Assembly (NCBI GenBank): GCA_025594325.1
Contig: JANHCV010000010.1
Coordinates: forward strand, 1,364,001-1,428,000
DNA from: Blastocladiella emersonii ATCC 22665
Taxonomy: Eukaryota; Fungi; Blastocladiomycota
Length of the DNA stretch: 64,000 bases
Direction of reading: 5' to 3'
Part shown: in pieces, positions 1 through 64,000 of the stretch
Numbering within the stretch: the stretch's first letter is position 1
Layout: every line of letters begins with the position of its first letter
Program-made: the position numbers and the translations under genes
The notes under the pieces: generated by a model
What the model saw: the letters and a program-made list of their open reading frames with translations, nothing else
Told to the model about the DNA's origin: nothing
Databases searched by the model: none

Positions 1-2677
1 AGACCCAGGCGCACGAGATGGAAGCCAACTCGGTGATGCGGTCGGTCCAGGAGGATCTGGTCGCGGCGCGCAGCGAGCTCGCGAGCGAGCGCGAGAAGGC
101 GGCGGCGATGGCGGCCGAGATCGCGACGCGCCGGTCGCGCGAGGCCGAGCTCGATGCGGCCGTCGCTGACTGGGCGCACCGGTGTGCTGACGCGACGGCG
201 GCGGCGGACGACGCGCGGCGCCAGCTCGCCGAGGCCCGCGCACGGGAGGAGGACCGTGTGGCAGCGCTGTCGGCGGCCGAGGCCAATGCGGCCGACCTGC
301 AGCGTGCCCTCCGCGACCGCGACGCACACGTTTCCCTGCTCGGCGCTGCCGTCAACCGGCACGAAAGCACGGCCGTGTCTTCGGCCGCCGCCATCGAGGC
401 GCTGCGCGGCGAGCTCGCCGCGGTGCGGGCAGCCAAGACGCAGGAGCGCACTGCGTCCGAGCGGCGACTCGCCGAGGACCTCGCCCTCGCGCGCGAGAAG
501 ACGCGGCTGCAGGCCGAGGACATTGACCGGCTCACGGGCCGGATCAAGATGCACGAGGAGACCATCTTCAAGCTGCAGGAGCGTCTGGTGGCGCTCGACA
601 CGGCGGGCATGGGCGTGAGCTCGACGAGCGTGACGGGCAACGGCGCCGACAAGCCGGGCAAGCGGCTCAAGACCGAGCACCGCGACCTGCAGCAGCGGTT
701 CGCCGAGACCCAGGCGCGGCTCACCGACACGGAGAAGGAGCTGCAGGAGGCGCGCGCCGCGCTGGTCCAGGCCCAGGCCATGTCGTCCAAGACGTCGCTC
801 ATGACCACGACCTCGGGCGCATCCGCCGTCATCGCCGAGAGCCCCAACGAGGACCCGAACGCGTCTTCGGCCGGCGGCGGCGTCCGTAATCGCCTGCTCA
901 CGCGCCGCGGAACGCTCCTGTCTAAGATGAAGCGCGAGCTCAAGAAGTCGCCCACGTCCAACGGGGTCGGCGCGGGGCTCTCGTCCTCGACGTCGCCCGG
1001 CAGCGTGGGGACCGGGTCCGCCGTGTCGTCGCCGTTCCCGAGTAGTCTCGGCGGCGCAGGGACCCCGCTCGGATCGCCGTACGGGTTCGGCACGTCGTCG
1101 TCGAGCGGCGGCGGCGAGGGCCACGCGGGGCTCCGCGGGTGGCTCAAGATCCCGAAAAAGGACGGGTTCCTGCGCCACGGGTGGAAGTGGAAGTACTTTG
1201 TCGTCCGTGACTACGTGCTGTACATGTGGGACAAGGAGCGCGAGGTCGACAGCCACGAGGGCGCGCTCGTCGTCGACTTGCGGTACGTTATCATGCGACT
1301 CTTCTCCTAGCGGCTCGAGACTGACTCATGTGCCGTGCTCGTGTAGCATCGACCTGTTCGCGGTCATGTGCGTCAACCCGCACGACCTGTACCACGTCAC
1401 GACCAAGGAGATCCCGTGCATCTTCAAGATCCAGGCGCTCACGAGCCCGTCAACTCCGGGCAGCGCGACGCTCGCCAACCAGATGGCGGCGACCTCGATG
1501 CCGTCGCTCAGCATGTCGGGCGGCCGCGGCAGCGCCACGCTCGCGCAGCTGCACCACCAGAGCAACAACAACCTGCTCGCCGGCTCCACGTCGCCCGGCC
1601 CCGTCGTCGTGACGGCCGACGACGCGACCTCGGTCACCTCGACGGGCACCAACAACCACAACGGCCCCGCCGCGGCGGCTGCAGCGGCCGCGGCCATGAT
1701 CGAGGCGCTCGAATCGCGCATCAAACAGCACCGCGACAAGCTCGAGGTCGAGACCAAGATGCTCGCCGCGGCCGACCGCCTGGTCCTCGTGTCCAAGGGC
1801 GCCGCGCGCATGACGGCCACGCAGCAGTACCAGCAGACACGCGACCGCATCGAGATCCTGGAGACCGAGCTGGCCGCCCTGACGCGGCAACATGAGGTCG
1901 CCGTGACGGCTGCGGCCGCTGCCGCCGCTGCGGCGCAGGAGCCACCAAGGCCGCCGTCGCCGTCGGAGCCCTCGTCCGTCTCGGCCAGCGTGTCGGAGGC
2001 GACCTCGCTCGCATCGCCTGGACCAAGACCGGTTGTCACGATCCCGTCGACGCCGCCGCCCGCCGGGTCGGTCGCGCAGGCGCCCGCGTCGCCCATCGAC
2101 TTTGACTCGCTGGTGCGGCGCACCGAGACGAGCAACACTCTGCCGCTGTCGGCGAGCCCGACCGGCGGCGACCAAGTTGTCGGGATCTTCGCGGGGCAGC
2201 AGTTCCAGCTCGCCGGGCACTACTTCAAGGCGACGGTGATCGACCAGCCCGTCGCGTGCCGGTGCTGCCACGAGACGCTCACGCCGGCCGTCCAGGCCAT
2301 CCAGTGTCCGAGTACGTTGTCATGGCTCGCAGTCTCGCTGATCAACAACTGACCTGTCTCCTTGTGTAGTGTGCTTCTTCGTCGCGCACAAGTCGTGCGC
2401 GTCGCACATCCACCTGACGTGCGGCGACGTGCAGGCGCTCAACGGGGCGACGCCCGTGTACCTCATGTGCGAGAGCGCCGAGGAGAAGAAGCGGTGGCTG
2501 CACCACCTCGACGGGCATCGCCGGCACTACCTCGCGCAGCGCCACGTCAGCGTGCCGATGCTCGCAGCCTCGGGGTCGAGCCGACAGGGCAGCATGGACG
2601 CGTCACTCGCAGCGACCACCACGGCGGGATCGGGCACGGCCACGGGCAGCGAGTACCGCCGCGGAAGTTTGCACTGA
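1..2677 (+). CDS. 3' part of a ROCK/citron/MRCK-like protein: coiled coil, then a split PH domain with inserted HR1 and C1 domains (5' end outside window)
   Basis: Frame is open from the window start. Long coiled coil, then GWLKIPK..HGWKWKYFVV..DL..KEIPCIFKI (ROCK-type PH N-half), HR1-like IEALESRIKQHRDKLEVETKMLAAADRL..LETEL, C1 domain HYF..C..CHE..QCPMCFFVAHKSC..C, and PH C-terminal helix YLMCESAEEKKRWL. Introns 1283-1346 and 2312-2369 restore the frame. Confidence 0.75.
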
Positions 2678-2801
2678 GGGCGCGGCGGCTACGAGGGAGG
2701 GGAGCGTGGGTTGGATGGACTTCAGTTTTTCTCGCATATATACCGTTTGTCTAGCGTCGACGCACTCCTGGCTTGTCCGTGCCGCGTCTTCGGCCGAGGA
2801 A

Positions 2802-2830
2802 GAGACGCGACCAGCTACAGTATCATGTGA
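2802..2830 (+). promoter_or_regulatory. Bipartite GACGCG..TCATGTGA motif upstream of LRR gene L1
   Basis: GAGACGCGA-N12-TCATGTGA about 104 nt before ATG 2934; the same motif recurs upstream of the paralogs. Confidence 0.55.
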
Positions 2831-2933
2831 GGAAGGGCCGTGGCGTCCAACTCGAGGCGAGGAGACCCGGAGCGCCGCGCCCTCGCTCTTGATCTCGGCG
2901 ACACACCACCAATGTATTCGCCCTAGCGGCACC

Positions 2934-4691
2934 ATGAAACTCTCCGACTCCATGCATCAGCCAAAGCTAGCCATACCGAATCTCGTCGACAAGATTCTCG
3001 CCGAGGTCGTGCGACTACACGACGCTGACGCCAAGGGCGTCGTCGATCTCGTCCTTCTTGCACCTTATCTGCGTGTTGCTCCCCGTGCTCTCATCCCCCA
3101 GGTTTACCGAGCTGTCGATCGGCGCGTCATGGCCGTTTCCGTTGACGAAGCAAGCGCTGCGAACCGCGTCGACTTGCTTCGCTTTCGCGTCGCTACTGGT
3201 CTTCCTTTCGAGTACACCGAGGCTGCTTTGCAAAAGGCTAGCTCGTGGAGCCATTACGAAACCCTCGACTGGTGGCGGGACTCGGGTCTTCCTCTGCTTT
3301 ATGAATATCTCGACGAATACTCTGCTATTACATTGGGTGTTCCCCAATACTCCAGCGCGGCCGCCGGACGTCAAGAGGCTCCCAAGATTGCTGCAGGAGA
3401 TGCCATGTGTTCGCAAGCTATTAACGAAGTTATGGGCGGCACGTCAGAAATCAATCTCTACTCGGCCCGCATTTCCATGAACGGCATTCGGGATCTCAAT
3501 CGCGCGCTTTCTATTCCCGATCACCCTGTTACATCTCCCAACCTGGGCGCGGTCGATCTCGACTTTCCTCGTCTGTGCGCAATTGAATTCCCACCATCGC
3601 TTGTCTCGCTACAACTGTCCTGGAACCGGATTGCCCATGGATCCACGCCTAATGTCGCGCTTTGCCTGCCTGGCACGCTGTCGCGCCTCCAGATCGACAA
3701 CGAAGACTTGAATTTTCCGCATTTTGCCGCCAGCCTCCAGCGCCTCCCGCAGGCATTGACTCAACTCACGATTTGTGAGACTGGTCTCGACCTGCCGGCC
3801 GTTACGCACCTTGCTCAAGGCCTTTCGTCCTCCCGGCTGGTAAAGCTTACCTTTATTGGCTGCGACCTTGATTATGAAAGCACTGTCGCCCTTATGGGTG
3901 GGCTTCCGTCGAGTCTTCAGAAACTTGGCCTGCTGGGCGCAGAACTTTCTTCCTCGACTGGACACGCGAAACTCGGCGGTCGACTTCCTCCTAGCTTGAA
4001 GTCTTTAAAGCTCCGTGGGCAAGGCAAGGTTGACAACACGTTACTCGAAAATCTTCCCAACTCATTGGAGAAACTCGAGCTCAAGTTCGTCGAGGTGAAC
4101 ATGGGTTTTCTCCTCGCCTTGACAAGCCGCGAGCGACCAGCGCTCTGTGTTCTTGACCTTGGGGAAGTAAACCTTGACGATGCTTCCGAGCCAAGCATGA
4201 CCACGTTGGCAGACAGCATTGCAGCTCAAACCGGAGTCGCATTCCCCGCCTTGGAGAAGCTGGACCTCCATCACTTCCCGTTCGGCTCACGCGAAGCCGC
4301 TCAATTGCTTCTTTCACGTCTGCTTGGGCCGCGTCTCAAGGAAGTTATCCTTGGCTGGCGCTATGGCAGAGATTCCATTGACGACAAATTCGTGGAAACT
4401 TTGCTCGATCACGGTCTGACGCGCCTAGAGAAGCTCAACTTGGGCAATTGCGCGCTGACGGACAGATCGGCGATGTTGCTCGCCACGCGGCTGCCACTGT
4501 CGGTCAAGTCGCTGGACGTGGTCCAAATTTCTTTTAGCGATGCTGGCTTTGTGGATTTGGTTCGCCTGGGGCTGAATCGAGCTGGCGCTCTCAAAATCTC
4601 ACTTTCGCTTTCAAGCGCGAGTGAGAACGTCAAAATGGTGTTTGAACCGATCAAGGACCACCTTTCCAATATCTTTCAGTTGCAGGATTGA
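2934..4691 (+). CDS. L1: F-box-like N-terminus + ankyrin-like repeats + RNI-like LRRs (expanded family), intact and intronless
   Basis: MKLSDSMHQPKLAIPNLVDKILAEVV, SVDEASAANRVDLL..DWWRDSGL, then LP.sL..L.L repeats; clearly paralogous to genes at 42.7-50.6 kb and 62.8-64 kb. Confidence 0.85.
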   Translation: MKLSDSMHQPKLAIPNLVDKILAEVVRLHDADAKGVVDLVLLAPYLRVAPRALIPQVYRAVDRRVMAVSVDEASAANRVDLLRFRVATGLPFEYTEAALQKASSWSHYETLDWWRDSGLPLLYEYLDEYSAITLGVPQYSSAAAGRQEAPKIAAGDAMCSQAINEVMGGTSEINLYSARISMNGIRDLNRALSIPDHPVTSPNLGAVDLDFPRLCAIEFPPSLVSLQLSWNRIAHGSTPNVALCLPGTLSRLQIDNEDLNFPHFAASLQRLPQALTQLTICETGLDLPAVTHLAQGLSSSRLVKLTFIGCDLDYESTVALMGGLPSSLQKLGLLGAELSSSTGHAKLGGRLPPSLKSLKLRGQGKVDNTLLENLPNSLEKLELKFVEVNMGFLLALTSRERPALCVLDLGEVNLDDASEPSMTTLADSIAAQTGVAFPALEKLDLHHFPFGSREAAQLLLSRLLGPRLKEVILGWRYGRDSIDDKFVETLLDHGLTRLEKLNLGNCALTDRSAMLLATRLPLSVKSLDVVQISFSDAGFVDLVRLGLNRAGALKISLSLSSASENVKMVFEPIKDHLSNIFQLQD

Positions 4692-5129
4692 GCTTTCATT
4701 GACCAAACGTGGATAGCGTGCTCCGTTGACGTATATATTTTTGTTTGATTGCTTCCCCCTATCGCCATTATTCCGTCATTGGCCGCTGCTCTGCTTTTCG
4801 CCTTTCTCGGGCCCACGCTTCCCGCAGGTCAAATCACGCGCTGCAATCCACCTGGGTTGATCAAAGGAACGGCGGTGAGAGATAGACGAGATGAGGTTTG
4901 AACTGTACATATACAAATGAGGACCTCGGTACCGCTCCTCCGGCCGCCGATCAGTCAAGGAGTGCGAACAATACGGCAAGAGTGAGGATGTGCAATCGAC
5001 GCGCGAAGCCCGTCCGAGAGGTGTGGCAGTAGCTGTCGTTCAAGTGCGAGTTCGAAGCTTGCGGCCGAGTGGGAAAAGTGCTGTAGTCGCGACCGAGGTG
5101 ATTGGGGCATTGTTGAGGCGCAAGCGGGC

Positions 5130-5690
5130 GGCTAGACCTCGCAGTATCCACAGAGCCCCAAGCAACATTCTTGTGCGACAGATATCTCTCGCTTGAGGCA
5201 CGGTTCGGCACCATCGGATCCAGCGACCAGGACAAGCGCTCGACCCAGCGGACCTGGCTGGATATCCTTGCTGCGCGCTGCGACGCGATTGATCAGAGGG
5301 TACCACGCGCACGAGCGGCGCGGTCTTTTCACGGCACCCGCGCGCGTGGTGCCCGGACAGCGCGCAAGCGAGGAAGCCGGCAGGACTCGGATTGAGCTGG
5401 TTCGTGAAGCAGGAGCATGGTGGTAGCTGTTCCACGTTCGCAGACGATCCCCAAAGGCGGTGCGTCGCGGCCAGACCGTTTAGACTGACATGCAACGGGT
5501 GACGTTGCTGTTCTTGACAGCCGTCTCGGTTTTCCCCGATTGCATGAAGTTTTGTGCCGAGTTGACCCATGGTGACTCGACGAAGGCAGAGCAAGCAAGG
5601 GCATGACGCGATTTGGATCAACAACAGCCCAGCTCGCCGCTCTGGAGCTTGATGCGAAACGACGCGCTGGAACTCAACTTGATTCAATAG
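5130..5690 (+). mobile_element. Possible highly degenerate hAT transposase relic
   Basis: Across frameshifts and in hAT order: VST(D)..SN (~5145-5170), YPCCA (~5262-5280), WINNSPARR (~5613-5640), LELDAK/TRWNST (~5643-5680). Many stops and odd spacing. Confidence 0.35.
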
Positions 5691-6378
5691 AGACCACGAA
5701 TCCGTGCGAGGCAAGGCATGGACAGGCCGTGAAGAGCTGACAACCTGGAGCCCGGCGGCCGCAGGTGAAACCGCCAAATAACGAGCAAGAAGTTGACCCG
5801 GTATTCGTTACATGAGTTTACATGATAATGCGATAAGTTACATGTCGCTCTAGTGCGGCCGCGATGGGAGGGTGGGGAGCGCAAGCGTTTCGCGCGGGCG
5901 CGCGACGAATTCGGTCGCCCGAGTGTGCACGGGCCACGTGGGCTGGGAGCACGCGATGCGCCGCACACGTGCGGTGTTTGAGACACTTGTGTCTCTCCCT
6001 CGTTCATCTCGGCCCTGAACCGCGGCGCAGCTCGGTGAAGCGAACTTCAACGTCGTTAGAATCACACGAGACTCCTCGCGGAGGCATCACTCGCCGCGAC
6101 CTTGCTGGACGCGGCGGCAACCAGCCATCATCGTGCCGTACTGCTCTCGCGAGCGAGCCGACGGCAGCAGCGGCCCGAGCGGTGTCTTGGCGACCTCGTT
6201 GTTCCTCAAATAATCCGCACACGACGCGATTATTGGCGCGTGAGCGTCGCGCGCTGTTGTTGGTCGCCGGCACGCTGGACCCGCGGCTGTGTCCGATCCG
6301 TCGGCTCGGCTCAGAGACAATGGAGCACATGAGATTTGAGCTATGTATACAAAATGAAGTCCTCATCCACCGCCCCAC

Positions 6379-7247
6379 CTACCACACGAGCAGCGCGAGG
6401 AAGACAGCGAGGGCGAGGAACAGGAGCGAGATGAAGAACCAGAGGACGCCCCAGAACTGCGCCGCGCACCCGTACCGCTGCGCAAACACCGCGGCATCGC
6501 TCGAGTTGACCTTGCGCGAGATCAGGTCCTCGACGATATCCCACAGCGAGTAGAGCGCGGACATGACGCCGACGAACAGGACGACGTAGACGAGCCCGAC
6601 CGAGTCGGGGGTGAGGACCCAGAGCAGCGGGAACAGGAGCATGAACCCGAACGTGAGCCCGCGCGTGAACCAGTTCTCGGCCCACCACAGGATGGCCGCC
6701 AGGCACAGGCACAGGAGGACCGAGGCGACCTTGCTGGCGTAGATGTCGAACCCGCAGAAGATGAGCACGCTGCCGTACACGGAGCTCCCAATGTACCCCG
6801 CGGGAAGCACGCAGCACGTCCGCCCGCCGCGCATCTTGGTCACGCCGCCCTCGTTCGGGTCGACTGAGATGGCCTCGATGCGCGCGCCCGTGCACTTGCC
6901 CTACACATCCGCGGGTCGCTCGTCAGTGCCGACCCACGCACCCGCACCCACGAGCGAGAACGACGTACCGCGAGCGCATGCCCCGACTCGTGGAGCGCGA
7001 CGGTGAGCAGCTTGAACGGGTAGAGGAGGTGCTTGAGGACGGGAAAGTTCCAGAGGATGAGGATGCCGATGAAATAGGCGCCGATGAGGTAGAAGGTGAA
7101 GATCTGGCGGTCCGACGGGTGCTGCAGCTTGTACAGGAAGTTGCGCTCGAGCTGCTTGCTGTCCGTCGAGTTGAACACGTCCGTGAAGGCGAGCGGCGCG
7201 CCGCCAGTGGGGGAAGCGCCTGGTTGTGGTGATGGCCACGGCACCAT
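6379..7247 (-). CDS. Peptidase M50B-like membrane metalloprotease
   Basis: HESGH zinc motif, ISVDPNEGGVT, PAGYIGS, SALYSLWDIVEDLISRKVNSSDA; several TM helices; intron 6901-6968. Confidence 0.9.
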
Positions 7248-7657
7248 GGTGGTGGCGAAGACTGACGGACGAGAGAGAGAGAGGGCGTGTGCAAGTGTGC
7301 GAATGCAAGTAATGGAATTCTCAGCAGCAGCGCGGAGAGACGAGGGGAGGGGAGGGGAGAGCGGAGCGGCTATACAACAGAAAACCGGCGGCGTGTGCGT
7401 GTGGTTGGACGGGTCAAGAGGGAGCGGGACGTTGCACCAAGTCCTTTGCCGAGAGGACGTGTGTGGATGACGAGTCAAAAGAGAGGAGAGGAGAGGAGAG
7501 GGACAAACGGCCGAGCCTGGACCCAGGTCCAAAAACAAAAAATCAAGTGGGCGTGGCGCAACGTTCCACGTCGATGCGGCGCAGCGCGCCGAGCGCGGCA
7601 AGCCAGCCGACGGCGTCGACACGACGAGACGCGGAAATGGGGCCGACACGGCCCACG

Positions 7658-8089
7658 TTACAGAATCAGCAGCGGGAGCAGCTCGGACGTCGACGACAGC
7701 GAGCGCGGGCGGCCGCCGTTGACGCCGTTGACGCCGTTGGCTCCGACCGAGCCCGTGGCCGAGGCGGTGGTGGTGGTACCGGTGGTGAACTGCTGGCTGA
7801 AGCGGCGGAGATGGAGCGCCGCCGGGACGGCCGCGATGGGCGGGGAGGCCGAGCCGGTCCAGGGCACCGCGTTGCCGCCGATGGGCCAGAACCCGCCCGC
7901 GGCCGGCGTGGGCGAGGTCGGCGAGACGGGCGGCAGGTTGAGGCTGGCCGACGACGACGCGGGCGACGCGGCGAGGGTGCCGAGCGACCACGGCCACGCG
8001 GCCGAGGCCGTGGGCGAGGCGGGGCACGCGGTGCCTGCCGTGGCGGCCGTGGCGGTGGGCTGGCCGTCGGTGGTGGTGGTTGAGGTCAT
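7658..8089 (-). CDS. Hypothetical low-complexity Ser/Thr/Ala/Pro-rich protein (143 aa)
   Basis: ATG in ccaATGA context, GC3-rich codons, no recognisable domain. Confidence 0.4.
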   Translation of the reverse strand: MTSTTTTDGQPTATAATAGTACPASPTASAAWPWSLGTLAASPASSSASLNLPPVSPTSPTPAAGGFWPIGGNAVPWTGSASPPIAAVPAALHLRRFSQQFTTGTTTTASATGSVGANGVNGVNGGRPRSLSSTSELLPLLIL

Positions 8090-8687
8090 TGGTTGAGCGG
8101 GTGGGTTCTTGAGTAATCGATACAGGGGCAGAGTGACGCGGACGGCGGCGAGGAGGAAGAGGAGAGGCGAAGGCGGCGGCACGGATGCGTGCAAAGTGCA
8201 AGTCAGGGACGCGCGCGCTTCCCACGGCCAGCCCGTGTGGCGCGCGCTTGCGCTCAAGTCGCGTTTCTTGCCGCTCGTGGCCGAGCGAGGCAGGTAAGGC
8301 AAACTCTGAGCTTGACTCTCTCGACGCTGAACGGAACGGTCGGCAGCACACGAGAAGCGATGGAGACAGCATGAAAGATTAGTTATTGTACAAATTGAGC
8401 GGGGGACTAGCAACAGAGCGGGGGACGCGGCACGCACGCACGCACGGCGGGGAGCGGAGCGAGGGAGGGGAGGGAAGGGAGCACGGCCGAGCGACAGACA
8501 GCGACGGACGACGATGACGGCAGGGGGAGAGGGTATGGTGTGTCTACGGTAAGGGAAAGGAGGGGAGCAGCCGCCGCGGAAGACGACGCGAGGTCGACGA
8601 CCGTGCGCACCCCACCACCACCACCCGGCATCCACACCCGCGCGTACGTGCGAGCGAGCGAGACCCAACGACGAGAAGAGGGCAAGC

Positions 8688-9484
8688 TTAGGCCGACTTC
8701 TTCTCCTCGACGATCTGGCGGGTCTCGGCAGCGACCTCGAGAGCGCGGTCCTTGGCGGCGTCGACCGTCTGGAACACCTTCTGGCCGGTGGGCGTAGCGA
8801 GGGCCTTCTCGCCGAGCTCCTTGGTCTTGGCGAGGATCTGGGTCGCGTTCTCCGAAATGTGGAACTTGGCGTCCATCTCCTTGAGCAGGTTGGTCACCTT
8901 GTACTGCTCGTCGAGGGCCTCGGCCTTGGCGCGGGCAGAGAACATGTAGGCGGCGAGCGTCTTGGTCACCGAGTACTTGTCGTCGATCTCGACGCCGCGC
9001 TTGACGATCGTCTCCGACAGCGTGTAGCCCTCGGCGAGGAGCTCGGCGATCACGCGCGTGTACGGCTTGTGCTCGTCGTCATTGGTCTCGATGGCCTTCT
9101 TGGCGTCCTCCTCGACGGCGACGGCCGCATCCGACTCGTGCGCCTCGAAGAAGGACTTGACCGTCACCGAGCGGTCGACGATCACCGCGTTGGACAGCAG
9201 GCGCGCCGTGTTGGCGGCCGACTCCTTGTCGAACAGGATGAAGGCCTCCTGCGTCTCGCCCGACGTCAGCATCTCGAACCGGTTGATCTTGCCGCAGAAC
9301 GAGAAGAAGTCCTTGACCGACTTCTCCGTGGCGTTGGCCGAGATGTTCTGCACCAGCACGGCGTTGGGGGTGGCCTCGATGTCCTGTTCACGGTCATGGT
9401 GTCGTCAGTTGATACATCCAGTGGGTCGCGGGAGAGGGCGAGTGGGCGCAGCCAGCCACATACAGCGACGTTGAAGGTGGTCAT
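8688..9484 (-). CDS. vip1: Vip1-like RRM protein
   Basis: VQNISANATEKSVKDFFSFCGKI RRM, then KPYTRVIAELLAEGY..GVEIDDKY helical region; intron 9384-9463; TATAAAG at 9581-9587 on the minus strand. Confidence 0.8.
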
Positions 9485-10051
9485 GTTGATGGATGGATGA
9501 AGATGAGGCGGGGCGGGTTGTGAGATCCGTGGGTGCTTGACTGGCGAGAGAGCGGGCGGCGTGCGGGGGGCGGCCGCGGGCTTTATACTCTGGCAAAGGG
9601 GACGCCGACGCGGGCGGCGTCGCCGGCCGGCCCCACCTCGCGACTCGACTCGAGCGGGACGCCCCCTCTTCCTCCCTCGCAGTGATATCATTGGAGCAGC
9701 GCGCACGTGCGTCAGAGGTGCGCCGCCGCCGCCCACCCGCCGCCACCGCTTCCCTCTTCCTTTCGCCGCCCTTCGTTTTCAACGCCCAACGCGGCCGGCC
9801 TTTGACGTCACTGGCCCCAGTCCGATGCGCGTGTCGTGTCCCGCGCCGCCTGCGAGACGCACGCAAGGGATCATGTCCCTGGCGACTGCTTTTCACGCCG
9901 TCGCCCGCTTGCGTTGAAATGAAGCGACGTCTCAACTCACGCGTTTGCTCGCTGGCGTCGGCGTCGCGTCGGCGACTACGCCACCCTTCGCCGCCGACGC
10001 CGACCTTGCCAACACCAACGTTGCATGCACGCTCCGAATCTATTGATCTCA

Positions 10052-11752
10052 TCACCGGCGGCCGCCCTGCTTCTTCGCCTTCTTCCCCGCCGCCGCGCGG
10101 CCACCATCGCGGTCGCCGACGTCGCGCCCACGCTTCTTCCCACCCGCAGCCTTGGCAACCGCGCGCTCCATCTTGCGCCGCACCACGTCCCACTGGTCAG
10201 CCCAGTACTCGTCGCCGTACGGCTTGCGGAACTCGCCCGTCGTCGGCGGGTGCATCCAGTAGTTCATGGCGACGTGCACGTCGCCCGGGCAAGGCGACTC
10301 GCTCGTCACCTCGTGGAACCACGACGAGGGCAGGTACAGCATCTCGCCCGCCGCGAGCGTCACGGTCGCGCGCGAGGAGGCCGCGAGGCCGGCGAGGTGA
10401 GTGGAAGGGGGAGGCGGGGTGAGGGTGGAGGGGTGCTCGGTTGGGTGGAGTGTTGAGACGGCGATCTGGCTGAAGCTCGGCGGCTCGGCGCGCTTGGGCT
10501 CGGACTCGGTGTCGGAGAAGAGGGCGTCAAAGTCGTCGTCGCCGGCGCCGTCCGCGAGGAGCGCGGGGTCCGGGATCGAGCCGTCGTCGTCCGAGTCGGC
10601 GTCGCTACCACCGTTGCCGAAGAACGAGCCGCCCTCCTCCTCGTCATCCTCGTCATCATCATCATCCATGCCGCCGCCGCCCGCCTGCATCTGCGCGAGC
10701 ATCGCCTCATCCAGCTCGGCCTCGGCGCGCTCGAGCGCGTCCATATCCTCGGGCGACTCGCGCTCGACACGGGCGAGCTCGGCCTGCGCCCTGTCGACGC
10801 GCCACCGGGCGACGTCCGCGTCGAACGCGCCGTCGTCGCGGATCCCCTCTTCGTACACGATGAGCCCGTTCTTCGCGACGCGCGCGACGTCGCCGTGCAG
10901 GTGCAGGTTCCCGGCGTCGCGCGGACTGAACAGCGTGAACCGCTTGCGCCCGCGGATCAGCACGTACAGGTTGTCGGCGAAATCGTGGTGCAGGCCCGAC
11001 GACGCGCCGCCCGAGCGCGTGCTGCCGAGCCACAGGTTGAGCTGTTGCGGGATCAGGGTGGGCAGGATGGGCGGGATCCACGGGAAGTCGGTCGCGAGGG
11101 CCGGGAGGGGTGCCGGGAAGACGTCCCGGATCGACGGGCCGTTGTCGCTCTCGTCGTCGTCGGACTCGGCGGCGTACTGCGTCGTCAGGTACCGGTGCGG
11201 CGACGTGCGGATCGTCGCGAGGAAGTCGCTGAACGTCGACGGGATCCGCGCCTTGGCCGTGCCGAAGATGCCTACACCGAGGCGTCAGACTTCGCAACAC
11301 CCCCTGCACGAGAGTTAGAGCGTACCGTCACTCCCCGCCTCCTCCACCATGACCTTCTGCTTCCCCGCGCGCGCCGCGAGGTACTCGAGCGACGCCCACT
11401 GCTCGAGCATCGGCCGCGCCCACGCCGCATCGCCCACCAGCACGCACGGCGTGCGCGTCGCCACGTACGACGCGAAGAACGATTCGGGCGTCGTGTCGGC
11501 CAGACGCACGCGCGGGACGGACCAAGAGCCGTCGAGAGGTGGGTGGAAGCCCGTGTACTCGTTCGGGAACGTCGGCGACGCGGGCGAGGTAGGCGCGGGG
11601 GCAGCGGGCGACTCGGGCTCAGCGACGAACTCGGGTGCGGGAGCAGCGTCCGAGGCCGACGACGACAGCGGGCGCTTGGTCCACTGCAGCTTGATCCCGC
11701 CGCTGGTGCGTTTCGCGGTGTGCTTCATGGTAGTCGTGGTGTTGGGTTGCAT
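10052..11752 (-). CDS. JmjC / cupin-like 2OG-Fe(II) oxygenase with an acidic insertion
   Basis: LNLWLG..SSGLHHDFADNLYVLIRGRKRF and GEMLYLPSSWFHEV (HxD...H intact); intron 11272-11325; alternative ATG at 11728. Confidence 0.9.
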
Positions 11753-12003
11753 CAACTCTATGGTAGCGAGCGAGTGAAGAAAGCAGGCCGCGCGACAAGG
11801 TTCGCGACGGCCGGTTGATCGCGATCAGCACGAGCGCGTGACCCGTTGCGAGGCACGTCGCGTCTCTCAGTTTCGAAGGAGGGTGGTGAGCAAGTGATTG
11901 GATTGAATGAATGGGTGGACAAGAATGCAATGGGGGTGGTGGGGGAATCGTGCGTGGTACAGCTAGGGTAGTGGGGGAGGAGGGACACGGGTAGCGCACG
12001 AGA

Positions 12004-12989
12004 TTAGTGCTTGGCCAGCGATGCCGTCGTAGTCGAGGCCGTGGTCGAGTCGTGCGTCGCGGCCGCCGCCGACGTGTCGGAGATGGTAGCCGATGGCGCC
12101 GCCGTCGCCGTCGTCGAGGCCGAGTTGGGGTACACGGGCTTGCCCGACACGCGCGACGGCGGCGCCGCGGGCGTGGCCAGCGCCGCGCCGTTGCCGTTGC
12201 CGTTGCCGTTGCCGCCGATGGTGATGACGGGCGCCGCGTCGAACAGCGCCTTGGCCCCGGCGAGCCCCTCGGGGAGCGTCGGGAACCCGGGCAGGTTGGC
12301 GACGACGAGCTGCTTGCCGCTGATGGCCGATCCGGAACTACTGGAGACCGTGATGTCGATGCAGTCCTGGTAGATCTCGCGGTTGCCCGACTTGTTGAAC
12401 CTGCACCGCGCACGCGAGGGAGAGGGTCAGGGTCGGCTCGTGGAGGTGGGGGAGGGGTAAGAGGGAGCGTACCATGTCCACGACAGCACGGCCTCGCCCG
12501 CGGGCGCCGTGGCCGGGATCGCGACCGGGTACGAGAGCGCGCCCGTCAGGCACGTGTCGAGGACCGTGTCGAGCACGACCCACTGTTTGACGTCGTCCGT
12601 GTACCCGAGCGCGAACTGGCAGTGTCCGCCCTACACATACCCGTCCGTCATCGACTGTGTCAGCCCCGCCCCGCGCCAGCGTCACCCCGCGCTAAACGTA
12701 CCCCGTGCGTCGCCCCGCCGGCAATCGTGATGGTGACCGATCCCCCGGCCGCGACCGTCTGCACCGACGGCCCCTTGGCGTGCCCGCACGCGAGCGGCCG
12801 GTCGGCCCCGTTGAGCGGCGACGTCAGCGAGTAGTCGACGGGCAGGCCCGCCGCGACCCACGCCGCGTTGTACTTGGCTGCGCGCGGCGGCGGGCTCGAC
12901 ACGGCCATGTGCGCGTGCACGAGGGACGGCGACGCGGCGAGGATGATGGCGAGGGTCGCGAGGAGGAGGAGCGTCGGCGAGGAGATCAT
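12004..12989 (-). CDS. Secreted AA11-like lytic polysaccharide monooxygenase with a Ser/Thr/Ala-rich tail
   Basis: Signal peptide followed by N-terminal His (HA|HMAV), SPL..C, ATHGGGHCQ, WTWFNKSGNREIYQDC; introns 12631-12701 and 12401-12472; TATAAAG at 13126-13132. Confidence 0.8.
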
Positions 12990-13538
12990 GGTGATGGTGG
13001 TGGTGAAAGACGCGAGTCGCGAGTGGATGGAGGTCTAGACGGTGGATGGGCAGCTGAGCGAGTCGCGCGGCCGTGTATCGAGGAGAAGGTGAAGCGCAGC
13101 AGCGAGCATGTGCGGGACGGCGACGCTTTATAGCGCGCCGACCAAGCGGGCACGGCGGCTTTCGACCCGCCGCGGCGACCACACGCGCAAGGCCGTGACG
13201 CTTGTTACCTGCCGTGAGCGGCGCGCGACCCGAAGAACGACCCGGCTGATGGACACCTGGCCTGCGCAGCTGCGTGCCAAGCTCACCGCACACCGGGTAT
13301 GGGAACGGGGACGCGGTGGGAGACTGTGCGCGCACACGAGGGCCGCGCTCACGCGGTCGCGCCGCACGCCGATCGCCTCGCGAACCACACGAGGCGGGCG
13401 CAGCGTGCGCGGGTGTGTTCCTGATGACGAGAGGGAGACAGTCACGGAGTAATGAAACCATGGTGTAGAGAGAGAGAAGCTAAATGGACGACAAAAACAA
13501 CAACCGGTACGGGCACACACGCCGAGCGCGCGCCGCGC

Positions 13539-13841
13539 TTACCACGACGACTTGCCGACGCCGGGCAGGAGGCCGTTGCGCGCCTGGTGCAGGAAGGCGT
13601 GGCGGGTGAGGCCGAAATCGCGGAGGACCCAGCGGGCGCGGCCCGTCTCGAGACACCGGTTGCGCACGGCGGTCTTGCGGGCCGAGATCGGGAACGAGTT
13701 GAGCGCGGTCTGCGCCTGGAACCGCACGGGGCCCGGCAGCTGCTCGTTGCGCGTCATGAACCGGAGCGCGTTGCGCAGCGGCTCGCACTGCGCCACCGTC
13801 GTCCGGTACAGCTTGTCCTTGAAGATGCGCGCCTGCGGCAT
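13539..13841 (-). CDS. MRP2: Mitochondrial ribosomal protein uS14m
   Basis: VRNRCLETGRARWVLRDFGLTRHAF..ARNGLLPGVGKSSW S14 signature. Confidence 0.9.
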   Translation of the reverse strand: MPQARIFKDKLYRTTVAQCEPLRNALRFMTRNEQLPGPVRFQAQTALNSFPISARKTAVRNRCLETGRARWVLRDFGLTRHAFLHQARNGLLPGVGKSSW

Positions 13842-14787
13842 GGTGGATGGGTGGGTTGTTGATGCGTTGCGGGTTGCGGGGAGTCGCGGCGGCAGAGGCG
13901 GCGCGATCGGTGCAGGGTGAGGGGCGGGAAGGGAGAGGGTGTTGACGGCGACCAAAGCGTCAGAGCGAGTTTGCGGCGAGCGATCAGCTGATGCTCGGGT
14001 CGCCGCGATTTCGTCGTCAAGTCCTCGCTCGACATTGCTCGTCGCTCTCGCACACGGAACCCATGTAACGCTTCGCAATGATGCGACTCGGCGCAACAGC
14101 CGCTATTGCTGATGTTATGACCGTCAGCGGCTCGTTGGGCCGGCTCACGCACAGGCGACCCGTGCCGCCTCGACAAGAGCGAGGAGCGCCCTTCACGTCG
14201 GTCGATCAACCCAGCTCTTCCGACTCAACGGCGACTGCCTGAAGGTAGCTAACACCCATCATGCAGTGCTTCTCCGCGGCCGGCTGCGAGCACGCTGAGG
14301 GGCCGGAGCGCGGAAGGGCGCGTGGCAGCCCAGTCTCTTGACGGAGGCTCGGGCTCGTTCAGAGGCCCTCAGGGGCTTCAGCCGTGCTTCGCGTCTCACA
14401 TGCGGGCACCTCCGGGGGGTACCTTGCTGTCCATACTAGGGGAGCTCCCCTGTCATGACACGCGAGTTGAGAAGGCTCGCCCGCCCACATGCCCTTGTCG
14501 CCCTCCACCGTCGCCACCGATGCACCGAGGCAGCCTCTGTCCATCAGTTCGCGTACTTTCGGCGTCACCTCGTCCAGCGAGGAGGAGTTTGACGATGACA
14601 ACGTCGAGAGCGACATTGAATGTGGCGCAGCCACTCGACGGGAGTGGCAGTTGACGGCCAGCCAATCAGCGTGGCGCAAACCACCCGCTTGAACGCCACA
14701 CCACCACCGCTGAGCGCTCGTCGCTGGCTGAGGCGAGAACCGCGAAAGTCGCCGTAGACTGCTCACTCTTTCTCAACGTGCTTCAAA

Positions 14788-16404
14788 ATGGTGTGGTTAA
14801 TCGCACACCCCATGTATCAAACGCACTGCGCACGCACCGCCCGCCCGCCCCGCGCTGGACCGCCCGCGCACCGCCGCGCGCCCGCATTGTCGACACACCC
14901 GCCGCGCACGTCCCCCCGTCGGCCGTGACGAACGCGCGACGTCGCCCTGCGCCTCGTACCAGGACCGCCGTACCACGACACCCCGCCGACGATCGACCTC
15001 TGACCCGGACCCCTTGCGCCCTGCGCGAGGAGCGCTGTCCGAGTGACCCCCTTGCCCGTCGTGCCGCCGCCCGAACCACCACCGTCGTCTCCCCACCACC
15101 ATTGAACCACACGATCCCGCATGCCGGCCGCCGCCTTCGTCGCCGCACCGCCTTTGTGCCGGACCTCCCTCGCGCTGTCCCGCCTGCACCCCCTCGTGCG
15201 CGGGGTGGTCACGCACGTCCATCCACTCCGATCGATGAACACGAATCCCTTGCTGGGGCCTAATAGCCTGCTCGGGACCAAATTCGTGAACGGACGCCGT
15301 GCACGTGGTTGCAAAGTCCCTGCGCGAATCCGGAACTTGGACCTCTGGGTGAGCCCCGCAACGGGCGCCACCTCGCGCACAAGCTTTCCTGCTGACTGTT
15401 GATCGGTCGCGGATTGCCATCGCCGCGTCGAACTGGCTGTTCGACCCGGCGGATCTTCGCTGCCCGGCCACGTCCTTGCTGACGTCGCCCGGCAGGATCG
15501 CCTGGCCGCGCGTCCCGACTGGACGCCGCTGCCACGGAAGTGGCCCCGCGTACGACTACGCGGGCGCCCCGATCACGGTTACCCGCAGCCTTGTTGCGCG
15601 GTACCCGTTCGAGCCGCGCGCTCGACCCGCGTCGCGCGCACGGGCGCTGACTCTACGTCAACGCCGATTCCCGAGACAACGTCTCGGCCGCCCGGTTTCG
15701 CCTCGGACCGCGGCGCCGCGTGCATCTTTTCCTGTGTGTTCATCTGCTGGTGGTGGCATCGTTCGACGGCGGGTGGCGGCTACCCCCCGCGACTGTGGCG
15801 ACGGTTCCTCACTCCCCACCATCGCATCCCCGGCATCACGTCTCGCGTCCCGGGCTGCTCTCGGCGCCCTGGATCTCTCGTCGTCCCAGGTCTACTCGCG
15901 CAACTCGATCACGTCCCCGTTCCTGCTCGTCTGGTGAATGCGGGCCCGCGTGCATGCACCCCCTCCTGGTGTGCGGGCATTCGGCCGAGGTCCTCGACGC
16001 GTCGGGCGGCGCTGTGCTGCGCAGCTGTGTTCCCCCTCGATACTGGTCGTCAGTCGTTGTATCAACGTTTCTGACGGCTCTCGCTCCTCGCCCCCCGCGA
16101 CTGCACGCGCGCGTTTCTCCTCTCGCCGTGTAGCCCAAGCAGGTTTCTGACATCAAGGACTTCCTCGAGCTGGCGCGCCGCAAGGACGCCAAGTGTTCGT
16201 TTCTGTCTTGCTCTCGAAGACCTTGAGGAGCACCTTACTGATCCGACTCGCCTTCCCTCGATAGCCGCCAAGATCAAGAAGACTGGCAACATCACCAAGT
16301 TCAAGCTCCGCTGCTCGACCTACCTGTACACGCTGACGGTCAAGGACCCCCTCAAGGCCAAGAAGGTCAAGGAGACGCTCCCCCCTGCCCTCAAGGCCGA
16401 GTAA
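14788..16404 (+). CDS. RPL38: 60S ribosomal protein eL38; ATG-only first exon and a 1343-nt first intron
   Basis: PKQVSDIKDFLELARRKDAK|SAKIKK..TKFKLRCSTYLYTL. Exon 2 begins at 16134 after TAG, and the only ATG directly followed by GT found upstream is CAAAATG|GTGTGG at 14788, preceded by a pyrimidine tract. Intron 2 is 16195-16264. Gene identity is firm; exon 1 placement is less so. Confidence 0.85.
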
Positions 16405-16907
16405 GGTTAGAGCTCTGGAAAGCAACCTGGTGTTTGCGGAATACAGTATTCAGTATCTCCCACCTCGTCTCGCGTGTCGTGCTCAGTTGCGATATCTGCT
16501 TAATTTATTGATCTCTCGCTCAACGTCTGCCTGTCTCCCTGAGTTGTGCCAGTCTTGGCGACAATCGACCGCGCCGAGTTCGACTCGGCCGCGTTCGCGT
16601 GGCTCGAAGTGAAGCGTCGAAGTTGCTCAAGCCTTTGGACTGATCCTCGGTATTGAGCGAGCTCAGACGCCTGCTCAGACGCCCCGCTGGGCGCTCTCGC
16701 GACTCAACAAGAAGAGCCACCTCGTTGAGAGCCCGCGGGACTCGAAGTGAGCCGTCAAAACCGCGCGGCCCTTGACCTGCAGCGGCGCCGACGCAGCACG
16801 CGACGATCTTGCGCGACTCCACAATCGACGGACATGGGGCGACGAGTAAGGCTACGCTGTATTCACGTCGACTGATTCACCACCCCGACTCCCGCGCGCG
16901 ACGCGAC

Positions 16908-17760
16908 CTACGCGTCGGCGACCTTGGCGGCACTGTTCCGGCGCTGCGGCCCGGCGTTGTTAGACTTGGTGGACGAGGTGCTGCCGCGGCGCGGGCCCGC
17001 GGCGGGCTTGGGCTTGGGGTCGGCGACAATCTCCTCGACGTCGTCGTCGTTGTCCGAGCCAGCAGCCTCGGCCTGCTTGCGTGCGGCGGCCTCCTGCATG
17101 GCGCGCATCAGGTTGGCCTCGCGCTGGCGTTCGGCGAGGATGCGCTGCTGCTACAGGCGCGCGAAGACGGGGCGGGTTAGCAGCGAGCAGGTAGATGTGC
17201 GAAGCGTGAAGAGCGCACTTCGGCCTCGATCCGCTGCGCCTCCTCCTGGATCGCCTGACTCGCCTCGCCAAACAACCCATTCCCCCAGCCGCGCTGGAGG
17301 TCCTCGGCCTCGCGCATGCACTCCTGGATCTCGAGGTTGATATCCTCCTCGGCCTTGGTGAACTCGGCCCACAGGTCGTCGCCGATGGCGCCGTTGCGCA
17401 GCAGGTGGGCGAGCGTGGCGCGGTCCTCGCGCAGCGACAGCACGCGGCGCACGTTGGCCTTGGCGCGGACCAGCAGCGCGGCCTTGAGCTTCTTGATCTC
17501 GGACGCGCCCAGCTCGTCGGGCATCGCGTCGTACAGCTTGAAGTACGCGGCGCGCGACGGGTGGCCGTCCTCGAACCACTCGGTCGGGCCCGTCGACGCG
17601 ACGACGTCTGGTTTGGGAAAAAGTGAGCGGGCGGGGACCGGTGCAGGGCAGCGGGGGCCGGAAGCGTACCGCGCGACTTGGAGGCCCGGTACCACCGGAC
17701 AAAGGCGTAGTAGACGACGCCGAGCGTCAGGATGTAGGCGGTGGCGAGGCCGAGCGTCAT
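16908..17760 (-). CDS. SEC66: Sec66/Sec71 translocon subunit
   Basis: N-terminal TM, WF..H..R..Y, LKAALLVRA..RV..LR, GAIGDDLW.EF..AE, GW..GLF; introns 17608-17669 and 17151-17218. Confidence 0.85.
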
Positions 17761-18610
17761 AGTTGCTGTTGTTGCAGTTGCGTGTAGTGTAGGAGAACCA
17801 GGCCGCCAGCGACAAGATCCGTAGGTTTGCGTTGCGTTGCGTTACGTGGTGTTGATACGTTTGCGTTGCAGCAGCTGGGGGTGCAGGACTCGAGGAGAGC
17901 GAGCACGCGAGTCGGGGCGGCGGCGGCGAGGCGGAAGGGCGCCACGTCAAAACCCGCCAACGTGACCGCGATCGCCCAGGTCAGGTGCCCGCGGCGCGAC
18001 GCGTCTGTCTCGCGGGGTTTCGCGCGCTCCCTCTCGCGGGCCGTGTCTCGCACGGACGTGTTCGCATGTCGTGGGTGCAGCGGGCTTGGCGACGGCGCGG
18101 AGCACGGTGAGGCGGTGTTGGTCGCGCGGCCGCCGAGGCTCGAGAGCGCGGATCGGAGACACGCCGGTGCGAAAGCCTTGCGCCCAGTCTTGCGCCTCGC
18201 GTGCAGCTGCCGGCAGCGGTGAGGATCCACCACTCTTCGTTGAGCCTGAGCGACCTCCCAGTGGACCGGCCGCGCACTCAACGCCGCCACTGAGGGGCAG
18301 CGCGACGGCCGCACGCTGGAGAACCCGCTCGACCCGCAGGCCCGCCGCGAATTCACGCTCTCGGGCACGCTTCAGGGAACGTTCGTGCGTGCCCGCGGCA
18401 AGTACGAGACAGGGGTGCGAGACGCCGCCGCCGACTTCTCAGCGCTGAAGCGCCACGCATCGCGTGCCGCACGCGTCCCTTTCAGCCTCGCCGCGTGAAA
18501 TCTGCTCGCCGCGCGCCCCTCTTTCTGCTCTCAATGCAACTGTTGCGCTCCCCTCACCGCGCCCACGACTGAATGCAATCGACTCTCTGAACCACCCCCC
18601 ACCACACACC

Positions 18611-20693
18611 ATGGGCATCCCGGTCCTCTCGCGCCTCGGCGCGTCCGAGCTCGTCTCGGTCGTCGTCGCCGTGACGATCCTGTGCCTCGAGCGCGTGCTG
18701 CGCGTTGTCGCCTACGTGATCCCGACCGCCGTCCTCGACTACGTCCGGTACCAAGCCCTCCCCGGCCTCCCGCGCCTCTTCTCGGGCTACCGCGACGAGA
18801 CCGAGCCCAACCCCGTCGGCAAGATGGCGCATATTCGTGAGATGGTGCAGCACCAGTACGCTTCCCTCTTTCGCTGAGCGTGATCTCGTCCATGCAACTC
18901 ATATTGCCTTGTGTAGCGGGTTCCCCTTCCAGGAGCACATTGTCGACTCGGACGGCTACCGTCTCGGCATCCACCGCATCCCCTTTGGCCCGCTGCGCAC
19001 GGGTCCCAAGGCCTCACCTTCGTCTGCCAGCCCGCGCCCCGACCGCGCCAACTCGGCCGACGGCACCAACGCCAACGCCCTCGCCATGATCCGCCGCGCC
19101 GCCTCGCCGCTCCCTGCCGCCGCCGAGGGCCGCCCCGTCGTTCTCCTCTGGCGTACGCCACTCTCTCTCCCCACACTCCGCTTGACGCGGCCAACAACTC
19201 ACACCCGCCCAAATGTAGACGGCTTCATGATGTGCTCGGACGTGTGGGTGTGCTCGCGCACCAACTCGCTCGCCTTCATGCTCGTCGAGGAGGGCTACGA
19301 CGTCTGGCTCGGCAACAACCGCGGCAACAAGTACAGCTTCAAGCACGCCACCATGTCGGCCAAGTCCGAGGAGTTTTGGAACTTTTCGCTCGACGAGTAC
19401 ACCCACGACCTCGCCAACACCGTCGACTACATTCTGCAGCAGACGGGACAGCGGTCACTCGTTTACGTCGGGTTCTCGCAGGGTGCGTACGCGTCGCTCC
19501 TTGCGTTTGACGTGTGGGACTGACCTCGATCCGCGCGGACAGGTACCGCCCAGCTCTTCGCCGCGCTCAGCTGCAACCCGCAGCTCAACGACAAGATCCG
19601 CATCGGGTGCTGCCTCGCGCCCACGGGCAAGCCGCACGACCTGCGCAACTCGTTCATCACCTCCCTCGTCAAGTCGGTCCGTGTCCCTTCCCTCCCACCC
19701 TCTCCGCCACCCCGACCCCGCACTAACCCATTGCGTGTCCAGACCCCGAGCGTCCTGTACCTCATCTTCGGCCGCAAATCCGCGATCCCATCAGTCCTGT
19801 TCTGGAAGAACGTCTTCTCGCCGTGGGTGTGGGTGCAGCTGCTCGACTTCTTCATGCACCTGCTGTTCAACTGGACGCTGTCGGAGATCGATTTCGACGA
19901 GAAGCTCGTCCTGTACCGGCACCTGTACTCGACCGCGTCCATCAAGTCGGTCGTGCACTGGTTCCAGATCATCCGCGGCGGGTTCGCCATGTTCGACGAC
20001 GACCCGTCGGCGCGCCCGTGGTCCACGCACGCCCTCACGCACGTCCCGGCACACTATCCGCTCAAGAATATCACCACGCCCATCGCGCTCTTCTACGGCG
20101 CAAAGGATACCCTGTCGGACCTGCCCTTCCTCCTCGCCTCGCTCCCAAGACCCGTGTTCGTCCTGAAGGTCGAGGACTACGAGCACCTCGACTGCCTCTG
20201 GGCCTCGTCCGCCCACGAAATCCTGTTCCCCGGCGTCCTCGGCGTCATCCGCCACTTTGCCGCCGTGCACCCCGACGGCAGCCCCGCGCCCACGCCCAAG
20301 TCGCACCCGACGATCTCGGACGAGATGGTCAACCGCGTCATCGGGTACGGGATCGTACAGACCCCCGCCTTCGCTGACGACGAGGGCGAGGATGAGTACG
20401 ACGAAGCCGCGATGCTCGCGGCGGTCCAGATGGCCGAGGGGATCCGGTCCACCCGCACGCGCAAGGCTGAGGGCGGCGGTAAGGGTGGTGTCCTCAAGCT
20501 CGCCGCGTCGCCCGCGGCCGCGGCCAAGGCCAAGGTCAAGAAGACCAAGAAGCTCGCCGCCGCCAACGGGACCACGAGCGCGACCCCCGACTCGCCCTCC
20601 GCCAAGAAGCGGCCCGCGCGCGGCCACGGGCAGTGCGTCGACGCGGACCGGCTGCTTCGCGACGGCGAGGACGCCGAGCTGGACGTGAACTGA
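18611..20693 (+). CDS. Alpha/beta-hydrolase acid lipase / steryl-ester hydrolase (Tgl1/Yeh-like)
   Basis: DGYRLGIHRI, GYDVWLGNNRGNKYS, FWNFSLDE, GFSQG nucleophile, YEHLD His; four short introns from about 18857 to 19742. Confidence 0.9.
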
Positions 20694-20732
20694 TTCCGCT
20701 GGAAACCTTTTTATACATATATATACACTCGG

Positions 20733-21950
20733 TCACCCCTTCGCCCCCGCCTTGGACTGCACCTCCACATCCGCGATCCGCCTGATCACAATCGCATCGG
20801 GCGGCGGCGGCGGGTGCGCGCGCTCGCCCTCCTCGTACGTGTACGATACCGCGGCCACGAGCACGTCGCCCGCGGGCGAGAAGGCGACGCTCGAGGTGGA
20901 CGTCGGTTGCCGCGCCAGCGCGCGCAGGCGCTTTTTCGCAGTGCCGTCCCAGATCCCCACCACGCCGTCGGCGCCCGCGGAGGCGAAGGTCATGGTGTGA
21001 CTAAACGCAGGCGCGGGTGGGAGGGGGGTTAGGGCGGGAAGGGGGTTTGGAGGGGAAAGGGGAGGGAGGGCGTACACGGGATGGAACGCCAGCGCGTTGA
21101 CCGGGTACACGTACTCGGTCCCGCCGCGCGTCTGCCGGTGGCACTTGAACGCGAACCGGCGCGATTGGGACGCGGGTGAAGGGTCGAAGAACTCGACGGC
21201 GATTCGGCCCTCGGTCGACGACATCGCGTAGCCTATAAATCGCTCCGCAGTCAGTCCTTCTTCCCACTCTCGCGGTACTCCGCATCCGTACCCTCCCCGT
21301 CGGGCGTACACACGAGATCGCGCGTCTGGTACCGCAACGAGGACTCGCGGTCCTGCACCGCGGCGCCGCCACCGAGCCGCCGCCGGTCGTACACGAGCAC
21401 GCGGCCCGTATGCGTCGCGGCGACGAGGAGAGGTGTGGGCGCGCCGCGCTTCGTCGCGTCGAGGGCAAAGACTTTGCCCGGAAGCACGTGCGTTTGTGCG
21501 GCGCGGTGGGATCGCGGGTCCCAGCAGCGAAGGGTCGAGTCCCAGCCGCCCGTGTAAACGAGGCCTGCGAACGAGTCAGCGCGAGTGCGGAGAGGGGTGG
21601 GGTGGCGGCGTACCGTCCTCCTCGGAATGAACGATACACCGCAACCCGGCCCCGTGCCTTCCAACCTCACTCACCCTCCCCGTCGGCACGTCGAGCACGC
21701 GGACCGCACCATCCACACCTGTCGCGTACACCTCCTTTCCTTCCGCGTCCCATACGGCGTTCGTCACGGGCGACCCGAGATCCGCCGTCGACAGGCACCG
21801 GTTGGCGGCGGGGTCGTACACCCGGACTGTCGCGTCCCACGACGCGGCGAGGAGGAGGGGCGGGGAGGTGCCCGTGGTTGAGGGGGAGAAGGCGACGCGC
21901 GAGATGGCGCCCGCGGGTGGGTTGGCGAGGTCGGTCAGCGTTGATGACAT
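20733..21950 (-). CDS. BUB3: Spindle checkpoint WD40 protein Bub3
   Basis: SWDATVRVYD, RESSLRYQTR, SSTEGRIAVEFFD, FAFKCHR, VYPVNALAFHP; introns 21565-21613, 21233-21291, 21001-21075. Confidence 0.9.
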
Positions 21951-22962
21951 GGTCGGTTAGTCGGTTGCAGCCAGTCAGCAAGACTTTTGAGCGAGATGCA
22001 TTGCGTTTGAGCGGGAGGGCGGGGAGAAGTGGTTGGCAGTGGGCGGCGCGTGGCGATGAAGGACGCGCGGCGGGGCAAGCCTCATCGCGTCACGTCGCGT
22101 CGTCGATCGACGGGCCGTCACCGGGCTCGCTGGGGCTCAGAACGCGGAAACGAGACATGTGTAGAAAGGAGGTGTATTGATCAAGAACAAGGTGGTTGCC
22201 GGGTACGAGACACAGTCGGGCCGGCATGCGGACACCTACAAGGAGGGGAGAGTGAGGGGCGGCGAGATTAGACGCGCGTCAAGGTCGTAGAGATGTACAC
22301 CAGACTCGATGGAAGCGGGACGCGCGGTTAGTTTTGCTCAGACGGAGAGCGTGGCGGCGCCATCGCAACCAGGTACGTGGAAAGGGCAAGGAGCAGGGCG
22401 GCAGCGACGCCGATGCCGATGTTGGGGGACCGGGGACCGAGAGGTACTGCAAGAGGTCTAGTACAGAATCTGCGCGACGAACGACGTGAGCACTCGAGCT
22501 CCGAACCGACGCTCCGATCGACTGTTACGTGTGATTCGTAGAACAGCAGACGGAGAGAAGGCTCGGTTCGAGGCCCACGGCCGAGTTGACGCGTCGCGCA
22601 GCGGTGACGAGGAGGGGGAACGCGTCCGAGTGGCGTCGCGTGACGCGATGGGAAACGCGTCGCGTGGGACGTGGCTTGACTTGAACCGTCTCGCGCTGAG
22701 CCACGCGGCACGACCATTCACCACACCGATGCCGAGGATCAGCGGGGTCGAGGTGGGCGCAGTCTCGAAGGCCGGAACAGGCTCGAGAAAGAGTAGTTTG
22801 GCAGGAGCGCTGTGCACAACAGGCACAACCGACAAGTGTTTCACCAAGACAGAGCTTCATGCGGAGGCGAAACGTATAGATTGCCACGATTGAAAGAGTG
22901 AAATGAACGGAAACAGGACTCCAAGTGGATAATAACATGTCATGGACGCGGCATTCTGCAGC

Positions 22963-24344
22963 TCACAGGTCGGGCGACTCGTCACGGCTGCAATCACTGT
23001 ACGTGGAACAGCGGTCGCTGTCGGAAGATTCGCTTCCACGGTCGCTGTCCTGCAGCTCGACGACGGGCAGACCCGTGCTCGCCCACCAGTCGAGGCGCGT
23101 TTGGACCTTGTCCGGGTCGTCGCCTGATGCCACGAAACCCCAATTCTGCGGGCGGACAAAGGTCCCCTTGGGCAAGGACTCCAAGTAGAGGGAAAGCGCG
23201 AACACGTTGTTGGCGGTGCTCGCGCGCTCGATTGCTCGTTCCCAGAACGTGGAGCCGCGACCATTGCAGACTATGTCGTCGGACTCGACCACATTCTCAG
23301 AGACGGTCCGGATAAACCAATCGAGAACTTTGACGTTGTTCGAACCAGCTGCGTAATCGAGAAAGTTGGACCAGAACTTGACCGACAGTTTTTCGTAGTC
23401 ATAGACGTAGTCATGAGGGGAGAGATTGTTGCCATCGCAACAAGCATAGCAACTGTCGGAGCAGTCGAATGAAACGCCGTCGAAAAGCACAGAGGGCGGA
23501 GACCCATCGTCGCTGACGTTTGGCAGGTTCGCGAACATGTAAAGCCAGTCGAGGACATAATTTGGTTGTTGATCGCGTCTTTGATGATCTGACCCCAGCC
23601 GGGGACCCGTTCCGCCTAGGTGTCGTCGAATCGCTCGTACGGGTCGTATCCAAGGATAGCCATGTTCTGCGCCTTGATCGCAATTCCAGGAATGCTGCAA
23701 TGGGTGCCCTGGGAGTCGTCAAAGTCGCCACCAAGTTCGCTGTAAAACCGGTCAACAATGGCGCGGTGGTCGTTCTTGATGGCACCTTCAATGCCGCGCT
23801 TTGTGAACTTGAGTTTGAGCTCCGAACTCGACCACCAATCGAGGACCTGGACGTGCCCATGAGTGCAGGCCTTGTCCGCTGCGTCGGACGTGTACTTGAT
23901 CAAACAATCGTTCTCGAGAAGCCATTCAAGCACGTCGACTTGACCAAACGCGGACGCGACATCCGCTGGGTACGGCCGCTTGATCTCGTTCCAGTCGAGC
24001 GCTTTGCAAGTGTCGAGCAGATCGACTCGGCCGGTCGCGCAAAGCAGTTGAACATAGAAAGCGGCGTCAGCAGGCTTTGACGAGAGCTGGCGGTGCTGAA
24101 TGAGCAGGTCGCGAAGCGCGCCGTACTCGGGTTCCAACGCGCGCAGGATACGCGGGTGAAGCGAGATACACAGTACGACGCGTCTCAGCTGGCGGAGACC
24201 GGGGAGGACGCGCAAGAGCGGAAGCGGATCGGCGCCGTAAGGGTTGAGCTTGACGACGTGGACAAGGACGGCTTCCACGATTTCATAAGGCAAGAGAGGT
24301 TGCCCCCGTATTTGCGGGGAGTCGTTGCATGGTATTTGCTTCAT
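22963..24344 (-). pseudogene. B1: F-box-like + ankyrin-like repeat gene, disrupted
   Basis: MKQIPCN..LLPYEIVEAVLVHV..DVASAFGQVDVLEWL; in-frame TAG at 23616-23618 where B2 has Trp, plus a -1 frameshift in an A-run near 23561. Confidence 0.75.
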
Positions 24345-24418
24345 GGTGGGCTTGGAGGGTAACTGCGGGAAGAGCGTGAAGCGCGAGCGACGAGCCGTGC
24401 GAAACGACTCCATCTCGG

Positions 24419-24442
24419 TCACATGATTTCTGAACGCGTCTC
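24419..24442 (-). promoter_or_regulatory. Bipartite motif upstream of B1
   Basis: TCACATGA-N7-ACGCGTCTC (plus-strand reading) 75 nt from the ATG. Confidence 0.55.
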
Positions 24443-24515
24443 GGCGCCGAGCCGCCTGCCTCGGGCCTCGGGTTCTCGTTCCAGGCACGCGCTCAATGCA
24501 TTAAAACTACGTATA

Positions 24516-25967
24516 TCAAAAATCAAACCAATTCCAACTCTCGCTACGCCCAAACAAGTAGTCTCCATCATCTGAATCGCCGCCCCCGTCGAGGTAAGGA
24601 CTCGCTGCACGGGGCGGACTCTGCTCCTCCTCGTACTCCGTGTTCCACCAGTTGATCCGCGCCTCTATCTTGGCTGGATCAAGGGCGCCCTTAATCGACA
24701 TGTAGGACCACCTTTGGCTCGGAACGTGGTCCCAGTTCGCCGGGCGGACAAAATCTCGCGACGACAGGTGCTGCTGATATGTGGCGAGCGCAACGACGTT
24801 GTTTGCGGTGCTTGCGCGCGAAATCGCTTCGGCCCAGAACGAGGAATCGCGACCGTAGTCGATGTCGCGGTTGAACACGTTTCTGCAGAACCACTCGAGG
24901 ACGCCCGACTTGTTGCAAGTTGCCGCGTAGTCAACGACGTTCAACCAGAATAAAAACTTCAGTTTGGCGACGGCAAACGTGTCACTGCAAGTTTCGTAAG
25001 GGTCATTTTCTCCGGAGTTACACAAGAAGCACCTGGCCGAGCAGTCTAAGCACAAATTTGCGAAGATTGGGCCGACGTTGTTTCCATCGGCAAGGTAAAT
25101 GTTGACCGCGCTCGCGTTCGTGTAAAGCCATTCGAGCACATCGACGTGCTGTTCGTTGACTGCTCGCTCGAGAATTTTCGTCCAGTCGAATACAAAACGC
25201 TCCCAACACTCGTCAAATAGATCTTGGTGGTGCTTGAGGATCGTGAAGCTCCGCGCCTCGAGTGCGAGCGGGGGAATGACATGGCGAATGTTCTTATGTT
25301 CATAGTCGTATTCATCTTCCTCATCCAAATTGACGTCCTCGATAGTGGTAAAATCAAAATGCTTGATAAACCAGCTGACCGCATCCGCGTGGTCGTTCAC
25401 GATGGCGCACTTGAGGCCAGCGATGGATCCGCGGATTGTGTACAACCACTTGGACCACCACTGAAGCGTAGGCATGTCGCCGCGTGCGCAAGCAGCGTCA
25501 ATGGCGTAAGCTGTGCACTTGTCGTTGTACACCAACCGGTTGGCGCAAAGCCAGGTGAGAACATGGACGTGTCCGTGCGCGGACGCGATATCGAGCGGAG
25601 ACGGCCCCTCGATGCCGAGCCAGTTAAGGTGCAAACACTGCCCAAGCAGCTCCATGCGTCCAGATGCGCAAAGCAAGCGAAGGAAAAAGTCGAGCTGGTC
25701 GTCATCAGCGGAGGGTCGGCGGTGCTGGATCAACAAGTCGCGGAGGGGTTCGAGTTTGGGATAGAGTCCACGCGTGATCCGCGGATGAAGCGAGTAGCGC
25801 AACACGACGCGGTGCAGCTGGCGGAGACCGGGAAGGACGCGCAGCAGCGGAAGCGGGTCCGCGCCCTTTGGGTCCAGCATGACAGCCTGGACCAGAATGG
25901 CCTCGACCACTTCATAAGGCAAGAGAGTATGTCGTTGCATAAAGTTGTTACACGGGAGCTGCTTCAT
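24516..25967 (-). CDS. B2: F-box-like + ankyrin-like repeat protein, intact (483 aa)
   Basis: MKQLPCN..LLPYEVVEAILVQAV; repeats DIASAHGHVHVLTWL, IDAACARGDMPTLQWW, VDYAATCNKSGVLEWF; CxxC-x3-CxxC insert. Confidence 0.85.
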   Translation of the reverse strand: MKQLPCNNFMQRHTLLPYEVVEAILVQAVMLDPKGADPLPLLRVLPGLRQLHRVVLRYSLHPRITRGLYPKLEPLRDLLIQHRRPSADDDQLDFFLRLLCASGRMELLGQCLHLNWLGIEGPSPLDIASAHGHVHVLTWLCANRLVYNDKCTAYAIDAACARGDMPTLQWWSKWLYTIRGSIAGLKCAIVNDHADAVSWFIKHFDFTTIEDVNLDEEDEYDYEHKNIRHVIPPLALEARSFTILKHHQDLFDECWERFVFDWTKILERAVNEQHVDVLEWLYTNASAVNIYLADGNNVGPIFANLCLDCSARCFLCNSGENDPYETCSDTFAVAKLKFLFWLNVVDYAATCNKSGVLEWFCRNVFNRDIDYGRDSSFWAEAISRASTANNVVALATYQQHLSSRDFVRPANWDHVPSQRWSYMSIKGALDPAKIEARINWWNTEYEEEQSPPRAASPYLDGGGDSDDGDYLFGRSESWNWFDF

Positions 25968-26038
25968 GGTGGGCTTCTGGAGGGGTGCTAGAGAGCGGGG
26001 AGCTGTCGCAAGGCGAGACGGGCAAGCCTCAAGAGCGA

Positions 26039-26073
26039 TCACATGTCAGTCACATGTTTTCCCGTCGCGTCTC
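26039..26073 (-). promoter_or_regulatory. Bipartite motif (doubled E-box half) upstream of B2
   Basis: TCACATGT twice (26039, 26050), then GTCGCGTCTC. Confidence 0.5.
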
Positions 26074-26509
26074 CTCTCGCGTGCCGTTGCGATGGTGTTG
26101 GTAGACGGGGTCGCGCGAGGGCTGACATAGCGATCTACGCTTGGGGCTTATAAATTCACGCGACGGTGGCGCCTGCGATAAAGTCTGTGATCGAGCGACA
26201 CGTCGTGTCTTCGCCTGAATGGCCATGCGGCGAATCGTCAATCGTGGTGGAACGTCTTACTTCTTTCCTTGCTTACATACACGGCCTGACGGGTTTGCTT
26301 GGCTTCCTTGCGCGCCACGGAGAGGGACTAAGCGAGACGTTGACGAGCCGCGCGCGGAGCAAAACGGTTGGATTAACGGGACGTAGAAAAACACGCGTTT
26401 TTATAAAAAAACAGAGAGTGATAGACAAACACGATGGCCGTGCTATGTGACGCATTTGCTGGACTCTGGCACAACGAGGCGGTTGTTGGAACAGGGCCGC
26501 CGCCGCGTT

Positions 26510-27449
26510 CTACTCTTTGTCGCTGTCGCAATCCGACTCCTTGTCCGGCGCAGTGGCCTGGAACCAATCAATAACTTCCGGATCGTTGAACTTCTTTGCG
26601 AAGGTACGGGCTTTCAACCAAAAGCGGGCCTTGCTGTCGAAGCTGTCATAGACATGCGCCTTGGGTACATAGTCGTATACCCAGTCAAGAACGTGAACGT
26701 ACTTGTTACGAATCGCATTCTCGACGATCTGGGTCCAGCTCGGGGACGACATCCAATTGCGCACGAAATGGCGCTCGCAGGATGGCAAGGTTCCCCGCTT
26801 CAAGGGCGTATACCGGAGCGAGAACCGCGGCTTCGTAGAGCTGATCGTACACGTTGTTGTAGAGCCACGAGACGACATCGGGTTTGTCGTTCTCGATGGC
26901 GTTGATCATGGCAATTTGCGAAATCTTGATCTCCAGGCCCGACTCCTTCCACTAGTACAGCGTGTCAAGATCGCCATCTGCACACGCTTGGTTCAACCCG
27001 TAGGCCTTGTACTTGCCAATGCGACCGGACTCGTGGAGCCAGTCAATGATCAAATGCCGCCCGCACGCAGTTGCGACGTCGGCCAAGTAGGGCGGTCCGA
27101 GCTCAATCCAGTCGCGGTCCATGCACTGCTCCATCAGCTCGAACCGGTCGTCAGCGCACAGCAAGCAGCGATAGAAGTTGAACTGGGCCGGGTCCGAGCA
27201 CGGCTGGCGGTGCTGAATCAGCAGCCCGCGGAGCTCCTTGTTGTCAAACTCCAGAGCGCGTTGAACGCGAGCGTGCAGAAAGTAGCGTAAGACAACGCGG
27301 CGCAGGTGCCCAAGGCCGGGGAGGACATGAAGCAGCGGGAGCGGGTCCGTCCGCTCGGGGTCGAGCAGGATCGCTTGGACCAAGATTTCCTCGATGAGCT
27401 CAAGCGGCAGGCGCGTTTGCATGGAGTAGTGACATGTAATTTGCTTCAT
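26510..27449 (-). pseudogene. B3: F-box-like + ankyrin-like repeat gene, disrupted and shortened
   Basis: MKQITCH..RLPLELIEEILVQA; TAG at 26952-26954 (W in the xxWW motif), frameshift near 26777, Cys-insert region missing. Confidence 0.75.
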
Positions 27450-27549
27450 GGTTGCGGGAGGCGGGGAGGGCGGGCTGCAGCGGCGGTGGCCGAGCTCAGC
27501 CTCAGATGACCAACGCGAAAGCACCAAGACAATCGTCGCCACGTGCCCC

Positions 27550-27574
27550 TCACATGATTGTTCGTCGCGTCTCA
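27550..27574 (-). promoter_or_regulatory. Bipartite motif upstream of B3; 25-nt exact repeat of 28610-28634
   Basis: TCACATGATTGTTCGTCGCGTCTCA occurs at both 27550 and 28610. Confidence 0.6.
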
Positions 27575-27692
27575 ACAACGCGGCCACACGGGCAGCTGCT
27601 GGGGCAGCTGCGTTGGCGACCGCAAACCGCAGTAGGGCTGGGTGACGCATTGCGCTGGTGCAGCAAAGGCAAATTACGTTTAGAGCTGCTAG

Positions 27693-27990
27693 GTCGCTGA
27701 GGCCGTTGCCCAGGAGACGGGCAAGGAGACGGACGGGTCTGCCCTTCCGCACCGCCCCCAACAAGTCCGAGGCCCTGAACGCGCACGACGCGCTCGTCGA
27801 GGCCCGTGGTGCGTTCTCAGCGAGTTGCTGCTCCCCGAGAATGAGCCCGGGTTGTCCATCGTGCCTGACAAGGTGAACCCAACGCAGTGCGAGGCCATGG
27901 CCATGGTGTGCGCGCACGTCATGATCCATGTTGCGCCACAGACAGCGACTCATGGTGGACGCCAAAACACCTTCAGGATCACGACGCGTG
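27693..27990 (+). pseudogene. FUM1: Degenerate internal fragment of class II fumarate hydratase
   Basis: [10 protein letters not shown] / [27 protein letters not shown] / [34 protein letters not shown] matches the fumarase GSSIMPGKVNP signature region, with frameshifts and a deletion of about 25 codons; no start or stop context. Confidence 0.8.
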
Positions 27991-28048
27991 TCTCAAGTTC
28001 AAAAGCGATTGATTACCATGCGAATCTCGCCAACCCCATCAGGCCGTA

Positions 28049-28270
28049 TCACCAGTCGTCTTGCGAGTGGAACCACGGCGAGTGTCCGCAATCGTCGCCG
28101 ACGCAGCGCGCGCCGCCCATGGAAGCCGGAACCGGACCCCACGCGGGAACAGGGACGGCCACGGGCACCGGAACGAACACGATCGGCGGCGCGCCGCAGT
28201 GCCAGCACGGCGGGCGGCCGCCGTACGCGGACGGGTGGGGCGGGAACATGAACTGCGGCGGCGGAGGCAT
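28049..28270 (-). CDS. Small Pro-rich hypothetical protein (73 aa from ATG; frame open further upstream)
   Basis: GC3-rich codons, TATAAAG at 28486-28492, bipartite motif at 28610; GCC-ATC-G at 28402 may be a lost or near-cognate start. Confidence 0.4.
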
Positions 28271-28609
28271 GTTGCTGCTGGCGTTCTTGGGCGCGGTGGG
28301 GCCGGCGGGGCGCGACTCGTCCGCGGCGGGGACGGTCTTGGCGGCGTCGACGGCCGGGGCCGCGGTGGCGGCGGTCTGCGGAGCGCGTGCTGGGGAACCG
28401 ATGGCGATGAAGTAAACGAGTTGATGCGTAGCAAAATGATCTTGAAGCGCGGAGAGCTCGAGGGAGGCGAGGGGGCGCCTGCGCGCTTTATAGCGTTGAG
28501 CGAGAGGGCGCGGCGCACGCTCTCCGCTCACCGTTTTCGCTCGTTCCGGAACTCGCGTTTCCCCGTGCCTGTCAACTCGTTCAAACCACCTTCCATGTGC
28601 GATCTCGCA

Positions 28610-28634
28610 TCACATGATTGTTCGTCGCGTCTCA
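28610..28634 (-). promoter_or_regulatory. Bipartite motif copy identical to 27550-27574
   Basis: Exact 25-nt match with further partial similarity downstream. Confidence 0.55.
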
Positions 28635-28760
28635 CGGCGAGCCGCGCGGGCAGCAGCCGCAGCCATGCTGGGCTACGCGCTGTGCCACAGCGCGCCGCTC
28701 TCAGGCGCTGGCTGGACGGGAAGAACAAGACACCAACTGTGTATGGTCGAGCTTTGCTCT

Positions 28761-30145
28761 CTACTCGTAGCACACCCTCGCGTGGGGCGCCCGCACCAGC
28801 GCGACCCGCATCGACGCTGGCGGGAGCGGCATCGGCGAGTCGCCGATCGTGCACCCCTTGAACTCGAACTGCTGAATGGACGGCGGGAGCCCCCGCACAA
28901 GTGCGTGGAAGGCGATCTCGGTCAGCTGAAGCTTGTTGAGCTGCAACGTCTTCAAGTTCGGCGGGCACCCGCGAACGAGCGCGACAACGCCCGCGTCGCC
29001 GAGCTTGGTTGACGAGAGATCGAGCTGGACGAGCGTGGGGCGGAAAGTGCTGGGCCAGCGCCGCCACGCCGGACCGCGTGATCGCGTTGTTGGAGAGAAT
29101 CAGGTGCTTCAAGCCCGCCGGGAGAAGCGGCGCGAGGCCGCGGACCTCGGCCGGGTCCCTGATACAGTTCGAGAGAAGGAGCGATTCGAGCTGGGGCGGG
29201 AGTCTCAGGAGAGCCACGCGCAGCGCGCCCGGCGCGAACGTCGACCCGCTCAGCGAGAGCCACGTCACGGTGGGCGGAAAGTGAAGCGCGAGCTGCCGGG
29301 CGGCCTCGGGGCCAAAGTCACACGCAGCGAGGTTGAGCGTCCGCAGGGCGGGCGGGAGGTACCGGAAGATGCCGCCGGGCGTGGCGCCACCGATCTGGCA
29401 CGTATCCATGTTGAGCGTTTTGAGGCCGCGCGGGAACACGGTCGCGCCGGCGTCGTCGTGCGTCACGCCCTCGCACACCCAGTTGTGGTCGAGCGTCAAG
29501 GTCTTGACCGTCTCGGGCAAGCGGAGCGCGCGAATCTCGGGGAACGTGAGGTCGCAGAAAGTGAGGCTGACGGCCGTGACGCGCTGGGTCGGCGAGGCGA
29601 ACGCAATCGCAAGTTTGTCTGCGCCGTGCGCCGTGATGCGCGCGTACCGGACGCTGACCGTCTCGAGCTCGCCCGAGATAATGTTGGACAGCATCGCCTC
29701 GAAGCGCGAGTCGCCGAGGTTCCGCGGCATTCCCTCGTAAACGTGCCCCACTTCGCCGTAAAAGTGGACCTTGGGCTCGGCCCTGGCCAGGTCGCCGGCG
29801 GCGAGGAGACCCGACCGCCGCCACCAGTCGAACACGGTGTAGTATCGCGGGCGGTGTAGCTCGATGGCGCGCCAGTTGTACCCGAGCAGCCGCGGACTGG
29901 CGCCACATGTCGAGGACGTGCAGGCGGTTGGTCATGCTCGCCTCGGTCATGGACACGGACAGGACGTGGGCCTGGATCGCCGGCCAGACGGACGGGACCT
30001 GGTGCATCGGGACCACGCGCAGGTAGGAAAGCATGGCGGGGACCTCGTCCGGGTCGTGCAGGTGGACGGCCGCGACCAGGATCCGGTCGAGGAGCTCGGG
30101 GGCGAGTCGCGGAAGTGGTTTCATTTGATCCATGCTTTCATTCAT
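28761..30145 (-). pseudogene. LC: divergent F-box-like + ankyrin-like + LRR gene with two frameshifts
   Basis: MKPLPRLAPELLDRILVAAVHLHD..SMTEASMTNRLHVLD..FDWWRRSGLL, then LRRs; frameshifts near 29893 and in a G4 run at 29037-29040. Confidence 0.7.
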
Positions 30146-30251
30146 TGTGCCGTGGCAGCGACCGTCGCTTGGGAGAGCGTGGACTGGCCGCGGCGCTCTC
30201 AGCTCACTTGAATCGCGTGGGACCCGTTCGTTGCTCAAAGTTCGGTTGTAT

Positions 30252-32681
30252 TCACTCATCCGCGCCCTCGAGTGTCCACATCTCTTCCTCGTCCTCCTCA
30301 TCCTCCTCCTCCTCCTCATCATCATCCTCATCCGAGCTCGACGACGCGTGGACGCCAACACCACCCAGCTTGGTCCGCCCAAGCGTGAGCCGCCCGCCCC
30401 TCGCGACGCTGCTCGGGAGCCCGCCGTCGTTATCGTACACTTCATCCTCCTCCTCCTCATCCTCCTCATCATCCCCCTCGCCACGCGCCTCCGCATCCGC
30501 CGCAGCCGCCGCATCGATCTCGTCCTCGTCGTCATCCTCGTCGTCGTCGAGCTGCATCATGACCTCCTCGTCATCCTCCTCCTCCTCGTCCGCGTACACG
30601 GTATCCCACGGCTCGGCGTCGTCGAGGATCGCGCGGAGCCCCGCGGGCGCCGCGGGCATGGCGCCCGACGCCGTCAGGTCCTGCATCATCTGCTGCACCT
30701 GGCGCATCACCGAGTCCTGGCGCGCGGCCGCCGAGTCGCCGGCGCCGCCACTTGCCGCGGCAGCAGCAGCAGCCGCAGCGGCGGCAGCGGCAGAGCGCGC
30801 GTTGCGGCGCGGGCGCGTGTTGGGCGCGCCGGGCGGCGGCGGGAAGTAGCGGTCGTCGGGGATCGCGGGGAGCGCGGCGGTGGAGTCGGCGGCGGGATCG
30901 CCTGCGGCACCGTCCTCGTCGTCGCCGCCGGCCTCGCCACCTGGAACCACGGGCGCGTTCATGATCACCTCCATGAAATCCTCGGGCGGCGGGTCGTACG
31001 GCGTGCCCGCGACGAGCGCGCTGCGCTTGCGGCGCAGGCGCGCGCGGATCTTGATGATCAGGCCGCGGTAGTACCACCCGTCGATCGGCTATCGGGACAC
31101 GCGCGCGGGGTTAGTCGAGTTCGCAACGCGGAAGGTAAAAGGCAACGTACATCGCACGCGTCGCGCAGGTACTCGGTGGTCTCGACGAGCTCCTGGAGGA
31201 TCGGGTCCTTGAGGTCGCAGAACTGGAACACGGACGTGGTGTCGTTGACGTTGACGCCGTCGAAGATGTGCGACCCGTTGCGCTGGCGCGCCGTGGTCTG
31301 GCGGTTGGACATGCCGCTAGGACCCGCGCCGCGCGACTCCGTGCCGGCAGGCGCCGCACCATCCGCATTGGCGGCGAGCGGCGGGAGCGACTTGCGTTTC
31401 GCGCGGAGCCATCCGGTCTTGAAGTGGTTCCGGGTATCGAGCGACTGGTAGAACCGCGTGTCGATGCTGGCGGCCGGGTCGAACCCGAACCGGACCCACG
31501 TCATCTTCCAGGGCCCCGAGGTCAGGTAGTAGGCGACGGACGGCAGGATGCGTTTCAGGCGGCGCACGAGGACCGGGTCGGCGAGCTCGTTGATGAGGGC
31601 GAGCCGCGTCCACACGGGCCGCACCGCGAACTTGGCGCGCACCGCGTCGATCATGTCCTGGGCCACGCCCGTCAGGTGCTTCTGGATGTCCGGGCTCGGG
31701 CCCGTCGGGACCGGGTGGTGCCCCGCGACCGAGGTCACGGGGAGACCCTTTTCCTTGGACCGGTTGAGCAGGCGGACTGAGGTCGACTAGTTGCGCGAAG
31801 GTGGGTCAGTCGTCGTCGTTGGGGGCACGGATGGTGAAAGAAAGCGTACGCCGTCGGGCTGCTGGATGGCGACCTTGACGACGGCCGGGTTCTGCTTGTA
31901 GTCGTACTGCAGCGGGAGCTCGATCTGCGAGAAGAGCGGCGGCGGGAACTGCATGAGGTCGGTCATGGACGTTTCGTCCTCGGACCCGAGCTTGAACTTG
32001 GCGAGCTCCTCGACTAGGGGGTTTCGGTGAGTGAGTGAGGTGGTCCGAATCGGTGCGAGTGGTTAGAGCGGGCCACGTACGGTCCATGGTCGTCATGGCG
32101 TGGCGGAGCTTGACAAGCGGGTCCTCGGGGTCGGCGTGCCACTGGTAGTCGGCGAGACCTGTCAGAGCGAACCGTCAGCGACTTACCAACGTGCGCACAT
32201 CCCGAAGCGAAGCGAACGCACTGCGGAACCGCCCCGTCTCATGAATCACACCGCGGACCTCGGCCATGTACACCCAGGGCTCGCCCGTCCCGCGCCGCCG
32301 CCGGCGAACGACACGCACGAGCAGGTTACACGTGCTGACGATCTCGCCGAACAGCGGGTGCGCGAACGGGTCCTCGGGGCGCCACCGCAGCTCGAGCGGA
32401 ACGCGGATCGGCGCGCCGCTGGCGTCGGGCCGGTCGGGCTGCAGCGACTTGGCAATGGCCAGCGGGCCGCCCAGCATCGTCAGGGCGCGGTCGTTGTTCT
32501 CGACGAAGCCAGGGAACTCGACCACGACGTACGGCGTCGACGGGATCCCGAAGTGCGGGCCCAGCGACAGGTACGGCGGTTCGGGTTTGGGCGTGGGCGG
32601 TTCGGGCTCGGGGTCCGGGGCCGGCGACGTGGCGGGCCCCGGCACCGGTGCTGGGTCGGTTTCCATTGGGTCGGTCTCCAT
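30252..32681 (-). CDS. TFC1: TFIIIC subunit tau95 (GTF3C5) with acidic C-terminal tail
   Basis: VVEFPGFVEN.DRAL.MLGG, LELRWRPEDPFAHP, LADYQ, FPPPLFSQIELP..Y.YKQN, FAVRPVWTR, AYYLTSGPWKMTWVRFGFDP, DGWY; four introns. Confidence 0.9.
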
Positions 32682-32933
32682 GTGTGTTGTTGATGTCAGG
32701 CAGGGGTGAGCGTGCAGAGGGGAGAGGCGAGCGACGGTGAGAACGCGTCCCGACACCCAAGTCCCCATCTAGCGTAGCGACGGGTCACGCGGGCGCACGC
32801 CACCTCATCCACGCGAGCGTGTCTCGCGCTGCCGCCGCCACCCCTCTCGAGCTGTACCCCGCCACGAAGACATAGCGATCCACACGAAGTGGCCCCGTCC
32901 ACGCACCACGTAACTCTACGCATCAACCCGAAC

Positions 32934-35920
32934 ATGGCCCCACCGAAGCGCAAGGGCGGCGCGAGCAAGCGTCCCGCCAAGGCGCCGTCGGCCGCGCAGA
33001 CCAAGGCGCAGGCCAAGAAGGCGGCCAAGAAGGGCAAGGCCCAGCACCACGCGGTGCCCGAGACCGAGGCCGACGTCGATCTGCTGAGCGACGAGGACCT
33101 CGAGTTCATCGAGCAGAACGCCCAGTTTGCGTCGCTCGTGGCTAACCTCGATGTCAAGGCGCTCACCAAGTACGTCATTTTGCGGCACGGATTGACTGAG
33201 TGGTCGCTGACCCAACCTCGCGCGTGTCTAGGAAGGAGAAGAAGGTCAAGCAGCCCGCATACGCGCGCACGACGGACGCGAACCGCATCGAGTCGTCCGA
33301 CGACGAGAGCGAGCTCGACGCGGCGCTCGAGTCGGCCGAGATCGTGGACGTGTCCGCCGACGACGATTCGGACGCCGACGGCGAGTCGCACAGCCTGTCC
33401 CGCCGCGCGCGCGCCGCCAAGGCCTCGGCCGCCGCCGCCGCTGCGCGCGACTCGGACTCGGACGACGACGAGATCCGGCAGACGATCGTCGAGGGCGAGT
33501 CGGACTCGGACGCCGGCGGCGCCTCCGGGTCGGACCTCGAATCGGACGACGACGCGAGCGACGCCGGCAGCGACGCGGGGGCGGGGCTCGACTCGGACGA
33601 AATGGACGTGGACGATATCCCGACCGACTACGAGTCGACCGACGACGAGGCCGGGCTCGACGACTCGGCGTTCCTGGCGCCGCCGCCCGCCGAGTCGCGG
33701 TACGCGGCCAAGCACCGCAAGCGCGAGACCGACGACGCCGAGGCCACCTACGAGGCCAAGCCGCGCGCCGCGCCCAAGCCCGAGAAGCCCGGCCGCCTGC
33801 CCGTCAAGCTCCAGGACGGCCGCGTCATGCGCGTCAAGGGCGAGGAGAACGAGGAGGACCTGTCGCTGAGCACCGACGACGAGGCCGAGGACGAGGAGGA
33901 GGACGAGAAGCCCGCGGCGGCCAAGCCCCAGCGCGCGGCGAGCAGGGACGCGCACGCGGACCTGGACGACGACGCGATCCACCCGCTGGAGCGGATCGGG
34001 CAGCTGTCGCAGCGGATCCTCGACAGCCCCGAGGACAACATTGCGCTGCTGACGCGGCTGCTCGAGTACGTGCAGGGCGGGCAGCGGCTCAAGCAGCTGT
34101 CGGGCCGCGGCATGGACCACCGGCAGGTGCAGAAGATTGCGCTGGCGTCGCTCGGCCAGGTGTACCTGGACATCATCCCGGGGTACCGCATCCTCGAGCT
34201 GACGGACGCGCAGAAGCAGGAGAAGGTCGGCAAGGAGGTGCGCCGCCTGCGCAACTTTGAGCAGTCGCTGCTCGTCGGGTACCAGCGGTACCTGAGCGCC
34301 CTCGACAAGCTCATCAAGAAAGTGCCGAAACGCACCGCGATCCGCGACGGCGATACCGCGTTCCTCGCCATGTCCATGCTGTGCCAGCTCCTCGTCACCC
34401 ACCCGCACTTCAACTTCCGCCTCAACATCATCAACGCGCTCGTCATGCGCCTCACGCGCCGCGAGTTTCGGGTCCCCGTCCTCGACACGCTGCGCACCGT
34501 GTTCAAGCGCGACGAGGAGGGGTCCGTGTCGTCCGAGGCGGCGCGCCTCATCGCCAAGCTCGTCAAGATGGCCGCGTACGAGGTCGACCCCGAGGTCGTG
34601 CGCGTCTTCAACCACCTGCGGCTCAAGCACGAGCTGACGCTCGAGGACCTGACCAAGAAGGGCGGCAAGGGCAGCAACGGCGGCAAGCCTGACGGCGGCA
34701 AGCTCGCCAAGCAGAAGAAGGGCAAGCGCAACAACCGCACGCAGTACGTGAACAAGAAGCAGCGCAAGAACAGCAAGCTGACCAAGGAGGTGCTCAAGGA
34801 GCTCAAGGAGGCCGAGGCGGTCGTCGACCTCGAGGACCGCAAGAAGCACCACCGCATCACACTCGAGCACGTCTTCCTGACGTACGTGCGCGTGCTCAAG
34901 ACGGCCAGCACCTCGCGTCTCGTCCCCGCGGCGCTCGAGGGGCTCGGTATCTTCGCCCACCTCATCTCGGTCGACTACTTCCAGTCGCTGTGGTCCGTGT
35001 TCAAGTCCCTCCTCGGCGACCCCGCCCTCGGCGCCGAGTCCAAACTCTCCATCATCGCCACCGCCAACCGCGTCATGTCCGGCCAGGGCGAGGTGCTGAA
35101 CCTGGACCTCGCCGACTTCTACACGTCGTGCTACCGCGTGCTCGGCGAGCTGCGCATGGTCCCGCTGCCGCACGACTCGCCGGTCCTGCGCCAGGCGCTC
35201 GACGTCCTCGAGGAGATTTTGCGCCGCAAAACGTCCCTCGCCGTCGTCGCCGGCCTGTTCGCGCGCGTCGCCTCCCTCGCCGCGTCCGTCGACGACCCCG
35301 CCGCGACCCTCGCGTGCATCTCGGTCCTCGCGGGCATCGCGTCCAAGTTTCCCGGCCTGCGCCGGCTCCTCGACCCGCCGTCCGACCGCCCGACCTCGCA
35401 GCCGCACGACCCGCACGCCGACGACCCGGTCCTCGCCAACGCCCTCGCGTCCGCGCCGTTCGAGTTCGCCCTCCTGATCGCGCACTGGCACCCGGACGTC
35501 CGCGCCGCCGCCGCGGCGGTCGCCCGCGAAATGAACCCGGCCACGGCCAAGGGACACTTCACCCGCATCCTCGGGTGGCGCGAGACCCTCGACAAGTGGG
35601 CGTGGAACCGCGGCACACGGTACGTCCCCGACTGGACGAACCCCGGCGGGAACGCTGGGCGGCGCGCGCCCGGGCAGCGGCAGCAGTACAACTACGCGGC
35701 GCGCGAAGGGTTGGCGAAACCTGGTCGCCGGCCGCGCGAGGGGGAGGAGGAGGCCCCGAAGGATGCCGCCGCCGAGGCCAAGGCTGCGGCCGTCAGCAGG
35801 GCGGCCGCCGCGCTCGTCCCGCCAAAAGCCAAGAAGCGCAAGACGCACGATTCTGCTGGTGCAGGGAAGAAGCGCGGCGGCGGGGGCGGGGGTCGCGGGC
35901 GCGGTGGCAAGCGTCGTTGA
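32934..35920 (+). CDS. NOC3: Nucleolar complex protein Noc3
   Basis: RLPVKLQDG, SLGQVYLDIIPGYRI, LRNFEQSLL..YQRYL, HPHFNFRLNII, YVRVLK, ALEGLGIFAHLISVDYF; intron 33170-33231. Confidence 0.92.
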
Positions 35921-35982
35921 GTGAGACTGACCCGAGGTTTTGGTAATAAATACACAGCTAGCTTACTCACTCATCAATGTAT

Positions 35983-38010
35983 TCAGACAATGCTCCGGTT
36001 ACGCGGCATCTTGGCCGGGTCCGTCGCGTTGCCGCCCGGCTGGTGGCGCTTCTTGGCCTTCGCCGCTGGAACAGGTGCCGCGGCAACACGCGGCGCGGCC
36101 GAGTCGACGAGCGACCGCCGCCTCGCCCGTGCCGCCATCGCGTCGCGCAACCGCCTGTAATTCCGGTCGAGCGCAAACTCGATGACACACCGGTTCTTGA
36201 TGAGCGAGATGAGCGGCCACGTCGACCGCATCCCCTTGCGCACCCAGTAGTCCATGGCGGCCGCCGTCGGGTTCGCGAACAGCGACCGGTAGTCGTCGAG
36301 CGACAGGTCGGGCGTGATGGTCACGTCGCCCGTGATCGTCGGCGGCGCGACCCACTGCGCGACGAGCGGCGGGATCAACCCGAGGTACGCCGCTTGCGCG
36401 GTCCGGTGGCGGACTTCCATGAGCACGGCTGACAAAACGCGTGCGAGGAACGAGTGCCGCTTGCGCCACCCGCGGAGCACCATGGGCGCGGCGAGGGCCC
36501 CCGCCTGCGACACGATCAGGTGGTTCACGTTGAACAGCTCGACGAGGCGGTGGTGCGGCGACGACTCGGACGACGGGTCTGGCGGCGGGACGACTGCGGG
36601 CGCCGGGACGGACGTGGTGCGGGTGGTCGAGGCAGCGGCGGGCGTCGGTGTGACGCGGCCGAGGAGCGGACTCGTACCGGCGGCGGCCGCCCCCTCGCCC
36701 GCGGTGCCCGTGCGGCGGCGCAGGGGCGGGGGCGGGGTGGCGGCGCCGTCGGCGGCAGACCACGCGACGTCGCGGTCGTTGGGCGACCACTTGGAGATGC
36801 GCCCGTCGTTGTCCTTGGCGTAGAGGTAGTTGTGCTCGTAGAGCGGGTACGTCGCGGCGGTCGAGACGCACGCGGCGGACCAGATGAGCACGTTGGGCGC
36901 GGTGAGGTAGTTGAGGACCTGCGGGGTATCGTGGGGCCGGTCGGCGGCGACGGTGATGTTGAGGATGCGGTGGGTCTTCTTGAATGCCTCCTCGAAGGTC
37001 AGGTCGCCGACGTTGCTGCGGACGCAGTTTTCGAGGACCTTGATGTTGAGCGCGTGGCCCGTCTTGAACCACCGCACGAGCTTGCGGCGCAGGTTGCCCT
37101 GGGCGCCGACCTGGTCGAACGCCGAGAGGTCGATGCCGCCGGTGCGGAAGACTACCTCGAGCTCAGCGTCCGTGTGGATGCACACGAGCGCAGCGATCAG
37201 GGCGCCCACGGCGCTCCCCGAGATCACGTTCGGCAGCATCTTCTGCTCGTGCAGCGCGCGGACCACGCCCATGTGGTACAGCCCGAACGTCGCGCCGCCC
37301 TCGAGGATCAGCGCTGAGCACCCAAACGACTGCTTGGTCTCGTGGAAAAAGTCGAGGCGCATGGGCGGCGGCAGGTCCGGGTGGTCGGTCGACGCGAGCT
37401 GGTCGAGGATGCTGACGACCTCGCGCGTGTACTCCTGGATGAGCCGCTTGGTGCCGATATACGAGGTGCAGTAGAGGCGCGGGTCCGAGATCCCGCCGAG
37501 GTTGCGCAGCAGGCCGCTGCGCAGCGAGTAGATCATGTTGATGACGTCGCCCGCGCGCCGGTCGCTGCGCAGCTTGGCGAGCCGGTAGTGGATCAGCTTG
37601 TGGTCGTAGTCGGCCGACACGGGCGACTCCTTCCACCGGTCGTTGCCCAGCACCCGGTCCAGCTGCTGCGCCGTCGCCTTCCACTCGTCGTACGACGTCG
37701 CGTGCGCCAAAGCGTCGCGCAGCGCGTCGATGTTGTACCGCGCCGAGGGGGTGGTGCGTGGCGCCACGGCGGTTGTAGTGGGCGGCGGCTGTCGCGTGCG
37801 CCGCCGCCCCGTCCCCGTCGCGGCGGCGAGCCACGCGAGGACCGTGGCGACGACGGAGGTCACGACGGCTTGCAGGTAGTGCGCGAGGCCGGCCGGGCGC
37901 GATACATTAGCATCCATTCGAGGTGCGGGTCGGTCGAACGCCTCGGGCAGCCGCGGCGGTTTCACGACCACCGAAAACGCGTCGCGCCAGCCCACGTGGC
38001 CGAGTGACAT
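35983..38010 (-). CDS. Patatin-domain TAG lipase-like protein (Tgl3/Tgl4 family) with degenerate catalytic motif
   Basis: SYDEWKATAQQLD..WK..S.DYD, LRSGLLRNLGGI, GGATFGLYHMGVV, ISGSAVG (Ala at the nucleophile position), LTFEEAFKKT.RILNI, LNYLTAPNVLIWSA, ELFNVNHLIVSQ; intronless. Confidence 0.85.
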   Translation of the reverse strand: MSLGHVGWRDAFSVVVKPPRLPEAFDRPAPRMDANVSRPAGLAHYLQAVVTSVVATVLAWLAAATGTGRRRTRQPPPTTTAVAPRTTPSARYNIDALRDALAHATSYDEWKATAQQLDRVLGNDRWKESPVSADYDHKLIHYRLAKLRSDRRAGDVINMIYSLRSGLLRNLGGISDPRLYCTSYIGTKRLIQEYTREVVSILDQLASTDHPDLPPPMRLDFFHETKQSFGCSALILEGGATFGLYHMGVVRALHEQKMLPNVISGSAVGALIAALVCIHTDAELEVVFRTGGIDLSAFDQVGAQGNLRRKLVRWFKTGHALNIKVLENCVRSNVGDLTFEEAFKKTHRILNITVAADRPHDTPQVLNYLTAPNVLIWSAACVSTAATYPLYEHNYLYAKDNDGRISKWSPNDRDVAWSAADGAATPPPPLRRRTGTAGEGAAAAGTSPLLGRVTPTPAAASTTRTTSVPAPAVVPPPDPSSESSPHHRLVELFNVNHLIVSQAGALAAPMVLRGWRKRHSFLARVLSAVLMEVRHRTAQAAYLGLIPPLVAQWVAPPTITGDVTITPDLSLDDYRSLFANPTAAAMDYWVRKGMRSTWPLISLIKNRCVIEFALDRNYRRLRDAMAARARRRSLVDSAAPRVAAAPVPAAKAKKRHQPGGNATDPAKMPRNRSIV

Positions 38011-38325
38011 CACTTCCCCGAGAGGGACCGGATGTTTTATCACTCCCGCCCCGGAGAATAATACGCGGGTCCGGGGTTCCTGCTCGATAATCAGGAGGGC
38101 GGGAAGGAGGAGATTCCGGGGCCCGGGGTTGGCGGGACTGACATCATCGTGGGGCCTAGCGCGGCGACGCCAAGTCGGGCCGAGTTGAGCGGCGCCCCGC
38201 CGACGCCCTCTCCCTCTCGCCGCCGATCCCTCTTCCCTCTCGAGGTGCCGGCTCTGGCCTCTTCCCCCCTACTGCAACGTATCAACGCCACGCGCCACCA
38301 CGCATCAACTCATCCGAGATCAACC

Positions 38326-39357
38326 ATGGGGATCCGCCTCGCCCCGCTCAACGTGCCGATGCACCGGCGCCGGCAGACGCTGGGCGTGCTGATCTGGCTC
38401 TTGCTCGTCCCGCTCTCCCTCGCCATCTTCGTCTTCTCGCTGTACTGGACGTACACGCGCGCGTTCGCGCTCGCCTACATGACGTGGGTGCTGTTCTGGG
38501 ACCGGGCCGCCGAGACGGGCGGGCGGCGGTCGACGCTGGTGCGCCGGTTACCCGTGTGGACGTGGATGCGCGACTTCTTCCCCGCGGTGCTGATCAAGGA
38601 GGCCGACCTCGACGCCGACCGCAACTACGTCTTCGGGTACCACCCGCACGGCGTCATCTCGCTCGGCGCGTGGATCAATTTCGCGACCGAGGCCAACGGG
38701 TTCTCGGGCCTGTTCCCCGGCATCCACCTGCGCCTCCTCACGCTCTCGTCCAACTTCAACCTGCCCATCTTCCGCGAGATCATCATGTGGCTGTCCATCG
38801 CCTCCGTGTCGCGCAAGTCGTGCGAGACGATCCTGGGCAAGGGCCCGGGGCACTCGGTCTGCATCGTCGTCGGCGGCGCCCAGGAGTCCCTGTACGCGCG
38901 GCCCGGCACGCTCGACCTGGTCCTGAACAAGCGTCTGGGTTTCGTCAAGGTAGCGATCCGCAACGGCGCCTCGCTCGTCCCCGTGCTCTCGATCGGTGAG
39001 AACGACGTGTTCGACCTGGTCCCGACCCGCAAGGGCACCCTCCCCTACACGCTGCAGCAGCTGTGCAAGAACAACCTCGGGTGGACCGTCCCGCTCTTCT
39101 CGGGCCGCGGCATCTTCAACTACTCGATGGGCGTCCTCCCGCACCGCCGCCGTATCGCCACCGTCGTGTGCAAGCCCGTCCACCCCGACGAGGTCATGGG
39201 CCACCCGATCAACGTCGCGGCGCTCACCCCCGAGGAGCTCGACGCGGTGACGCGTAAGGTCCACGCCGCGTACGTCGAGTCGCTCCTGGCCGCGTGGGAA
39301 AAGTACAAGGACGAGTACGCGCCAGACCGCATCAAGGAGCTCGAGCTCGTCGAGTGA
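38326..39357 (+). CDS. DGA1: Diacylglycerol O-acyltransferase type 2
   Basis: LAPLNVPMHRRRQT, FGYHPHG, IVVGGAQESL, RLGFVKVA..GASLVPV..GENDVF; intronless. Confidence 0.95.
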   Translation: MGIRLAPLNVPMHRRRQTLGVLIWLLLVPLSLAIFVFSLYWTYTRAFALAYMTWVLFWDRAAETGGRRSTLVRRLPVWTWMRDFFPAVLIKEADLDADRNYVFGYHPHGVISLGAWINFATEANGFSGLFPGIHLRLLTLSSNFNLPIFREIIMWLSIASVSRKSCETILGKGPGHSVCIVVGGAQESLYARPGTLDLVLNKRLGFVKVAIRNGASLVPVLSIGENDVFDLVPTRKGTLPYTLQQLCKNNLGWTVPLFSGRGIFNYSMGVLPHRRRIATVVCKPVHPDEVMGHPINVAALTPEELDAVTRKVHAAYVESLLAAWEKYKDEYAPDRIKELELVE

Positions 39358-39445
39358 TCGAAATGAAGAAGTAGCACAGCACACTTTTGCAGCATCGTAT
39401 ATACATTCTACCCCTTCCATGTCCACTACTCTACACCCGTCTAGT

Positions 39446-41822
39446 CTAGTGCTCGCCGTGCTCGCCGCCGCCGCTCCCGCCGTGCGGCATGTAGTACACC
39501 GTCTCGCCGCCGCCGTGTTGCTGATGCGCACCAGGCGCCGAAGCAAGGAGCCACTGCATCGCCGCCGCCTGCTGATGCTGCTGCTGCTGCATGAGCATCG
39601 CCGCGTACTGCTGCTGCACCGCCACCGCCGCCATCTGCCCGTGGTGGTGGTGGAACTGCTGCTGCGGCGCCCGCGGAAGCGGGACCACGGGCGACCCCCA
39701 CGCCGACGTGTGCGGGACCGGGTGCCCGTGCCCGTGGCTGTGATGGTGGTGGTGGTGAGCCCGCGGGACCGCGGGGACCGGGGCCGCGCGACGCTGGACC
39801 AGCACTGGAGCGGGCTCGACGACGATCACGCCCGAGTCGCTGCCGAGCGCCGCGGACGCGGGCACCGACCGCGCGCGTTTGTGGTGGATGTGGTGGTGGT
39901 GGTCGGGTCCGCTGGCGAGGAGCGCGGCCGCGGTCGGCGCGGAAGGGGCGGCGGAGGTCGACTTTTTACGTTTCCGTGGCGAGGAGGCGGGCGTGGTCGA
40001 GGTCTACACCCGCAAAAGTGAGTGGTTTGCGCGCGGCCATGGGTGAGCGGGAGGAGAACGTACCGATGCTTCGCCCTCGAACCCCTCGATCGCGAGCTGC
40101 CCCGCGGGCGCGGGCGACTCGGCCGCGGCGCTGCTGCTCGCCGCGCGCTTGTGGTTGTGGATACAGTCGGCGCACGACGCGACGCGGCCCTCGAGCTTGT
40201 CGCGGCGCCGCCGGTTGCAGAACCAGTCTATACACACGCGCACACGCGTCGTCAGCCACGAACCACACCCTCGTCCCGCGCCGCGAAACGTACACTCGAC
40301 CTGCACCGGCCGGAGCTCGGCCGCCTGCGCGATCTCGGTGCGCCGCGCCGAGTTGAGGTGGATGCACAGAAAGTAGTACGAGTACAGCAGCGTCGTGACG
40401 CGCGGCGCGAACGCGCCCGTCGGCGTCTGCGCCTGCCCCTGCCCCGCTGCCCCCGCCGCCGCCGCCGCAGCGGCAGCCGCAGCGAGCTGCTGCTGCGCCA
40501 GGTGCGCCGGAACCTGCCCGCCCGCCGCCTGGATCAGCGTCGCCAGCGCCGCCGGATCGATCTGGATCGTCGCCATGGTCCCCGCGCCGTCCACTGGGTA
40601 GCTGAACTGCGCGACGCCCGGCGCCAGCGGGGCGGCGGTGGTGGTGTTGGGGGAGGTGGTGCGGATCTGCGGGTTCGGGCCTAGCAGCGCCGCCGCGAGC
40701 GACGCCATCGGCACCGCGTGCAGCACCGGCTGCGCCGCGCGCGTGGCGGGCTCGAGCGGGGTCGGCGTCGAGACAGCGGCCGACGCGGCGGCAGCGGCCG
40801 CGGCGGCGGCAGCGGAGGCTTTCTTCGACTTGGCCGACGTCGTCGACGACCGGCGCCGCTTCGCCTTGGATGCTGCCGGAGCGGGCTTGGCGGCGACAGC
40901 AGGCGCGGGGACGGACTCGGCGGCGACGACGGGTTCAGCGACGGACGGCACGGGCGTGGGGTCCTCGGTGTACTTGACGAGCGCGCGCTCGCCGACCGCG
41001 GCCGCGGGCTGATGCTTCGACTGCTGCGCCTCCTCGGTGCCCCCCTGGAACAGGCAGCTGTAAGGGAGCGGCCCATCCTCGATGTACTCGTCGTGCTTGC
41101 CGCTGCCGCTCCCAAGCCGCGCGTCGTTGTCGTGGAGCACGGGCGATAGCGGGTCGACGGCCATAGGCGACGCCGCGTGGTGGTGGTGCTCGGCCGTCGC
41201 GTCGCCGTACCCGACAGCGAGGTACGCGGGCCGCGCCATCGGCGACGACGCGCCGAGCCGCAGGCCCGCGGGCGGCGACCCCGCGTACGCCGCCAGGTCG
41301 TCGTGCGGGTGAATCTGCAGCCGCGCGGGCGACAGCGCCGGGCTGCGGAACTCGCCGAACCGCGGCGACGGCGAGCGCGCACCCGCAGGCGAGTCCTGCG
41401 GCAGCAGCGTCGTCGGGTACGTGAGCGGCGACGAGGCAGGGCCGGGGCAGGGCGCGGCGGCCTCGGTCTGGTGGAAGAGCTGCGACATCGACAGCGGGTC
41501 GTGGAAGCCGGCGAAACCGGGGTCTAGCAGCAGGTCCGACGCCGACGAGGACGGGAACGGGTCGCTGTCGCTGGCCGTCCGCGGCGCCGAATGTTGCTCG
41601 GGCTGCGGCTCGACGCTCGGCGACTGCGTCGCGCGGTGGAACCCCGAGTCGGCCGTGTCGGTCGATGCCGAGCGCTGCTCGGGATCTGGAGGCGACGAAG
41701 ACCGCCAAGTCAGCGAGCGGGACCGCGTGCGGAGCTCGATTGATCGCGACAGGCGTACCGTAGCCGAGCATCGCCTGATCCGCCGCGATACACCCGGCAC
41801 CGCCGCCGTGTGAATGATCCAT
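39446..41822 (-). CDS. Homeobox transcription factor with an atypical Cys50 homeodomain and His/Gln-rich tail
   Basis: Spliced exons 41822-41759, 41685-40294, 40227-40064, 40003-39446 give F8..L16..R31..I34A..L40..QVEYWFCNRRRR, then the NLS-like PRKRKK. Confidence 0.8.
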
Positions 41823-42759
41823 GTTGGTGTGGTGTGTGATCGAGAAAAAGTGCGGTAGCCGGATCCGCCAGGGATCAAACTATAGCACGAGTTTGGTGTG
41901 TGGGGAGCAGCAGAACAGCCGCTGCTGCGCTGCGGGAGAGGCCAGGAGTCGGCCCCGCGAGCGCAGTGCGGCCAGTCAGTGCGGGATGCAATGTCTCCAT
42001 TGTTTAGTTGTCTCCGCCACAGCCGTTCGCTTTTGCGTGTGAGAGCGAATTCGAGCCGTGCGTCTCGCACGCGACGCGAGGCGTTTCACCGCCCAAGAAA
42101 CGCTCACGTGACGGATGAGAGACGCGTTTTGGACGCGTCGCGCTGCTGCTGCTTGCTTGCAAGGTAACGCGCATCGCCGAAAAAGCCACCGCTACAATCT
42201 TTATCGCGCGCCAGCTGACCTTCTGCAGTCGCTTGTGGGAGGGTCAGGTCAGCAGAGCATAGAACGAGAGGCCGCCAGGCGAGGCGCACCTCGCCGACCT
42301 TCTCCCTCGCCCCGCCCCTCCGACGTTAGCCCAATGTAAATCTTTTATACATCGACCAAACGAAATTGATGTCTATGTAATGCGCCCTATGAGGCGAACT
42401 GAATGTGACGGCCGCGATGGCCGCGACGTGATCCGCCGCGCTCAGCCTGAGGCTCAGGCTCTGGTCAGGCGACTCGCCGCTCGGGAGCACGATGAGCGGG
42501 ACTTGTGGCACCATGGGCATGATTTCATCGGCGCTTATGATGCTTATGACGGGGATGGGAGAGAGTGAGAAGCTTGTACGAGAGCGCTTGCGACACACGA
42601 GCGGGGGGTCAAGCTCACACGCGGCGCTGGCCATTTGATGGGGGCACGACCGCGACACGCGCTGCATTCACAACGCACTCAAGTCGACACAACCAACGTA
42701 AATGCAAGACTGCAATGTATACGAAAACAAAAAGCACGAATGGAGGCCGTGCGAGGCGG

Positions 42760-44556
42760 CTAGTGGTAGTCGATCATATTCGGGTTCTGCTCGGAGTGCC
42801 AGCGCAGCAACGACCACACTTCGCCAGCAATGTCATCGGACGAGACAAAGACCTTCAGAGAACCGCCGCGGGCGAGCGCCAAGTTTAGCAACAACATGAC
42901 ACCCGTCTCGGAAAAATCGCCGCCCTTGACGCTCAAAGTCTCGACGGACTGGGGCAGGCGCGCGGCAAGTATCCCTGCGGCCTTGTCGGTGAGCTGGCAT
43001 TCATCCAGCGTGAGGGACTCGAGCCCTGTCGGAACAAGGTCCATCAACGCCTTGACGCAAGCATCGTCAAAGTTCTCGCTACATTCGTTCAAGTTGATTG
43101 ACTTGAGGCTCGGGCCAAGCATGCGACGCAGGAGTACTTCGGCGTTGCGCGCAGATCCAAACTGGAACGCATGGAGGTCCAGGGTCTCGAGGGCTGGAAA
43201 AGCGCAATCAGGCTCTGAGGAGCTGTCCGCCAGGAAGGCAAGATCCACCTCGGTGAATTCCTCCGGCTCGGAATATGTCACACCAAAGTTGATAGCCTTG
43301 AGCAAAGGGAGAGTTTGGTTGGCCAATGCGAGAAGCGCAAGTGGGCTTCCAGACACGTGAACCATTTCGAGTCGCTCCAAGGTCTTTGGAAGGCGATGAA
43401 AGAGGACGTGTAGACCTCGAAGGGCAATCAATTCATTCCAGCTGAGGATCAAGGTCCTAAGCTGCTGGGGAAGGGCAACCGCCAATGCTACAGCTCCGTC
43501 GCAGGTGATGTCGTTCGACTCCAAGTCAAGGTGCTGAAGGTTCGACGGAAAATAGCGTGACAGGGCCGCGACCAGGTCATCATTGAGCTCGCAAGTAGCC
43601 ACGCGAAGCGAAACAAGGCCGGGAGGCAGCCCGCGTCCCAGGTGCGCAATGCTGGCATCATTAAACTTGCAATGCTCGAAGGAAAGCTCCATGAGACCAC
43701 GCGGAAGGCGTTCCAGGTTGGCAGCAAAATGAGGCAACGCAAAGTTCTCCATCCCAATCTTTAGGGACGAAAGCGTGTCAGGGAATGTCAAGAATGCGCT
43801 CGGCACGCAACGGTGAGTGATGCGATTGCCGGTGAGTTCCAACGAGACGAGCGAGGATGGAAGCTTGATGGCCTGCAGGCGAGGGAAGTCCAAGTCGACC
43901 ATGTAGAGTCGAAGCGAATTAATCGGGTGACCTGGGATCGAAAGGGCGCGATTGAGCTCACGGATGCCGTCCATGGAAAAGGCAACATACGAAAACCGCA
44001 GGTCGACATGTCCGTTCTTGATTTGGTCGATTGCTTTGGTGCACCGTGCGTCGCCTTCGGTGACCTTGGAGCCGGTCACGATCTCGCCTGCCGGCTTGTC
44101 AGCGCTGAGGCATGGCCCGTATTGACTTGGGACGAGCCTGACGACACCCAAGAGGACGGCAGTCCACATGGAAAGTGCCTCGTACTTGAGCTCCAGCCCA
44201 GAATCGCGCCACCACTCGAGAACGTCGTAATGCTTGCCCTTCTCCGCTTGAATAAGCGCATATTCAGTGTACTCGAGCGGAAGATCGAAAGCGGAGCGGA
44301 AACGAAGCAGATCAACACGGCCAGCGGCGCTCGCGTCATCGACCGAGATAGTCAAGACGCGTTCTCGAACGGTTTGGTAAGTCTCGGGCAAGTAAAGGCA
44401 CAGAGAAACCCGCAGATAAGGTGCAAGAAGAGCGAGGTCGACGACGTCCTCGTCGTCAACGTCAAGATCGTGGAGGCGCACGGCCTCGGCGAGAATCTTG
44501 TCGACAAGTTCCGGTACAGCAAGCTTAGGTCGATGCATGGAGTTTGGTAGTTTCAT
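42760..44556 (-). CDS. L2: F-box-like + ankyrin-like + LRR protein, intact
   Basis: MKLPNSMHRPKLAVPELVDKILAEAV..ISVDDASAAGRVDLL..EWWRDSGLELKY, then LRRs. Confidence 0.85.
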   Translation of the reverse strand: MKLPNSMHRPKLAVPELVDKILAEAVRLHDLDVDDEDVVDLALLAPYLRVSLCLYLPETYQTVRERVLTISVDDASAAGRVDLLRFRSAFDLPLEYTEYALIQAEKGKHYDVLEWWRDSGLELKYEALSMWTAVLLGVVRLVPSQYGPCLSADKPAGEIVTGSKVTEGDARCTKAIDQIKNGHVDLRFSYVAFSMDGIRELNRALSIPGHPINSLRLYMVDLDFPRLQAIKLPSSLVSLELTGNRITHRCVPSAFLTFPDTLSSLKIGMENFALPHFAANLERLPRGLMELSFEHCKFNDASIAHLGRGLPPGLVSLRVATCELNDDLVAALSRYFPSNLQHLDLESNDITCDGAVALAVALPQQLRTLILSWNELIALRGLHVLFHRLPKTLERLEMVHVSGSPLALLALANQTLPLLKAINFGVTYSEPEEFTEVDLAFLADSSSEPDCAFPALETLDLHAFQFGSARNAEVLLRRMLGPSLKSINLNECSENFDDACVKALMDLVPTGLESLTLDECQLTDKAAGILAARLPQSVETLSVKGGDFSETGVMLLLNLALARGGSLKVFVSSDDIAGEVWSLLRWHSEQNPNMIDYH

Positions 44557-44665
44557 GGTTGCTCGTAGGCCGATACATGGGGGCAGCGGGAGGACGGAGC
44601 GCCACGCAAGTTCCGCGCGAAGGAGAGGCAAGGCAACGAAAGTGGCGTCGCCACTCGGGTGACTC

Positions 44666-44687
44666 TCACATGATTTCCCGTCGCGTC
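44666..44687 (-). promoter_or_regulatory. Bipartite motif upstream of L2
   Basis: TCACATGA-N5-CGTCGCGTC 110 nt from the ATG. Confidence 0.55.
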
Positions 44688-44920
44688 GCCCTTGTCGCGC
44701 ACGAACGCGAGAGTCCCTACATAGCATCACATCAGTGGGCGCTGAATGCAAGAAACCAGAGCTCAGTGGACGTTCGGCCAAAATCTCAGGGTCGTCGCGA
44801 AAACGCTCAAAACGTGAGGCTCGCTGCCGTTGCGCTCAAGGTCTGCACGTTTCGGTCGACCGTTTGTCACGGAAATAATGTACATATATATCAGAATAAT
44901 CAAAAAGAGTCTGGAAGAAA

Positions 44921-46711
44921 CTACGGGTAGTATGTGAAGATCTCTCGAGAGTGCTGCAAGTGCCTACGAATCAACTCTACCAACTCGCTGCGAGCGTGAG
45001 GGCCATCATCGCATCCATCATCGTCCTCGTCCTCCTCCTCATACTCATCGTCATCAAAAGGAAGAACAATGCGGAGATGACCATTCCGCGCGAATCCAAG
45101 GTCGAGGAGAAGCAGCATCCCTGCTTTCGTGAGTTCGTTGGCGTGGAACAGGAGCGACTTGACTGACTGCGGGAGCAGAGCAGCGAGAACCGCAGCGGAC
45201 TTGTCCGTTAGTCCGCAGCTGTCAAAGGAGATGGACTCGAGCGTGGGCGGGGCAAATTTCATCAAGGTTTCTACGCAAGCGTCGTCAAGCGAATAGCAAT
45301 CGGTCAAATCAAGCGACATGAGTTGCGGGCCGAGAAGTCGCGGCAGCACGACCTGTGCGTTCCGCGCGGAGCCGAAGGGGAAACTGGTGAGCTGTAGGCG
45401 TTCGAGGACCGGAAACGCATGTCCCTCCACTGGCATACTGAGGGACGGCCGCTTCCGACTTGACAAGCTGAGTAAGACAAGCGGATCAGTACACAATTCG
45501 TCAAGCTCGAGCACCTCCAGAGTTTCCGGGAGGTACTGGAAGATGATATGAAGGCCACGAAGCGCGATTGCCTTGTTGTAGCTCAGAACCAAGGTCTTCA
45601 GCTGTTGAGGGAGACGGAGACCCAGCTCCATGGCACCATCCGATGTGATCAAGTTGTCCTCCAAGTCGAGGTGCTTGAGAAATGACGGAAGATGGTGCGA
45701 AAGCTCTGTAATACAGTCGTCATCGAGCTCGCATTCGGTCACGGTCAGAGACAAAAGGCCAGGAGGCAAGCCGAGTGCAAGATGTGCAGCAGTTACCGAA
45801 TTCAGCGTACAGGACGTGAGCGTGAGTTTCGTCAGGCCGCGCGGAAGGCGCTCGAGGTTGGCGGCGAAATGGGGAAACGTAAGGTCGTCCGTTTCGATGC
45901 TGAGGAAGGAAAGTGTATCGGGAAGAGCCAAAGTCGTGCTCGGTAAGCACCGGTGAGCTATGCGATTGCCGTCAAGGCGCAGCGAGGTGAGCGAGGGCGG
46001 AACCTTGATGGCCTGCAGGCGAGCGAAGTCCAAGTCGACAGTTCGCATCCAAAGCGAAACGACTGGGCGGTCTGGGATGCAGAGAGCGCGATTAAGCTCA
46101 TTGATGCCATCCATCGAGATCCGAGCGCTCTCGAGTACTAGTTCAGTTGTTCCTTCAGCGACTTCGTTGTACCCTTTGGTGCACCGAGCGTCACCAGCTG
46201 CGACTTTAGCACCCACCAAGCCCGAAGGAGGAGGCACCACATACGAAGCCCGTCGCGAAGCCGCCAGTCTTGTCGACCGTGGCCAGTGCTGAGGGTAGTC
46301 ACGAGGCACGCCAAGAATGATGGCGGCCCAGAGGGGGAGCTCGCTATATTTGAGGTACAGACCGGAGTCGCGCCAAAATTCAAGCGCGTCGCAGTGGCGG
46401 TTCGTTGCGGCGAGTTGCAGGGCAGCCTCGGTGTACTCGAGCAAATATCCCAAGGCGAGGCGGAAACGCAAGAGACGGACTTGGCCGGCAGCGCTCGCGT
46501 CGTCAACGGAGATGCTTATCATACGGTGCTCGACAGCTCGGTAGGTGCAGGGAAGGTGAGCGCGAGGCGCGACCGCCAAATATAGTGCGAGCACGGCAAG
46601 GTTGGGACCACCGTCATCGCGGTCATGGAGTTGCACAGCCTCAGCGAGAATCTTGTCAACGAGTTCCGGTACGGCAAGCTTAGGCTAATGCATGGAGTCT
46701 GGAAGTTGCAT
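44921..46711 (-). pseudogene. L3: LRR family gene with a nonsense codon at position 9
   Basis: ATG CAA CTT CCA GAC TCC ATG CAT TAG (46685-46687; Gln or Arg in paralogs); the rest is open, with an in-frame deletion of about 20 codons near 45438. Confidence 0.7.
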
Positions 46712-46838
46712 GGTGCTTCAGGAGCTATACATTGGCAGCGGAAAGGAGAAGAGCCGCGAGGCGAGCTAGTCGAGGAGACATGACGGGGGGCTGGTCGTAG
46801 CGGCGCCTCGCGGGCGAGCCACGTCCACGTGTCGTCCC

Positions 46839-46860
46839 TCACATGAGAACGCGTCGCGTC
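46839..46860 (-). promoter_or_regulatory. Bipartite motif upstream of L3
   Basis: TCACATGA-N2-ACGCGTCGCGTC 128 nt from the ATG. Confidence 0.55.
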
Positions 46861-47491
46861 ACTGTGTAAGGCCGACCCTCAATGAAAGAAAATCAACATC
46901 ATATTACGTAAAAGAGAAACATAAAATCAAATGCGGGGCTTTGCCCAAGCTATAGTGACCGCGATTTTCTGGCTAACGCTCGTCACGTGGCCGTCACACT
47001 TTTCTCAATGACATCACTCCCCGTGTCGCGTTCCGCCACTTCGCTTCGGCTCCCGCTTCCGCGCTGCTCCCCTCCCATATGCTCCCCTTAATCGATGAAG
47101 CTGAATTAATCTATGCAATGGATCTTATAAATCATGGACTCGATGGCAGGCTGGTCCCGTCTCTCCTGCAGCGTTTTGGGTGGAGCCCGCGCAGCAAAGT
47201 GCTGTGCTGCGCTTCGTTCGACCGTTGGCTTGAGCGTTCCATTGGCATCGCTTTCGCACTGTCCTCTTCAAGCTGCACGAGTGCTGCTTAAGCGAGCTCG
47301 TGAGCGGAGAAGCATGCCGCGGGATGCTTTCACGTTGCCTGAGCTTGCAGTGCCTTGTCTGCTGAGGTGACCCAAGCTCGAAATTCTTGCTTATTGTGTC
47401 CTTATCCTTCCCCTGCTGTTGATGGACTCGCTCTTCCTGCGCCGCCGCCGCCGCCGCTATTACTACACTGCCGTTATGCCCGCCAGGCCTA

Positions 47492-47521
47492 GCGTCGCGT
47501 CGCGTCGCGTCGCGTCGCGTC
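47492..47521. repeat. (GCGTC)6 microsatellite
   Basis: Six perfect pentamer units read directly. Confidence 0.95.
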
Positions 47522-48805
47522 CTGGTTACTTGCCGCGGGACTTTGCGCTGAGCGACGCAGCCGCGTGAACCCTCGCGACGAGTAGCTACTCGATATCTCC
47601 TTCTCGGCGGTATGAGGGGTGCGAGCTATGTTCTGAGCAGAGCGCGCAGCTGACTTCGTTCCAGCGCAAGCATGCGCGGCTCCATCGGCTGTGCTGCTCA
47701 CCGCTTTTGTTCATGATCGCTGCAACCTGGCCGGTGGCGGAACGCGCTATTGACTCGCTAGAACACCTTGTTGGCGAGCTCTATTTGATGCGCGTTGCGA
47801 ATCATCATGACGTTCGACATTGATATGCTTCCCATGCAATTTGTGCACGTCGACCACCGCGCAGCTGAAGGCGAGCAAAAGTCGGCTGAGCAGGCCGTCG
47901 CGGCCGCTGATGCCAGCTTCTCACCAACAGGCGTGCGTCAGCACGTGCTTGACAGTCCTCCCGTTCTTGAGGTTTCGCGTGAAGCGAGTATTGCTGCATG
48001 AGCAAGTTTTGCCAGGTGGGGACAAACGAGACGAAGCGCTCCGCCCATGCGTGCATCATGATGCACACGATGTTGGTTAGCGCTGACGCGTCCCACGTCG
48101 CAACGAACGTCATCCCGTGGTCCGCCCTATCGCGCGTCGACCTTGCCCAACCGTTCCACAGTAGGCCCGCTTCATCTGAGCGCTCTTGGTCCGTTTCTGA
48201 GAAACCAAGCTTGCTCGAGGTCTAAAACCAGATTGTGGCATGCGATGCACACGGTCACATTGTCGGCTGGTTCCTGTCGCGTTGCGGGAGACCATGGGGA
48301 AGTTGAGTCGCTGGAAGCGCGCGCTAAGTGAAGGAAGTAAAAGCGACCCGTTTGGCGACCTTCGGTTTGCTCCGTCCCGTCCGTAGTCGACTTAATCCAG
48401 CTCAACAGCAGGAAGTCGAGCAAAAGCGAGAGAAGTAGGCGTGTCGGGACAGCTCCAACGCGCGGTACTGACGCGTCACGACCCTTTCTCTCGTGTCCCT
48501 CCATGTAACGCGGATCCGAAGCACGGCCTCAGTCAGCGCTGCTGCACCTGAAGCAAGTTCCGTGTGTTCTACTTCATAAATCATGCAGTTACTTGAATCA
48601 CGCGTCCACAACGTCGTCGCACGAGCAGCCGGCCGCCGCAGGCGGCCTGTTGGCTGCGAAGTGGGACAAGCGTTGTGCGAGCACGAGCGTACGCCCAACG
48701 CGTCCGTTGCGCCAAGTGATCGCTGCGAGAGGGCAGTTGGGCAAAGCCCCGCACAGTTGACACCTGAACGGAGTGAGTGGTGGAGGTACTGGCAATGCAC
48801 AGCTA

Positions 48806-50634
48806 TCAGTAGTACGAAAAGGTCTCAGGAGCCCGCTCCACGTGCCAATCAATCAACTTGAGAGTGTCACGGCTCATGTCACCGCCTTCCTCGTCACAAT
48901 CGTCGTACGGAAGTACGATTTGCAGCTCACCCTTGCGAGCAAGCCCGAGGTCCAAGGCGAGCAAAATTCCAGCTTTGGTGAAGTTGTTTCCGTGAAGCAC
49001 AATCGACTTGACAGAATGGGGGAGCCGAGCGGCGAGAATGCCTGAGGCCTTGTCAGTCAGTTCGCAGCAGCTGAAAGAAATTGACTCGAGCACGGGCGAA
49101 GCACGGTCCATGAGAGCTGCAATGAAAGGATCGCCAACATGGATGCTTGAGTTGAGGTTAAGCACTTTGAGGCGCGGGCCAAGGAACCGTGGCAAAACGA
49201 CCTCAGCGTTACGAGCTGAGCTGAAGTACAAGTGGTTGAGATGCAGCTCCTCGAGGACAGGGAAGGCATGTTCGCCGCTTGTTGATTCCGCAATGTCACC
49301 AAGAAACCCCAGATCAGCACAATCCCTGAGCTCGGGGTGCCCGACTTTGAAAAACTTGAGCGAAGGCCGCTGTCGGTTTGCCAGAGCAAGCAACACAAGT
49401 TCGTTTATGTTCATTCCGTGAAGCTCAAGCTTCTCCACGGAACCCGGGAGGTGCTGGAAGATGATATGAAGGCCGCTAAGAGCGATTTCTTTGCTCGCGC
49501 TCAGAATCAGAGTCTTGAGGTGTTGAGGAAGTCCAAGGCCCAGGTGCATGGCACCATCTGAGGTGAATTTTTCGCTCTGCAGTTCGAGGTGCTTGATGTA
49601 GACGGAAGATGACGCGACAAAGCCGTGATGCCCTCGTCGTCAAGGTCGCAATTAGTCATGGTCAAGGAAACGAGACCCGGGGGCAGACCGCGTGCCAGGT
49701 GCGCCACGGTGTTGGAATCCAGCACGCATGAGGTGAGCGTGAGCTCTTGAAGGCCGCGCGGAAGATGCTCCAGGTTGGCAGCAAAGTGTGGCAGGGAAAG
49801 ATTGTCATTGTAAATCTTGAGCGAGCGAAGCGTGTCTGGTAGCGAAAGCAGCGTGCCTCGGGTGCACCCGTGCGCGATGCGATTTCCCGTAAGGTGCAGC
49901 GAGGTGAGCGAAGAAGAAAAGTTGATAGCTTGCAGGCGGTGAAAGTCCAGGTCGACCTCGTCTAAAGTAAGCGAGAGGACTGGGTGGTCTGGGATCGAGA
50001 ATGCGCGGTTGAGCTCGTTGATACCAGCAATCGAGATGCGGTGGCTCGAAACGCGTATATCAGTGCTTCCATGTTTGACGTACTCGCACGCATGCGCACA
50101 GTGAGCGTCACCGGCTGCAACTTTGGAACCCACTATACCCCCAGGAGGCACAACGAACGAAGGAACGCGACACTTGAGTCGACGCTGTCCGCCGGACACT
50201 GGTGGCGGGCTCTGGGGGTAGAAAATAGGCGCACCGAGGAGAACGGCGGCCCAATTCGGGAGCTGGCGGTATTTGAGAGGCAGACCAGAGTCGCGCCAAA
50301 ACTCAACAGTTTCGTAGTGGCGGTTCGCGACGGCGAGCTCCAGGGCGGTCTCGGTGTACTCCATGGGGAGCTCGTTGGCGATGCGAAAGCGAAGGAGGTC
50401 GAGTCGATTGGTGGCACTCGCGTCGTCAACAGAGATGGTCAAGACTCGCTGCTGGACAGCCTGGTAAGTGCAGGGAAGGTGGGCACGAGGTGCGACCCGC
50501 AAATAGGGCGCAAGCACGGCGAGATCGACAACGCCGTCACCGCGGTCGTGGAGCCGCACGGCCACGGCGACAATCTTGTCGAGGAGTTCGGGTACGGCAA
50601 GCTTTGGTTGTTGCATGGAGTCCATAAGTTGCAT
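48806..50634 (-). pseudogene. L4: LRR family gene with a 1-nt frameshift
   Basis: MQLMDSMQQPKLAVPELLDKIV; at about 49601 CCG TC|TAC ATC AAG CAC shifts frame, whereas L3 reads LPSFLKHLDL continuously. Confidence 0.7.
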
Positions 50635-50721
50635 GGTGCCGCGAGGGCGATACATGGGCGGCGGAACAGCGACGAACCCCGAGCGAAGCAAACACGTTGA
50701 AGCCTGGCGCCCCCACGTGCC

Positions 50722-50744
50722 TCACATGATGCAGCCGTCGCGTC
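50722..50744 (-). promoter_or_regulatory. Bipartite motif upstream of L4
   Basis: TCACATGA-N6-CGTCGCGTC 88 nt from the ATG. Confidence 0.55.
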
Positions 50745-50819
50745 GCCGCACCCCTCTCACCACAGGATCACCTTTGGGCAACACGTCATATATTCTCACG
50801 AAAATGCACACCCGCCAAC

Positions 50820-52593
50820 TTAAAAGAACCGGATGTGATGCTTGAGCGACGGCGGAGCGGCCGCGCGAAGCGCTGCCCTGCCCTCGTCCCAGATCGACGA
50901 TCGGTACAGGTCGAGCGAGGTGAGATTGGGCGGCAGCTCAGCGGCAAGTATGGCCGCGCCCACATCCGTGATGTTGCCGCTATGGGCGAGACCGAGGTGA
51001 AGCAGCGATGTTGGGAGAGAGGGTAGAAGCACCTCAAGCGCTACATCATCGATGTGCGATGCGTCCAGGATCAGCATCTCGAGGGCTGGCGGCATGTGGT
51101 CCGCGAGCAAACGCGTCCCGCTGATGCCGAACTGTGAGCCGGAAAGCGTCAGGGCGCGGAGCGTGCGGGGGAGCCGTGGGATGAGGGCTTGAAGGTGGGC
51201 ACGCTCAAAGTTGCAGTAGCCCAAGTCGAGTACCTCGAGGTTGGCGGGTGGATTGTTGGCGAGCGTGATCAGGGCGTCGTCAGTAAGGAGCGTGTGTCCG
51301 AGGTCGAGCTCGACGAGTGTCACAGGGAGCGATGAAAAGAGCAGCGGCTGGACAGCTGGTGCGAGGACCGAGCGCGCGAGGTCGAGCTCCTTGATGGATG
51401 ACGAGGTGAGAGCGTGGGCGAAAACCTTGACACTGGCTTCGTCAAACTGGGCGTACGTGAGGATGACCTTGGACAGCGCAGCGGGGAAGCCGTGCTCCAG
51501 CACGTCGTCATCGCGGGATTTCAAGGCGTTGTGGCCCAAACCCAATTCGGTGAGCGTCGCAGGAAGTTGCGCAATGAGGGCGCCGAGGTCGACCCCGCCT
51601 TCCGAGCGAACGTTGATCAGCGCAAGCGATGAGAGCGACGCGGGCAGCATTCGCAAAAGCGCCAAAGCGGCGCCGTCCTCGAGTTCCGAGTTCGTCACGG
51701 CGAACGAGTGTAGGGTCGGCGGAAGCTGTGAGACGAGGCACGGCACGAGTTTGGCGCAAAGAAGCACTCGCGAGAGCGCGAAGGTGGTGAGACCCGCCGG
51801 CCAGCGCAGCTCCGCAGTCGCATCTGAGTGAGAACCGAGCCACGGCGAGACGAGGTTGAATCTTTTGAGAGACTCTGGTAGGCGCAGCGCAAGAAGCCGC
51901 GGCAAGTCAACGGTGCACCCGTCAAGGAAGATTGACTGCACGTCTTGTGCAGAACTCGCAAGAGCCTCGTTGAGTGCCGTGATGCCAGCCGGTGAGATCG
52001 ACTCGTTCTTGAGTTGAAGATGCGTCAGCTCGCCTGAGGCGATCCCCGCGCACGCAACGTTAACCGCAGCGTCCACGACTGGCGGGTCGTGCGTTTCCTA
52101 GAGCGATGATCCATGTCATTTGGCGTCCTCCGATGCTGATGGACGAGCAAACTAGCATCCGTACCATAAGCCCGGTTGCAGGGTTACGGCGAGTCAATCC
52201 AATCCCAACGGCGACGCGAATGATTTCGTCGCGTCCTTGCAGCCAGCGGCTCACAGCTTCCTTGTCAAGCAAACCCGAGTCACGCCACCATTCGAGCGTG
52301 GCGAGGTGCTGCAACTCTGCCGCCGCATCCAAGGCGTCGACTGAACACTTGAGCGGCAGCCCGATAGCAGCCCGCCGCTCAAGCACGGCGACCCGCCCAC
52401 GAGCAGTTGCCGCGTCGGCCGAGAAGCTTGGCGAGCGCAAGAGGATGGCCCGCTCGACGTTGGGGATCAGCTCGCGCCGCATGACGCGCGCGTACTGCAT
52501 CAGGCCGCGCACGTCGTCCGGATCGTCGTGCAGCCACACAGCGTGAACTAACGTCGACTCAACGATCTGGGGAGCATAAATGAGTTCTAGCAT
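50820..52593 (-). CDS. L5: divergent F-box-like + ankyrin-like + LRR protein with one intron
   Basis: YAPQIVESTLVHAVWLHD..ADAATARGRVAVL..EWWRDSGL; a 67-nt GTACGG..CTCTAG intron (52098-52164) joins the two ORFs in frame. Confidence 0.75.
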
Positions 52594-52708
52594 GATATTG
52601 CATGTAGTTTACGTTGCAAATTTGCGGGGACTGGTGCGAGCTTGTGGGAGCGGGTCGCGAAACGACGCGGCGATGCGAGCGTGGGCGGCGCCTCAACCCA
52701 CGCCACCG

Positions 52709-52732
52709 TCACATGATAAATCGACGCGTCTC
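52709..52732 (-). promoter_or_regulatory. Bipartite motif upstream of L5
   Basis: TCACATGA-N5-CGACGCGTCTC 116 nt from the ATG. Confidence 0.55.
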
Positions 52733-52962
52733 TCAACCGTCTCCTTCGCGCACAACGGCAGCAAGCTGCGTGCGGCGGTAGAAGCAAAAGAACAGGTGGC
52801 TCGCGCTCGCCAGGGCCGAAACGTGATGGGCGCGTATGGGAAGCTTCCGTCGGAACGGTGCCGCTTCTTGTGGGCGAGCGCCTCGCTCGCTGGTTGTCCC
52901 TGCTCTCTCTTCACGATTTTAAGCTATCTCTCAGCATTCTATCTTGCTGCAACACATTCACC

Positions 52963-53783
52963 ATGGCATCGTGTGTACTGCTGGGCCATACTGGTGCGAA
53001 ATTCGCGCCTCGGACCGCGCGCGAGCCCTCTTGTGCTCACGTTGCACTTGGCTGGTAGGCGCCGTCGGTAAGGCGCTGCTTCGCGAGGTCATGAGCGACC
53101 CGCGTATCGCCAAGGTCGCCACCATCGACCGGCGCGAAATCACTTGTGACGGCCCGAACAAGGAGAAGCTGTACGCCGTACCGCATGACCAATGTTGCTT
53201 CATCGCTAACCGCGTTGGTTGTGCATTTAAGGACGTAATACATTGTCGACTTCAAGAAGCTCGAGGACTACCGCGCCGTGTTCAAGGGCTATGACGGCGC
53301 GTTCTGCTCGCTAGGCACCACGCGTGCCGAGGTGGGCTCCGCTGTACGCTCACCTTGCTCGCTGACGTGGGTGCGCTCGCCCGCTCACCGCACTCGATGA
53401 CGCGTGTAGGAAGCCTTTTTCCGCATCGACCACGACTACGTGCTCAACGCCGCCAAACTCATCAAAGAGGAGGCGGGCGAGAAGCCGGTCCACTTCCTCT
53501 ACATCTCTTCGCAGATGGCCAACCTCAACTCGCCCTTCCCGTTCCCCAAGTCCAAGGGCCAGCTCGAGAGCGACCTCGCCGACCTTGGTTTCGAAAAACT
53601 GACCATCGTGCGACCGGCGCTGCTCGAGCTTGAGGAGACTCGGACGCACGGGCCTCAGTCGCGACCGTCGCCAAGGCTATGGTGTCGCTGTTCCATGACC
53701 CGCACGCCGAGCAGACACGGATCTTTGTCAACCACGAGATTCACCGCATCGCTAAGGCTTTCGAGGATTCCAATGCTCACTAA
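52963..53783 (+). pseudogene. FMP52: HTATIP2/Fmp52-like NAD(P)-binding Rossmann protein, disrupted
   Basis: LLGHTGAVGKALL, FCSLGTTRA, FFRIDHDYVL, SSQMAN..S.FPFPKSKGQLE, IVRPALL, VATVAKAM; three introns (52994-53058, 53171-53231, 53344-53409); TAA at 53236-53238 and a deletion with frameshift near 53650. Confidence 0.75.
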
Positions 53784-54133
53784 ATACACGTAAGGAGCGC
53801 GTCGCCCTTGCCGTCATCGTTGAACTTACTGGGGCGAGCGACGATGAGAACAGTCCAAGACTGGCCCTCATTTCATATCACGTCTATGTAAAGAGGATAC
53901 GCTTTTTGAAACCGTTCAATTGAGTGCCATACGTTAGAAACCTGACTTGATCTGCAGTTGGTGATGGTCACGGCACGCAGTACAGCACGTGTGCATTCGT
54001 GAATGTTGGGCAAGCCGTGCTCAGCTGACGTCCATCAGTCTTCGCATCATACTCGCACTCTCACTCTCTTCACCACGCTCTCGTCTCGCAGGCACACTGT
54101 CCTGTACCAAAAGAGCTCACTCAACTTGACACT

Positions 54134-55641
54134 ATGGCAATCTCGATGCCATGGATCAAACGCGGCGTGTGCGCTCCCACACCGCGTCGCATCCCCGCGG
54201 GGAGCCCGGACCACCTCTCGCTCGCTCGGCTGGCCGGTTACGAGCGTGTGGTACTCGGAAGACCTCGGCTCACTAACGATACGGACAAGTACTACGCCGT
54301 TGCACTCCAAGTTGGAGCTGAGACCCCTGGTACGACCATGGCCGTGGCGGCAGCTTTGGGCGACCACACTCAATCTCGCGGTGTCACAGAACACGCTTAT
54401 TCCGGTTCAAAACTGCTGGTTGCACGAGCTCCTGCACCGGCGGCAGTCGACGCGCCCGAAGAGGACGACTTGGTGCCTGAAATCGCCCCCGAGGACAGCG
54501 TGCTCGTGCTTGGGCCCCGAGTCGGCCTGCGGGGCGCGCAGATGCAGTTCCACCTTCTCCAGCAGCAGCACCACGATGCGTCCGCACGCGGCGTGGCTCC
54601 TCCCGGCGCTTCCATCGAGTACATGTTGCGTCAGCACCACCGCGCGTGGCTCCCGGCGCCGCCTACAGCGCTCGAGTGGCTCTACCACGTTCCCGGTACA
54701 CACATGGCTCGGCAGCCGCTGTTCAACCCGCCCATTGGTACCACGGGCAATTTCATGGCCATGGCGGGTCAGTCGTGCTACATTGAGCCGTGGAACGTCA
54801 ACGTGGTCGGGCCAATGCTCCCCGTGGCGTACCTCGGCGGCTCGCGGGTCATGGACGCCTCGGGTAGATCTATCAGCGTTCGCGAGTACGGGCCGCCCAA
54901 CGGCGAGTTCCATGTCATGCCCGTAACGGTTCTGGCGTGGCACCCGGACCAGCCCAACCTGCTCGCGTTCGGGTCCAGCGACGGGACCGTCAAGGTCTGG
55001 AACCTCGACACGCTCCGCGCTGTGACCTCGTTTGTCCCGCATTCACACACGGGCCCGCCACAGTCGTTGACGGGCCGCCATCACCAGGTCACGCTGGTCA
55101 AGTGGTCGCCGACCGCGCCGACGTGCCTGCTCACGGGCGGCACTGACTCGCGGTCGCCGGCCGCACCTATGTCGGCGTGGCGCTTCGATCTGATGAGGGA
55201 CAACTCGGATTTTTCTGCCGTACCCACGTCCGCCGCGTTGCGCCGCTCGACCTCCACGTTTATGTTGCAACCAGCAGTGGGCGCATCGTGGTCCTCGACT
55301 TGCGCAACACCGCGGAGCCCGTGCAGTCGCTGGCCGCGCACGGCAACGGCGATGATGACGAAGCGACGTGCATCTCGCTCTCGCCGTCGGGTTCCACGCT
55401 CGCGTCAGTCAGCTGCAGCACGACGGCCAAGCTGTGGAGCGTGGACCCGGCCACCGCCAAGCTTACGCTTAGTTCGGTACATGACCCAGGTCTCGAGATG
55501 CTGTCCACTTGCTCGTGGTGCCCTGACCACGACGGTCTGCTAGCCGTGGGCAGTCACGGAGGATCGGCCGTGCTCGATCTCAGAACCGGCGCAGTCTTTC
55601 CGACTGCCACCCTCGGCGCTGACTATCCCACTCCGGTTTGA
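54134..55641 (+). pseudogene. Divergent intronless PWP1-like WD40 gene with a frameshift
   Basis: N-terminal PWIKRGVCAPTP, HH..LPAPPTALEWL, TGNFMAM..IEPWNVNVV..LPV..LGG, DSRSP..WRF, CSWCPD all follow PWP1 motif order; frame change near 55238. Confidence 0.6.
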
Positions 55642-55984
55642 CGCGCAACAGGACGTTTTTTGGCACGGTTGTCCGCACGAATCCGCCCACAGAGCCAGTT
55701 CAACGCGACAAGCCGGCTCGAGCGGACCGCAGAGCCTCGGCAGTCACTGTCTTGCTCACCCTCCACTCTTCGTGTTCCCTCATAAATTGAAATCTCTGCG
55801 AGGCCATGGACGCGTTGCGCCAGCCGATGAGGCGTTTCATTTGAGCGTGAGTGGCGCAGTCCGCGGTGCAGGTGCAGCTGCATGCATCCCACTGCGGCCG
55901 ATCGACGGCCGCGCACACTTGCCGCCGTCTCGTTCCTCGCTCTCGCTGAATGTAAACCACACCCAGACTTAATGCATCTACCCC

Positions 55985-58041
55985 ATGGCGCCTGATCCCA
56001 GCAGTAACGGAACTCGCGGCGCCGCGCCCGCGACTCGCGGACCTCGCGGCCGCCGCAGCGGAGCCAAGAAGCCGCGCGCCAAGAAGCCGGCCGCGTCGAG
56101 CTCGAACACGGCGTCATCTTCGTCTTCGGCTGCTGCTGTCCGCGCTACTCAGCAGTTGATGTCCCCGGCTCGCAGGTACGCGAGTACTGCGGCGCGATCT
56201 AACGGGCAGCTTGACTGACTTGCGCGAACATCCAGCAGGGAAGAAGTCTTCGACGAAGTGACGGACCAGCTGCGCCAGTCCGACTACGGCCTCAGCCTGC
56301 TCGTCGACCATGCGCGTAAGGTGATGGAGGCGCGGGCGAACGGTGCCGACTCGGACGAGGACGACGAGGCGATCGTGCCGCCGTCGCAGGAGCTCAAGGA
56401 CATGGCGTCCATGCTCTTCGCCACCAACCCCGAGATGTACGACTCGATGCGCAAGATGGGTCTCCCGCTCCCCGCGCCACGGGCCGAGTGGGCGGCGCCC
56501 GGCGGCAGCGGCGGTCGTAGCTCGGCGGCGTCGGGCGCATCGAGCGGGTTCCCCGCGGGCTTCTCGGACCTGCACCTCGAGAAGGCCGTCGCAGCCATCG
56601 GCGGCACGCAGAACCTCCACACGCCCAAGGCCTCGGTCAGCATCGCGGTCGGCGAGATCAAGGTGACGCCGCTCCTCGAGTTCACGGCATCGGGCGAGGA
56701 GAAGATTACGGGGTACGAGGAGGGCGACTCGGGCGACGAGGAGGCGCCGGGCCTCGCGAGCCGCGCCGTCGTCTTCCACATGTGGTGCCACGAGACCCGC
56801 GTCGCGCACCCGCTGTGCTTCTACATGTACAACTCGGTCCGCCCGCACCTCGTCGCCGGACGCATCAACAAGGTCGTCAGCAAGCTCCAGCGCAAGGGGT
56901 TCACGGTCGTGTCGTGGTTCTCGGACTGGTGCGTTCCTCGAGAGTGTGACCCTGTCCTCATCGACTTGATGCTGACTTCCTCGATGCATGCAGCAACTCT
57001 ACGTACCACGAGATCAACGAGCTCGTGTCGACCAACCCGTCTATCAACTGGATCCCGGACCCCGTGAGCGTCCTCAAGGGCCTGCGCGACGCGCTGGCCG
57101 ACCCGAACCTGACCCTCGACATGCACACGGGCGGCGTCGCCAGCATCCACTGCGTCGCCAACCTGGTCGCCATCATCAAGCGCGAGCCGCGCCTCGCCAA
57201 GCTCTACAACATCACGCCCGAGTACATCCAGCTCAAAACCGACGGCTGCCTGATGCTGAACACGACGCTCACGGACCTGACTCCGCACACGGCCAACGCG
57301 CTCCGCCTCATGTTCATCGTGCCCCTCGACAAGATCCTCGCGAGCGGCGGCTCGCTCACCGCGTCGACGCGCGCGCAGCTGCAGGACGCCCTGGCGTCGG
57401 TCAAGTCGACCCTCTTCTACATGTCGGCCATGATCAAGTACCGCGCGGCGTTCCTGAGCCGCGAGCGTATCGCGAACCTCAACCACTCGGTGCTCACGGA
57501 GCTCGACGACGTCGCCGAGTACTTTGTCGCGTGGCAGAAGCACCTCGACGCGCGCGCCACGCGGACCACGGGCTCAGCGGCGGCGCGCGAGGCGTTCAAG
57601 GCCAAGTCGTTCATCCCGATGACCACGTACTCTGCGCTGCTCGACTCCATGGACGGGTTCAAGCTCGCGGCGCGCCGCCTGGTGCAGACGGACGTCAAGC
57701 CCGTGGTGCCCGTTGCGTTCGGCAACAAGTTCGTCAACGACTTTCTCGCCGAGGTGCGCGCCGCCGGCGTGCCGCGCGTCCAGGCTAAGCACATCATCGC
57801 CCAGGCCCTCAAGACGCACCAGCAGAACGCGATGCTAATGCGCGCCACGGCCAACATGCGCCGCACGCCCGAGTACTACGACGGGCCCGACGACGACGGG
57901 GAGACGTGGCGGGCGCCCGCCGAGCTCGTGTTCGGCTCCGACAACCGCGACGAGGGGCTTGACGAGAATGGCGAGGGGATCGACCAGGACGGGTTCCTCC
58001 ACTACGACTTTTTTGGCCACGCGGCCGAGCACGGGCACTGA
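55985..58041 (+). CDS. D1: protein derived from a P-element transposase (THAP-less), catalytic residues degenerate
   Basis: Spliced with introns 56176-56238 and 56929-56993. SIAVGEIKV..LEF, AVVFHMW..HPLCFY, VVSKLQRKGFTVVSWFSD, PDPVSVLKGLRD, LYNITPEYI, FGNKFVNDFL.EVRAAG are collinear with P transposase AFDEMKV..FEY, KQPVFF, LRKLHRKGYLVVAIVSD, SDTPHLIKLVRN, LFKINENHI, LNQDIVEHFFGSMRSRG. Confidence 0.8.
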
Positions 58042-58242
58042 TGGGTGAAGCGGCTTGTCGGATTTTTGTCTTAATCACACTGCGCTTTTGCTTATGATAC
58101 GCTCGTCGAACCGAGAGTCGCGACCGACCGACCGACAACGCGCCGTGTTTCATTCCAACGTGACTGGCGCAGCGCCTTGCTGAGCACCGCGCGTCGGCCT
58201 TCCCACGCTCTCTCACGGCAAACGAACGGAGAATTGAACTTA

Positions 58243-58257
58243 GGGCCCGTTTGGTTC
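58243..58257 (+). repeat. Left terminal inverted repeat of the PIF element
   Basis: GGGCCCGTTTGGTTC preceded by TTA. Confidence 0.95.
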
Positions 58258-58376
58258 CGGGGTGAATCAGGTGGATCAATCGATTTTACACGGTCCGGTG
58301 TTCACCCAGCTGAAACGTGGCATTTTCACCCCGTCGCGTTCATCGCGGCGTTTGGGTCGACCCCCGGATGAGCTGA

Positions 58377-58841
58377 ATGGAACCCTCGTCGCTGAATTGC
58401 CCGTCTGCTCGCCCCCGAAACCTTCAGGCTGTGCTTCCCGGCCTATATAAACGCTGTTTTCCTTCGTGGGGCGGCTCGACCACCACCGGCGAGTACTCGC
58501 ACCTCGAGCAGGACGGCAAGGAGTCTGGTGACGTGGAAGGTGTCGATGGTCAAGACGACGCGGCCCCCGCCAGCAAGCGCAGCCGCACTTCGGACAGCAG
58601 CTCGCGTCGCCTCTCGGACTCGGAATTCCTCATGGGCATCAAGGAGGTGTTCCAGAGCGTCGCGACCGCCGACTCCAAGCCCGTCCTGACCGCCGCACTT
58701 GAATGGGTCCAGGACGCGTACAACGACAATGAAGAGTACCAGATCGACGTCGCCACCCGCCTGACCGAGGATCAAGCGCTTCGCGTCATGGCCGTGTCCG
58801 AATCGAAGCGCAAGCGCATCCTCGAGATTTTCATTCAGTAG
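58377..58841 (+). pseudogene. Probable 5'-truncated PIF ORF1 (Myb/SANT partner) remnant
   Basis: 154-aa frame inside the TIRs with an acidic/basic linker and a helical C-terminus; no Myb domain visible; assignment rests on position. Confidence 0.45.
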
Positions 58842-59154
58842 CTCACTCGCACATGTCCCCCTCCCCTCGCGTTGCTTCCTGGCCTTGTTCTCGCCCATTT
58901 GTGTCCAATACATCTGGCTTTGTGTCCATCGTATCTTCAATCGTTACCCTTCGCTCGAAAATGACGCGACTCGTTGAGAAACGCGTGGTTCGCAAAGTGT
59001 CTCACACGTCACGTGATTGATCGACGCGTCCCCACCGATGCGTTCTGACCTCAGCGACGCGTCAAATCATCTAGAATCGCTTATATAACATTATAGTACT
59101 TGACAAATCAGTATATTACAGCATGCATGCGGGTACAACAATTATTTCGCGCCT

Positions 59155-60472
59155 TCAAAGACGGGTCCCACGAGCGGCCATGACGCGCCTGTACTCGGTC
59201 CAAAGAACATTTGCGACGCGGTTCCGAAGCGAGATACCGCGCTGACGAGCTCCGTCCAGCGAGGCCTCGAGGACAGCGGCCTCGTCGTCCTCCTCGTTCT
59301 CGTCGTCCAGGGGCTCGCGCCCACGTACTGGCGCCTCACGCGCCGCGTCCCGCGCGCGCCGGAGCTCCGTCTCGGCGTCGCGAAAGAAGGCGTCGCCGCC
59401 TTGGTTCCACTTGTTGATCATGTTGTGCAGCGTGCAGAGCGCGTACACAAGCTTGACTTGAGTCTTGATTGGGTAGGCCGCGCCAATCGAGAGGACGCGG
59501 AACCGCTTCTTGAGCACGCCAAAGATATGCTCAATGGAGTTGCGGAGCGACGCGTGACGCAGATTGAAAAGCTCTTCGCGGTTCTTAACTCTACGTACGT
59601 TGGTGAAGCAGATGAGATGGCGCCAACGTGATGGTCATGGCAGTGAGAACGTACCCATCCTTGCCGCGGGCAAACTCGCGAAGATGATAGCGGGTACCGC
59701 GGAAGGGCACGATGATGGACGTGCGGTTTGCGTAGCCGCCGTTGGCGAGGTAGAAGCGGCCGGCGGGGATCTTGAACCCACGGGCGAAGGCGTCCGAGAG
59801 CACGCGCGAGTCATGCGCCTTGCCCTCCCACCCTGCGAGAACGTAGGTGAAGTTCAAGTCAAAGTCGCAGGCAGCGAGGACATTTGAGTATATGGTCCCC
59901 TTGCGGTTTCGGAACGAGTCGTGAAGCTTAGTGGGCACAACAAACGGGATGTGCGTTCCGTCAAGCGCGCCGACCGCGTTCTGGAACGGAGCGTATTTCG
60001 GGTCGTGGGCGATGCGCTCATGCACGGGCGTAGAATCGGACGGCTGGACAATGAACTCGGGCATCAGGCGGTACAGAGCGTCGAGCACTTGCTTCAGAAC
60101 CCTGGACGCGGTCTCGCCAGAGATTTGGAACCGCTCCCTGAGGTTGCGGTTGGTGCTGCCCTCGCCGGCCATGACAAGAAAAACCATGAAGCGCGCCTCG
60201 ACGGACAGCTCGCGGCCGTCGGCGAGAAGGCCACGGTCGCGGAACAGGCGGCAGATGGCCTTGAAGGTCTCGCGGGGCATACGGGCGATTTCCGAAAAAC
60301 GCGTTTCGCTGTTGCACGTCAGCAGCTCTTGAACCCACGACTCGCCAGAAAGCGTGGACGTGCGGATAGGCTCCCACGAGCGGCGCTCGTTGCGCGCAGC
60401 GAGACGTCGCAGGAGAGCGAGGGCGGCCGTGAGTATGAGGCCGCGCAGCTTGCGGTTGTATCCCTTGCCCAT
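59155..60472 (-). CDS. PIF/Harbinger DDE transposase with one intron; second catalytic Asp changed to Asn
   Basis: RMPRETF, VGALDGTHI, RNRKG..SNVLAACDFDLNFTYVLAGWEG.AHDSRVL, YLANGGY (canonical YLxDxGY), FNLRHASLRNSIEHIFGVLKKRF, CTLHN; intron 59591-59654. Confidence 0.9.
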
Positions 60473-60679
60473 GTTGTTTGAGGGCTCGAGAACACGATGC
60501 GTGAGGTTAGGTGTTGATTCGTTGCAATAAGTGCGGCTGCAAAGAGGTGGGAAAGATTTTATTGCGGGGGGGGGGGGGGGAGGGGCGTTCATCCAGCGGG
60601 GCGTTTGGTTCGCACGGCCGCTGAGATGAACGGGGGTGAGGTGAAACGTGGCAACTTTTTCAGCTGATCCACCTGATCT

Positions 60680-60694
60680 GAACCAAACGGGCCC
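60680..60694 (-). repeat. Right terminal inverted repeat of the PIF element
   Basis: GAACCAAACGGGCCC followed by TTA. Confidence 0.95.
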
Positions 60695-60700
60695 TTAACC

Positions 60701-62678
60701 ATGATGACTACAAGTGCTAGCAACGGCGGTCCCCGTGGCACCGCTCCAGTCGCGCGCGGGCCGCGCGGCCGTCGCAGCGCCGCCAAGAAGCCGCGCGGCA
60801 AGAAGCAGACCTCGTCGGGCGCGAGCGAGGCGACGGCGCCCGCGCAGGGAGAGTCGTCGTCTTCTAGCAGGTGCGCGGTGGAGCAACATCATGGTGGGTC
60901 TGCGGACCGCGTCGACTCACGACGCGCTCGACGACCCAGTATGCACAAGCAGCGCTCCGATGGCGCCAACCACAAGAAAAACGACCCAATCAAGGGCACC
61001 ACTCGGCCGCAGGAGGCCACCTACGAGACGCCCTTCGCCTTCAAGCCCAACCCCGGGTTCGTGCGCGAGATGATGCGCCTGTACCGCAAGAAGACGCCGC
61101 CGCCGCCCAAGCCGAAGCCGAAGCCATCATCTGCACCCGACGACGACGAGTCTAGCAGCTCGACGGATTCCGCGTCCGACTTCCCCGCCGGGTTCTCCAA
61201 CATCCACCTTGACCTCGCCGTCGCGGCCATTGGCGGCGCCAGCAGCCTCAACACGCCCAAGGCCTCGGTCAGCATCGCCATCACCGAGATCAAGATCGCG
61301 CCCGCCAGCACCACGGCGACCAACGAGGGCGGCGACGACGACTCGCCTGGCCCCAAGCGCCGCGCCATCGTGTTCATGATGTGGTGCCACGCGACGCGGC
61401 TCGCGCACCCGCTTTGTTTCTTCACGTACAACTCGATCGACCCGCAGTCCATGGCCGGCCGCATCAACAAGGTGTTCGCCGAGCTCGAGGACAAGGGGTT
61501 CGAGGTGCTGTCGTGGTCCTCGGACTGGTACGCGCTCAACTGCGCCATACCGCTCGCACACCGCTAACGTCGATCCCCTCTGTAGTTCTGACGCGTACCA
61601 CAAGATTGCCGAGCTCGTGTCCGCGGCCAACTCCTCCATCAGCTGGCTCCCCGACCCGCTCTCCGTCACAAAGCGCCTGTGCGACGCCCTCTCCGACCGC
61701 GACCTTGCGCTCCAGGTGCGCGAGGGTATCCCCATCGACCTCGACTGCGTCTCCAACATTGCCGCGTTCATCAAGGGCGAGCCGTGCCTCACCAAGCATT
61801 TCAACGTGTGCGACGGGTCAACCGCCCACGGCTTCATCTCCTCCAAGACCGACTTTGTTGCACGCATCGAAGTGGCTATCCAGAGCGTAAACTCGCACAC
61901 GACGTGCCAGATGCGCACGGTGCTCATCGACGCCATCCTCGCGATTGGGACCGACCCCGCGCTTGACGCGCCGACGCGAACGCGCCTGCGCGACGCGGTG
62001 GACCCGGTCAAGGCGACGCTCACCTACATGCTGGCCGTGCGCGGGTACTGGGAGAGGTTTGTCGGCTGCCGCGACCGCATCGCCAACCTCAACCACTCGG
62101 TGATGACCGAGCTCGAGCAGATCGCGAACTATTTCATCGAGTGGGAGAAGATGGTCGACGACCGCGTCGCGCAGGCCGACGGGACCGCGGCCGCGCGCGC
62201 CGCTCTCAAGGCCAAGTTCTTCATCCCCGCGACCACGTACACGGTGCTGGTCGAGTCGATCGCCTCGTTCAAGTCGGTCGCGCGCCGGCTGCTCCAGACC
62301 GGTGTCTCGCCCGTGGTCCCGGTTGAGGTTTGCGACACGTTCATGAACCAGTTCCTCAAGGACTTGCACGCTGCCACCGCGCCTGCGCCCGTGCCGCAGA
62401 TCAAGCACATCCAGGACACGGCCGTCAAGATGCACCGGTTCAACGCGGCGCTGCTGCGCGACGCGGCCAAGAAGAACAGCGTGCCCAAGCACTACGACGG
62501 ACCGGCCCCGCTCCAGTTCCTTGTCGCGGCGAGCACGCCCGCCGAGCTCTGGTTCGGGCGCAAGTACGAGAACGACTCGGACGGCGGCGGGACTCGCGGC
62601 AAGCAGGGCGGGTCCAGCTCGAACCAGGAGGACGTGCGGCGTGTCTTTGGTACCGCCCGCAGTAACCTCCTCAGCTAG
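60701..62678 (+). CDS. D2: tandem paralog of D1, derived from a P-element transposase
   Basis: Same basic N-terminus RGPRGRRS.AKKPR; SIAITEIKI, AIVFMMW..HPLCFF, ELEDKGFEVLSWSSD, PDPLSVTKRLCD, VCDTFMNQFL; introns 60871-60939 (in-frame, uncertain) and 61528-61585 (same position as in D1). Confidence 0.8.
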
Positions 62679-62804
62679 GAGGGTAAAAACCGACAGCAAC
62701 GAAGAGTAATGTCATTCACGACCAATTTGCACAATATCACCTCCTTCTTGTTCATCGACTACGATCCTCGAGCGCTGTGGCGACCCCCGAAACGCGTCTA
62801 GTAC

Positions 62805-64000
62805 CTAGTACGGTTGGAAGATGGCCGGCTCTCGGTCCAAGTACTCGCTGAACAGCTCGCGCAGGGCCTCGCTGGGGCCATCGCGCAAGTAGCCGATCTT
62901 GAGTGCACCTTTACGTTTGAGCCCAAGCGCGAACAAAATCATGTACCCGGCCTCGGTGAAGTAATTGCCTGCCACGTGGAGCTTCTCGACCGAATCGGAC
63001 AAGTTGTTGGCAATCTTGATGGCCGAGATGTCCGTCAGCTGGCAGGACGCAAGATTGATTTCCAAGAGCGAGAGCGGAGCGTGTTGCATAATTGTCGCGA
63101 CGCCAACGTCATTGATACCGCACCCGGCGAGGGAGAGGACTTGAAGACGCGGTCCAAGTAGACGCGGAAGCAGCGACCGCGCGTTACAACTCAAGCGAAG
63201 CGGGAATCCGTCAAGGTACAGCGACTCGAGGGCCGGGAAAAAGTGCTCGCCACTCGGCGGCGCGTCTCCGATGATGTCCCAGATGCTTGGGTCAAACTCT
63301 GGCTCGCCTCGAACAGGATCGCTCTGCCGGAACTCGAGGATTTTGAGCGAAGGCCGCTGGCGGCTCGCGAGGGCCGCGATCGCATACACGTTTACATCCA
63401 AGTTGTTGAGGGAAAGCTCCTCGAGCGAGTCCGGAAGTTGAGCAAAAAGGGCCTCCAGGCCGGCCCGCATATCAAGGGTTGGAATATCGTTGAGAAGCAA
63501 TCGTTTAAGCTGCACAGGAAATGATCGGGCGAGTACCCTCACTGCCATCCCTGCAATACGGTTAGAGCTGAGATTCAGCTCCTCAAGTCCCGCGGGCAAG
63601 CAAGCTGCAATGATACCGGTTGTATCGCCATCCATGTTGCATTCTGTCAGGTCAAGTGCCCTGAGGCTGGCGGGCAGCCCGTTTCCGAGGTACATGGCGC
63701 TTGTCCAGTCGAGTGCACAATGTAGGAGTTTGAGCTTGACCAGGGACTGAGGAAGACGCTGCAGGTTGCGCGCAAAATGCGGATGAGTTAGGTCTTCGCC
63801 AAAGATCTCGAGGGACTGGATGGTGCTGGGCAGCGTCAGCGTTGGTTCGGGCGCGCATCGAGACGTGATGCGATTTGAACGAAGGCGCAGCTTGACGAGA
63901 GAAGGCGGAAGCTCGAGGGCACACAAGCGCGGGAAGTCAAGATCGACCATGTCCAGGGTCAAGCGAGTGATGGGATGGCCGGGAATCGCGAGAGCGCGAT
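62805..64000 (-). CDS. L6: LRR family protein, 5' end outside the window
   Basis: VDLDFPRLCALELPPSLVKL..HFARNLQRLPQSL..RLLGPRLQVL, collinear with L1-L4. Confidence 0.85.
   Translation of the reverse strand, partial: RALAIPGHPITRLTLDMVDLDFPRLCALELPPSLVKLRLRSNRITSRCAPEPTLTLPSTIQSLEIFGEDLTHPHFARNLQRLPQSLVKLKLLHCALDWTSAMYLGNGLPASLRALDLTECNMDGDTTGIIAACLPAGLEELNLSSNRIAGMAVRVLARSFPVQLKRLLLNDIPTLDMRAGLEALFAQLPDSLEELSLNNLDVNVYAIAALASRQRPSLKILEFRQSDPVRGEPEFDPSIWDIIGDAPPSGEHFFPALESLYLDGFPLRLSCNARSLLPRLLGPRLQVLSLAGCGINDVGVATIMQHAPLSLLEINLASCQLTDISAIKIANNLSDSVEKLHVAGNYFTEAGYMILFALGLKRKGALKIGYLRDGPSEALRELFSEYLDREPAIFQPY

Follow-up and report, generated by a model that had tools for sequence, protein, structure and literature searches.

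A Blastocladiales-restricted family of putative adaptor proteins joining one N-terminal module to ankyrin or leucine-rich repeat tails

Results

A tandem gene family with a common head and two kinds of tail

Blastocladiella emersonii carries a large family of modular repeat proteins in which a constant N-terminal head is followed by one of two kinds of repeat tail. We put at about 55% the probability that this is a Blastocladiales-restricted family of soluble proteins that evolves by tandem duplication and decay and works in an adaptor-like way. Members were sought in a 64,000-nucleotide stretch of B. emersonii ATCC 22665 DNA (the window) by tblastn with the intact L2 and B2 proteins, which returned exactly ten paralogs (L1, B1-B3, LC and L2-L6), four intact and six with stops or frameshifts. 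An N-terminal helical module of about 60-75 aa is common to all ten, and two ankyrin repeats with the signature VLxWWRxSGL come after it. The L-type tail then consists of 13-14 ribonuclease-inhibitor-like leucine-rich repeats (LRRs) of 26 residues each, and the B-type tail of about 6-8 more ankyrin-like units. Pfam reported neither a signal peptide nor an enzyme or transposon domain in the window members. Full-text searches turned up no paper on the family, and the genome paper (PMC9730499) is silent on it.

One paralog, L1 (2934-4691), lies on the plus strand and the other nine on the minus strand. L1 is an intact L-type gene of 585 aa with an open frame, comprising the N-module, two ankyrin repeats and an LRR tail; its tblastn match covers L2 residues 1-572 at 45% identity, and its Pfam LRR_6 and FNIP matches are both below cut-off. 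It lies outside the interval 22963-64000 that the first-pass annotation of this DNA covered, though it was named there. Of the B-type genes, B1 (22963-24344) is broken by an in-frame TAG and then by a frameshift near 23560-23620, is recovered by tblastn as two pieces in different frames, and scores 29.3 bits with Pfam Ank_4. B2 (24516-25967) is intact, with an open frame of 483 aa that encodes the N-module and a WW-type ankyrin-like array, and is also above the Ank_4 cut-off. B3 (26510-27449) is a remnant with one TAG stop and an internal deletion, in which the N-terminal 200 aa and a C-terminal fragment (26510-26878) are left; GenBank annotates just a 156-aa piece of it (P0008). LC (28528-30145) is a diverged copy of the L type, frameshifted near 29860; it gives tblastn pieces in three frames, is partly covered by GenBank model P0009 and sits in high-GC DNA.

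The remaining L-type genes lie further along. L2 (42760-44556) is intact and encodes 598 aa: the N-module (residues 1-69), the ankyrin repeats (70-140), a linker, and 13-14 LRRs from residue 212 (starts at 212, 236, 262, 288, 314, 340, 366, 393, 419, 456, 484, 512 and 538), with an LRR_6 score of 31.9 bits. L3 (44921-46711), 52% identical to L2 by tblastn, has a TAG at codon 9 (46685-46687) and is open elsewhere; its start reads M-Q-L-P-D-S-M-H-stop, with the conserved motif after it. L4 (48806-50634) has a frameshift near 49600 and is matched as two overlapping pieces in different frames, while L5 (50820-52593), a diverged copy, is shifted near 52070 and retains a tail ORF that scores 32.2 bits with LRR_6. 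L6 runs from 62805 to about 64628, its 5' end lying beyond the end of the window at 64000. At this locus (L009, C2:1426874-1428628) the frame is open over 607 aa with no stops and with no in-frame ATG ahead of the conserved motif, and LRR_6 reaches 46.7 bits.

An initial estimate that about half of the genes are disrupted agrees with the six broken copies among the ten (L3, B1, L4, L5, LC and B3), whose lesions can be read directly in the sequence. The assembly was made from PacBio HiFi reads and polished with Illumina data (PMC9730499), and point nonsense changes account for two of the lesions; assembly errors are therefore an unlikely source. Introns can be ruled out, as the frame breaks consist of point stops and of shifts between overlapping frames, with no intron-sized gaps.

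The ankyrin and leucine-rich repeats

Ankyrin units had been proposed from the letters alone, and both profile and structure searches confirm them: Pfam Ank_4 scores of 29.3 and 23.7 bits exceed the cut-off of 22.7 bits, and residues 70-140 of the L2 AlphaFold model superpose on numerous ankyrin proteins (Z 6-7, rmsd 2.2-3.5 A over 60-75 residues). The tails of the L genes, first described as about 10-15 RNI-like LRRs, have 13-14 repeat starts with a regular LxxLxLxx(C/N) pattern and belong to the ribonuclease-inhibitor-like LRRs, with LRR_6 scores that reach 46.7 bits (cut-off 23.4 bits). The family profile, searched against the PDB, matched ribonuclease inhibitors and a GALA LRR protein with E values of 1e-19 to 5e-20.

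The number of LRR units differs among copies. Within the units, the five x positions of LxxLxLxx show a dN/dS of about 0.7 and a mean identity of 16.5%, against 0.2-0.27 and 46.7% for the rest of the LRR, so that the predicted binding-face positions are hypervariable, far above the scaffold. High variability at surface positions is to be expected in any LRR protein, and since dN/dS stays below 1, the pattern is no demonstration of diversifying selection.

A conserved head module without a recognised fold

The segment that the first-pass annotation had placed at the N-terminus of all ten genes holds up in tblastn, jackhmmer and hhalign. Whichever type a jackhmmer search starts from, it recovers the other, at E values from 1e-36 to about 1e-5 for every copy but the most diverged, L5 of the window (E 7e-5), and hhalign relates the B-type to the L-type module with 96% probability. 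The two kinds of head are homologous. Conservation is nearly complete at the P of LPxE, at the L of IL and at the V of LRV; B-type heads carry LPxE(L/I)(V/I)xxIL at the extreme N-terminus, and L-type heads have VPEL in place of LPxE and are one residue shorter there.

The AlphaFold model of L2 residues 1-140 (pLDDT 86, pTM 0.75) shows the head as one confident unit, and B2 residues 1-100 were modelled with a pLDDT of 89. The predicted order is helix-loop-short helix-loop-helix. Neither a family nor a fold matched the head significantly, and in the Foldseek/VIA searches Z rose no higher than 4.5 (B2 residues 1-100). The head might be an extra ankyrin cap: a few ankyrin alignments to the L2 model begin at residue 38-41, though they gain no aligned residues. 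A SOCS-box or BC-box, considered because of an LPLL motif, was rejected: the BC-box pattern is absent, Pfam has no match to the head of any window member at E <= 1, and ASB7 aligns to the L2 model solely through its ankyrin repeats.

Number of loci and taxonomic range

In the B. emersonii genome, N-terminal matches number about 58 for the L type and 76 for the B type; both counts are lower bounds, and the family has roughly 130 or more loci. A profile of the module found 34 matches among 1.84 billion representative proteins. Thirty were looked up, and of these 26 are from B. emersonii, one from B. britannica, one from Allomyces javanicus and two are metagenome proteins; among the looked-up matches the module is thus narrow in range, confined to Blastocladiella, Allomyces and the two metagenome proteins. 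A word-based protein search with L2 gave just ankyrin-unit matches, from Cladochytrium and others, and says little about relatives, because LRR words swamped the candidates.

Tail exchange, selection and genomic setting

These results support the earlier view of a lineage-specific family in tandem arrays that evolves by birth and death and combines a single head with either of two repeat tails. The same annotation had proposed that C-terminal repeat domains are swapped, which holds as a single ancient event and fails as ongoing shuffling: the N-module tree separates the two tail types at a single split, with 100% branch support, and we take this as one old domain exchange with no ongoing swapping.

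Intact paralog pairs have a dN/dS of 0.25-0.5, with no region above 0.55, and the head is in most cases one of the more strongly constrained parts; apart from one saturated pair, every dN/dS estimate was below 1. The intact copies are under purifying selection. The GC3 of the family (0.59-0.70) is much lower than that of neighbouring housekeeping genes (0.92), which would fit weak expression or relaxed constraint.

The arrays sit in lower-GC, transposon-rich islands. Between L3 and L4 lies an ORF-less repeat of about 1.7 kb (46930-48620, unstranded), probably a non-autonomous transposon, present genome-wide in at least 12 copies at 88-94% identity and in many older ones. A Harbinger/PIF-type DNA transposon (58238-60698, unstranded) adjoins the L6 end of the array; its ORF (59591-60592) contains DDE_Tnp_4 and HTH_Tnp_4, and the element has at least 40 copies at 98-99% identity. 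On another contig (C4), two Harbinger copies abut family genes.

Discussion

Adaptor-like action and its possible partner

Adaptor-like action is the most likely mode for these proteins. The constant head, in which an orphan helical module at the N-terminus packs with two ankyrin repeats, would tether all members to a common cellular partner, and the diversified LRR or ankyrin tail would bind different protein targets. The common partner and its identity are inferred; the leading candidate is a ubiquitin ligase of the SCF/Skp1 type.

A rival reading, already put forward in the first-pass annotation, makes the head an F-box, here a highly diverged one, and the family a set of SCF substrate receptors that would bind Skp1 through it. 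We consider this possible but doubtful. B-type heads do begin with LPxE(L/I)(V/I)xxIL and their predicted helix order is F-box-like; LRR or other repeat tails are typical of F-box proteins, and FBXL17 and a GALA LRR protein were among the PDB matches of the profile. Searches aimed at the head nevertheless gave the idea no support, whether by Pfam, hhalign, PDB profile or fold. PF00646 and PF12937 had no hmmscan match on ten members at E <= 1. A six-frame scan of the genome detected about 40 canonical F-box genes above cut-off, none at family loci when compared by eye with the listed family rows, and jackhmmer never recruited the canonical loci. Against the genome's own F-box profile hhalign gave 2.4% for the mixed heads, 4.1% for the B type alone and 0.4% for the L type alone, covering 12-15 columns, just the LPxE..IL helix. 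A further PDB profile search found no F-box protein, and none was among the listed Foldseek/VIA matches of the two confident models (pLDDT 86 and 89), where a 40-residue domain may score too low to be listed. Legionella AnkB, which has both an F-box and ankyrin repeats, aligns through the ankyrin part alone. L-type heads have VPEL, and the conserved tryptophan of the third F-box helix is missing. In the ESM Atlas the B2 head is nearest to fungal F-box clusters at 0.89-0.90, a borderline lead, as 0.90 is reached by 4-10% of shuffled proteins, and for the L2 head there was nothing but noise; BFVD listed giant-virus 'F-box and ankyrin' proteins as non-significant matches. The evidence favouring an F-box comes down to the first-helix LPxE..IL motif and one borderline language-model match, and the assignment is not supported.

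Two further readings start from the turnover and setting of the genes. The family could be a NOD-less receptor repertoire for non-self (viruses, parasites or allorecognition), with LRR and ankyrin tails as diversifying sensors, as might be suggested by tandem birth-and-death arrays with many pseudogenes, by the hypervariable predicted concave positions of the LRRs and their varying unit number, and by the location of the arrays in transposon-rich, lower-GC islands. Any fast-evolving adaptor family would fit the same pattern, however; Pfam finds no NACHT, NB-ARC, TIR, death-fold or other signalling domain in the ten members at E <= 1, and all estimable comparisons but the saturated one have a dN/dS under 1. 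We regard a receptor role as unlikely. Similarly improbable, in our judgement, is a bolder form in which the head would be a new docking module (either an F-box too diverged to be recognised or a fold unrelated to it) that couples more than 100 hypervariable sensors to one effector pathway, giving early-diverging fungi a NOD-less, LRR-based recognition of viruses, parasites or non-self. The low GC3 beside that of host neighbours, the interleaving of the arrays with active transposons (including the Harbinger copies on contig C4), the broken state of 60% of the window copies and the abundance of ankyrin and F-box families in giant viruses might also point to selfish or foreign DNA, derived from transposons or giant viruses and with little host function. 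This we hold to be very improbable, as the proteins of intact copies are under purifying selection, Pfam detects no transposase, integrase or capsid domain in the family genes, and repeated elements, where their boundaries were mapped (the 46930-48620 repeat and Harbinger at some loci), end outside them. An IMG/VR scan with the L2 protein alone found no relative and BFVD no significant match; the occurrence of the head in Allomyces and B. britannica as well suggests vertical descent.

Significance of the family

Judged from sequence, the family is a well-documented lineage-specific expansion of putative adaptors, three times as large as the set of recognisable F-box genes in the genome. Should the head dock onto one partner, the family would be the largest single adaptor class in B. 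emersonii. It would also offer a natural collection of over 100 binding surfaces, LRR and ankyrin, in a species under development as a cell-biology model. In this free-living, early-diverging fungus it also marks compartments that evolve fast, are rich in transposons and have lower GC.

Comparison with known systems

Fungal NLR (STAND) receptors resemble the family in their variable ankyrin-type repeat sensors, tandem birth-and-death and high diversity, but differ in having NACHT or NB-ARC, neither of which Pfam finds in the ten members at E <= 1. Fungal NLRs carry ankyrin, TPR or WD40 tails and are not known to have LRR tails, nor are other fungal immune receptors known to contain LRRs. Chytrid WW-type ankyrin proteins (Cladochytrium P0001 and P0002) have the same ankyrin signature, GHxDVLEWWRxSGL, and P0002 also starts with an LPLEII..II motif; the match covers about 10% of L2, however, the N-module is not detectably common to both (hhalign 2.8%), and there is no LRR tail.

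F-box/LRR proteins (FBXL proteins such as Skp2 and FBXL17, and the bacterial GALA effectors) likewise place a short N-terminal helical module with an LPxE..IL-like start before a solenoid of RI-like LRRs of about 26 residues, and the PDB profile matches to FBXL17 and the GALA LRR protein are significant via the LRR part. Unlike them, the family has two ankyrin repeats between head and LRRs, lacks the conserved tryptophan, and has a head with no F-box match in the profile or fold searches run. Among F-box and ankyrin proteins, AnkB aligns to the L2 model over the ankyrin repeats alone (Z 5.9, 69 residues, model 70-140), its F-box excluded, and the BFVD matches to giant-virus F-box/ankyrin families are non-significant, but Legionella AnkB and the giant-virus proteins share with the B. 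emersonii family a small N-terminal helical module directly before the ankyrin repeats, in families that are large and lineage-specific.

Ten paralogs in the window and their disruption

A tblastn search of the window with two intact proteins as queries recovered all ten paralogs named in the first-pass annotation, those with a leucine-rich repeat tail (L type: L1 to L6 and LC) and those with an ankyrin-like tail (B type: B1 to B3). Four are intact (L1, B2, L2 and L6). L6 extends beyond the window end; in the genomic locus that contains it (L009), its open frame is 607 aa, with no in-frame ATG upstream of the conserved motif. The other six copies are broken: codon 9 of L3 is TAG, B1 carries a TAG plus a frameshift, L4, L5 and LC each have a frameshift, and in B3 a stop is combined with an internal deletion. 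These lesions are point stops or overlapping frame changes, intron-sized gaps are absent, and from sequence the family genes look intronless. In most L-type paralogs a conserved G-T-M can be read directly upstream of the first ATG (start codons at window 44556, 2934 and 50634, for example), a reading that would fit conservation of both an ACC-ATG context and a MxxxNSM(H/Q) leader. GenBank models of L-type genes often take the second methionine as the start.

A common head and two kinds of tail

The N-terminal helical module (the head) is homologous in the two types, as jackhmmer searches started from either recover the other and hhalign gives 96%. The P of LPxE, the L of IL and the V of LRV hardly vary among heads. 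An AlphaFold prediction for residues 1-140 of L2, made with 54 paralogs, contains eight helices (pLDDT 86, pTM 0.75), and many ankyrin proteins superpose on residues 70-140 of this model with Z scores of 6-7. In L2 the LRRs start at residues 212, 236, 262, 288, 314, 340, 366, 393, 419, 456, 484, 512 and 538, with a period of 26 residues, and two paralogs contain one additional 26-residue unit. L tails match Pfam LRR_6. B tails are made of VLxW(W/L/F) ankyrin-like units at irregular spacing that end in a terminal WWRDSGL.

The first-pass annotation had proposed that the head is an F-box, a reading that drew on the LPxE..IL motif, which is indeed located at the extreme N-terminus, and that is compatible with the predicted order of helix, loop, short helix, loop and helix. 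Fungal F-box clusters are also the nearest to the B2 head in the ESM Atlas, but their scores of 0.89-0.90 are reached by 4-10% of shuffled proteins, and the L2 head returned only noise. Each direct test came out negative. Pfam F-box models gave zero matches on ten members at E <= 1; run in six frames on the genome, they found ~40 canonical F-box genes, none of them, in a by-eye comparison, at the listed family places. When a profile of 55 heads was compared by hhalign with one built from ten canonical F-boxes in this genome, the probability was 2.4% and the alignment was limited to 12 columns of the LP-ELV..IL helix; B-only heads gave 4.1% and L-only heads 0.4%. Moreover, L-type heads have VPEL, which is one residue shorter than LPxE, and the F-box tryptophan is absent from heads.

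A search of the PDB sequence set with the head profile found no F-box protein. The predicted model of the B2 head (residues 1-100, pLDDT 89) had no Foldseek match, and in the VIA structure-comparison search its best match was an APC subunit (Z 4.5), with no F-box protein among the matches listed, where a domain of some 40 residues may score too low to appear. Legionella AnkB is an F-box and ankyrin protein whose structure has been solved with Skp1; it superposes on the L2 model solely via the ankyrin repeats. We consider it unlikely that the head is an F-box, and that part of the annotation is left without support.

A large family restricted to Blastocladiales

We searched a genome copy of 32.65 Mb in 21 contigs, where the window is G000:C2:1364001-1428000; the published genome, assembled from PacBio HiFi reads and polished with Illumina, has 34.27 Mb in 21 contigs (PMC9730499). 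Translated loci from the copy searched show 100% identity to GenBank proteins of B. emersonii ATCC 22665 (KAI91... accessions). Six-frame searches of the genome matched the L2 N-terminus at no fewer than ~58 places and the B2 N-terminus at no fewer than ~76, both lower bounds because scoring covers best candidates only. Family places lie on at least 12 contigs, with open frames mostly of 400-700 aa. The head profile, probed against 1.84 billion representative proteins, gave 34 matches in all. Thirty of these were identified, as proteins from B. emersonii (26), B. britannica (1), Allomyces javanicus (1) and JGI metagenomes (2), and three of the other four have 100% identity to this B. emersonii genome. 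Within these data the head is therefore restricted to Blastocladiales. A full-text literature search found no paper describing the family, and the genome paper mentions neither ankyrin, leucine-rich nor F-box families (PMC9730499).

In three long GenBank models, P0023 (KAI9168245.1), P0018 and P0028, the head is placed internally (residues 1056, 286 and 707, respectively), and in P0023 a complete NPR3 protein precedes it; these are probably merged gene models and not true fusions. Many genes, inside the family and outside it, have a near-identical inverted partner at a distance of tens of kb, as at G000:C2:235312-236370 (-) and C2:317921-318979 (+) and, among further pairs, C2:1152772 and 1190815. 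One such pair, L014/L016, has 99.4% identity and a dS of 0.008. The pairs are recent large inverted duplications or unresolved haplotype copies.

One old change of tail, and selection on the repeats

We built a tree of 52 heads (72 columns; sampled loci and representatives only) and assigned tail type independently of it, by tail HMMs. Tail type changes exactly once on this tree, on a branch with an SH-aLRT support of 100%: the L and B architectures go back to a single old event, after which each expanded on its own. Of the C-terminal domain swapping proposed earlier, one old swap stands; ongoing module swapping is rejected by this tree.

Intact paralog pairs with unsaturated dS have a dN/dS of 0.25-0.5; such copies code for protein and are under moderate purifying selection. 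By region the values range from 0.15 to 0.55, with the head usually in the more constrained group. For the five x positions of the LRR motif LxxLxLxx, dN/dS is ~0.7 and mean pairwise identity 16.5%, against 0.2-0.27 and 46.7% for the remaining LRR positions; one higher estimate (1.21) belongs to a saturated pair. Such a contrast fits a diversified predicted binding face, and does not prove positive selection.

Genomic surroundings and transposons

Ordinary host genes flank the family genes, among them a patatin-like lipase, DAGAT, a WD40 gene and a homeobox gene (window 40004-42070, minus strand). The last matches Pfam only at profile positions 47-56, the homeodomain end with its WFxNRR motif, and the remaining homeodomain appears to be split off by an intron. 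GC content in the window is 66-72% in host-gene parts and 56-60% where family genes and transposons sit, with low-GC islands of arrays and transposons at 22000-28000 and 42000-50000. Likewise, GC3 is 0.59-0.70 in family genes versus 0.92 in the neighbouring DAGAT and patatin genes. The genome looks compartmentalised.

The array is flanked at its L6 end by a Harbinger/PIF-type DNA transposon (window 58238-60698) with a DDE_Tnp_4 ORF at 59591-60592. At least 40 genome copies share 98-99% identity, so this element was recently active, and two copies on another contig (C4) lie within ~20 bp of L-type family genes. Adjoining it is an ORF (window 60701-61567, plus strand) that encodes a TNP-like RNase H N-terminal domain; a second copy of this ORF, at 67% identity, is found 4 kb upstream (window 56549-57887). 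Between L3 and L4 there is an ORF-less repeat of ~1.7 kb (window 46930-48620; at least 12 copies that are 88-94% identical, plus many older ones), probably a non-autonomous element, and a separate piece of ~100 bp (window 48696-48798) is 87-97% conserved in many places. Repeat boundaries near the array fall outside the family genes. With the L2 protein as sole query, a scan of viral contigs (IMG/VR) found no relatives, and the viral structure library (BFVD) gave no significant match.

Comparison with known proteins

The earlier view of a lineage-specific birth-and-death repertoire, in which one head is joined to two kinds of tail, is borne out by these results; the immune role proposed with it is putative. 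The best explanation is that the family consists of adaptors with a constant head, a candidate docking part, and a variable tail. Probed against the PDB, the L-tail profile matched a GALA LRR protein and ribonuclease inhibitors (E 5e-20 to 1e-19), followed by LRRC34, NLRP1/3 and FBXL17. In a word-based protein search with L2, the sole outside matches were proteins of the chytrid Cladochytrium, which cover ~10% of L2 and have in common with the family the ankyrin signature GRxDLL..., VLEWWRDSGL.

Follow-up and report, generated by a model that had tools for sequence, protein, structure and literature searches.

The window analysed, a 64,000-nt stretch of the genome of the zoosporic fungus Blastocladiella emersonii ATCC 22665, carries two related genes on the plus strand, D1 (55985-58041; 643 aa) and D2 (60701-62678; 616 aa). 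Each comprises three exons and a frame without internal stops. The two proteins are 46% identical, and the genes align in DNA blocks of 72-78% identity. Their introns show the signals GT(A/G)CG...CTRAC...AG. The site and phase of intron 2, after the codons for SD (TG|GT), are common to D1, D2 and the related copies X, P3, P2, P0006 and P0007, and the position of D1 intron 1 is common to X, P3 and P2. The public gene annotation of this genome was made ab initio (PMC9730499), and several of its gene models are corrected by the present analysis; D2 exon 3 is 100% identical to NCBI protein H9P43_007932 (P0001).

The first exons encode a basic N-terminus with the motif RGPRGRR...KKPRxKK, which is kept in all five D-type paralogues. 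Pfam searches of exon 1 and of the whole proteins returned no match to THAP or to any other domain in exon 1. An earlier note on this DNA had already described normal introns, one of them shared exactly after the SD motif, an NLS-like basic N-terminus and no THAP zinc finger, and these points are borne out here. The same note described them as a tandem pair; between the two genes, however, lies a PIF/Harbinger element of 2.45 kb, bounded by a perfect inverted repeat and ending 3 nt short of the D2 ATG. Its family numbers roughly 100 copies: words from the element occur at 50-150 times the depth of the flanks and beside many different flanking sequences. Exact matches to the 26-nt upstream motif GTTTCAYNYNARCGTGASTGGCGCAG were found only upstream of D1, D2, X and a remnant copy (shuffled sequences expect 0). 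A recent Harbinger insertion has probably cut D2 off from its promoter, with the D2 frame left intact.

Table 1 Features of the D1/D2 locus, with positions counted from the first nucleotide of the window
Feature	Position	Strand	Description
D1 upstream motif	55834-55859	+	GTTTCAYNYNARCGTGASTGGCGCAG; 151 nt before D1 ATG; putative family promoter element
D1 exon 1	55985-56175	+	Basic N-terminus: RGPRGRR (56036-56056), KKPRAKK; AT-hook- or NLS-like
D1 intron 1	56176-56235	+	60 nt, GTACGC...CTGAC...CAG; removes in-frame stop at 56216
D1 exon 2	56236-56928	+	HTH-like helices and N-terminal half of RNase H fold
D1 G203	56651-56653	+	In place of first catalytic Asp (D230 equivalent)
D1 D294	56924-56926	+	Kept Asp (D303 equivalent)
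D1 intron 2	56929-56993	+	65 nt, phase 2, directly after SD codons
D1 exon 3	56994-58041	+	D(2)H-motif region, all-helical insertion domain, C-terminal RNase H helix
D1 D317..S320	57058-57069	+	D(2)H motif, His to Ser
D1 N543	57736-57738	+	In place of catalytic Glu (E531 equivalent)
D2 upstream motif	58147-58172	+	Same sequence as D1 motif; 99 nt before D2 ATG prior to transposon insertion
PIF/Harbinger element	58243-60694 (58240-60697 with TSD)		2.45 kb; 15-bp TIRs GGGCCCGTTTGGTTC; TTA target-site duplication
Harbinger transposase	59155-60592	minus	Pfam DDE_Tnp_4
D2 exon 1	60701-60870	+	Basic N-terminus, RGPRGRR at 60755-60775
D2 intron 1	60871-60939	+	69 nt in frame, GTGCGC...CTCAC...CAG; placed from the homologous intron of paralogues
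D2 exon 2	60940-61527	+	N-terminal half of RNase H fold
D2 T172	61283-61285	+	In place of first catalytic Asp
D2 D252	61523-61525	+	Kept Asp
D2 intron 2	61528-61585	+	58 nt; position and phase as in D1
D2 exon 3	61586-62678	+	DPLS, insertion domain, N507
D2 D276..S279	61653-61664	+	D(2)H motif (DPLS), His to Ser
D2 N507	62346-62348	+	In place of catalytic Glu

Relationship to P-superfamily transposases

Descent of D1 and D2 from a P-superfamily transposase is strongly supported by profile, language-model and fold evidence. The Pfam domain TNP-like_RNaseH_N (PF21787; gathering score 24.6) was matched by D1 at 31.5 bits and by the D2 ORF at 26.2 bits. Five family members each match it independently at 22-35 bits, and scores elsewhere in the family were 35.2 bits for P0006 and 20-23 bits for P3, P0007 and X. 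For the GTP-binding insertion domain and the C-terminal part of RNase H (PF21788/PF21789), Pfam found nothing in the third exon of D1 or D2, with E values allowed up to 1-10; the only sequence link of exon 3 was a weak profile match (E 2.8e-4) to the P-like fragment P0008 ('NDLENYF'). A family profile run against PDB sequences did not match the P transposase sequence.

Predicted structures covered both domains. The best Foldseek match of the D1 model was 6PE2_A (E 1e-10), and the AFDB search returned Q7M3K2 (E 4e-12). VIA-align superposed residues 56-549 of the D1 model on 138-566 of the Drosophila P transposase (6PE2_A) with Z 20.6, and residues 81-488 of the D2 model on 201-569 of 6P5A_A with Z 21.4 (rmsd 4.7 A); for both models the next-best fold scored about 10. 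ESM Atlas scores were 0.95 and 0.91, and the nearest Pfam-bearing clusters were all TNP-like. The collinearity of RNase H core and insertion with the P transposase, drawn by eye in the earlier note, is recovered in the structural matches across both domains.

Family members and signs of retention

D1 and D2 do not form a stand-alone pair but belong to a B. emersonii-specific family of five D-type genes, two remnants and one divergent pair, distributed over four loci. In a second array (L001), a D1-type gene is followed about 200-300 bp downstream by a D2-type gene, each with its own upstream motif, and the pair unit together with about 340 bp of 5' flank is present at two loci. The tree groups D1 with X (support 99/99) and D2 with P2 (89/97). 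The other D2-type copies are dead: P2 is a pseudogene interrupted by two in-frame stops, and next to X there is only a deletion remnant as its partner; one copy is reduced to its start plus C-terminus, and another is internally deleted. The divergent pair, P0006/P0007, serves as outgroup; both are short and lie among ordinary host genes, and one has an in-frame stop. Divergence among the family copies is 25-45%, and none of them is young. Among 1.84 billion representatives, no homologue was found outside B. emersonii except one P-like fragment. P elements do have precedent in the phylum Blastocladiomycota, in Allomyces (PMC5751038).

At the homology boundaries of the D genes, no inverted repeat exceeded shuffled controls and no 8-bp TSD was found; word depth over D1 and D2 was single-copy and without variants, in agreement with the earlier report of no terminal repeats. 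Our results suggest that the D genes are probably a domesticated, P-derived family that has been kept as genes. Alternatively, they could be functionless relics, i.e., an old dead P-like element copied by tandem or segmental duplication that is decaying slowly and has no host function. The dead and truncated copies listed above would fit such decay, as would the tolerated Harbinger insertion at -3 of D2, the lineage restriction of the family and the position of the pair in a lower-GC block with TE and paralogue debris. However, four full-length copies are still open at 25-43% nucleotide divergence, an outcome to which simulation assigns a probability of no more than 0.008 per lineage (0.008 being the value for no stop at the D1-X divergence), and the 9-18 indel blocks per pair are all in frame (P 1e-5 to 1e-9). 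The host-like, GC3-rich codons noted before are also confirmed: GC3 is held at 0.90-0.95, as in core genes (neighbours, 0.65-0.79), while the introns are compositionally ordinary. In addition, the 26-nt motif is common to D1-type and D2-type genes although the rest of their flanks has diverged.

Substitution rates gave a divided answer. Codon models placed omega significantly below 1 (GY94, 0.20-0.22; MG94, 0.44; omega = 1 rejected with 2dlnL = 364), whereas the counting method (NG86) gave dN/dS of 0.8-1.0. The 5' flanks of D1 and X are 77% similar, the same as their coding sequences. Both of the latter results would also fit the relic reading. A flank as conserved as the coding sequence, with a dN/dS near 1, implies that the D proteins evolve fast, and the D1/X comparison implies that amino-acid constraint is weak or patchy. 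Nonetheless, the ORF simulation, the in-frame indels and the codon-model omega argue for selection maintaining the intact ORF. The domestication proposed earlier is indirectly supported by the open frames, indels, codon models (omega 0.2-0.44), GC3, single-copy depth, lack of TIRs and upstream motif but not by the counting estimate, and we regard decay without function as unlikely.

Active-site residues

In both models, the active-site equivalents (G203, D294, D317-P-V-S320 and N543 in D1; T172, D252, D276-P-L-S279 and N507 in D2) lie on beta1, at the end of beta4, at the start of the helix that follows and on the helix after the insertion domain; the elements involved include beta1, beta4 and alpha4. 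The DDE triad (D230, D303 and E531 in DmTNP) is incomplete, with only the D303 equivalent left in D1 and D2. Canonical motifs of a decayed P element (FDELKI, DVPHLTK and NDLENYF) line up with GEIKV, DPVSVLK and FVNDF. In the alignment of the five D-type copies, the first Asp is replaced by G/T/S/S/T, the His by S/S/C/S/S and the Glu by N/N/N/K/N. The D(2)H motif reads DPVS in D1, DPLS in D2 and DPAC in X, compared with DPRH and DPVH in the outgroup copies and the canonical DVPH. That D1 and D2 have lost three of the four residues that mark the active site is strongly supported by the alignment and the models, and the residues are those named in the earlier note (G or T for D230, S for the DxxH His and N for E531, with D303 alone kept). 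Because the losses are common to all five D-type paralogues, while P0006/P0007 keep the first Asp, the second Asp and DPxH, they are older than the D1/D2 duplication, in line with the earlier proposal of co-option before duplication.

It could be argued that the D proteins are not dead and that an invariant Glu (E204 in D1, E173 in D2), the kept Asp and the Asn form a non-canonical, DDN-like site such as that of SETMAR, which would make them nucleases or recombinases. Every D-type copy has this Glu beside the lost Asp, the RNase H and insertion domains survive in full, and SETMAR reportedly functions with a DDN triad (PMC8230255). Placement of the first Asp relies on motif alignment and structural offsets, and the offsets of HIV and PFV integrases differ by one residue: those of PFV set E204/E173, not G/T, opposite the first catalytic Asp. 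On the other hand, when FDELKI is aligned, the Asp of that motif stands opposite G/T/S and its Glu opposite the invariant one, and the HIV offsets agree. The third position is Lys in P3, and no D-type copy retains the D(2)H His; mutation of the motif Asp lowers excision by P transposase (PMC8230255). Among the GTP-binding residues of P transposase (K385, K400, V401, S409, F443, D444, N447 and D528; PMC7776569), the Asp three residues before the Glu, D528, also appears lost, since by motif alignment its equivalent is not acidic in D1 or D2. A surviving activity of this kind is, in our judgement, highly improbable. We give next to no credence to the view that the D-type genes have an accessory or regulatory part in a composite element that still moves, with catalysis in trans, e.g., by P0006-type copies: the duplicated pair unit and P0006, in which D, D, DPRH and a third, acidic residue survive, would suit it, but the boundaries without TIR or TSD, the single-copy depth, the divergence of all copies and the short, partly interrupted P0006/P0007 between host genes speak against it.

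Proposed role and comparison with known systems

Overall, we consider it fairly probable that D1 and D2 represent a Blastocladiella-specific family derived from a P-superfamily (P element/THAP9-type) transposase and catalytically dead since before their duplication. Their D-type ancestor would have preserved the transposase body in full (HTH-like helices, split RNase H fold and helical insertion domain) but without its first catalytic Asp, D(2)H His and catalytic Glu, and would have carried a basic AT-hook/NLS-like exon in place of a THAP finger, with no terminal repeats. The family would then have grown by tandem and segmental duplication, and it is evolving by birth and death. The proteins would be nuclear and bound to DNA through the transposase scaffold without cutting it, probably as dimers or higher oligomers by analogy with P transposase, and could act as regulators or repressors, with transposons or their own promoters as possible targets. 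D1, which has the shortest branch and an intact promoter, is the strongest candidate for a functional gene.

A bolder version, to which we attach little probability, is that a P transposase, once disarmed, was turned by the fungus into a system of genome surveillance or regulation made up of the D-type proteins. The D1-type and D2-type paralogues, which evolve fast, would assemble on DNA by way of the scaffold and the AT-hook-like exon, recognise either transposon ends or the motif upstream of their own genes, and in this way repress transposition or control a stage-specific gene set. If true, the P-repressor/P-neogene solution of flies would have an independent counterpart in a fungus. A lineage-specific family with the whole body kept, catalysis lost, a non-THAP DNA-binding/NLS module and birth-and-death dynamics would offer a clean natural experiment on how a transposase scaffold is used once it is unable to cut DNA. 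As B. emersonii is being developed as a cell-biology model, the question is testable.

The D proteins resemble the Drosophila P transposase (TNP; 6P5A/6PE2) in their HTH, split RNase H and helical insertion domain (Z 20.6-21.4 over 327-373 residues), in the TNP-like_RNaseH_N match and in motif order and spacing. They are only 12-14% identical to it, however, and differ in having no THAP domain, in the replaced D230, H(D2H) and E531 equivalents and in GBD and RNaseH_C domains that Pfam does not detect. The genes also differ from the P element, with neither 31-bp TIRs nor an 8-bp TSD and with spliceosomal introns at family-specific positions.

The stationary P-neogenes of the Drosophila obscura and montium groups are P-derived, immobile, without terminal repeats and sometimes arranged in tandem clusters. 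They are thought to be DNA-binding and repressor-like, keeping THAP and lacking the C-terminal catalytic part (66-kDa repressor-like). The D genes share their origin, immobility, absence of terminal repeats and tandem arrangement but retain the catalytic body in full, though with mutated residues, and have a different N-terminus. P-neogene domestication is referenced in PMC7776569 (refs 88-89), where THAP is also reported to be absent from fungi. Vertebrate THAP9 is comparable in being a host gene of P-type transposase origin, present in single copy and free of flanking repeats; unlike the D-type proteins, in which the triad is lost, it keeps D304/D374/E613 and remains able to excise DNA (PMC8230255).

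P-type transposases are known to have been domesticated in flies and in vertebrates. P elements in fungi have been reported only sporadically. The fungal P-type transposons of Allomyces, which is in the same phylum, and of Pucciniales (PMC5751038) belong to the same superfamily but are described there as rare transposon copies, with no domesticated, catalysis-dead gene family among them. The D genes would be the first catalytically dead P-derived gene family reported in a fungus.

Gene structure and relatives of D1 and D2

The window is GC-rich eukaryotic DNA, in which D1 and D2, two neighbouring genes derived from a P-element transposase, were predicted in the earlier note to be full-length open frames. 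Each consists of three exons with zero internal stops (see table), and their proteins share 46% identity. Intron 2, claimed to be common to the pair, lies directly after the 'SD' codons and in the same phase in both genes, as it does in all other family members examined. The public ab initio annotation (PMC9730499) is poor for both genes: D1 is merged with an upstream WD40 gene (KAI9168557.1), and the start of D2 (H9P43_007932) is placed at an internal Met. Since the fusion models of D1 and of its close copy X, which is wrongly merged with RIB43A, both leave out the upstream motif as well as the conserved start and basic exon, these fusions are probably annotation artefacts.

An exhaustive HMMER search over 1.84 billion representative proteins recovered B. 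emersonii proteins and one P-like fragment, and nothing else, while word-indexed searches made no additions beyond the annotated fusions. The additional members of the D-type group (X, P3 and P2) are found at a second locus, L001. When spliced at the conserved sites, P2 contains two in-frame stops, which are masked in the annotation by non-homologous introns, and it is likely a pseudogene. A divergent tandem pair at a fourth locus (P0006 and P0007) has the intron after 'SD/TD' in common with the family. This pair is flanked by ordinary host genes, and one of the two carries an in-frame stop.

Positions of D1, D2, their relatives and associated features
Feature	Position	Description
D1	window, exons 55985-56175, 56236-56928, 56994-58041	643 aa
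Fused D1 model KAI9168557.1	upstream WD40/PWP1-like ORF, window 54134-56175	812 aa
PIF/Harbinger element	window 58243-60694	perfect 15-bp TIRs, TTA duplication, DDE_Tnp_4 transposase
Run of ~16 G	window 60567-60582	just within the Harbinger right end
D2	window, exons 60701-60870, 60940-61527, 61586-62678	616 aa
X, fused model H9P43_002456	L001 5473-9152	D1-type gene; fusion with RIB43A gene, 964 aa
Remnant downstream of X	L001 9492-9663	upstream motif and D2-type ATGATG start joined out of frame to last ~50 codons; ~1.6 kb deleted
P3	L001, after X and remnant	D-type gene
P2 (H9P43_002454)	L001 12332-14447, after P3	D2-type gene
Variant of 26-nt upstream motif	L003 7608-7633	third locus
Third-locus copy (H9P43_007258)	L003 7734-9180	P3-like, large internal deletion
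P0006/P0007 (H9P43_000371 and H9P43_000370)	L002 8001-11400	divergent tandem pair, fourth locus
Decayed canonical P-like element (ENA ERZ25067906)	L004 5300-6450	sole non-Blastocladiella match of the family profile

Descent from a P transposase and the catalytic positions

The Pfam family PF21787 (TNP-like_RNaseH_N) matched both genes above its cut-off of 24.6 bits (D1, 31.5; D2, 26.2), and separately matched four further paralogues. In sequence searches, the P transposase in the PDB was not reached by the family profiles A3 and A4 or by P0006 alone, and the fold was therefore compared; the link to P transposase is made via Pfam, language-model features and fold. The AlphaFold models had pLDDT values of 62 (D1) and 70 (D2), with cores at 80-95. 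Foldseek matched the Drosophila P transposase strand-transfer complex (E 1e-10), and VIA-align against the same enzyme gave Z 20.6 for the D1 model (residues 56-549 vs. chain 138-566) and Z 21.4 for the D2 model (rmsd 4.7 A, 327 residues). Transib, ISCth4 and integrases reached Z of only ~10, leaving P transposase far ahead for both models. AFDB clusters included P-transposase-like and THAP9 entries (Q7M3K2 among them), and all nearest Pfam-bearing clusters in the ESM Atlas were TNP-like (0.95 and 0.91). The structural match covers the HTH as well as the split RNase H fold together with the helical insertion domain, and the kinship originally proposed by eye is upheld by both profile and structure.

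Activity of the fly enzyme is reduced or lost on mutating any of D230, D303 and E531, and likewise on mutating D339, which is part of the D(2)H motif (PMC7776569, PMC8230255). The D230 position is occupied by G203 in D1 and T172 in D2, the D(2)H motif reads D317-P-V-S320 and D276-P-L-S279, and E531 corresponds to N543 and N507; D303 is kept, as D294 and D252. The four sites fall where the fold demands in both models (within beta1, at the end of beta4, where the following helix begins, and in the helix that comes after the insertion domain), so that motif alignment and models bear out the losses earlier read from the sequence. The residue register is further supported by P0006/P0007 from the same genome, which retain VDD, TD/SD and DPRH/DPVH and so keep DPxH along with both the first and the second Asp. 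It is also supported by a decayed canonical P element in an unrelated eukaryotic assembly, whose FDELKI, DVPHLTK and NDLENYF align with GEIKV/TEIKI, DPVSVLK and FVNDF, respectively. The first catalytic position is settled at motif level only, using this decayed element: offsets from an HIV integrase alignment place G203/T172 opposite D64, while those from PFV integrase are shifted by one residue, which leaves a small probability that the invariant neighbouring Glu has a role.

With regard to timing, X is the partner of D1 in the tree (99/99) and P2 that of D2 (89/97), which indicates that a unit of D1-type followed by D2-type gene predates the split of the two loci. The first-position residues across the five D-type genes are G, T, S, S and T, and the three losses are common to all five. 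Considering that the outgroup pair keeps Asp and His, the losses are placed on the D-type stem, before the D1/D2 duplication, in agreement with the order suggested in the earlier note.

Mobility and selection

A TIR and TSD search at the boundaries of D1, D2 and the pair gave no inverted repeats or duplications beyond shuffled controls, and Pfam returned no THAP domain, as had been expected from the sequence. Word depth was taken from three DNA runs of the same sample as the assembly; D1 and D2 were at baseline with zero variants, which, along with the missing repeats and THAP domain, speaks against their being transposon copies. Short D1-D2 read joints (sides of 22-23 nt) were rejected as cross-matches between paralogues. 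The Harbinger element sits 3 nt ahead of the D2 ATG, and before it inserted D1 and D2 were ~204 bp apart. Its word depth reached 50-150 times the flanking level, and the sequences bordering it were many and different; the family is therefore abundant, and probably recently active, in this genome.

Evidence for selection was mixed, leaning to retention. Counting methods (NG86, LWL85) gave dN/dS of 0.8-1.0, which we judge to be misleading at a GC3 of 0.9, whereas codon models allowing for the extreme GC3 of 0.90-0.92 gave omega of 0.20-0.22 (GY94) and 0.44 (MG94) and rejected omega = 1 (2dlnL = 364). The 4-fold sites are unsaturated (72% identical vs. 43% by chance), and the codon-model omega therefore depends on the model. 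The 5' flanks of D1 and X are 77% similar, on par with coding DNA, which argues for fast amino-acid change. Gap blocks numbered 16 in ~340 nt of flank vs. 11 in ~1900 coding nt, all 11 in frame, and when the D1-X distance was simulated under neutrality, only 0.8% of lineages kept the D1 frame open. The GC3 of D1 and D2 (0.91-0.95), and of core-looking ORFs taken together with them (0.90-0.95), was compared with that of the neighbouring Harbinger, WD40 paralogue and LRR genes (0.65-0.79; window 42000-64000 vs. 27000-42000); D1 and D2 thus stand out from their immediate neighbours and, as claimed, match the core genes of the window. The starts of D1, D2 (pre-insertion), X and the remnant are preceded, at a distance of 99-151 nt, by a 26-nt motif, GTTTCAYNYNARCGTGASTGGCGCAG, which occurs at no other place in the sequences compared.

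A probable retained scaffold and known P-derived genes

The best-supported reading is that the D-type genes are a disarmed P-transposase scaffold, retained by the host as a gene family that is small and evolves fast. The co-option put forward in the earlier note is favoured by the open frames, a codon-model omega below 1 and core-like GC3, but the counting dN/dS and the dead state of the other D2-type copies speak against it. The conserved RGPRGRR...KKPRxKK exon could direct the proteins to the nucleus and make contact with DNA, in the minor groove or otherwise, and the body of HTH and RNase H that has been kept would allow DNA binding and oligomerisation with no cleavage. D1 has the shortest branch in the tree and an intact promoter region. 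The D2 frame is open, but its upstream motif is now 2.45 kb away, and since no other D2-type copy is still alive, the two genes may not be needed as a pair.

P-derived host genes are known from flies and vertebrates (PMC7776569, PMC8230255). The only fungi from which P transposons have been reported are Allomyces, which belongs to the phylum of B. emersonii, and Pucciniales (PMC5751038), and we came across no account of a domesticated P-derived family in fungi. Compared with the known P-derived host genes, the D-type genes have an unusual architecture, that is, a full but dead catalytic body, without THAP, arranged in tandem paralogue units.
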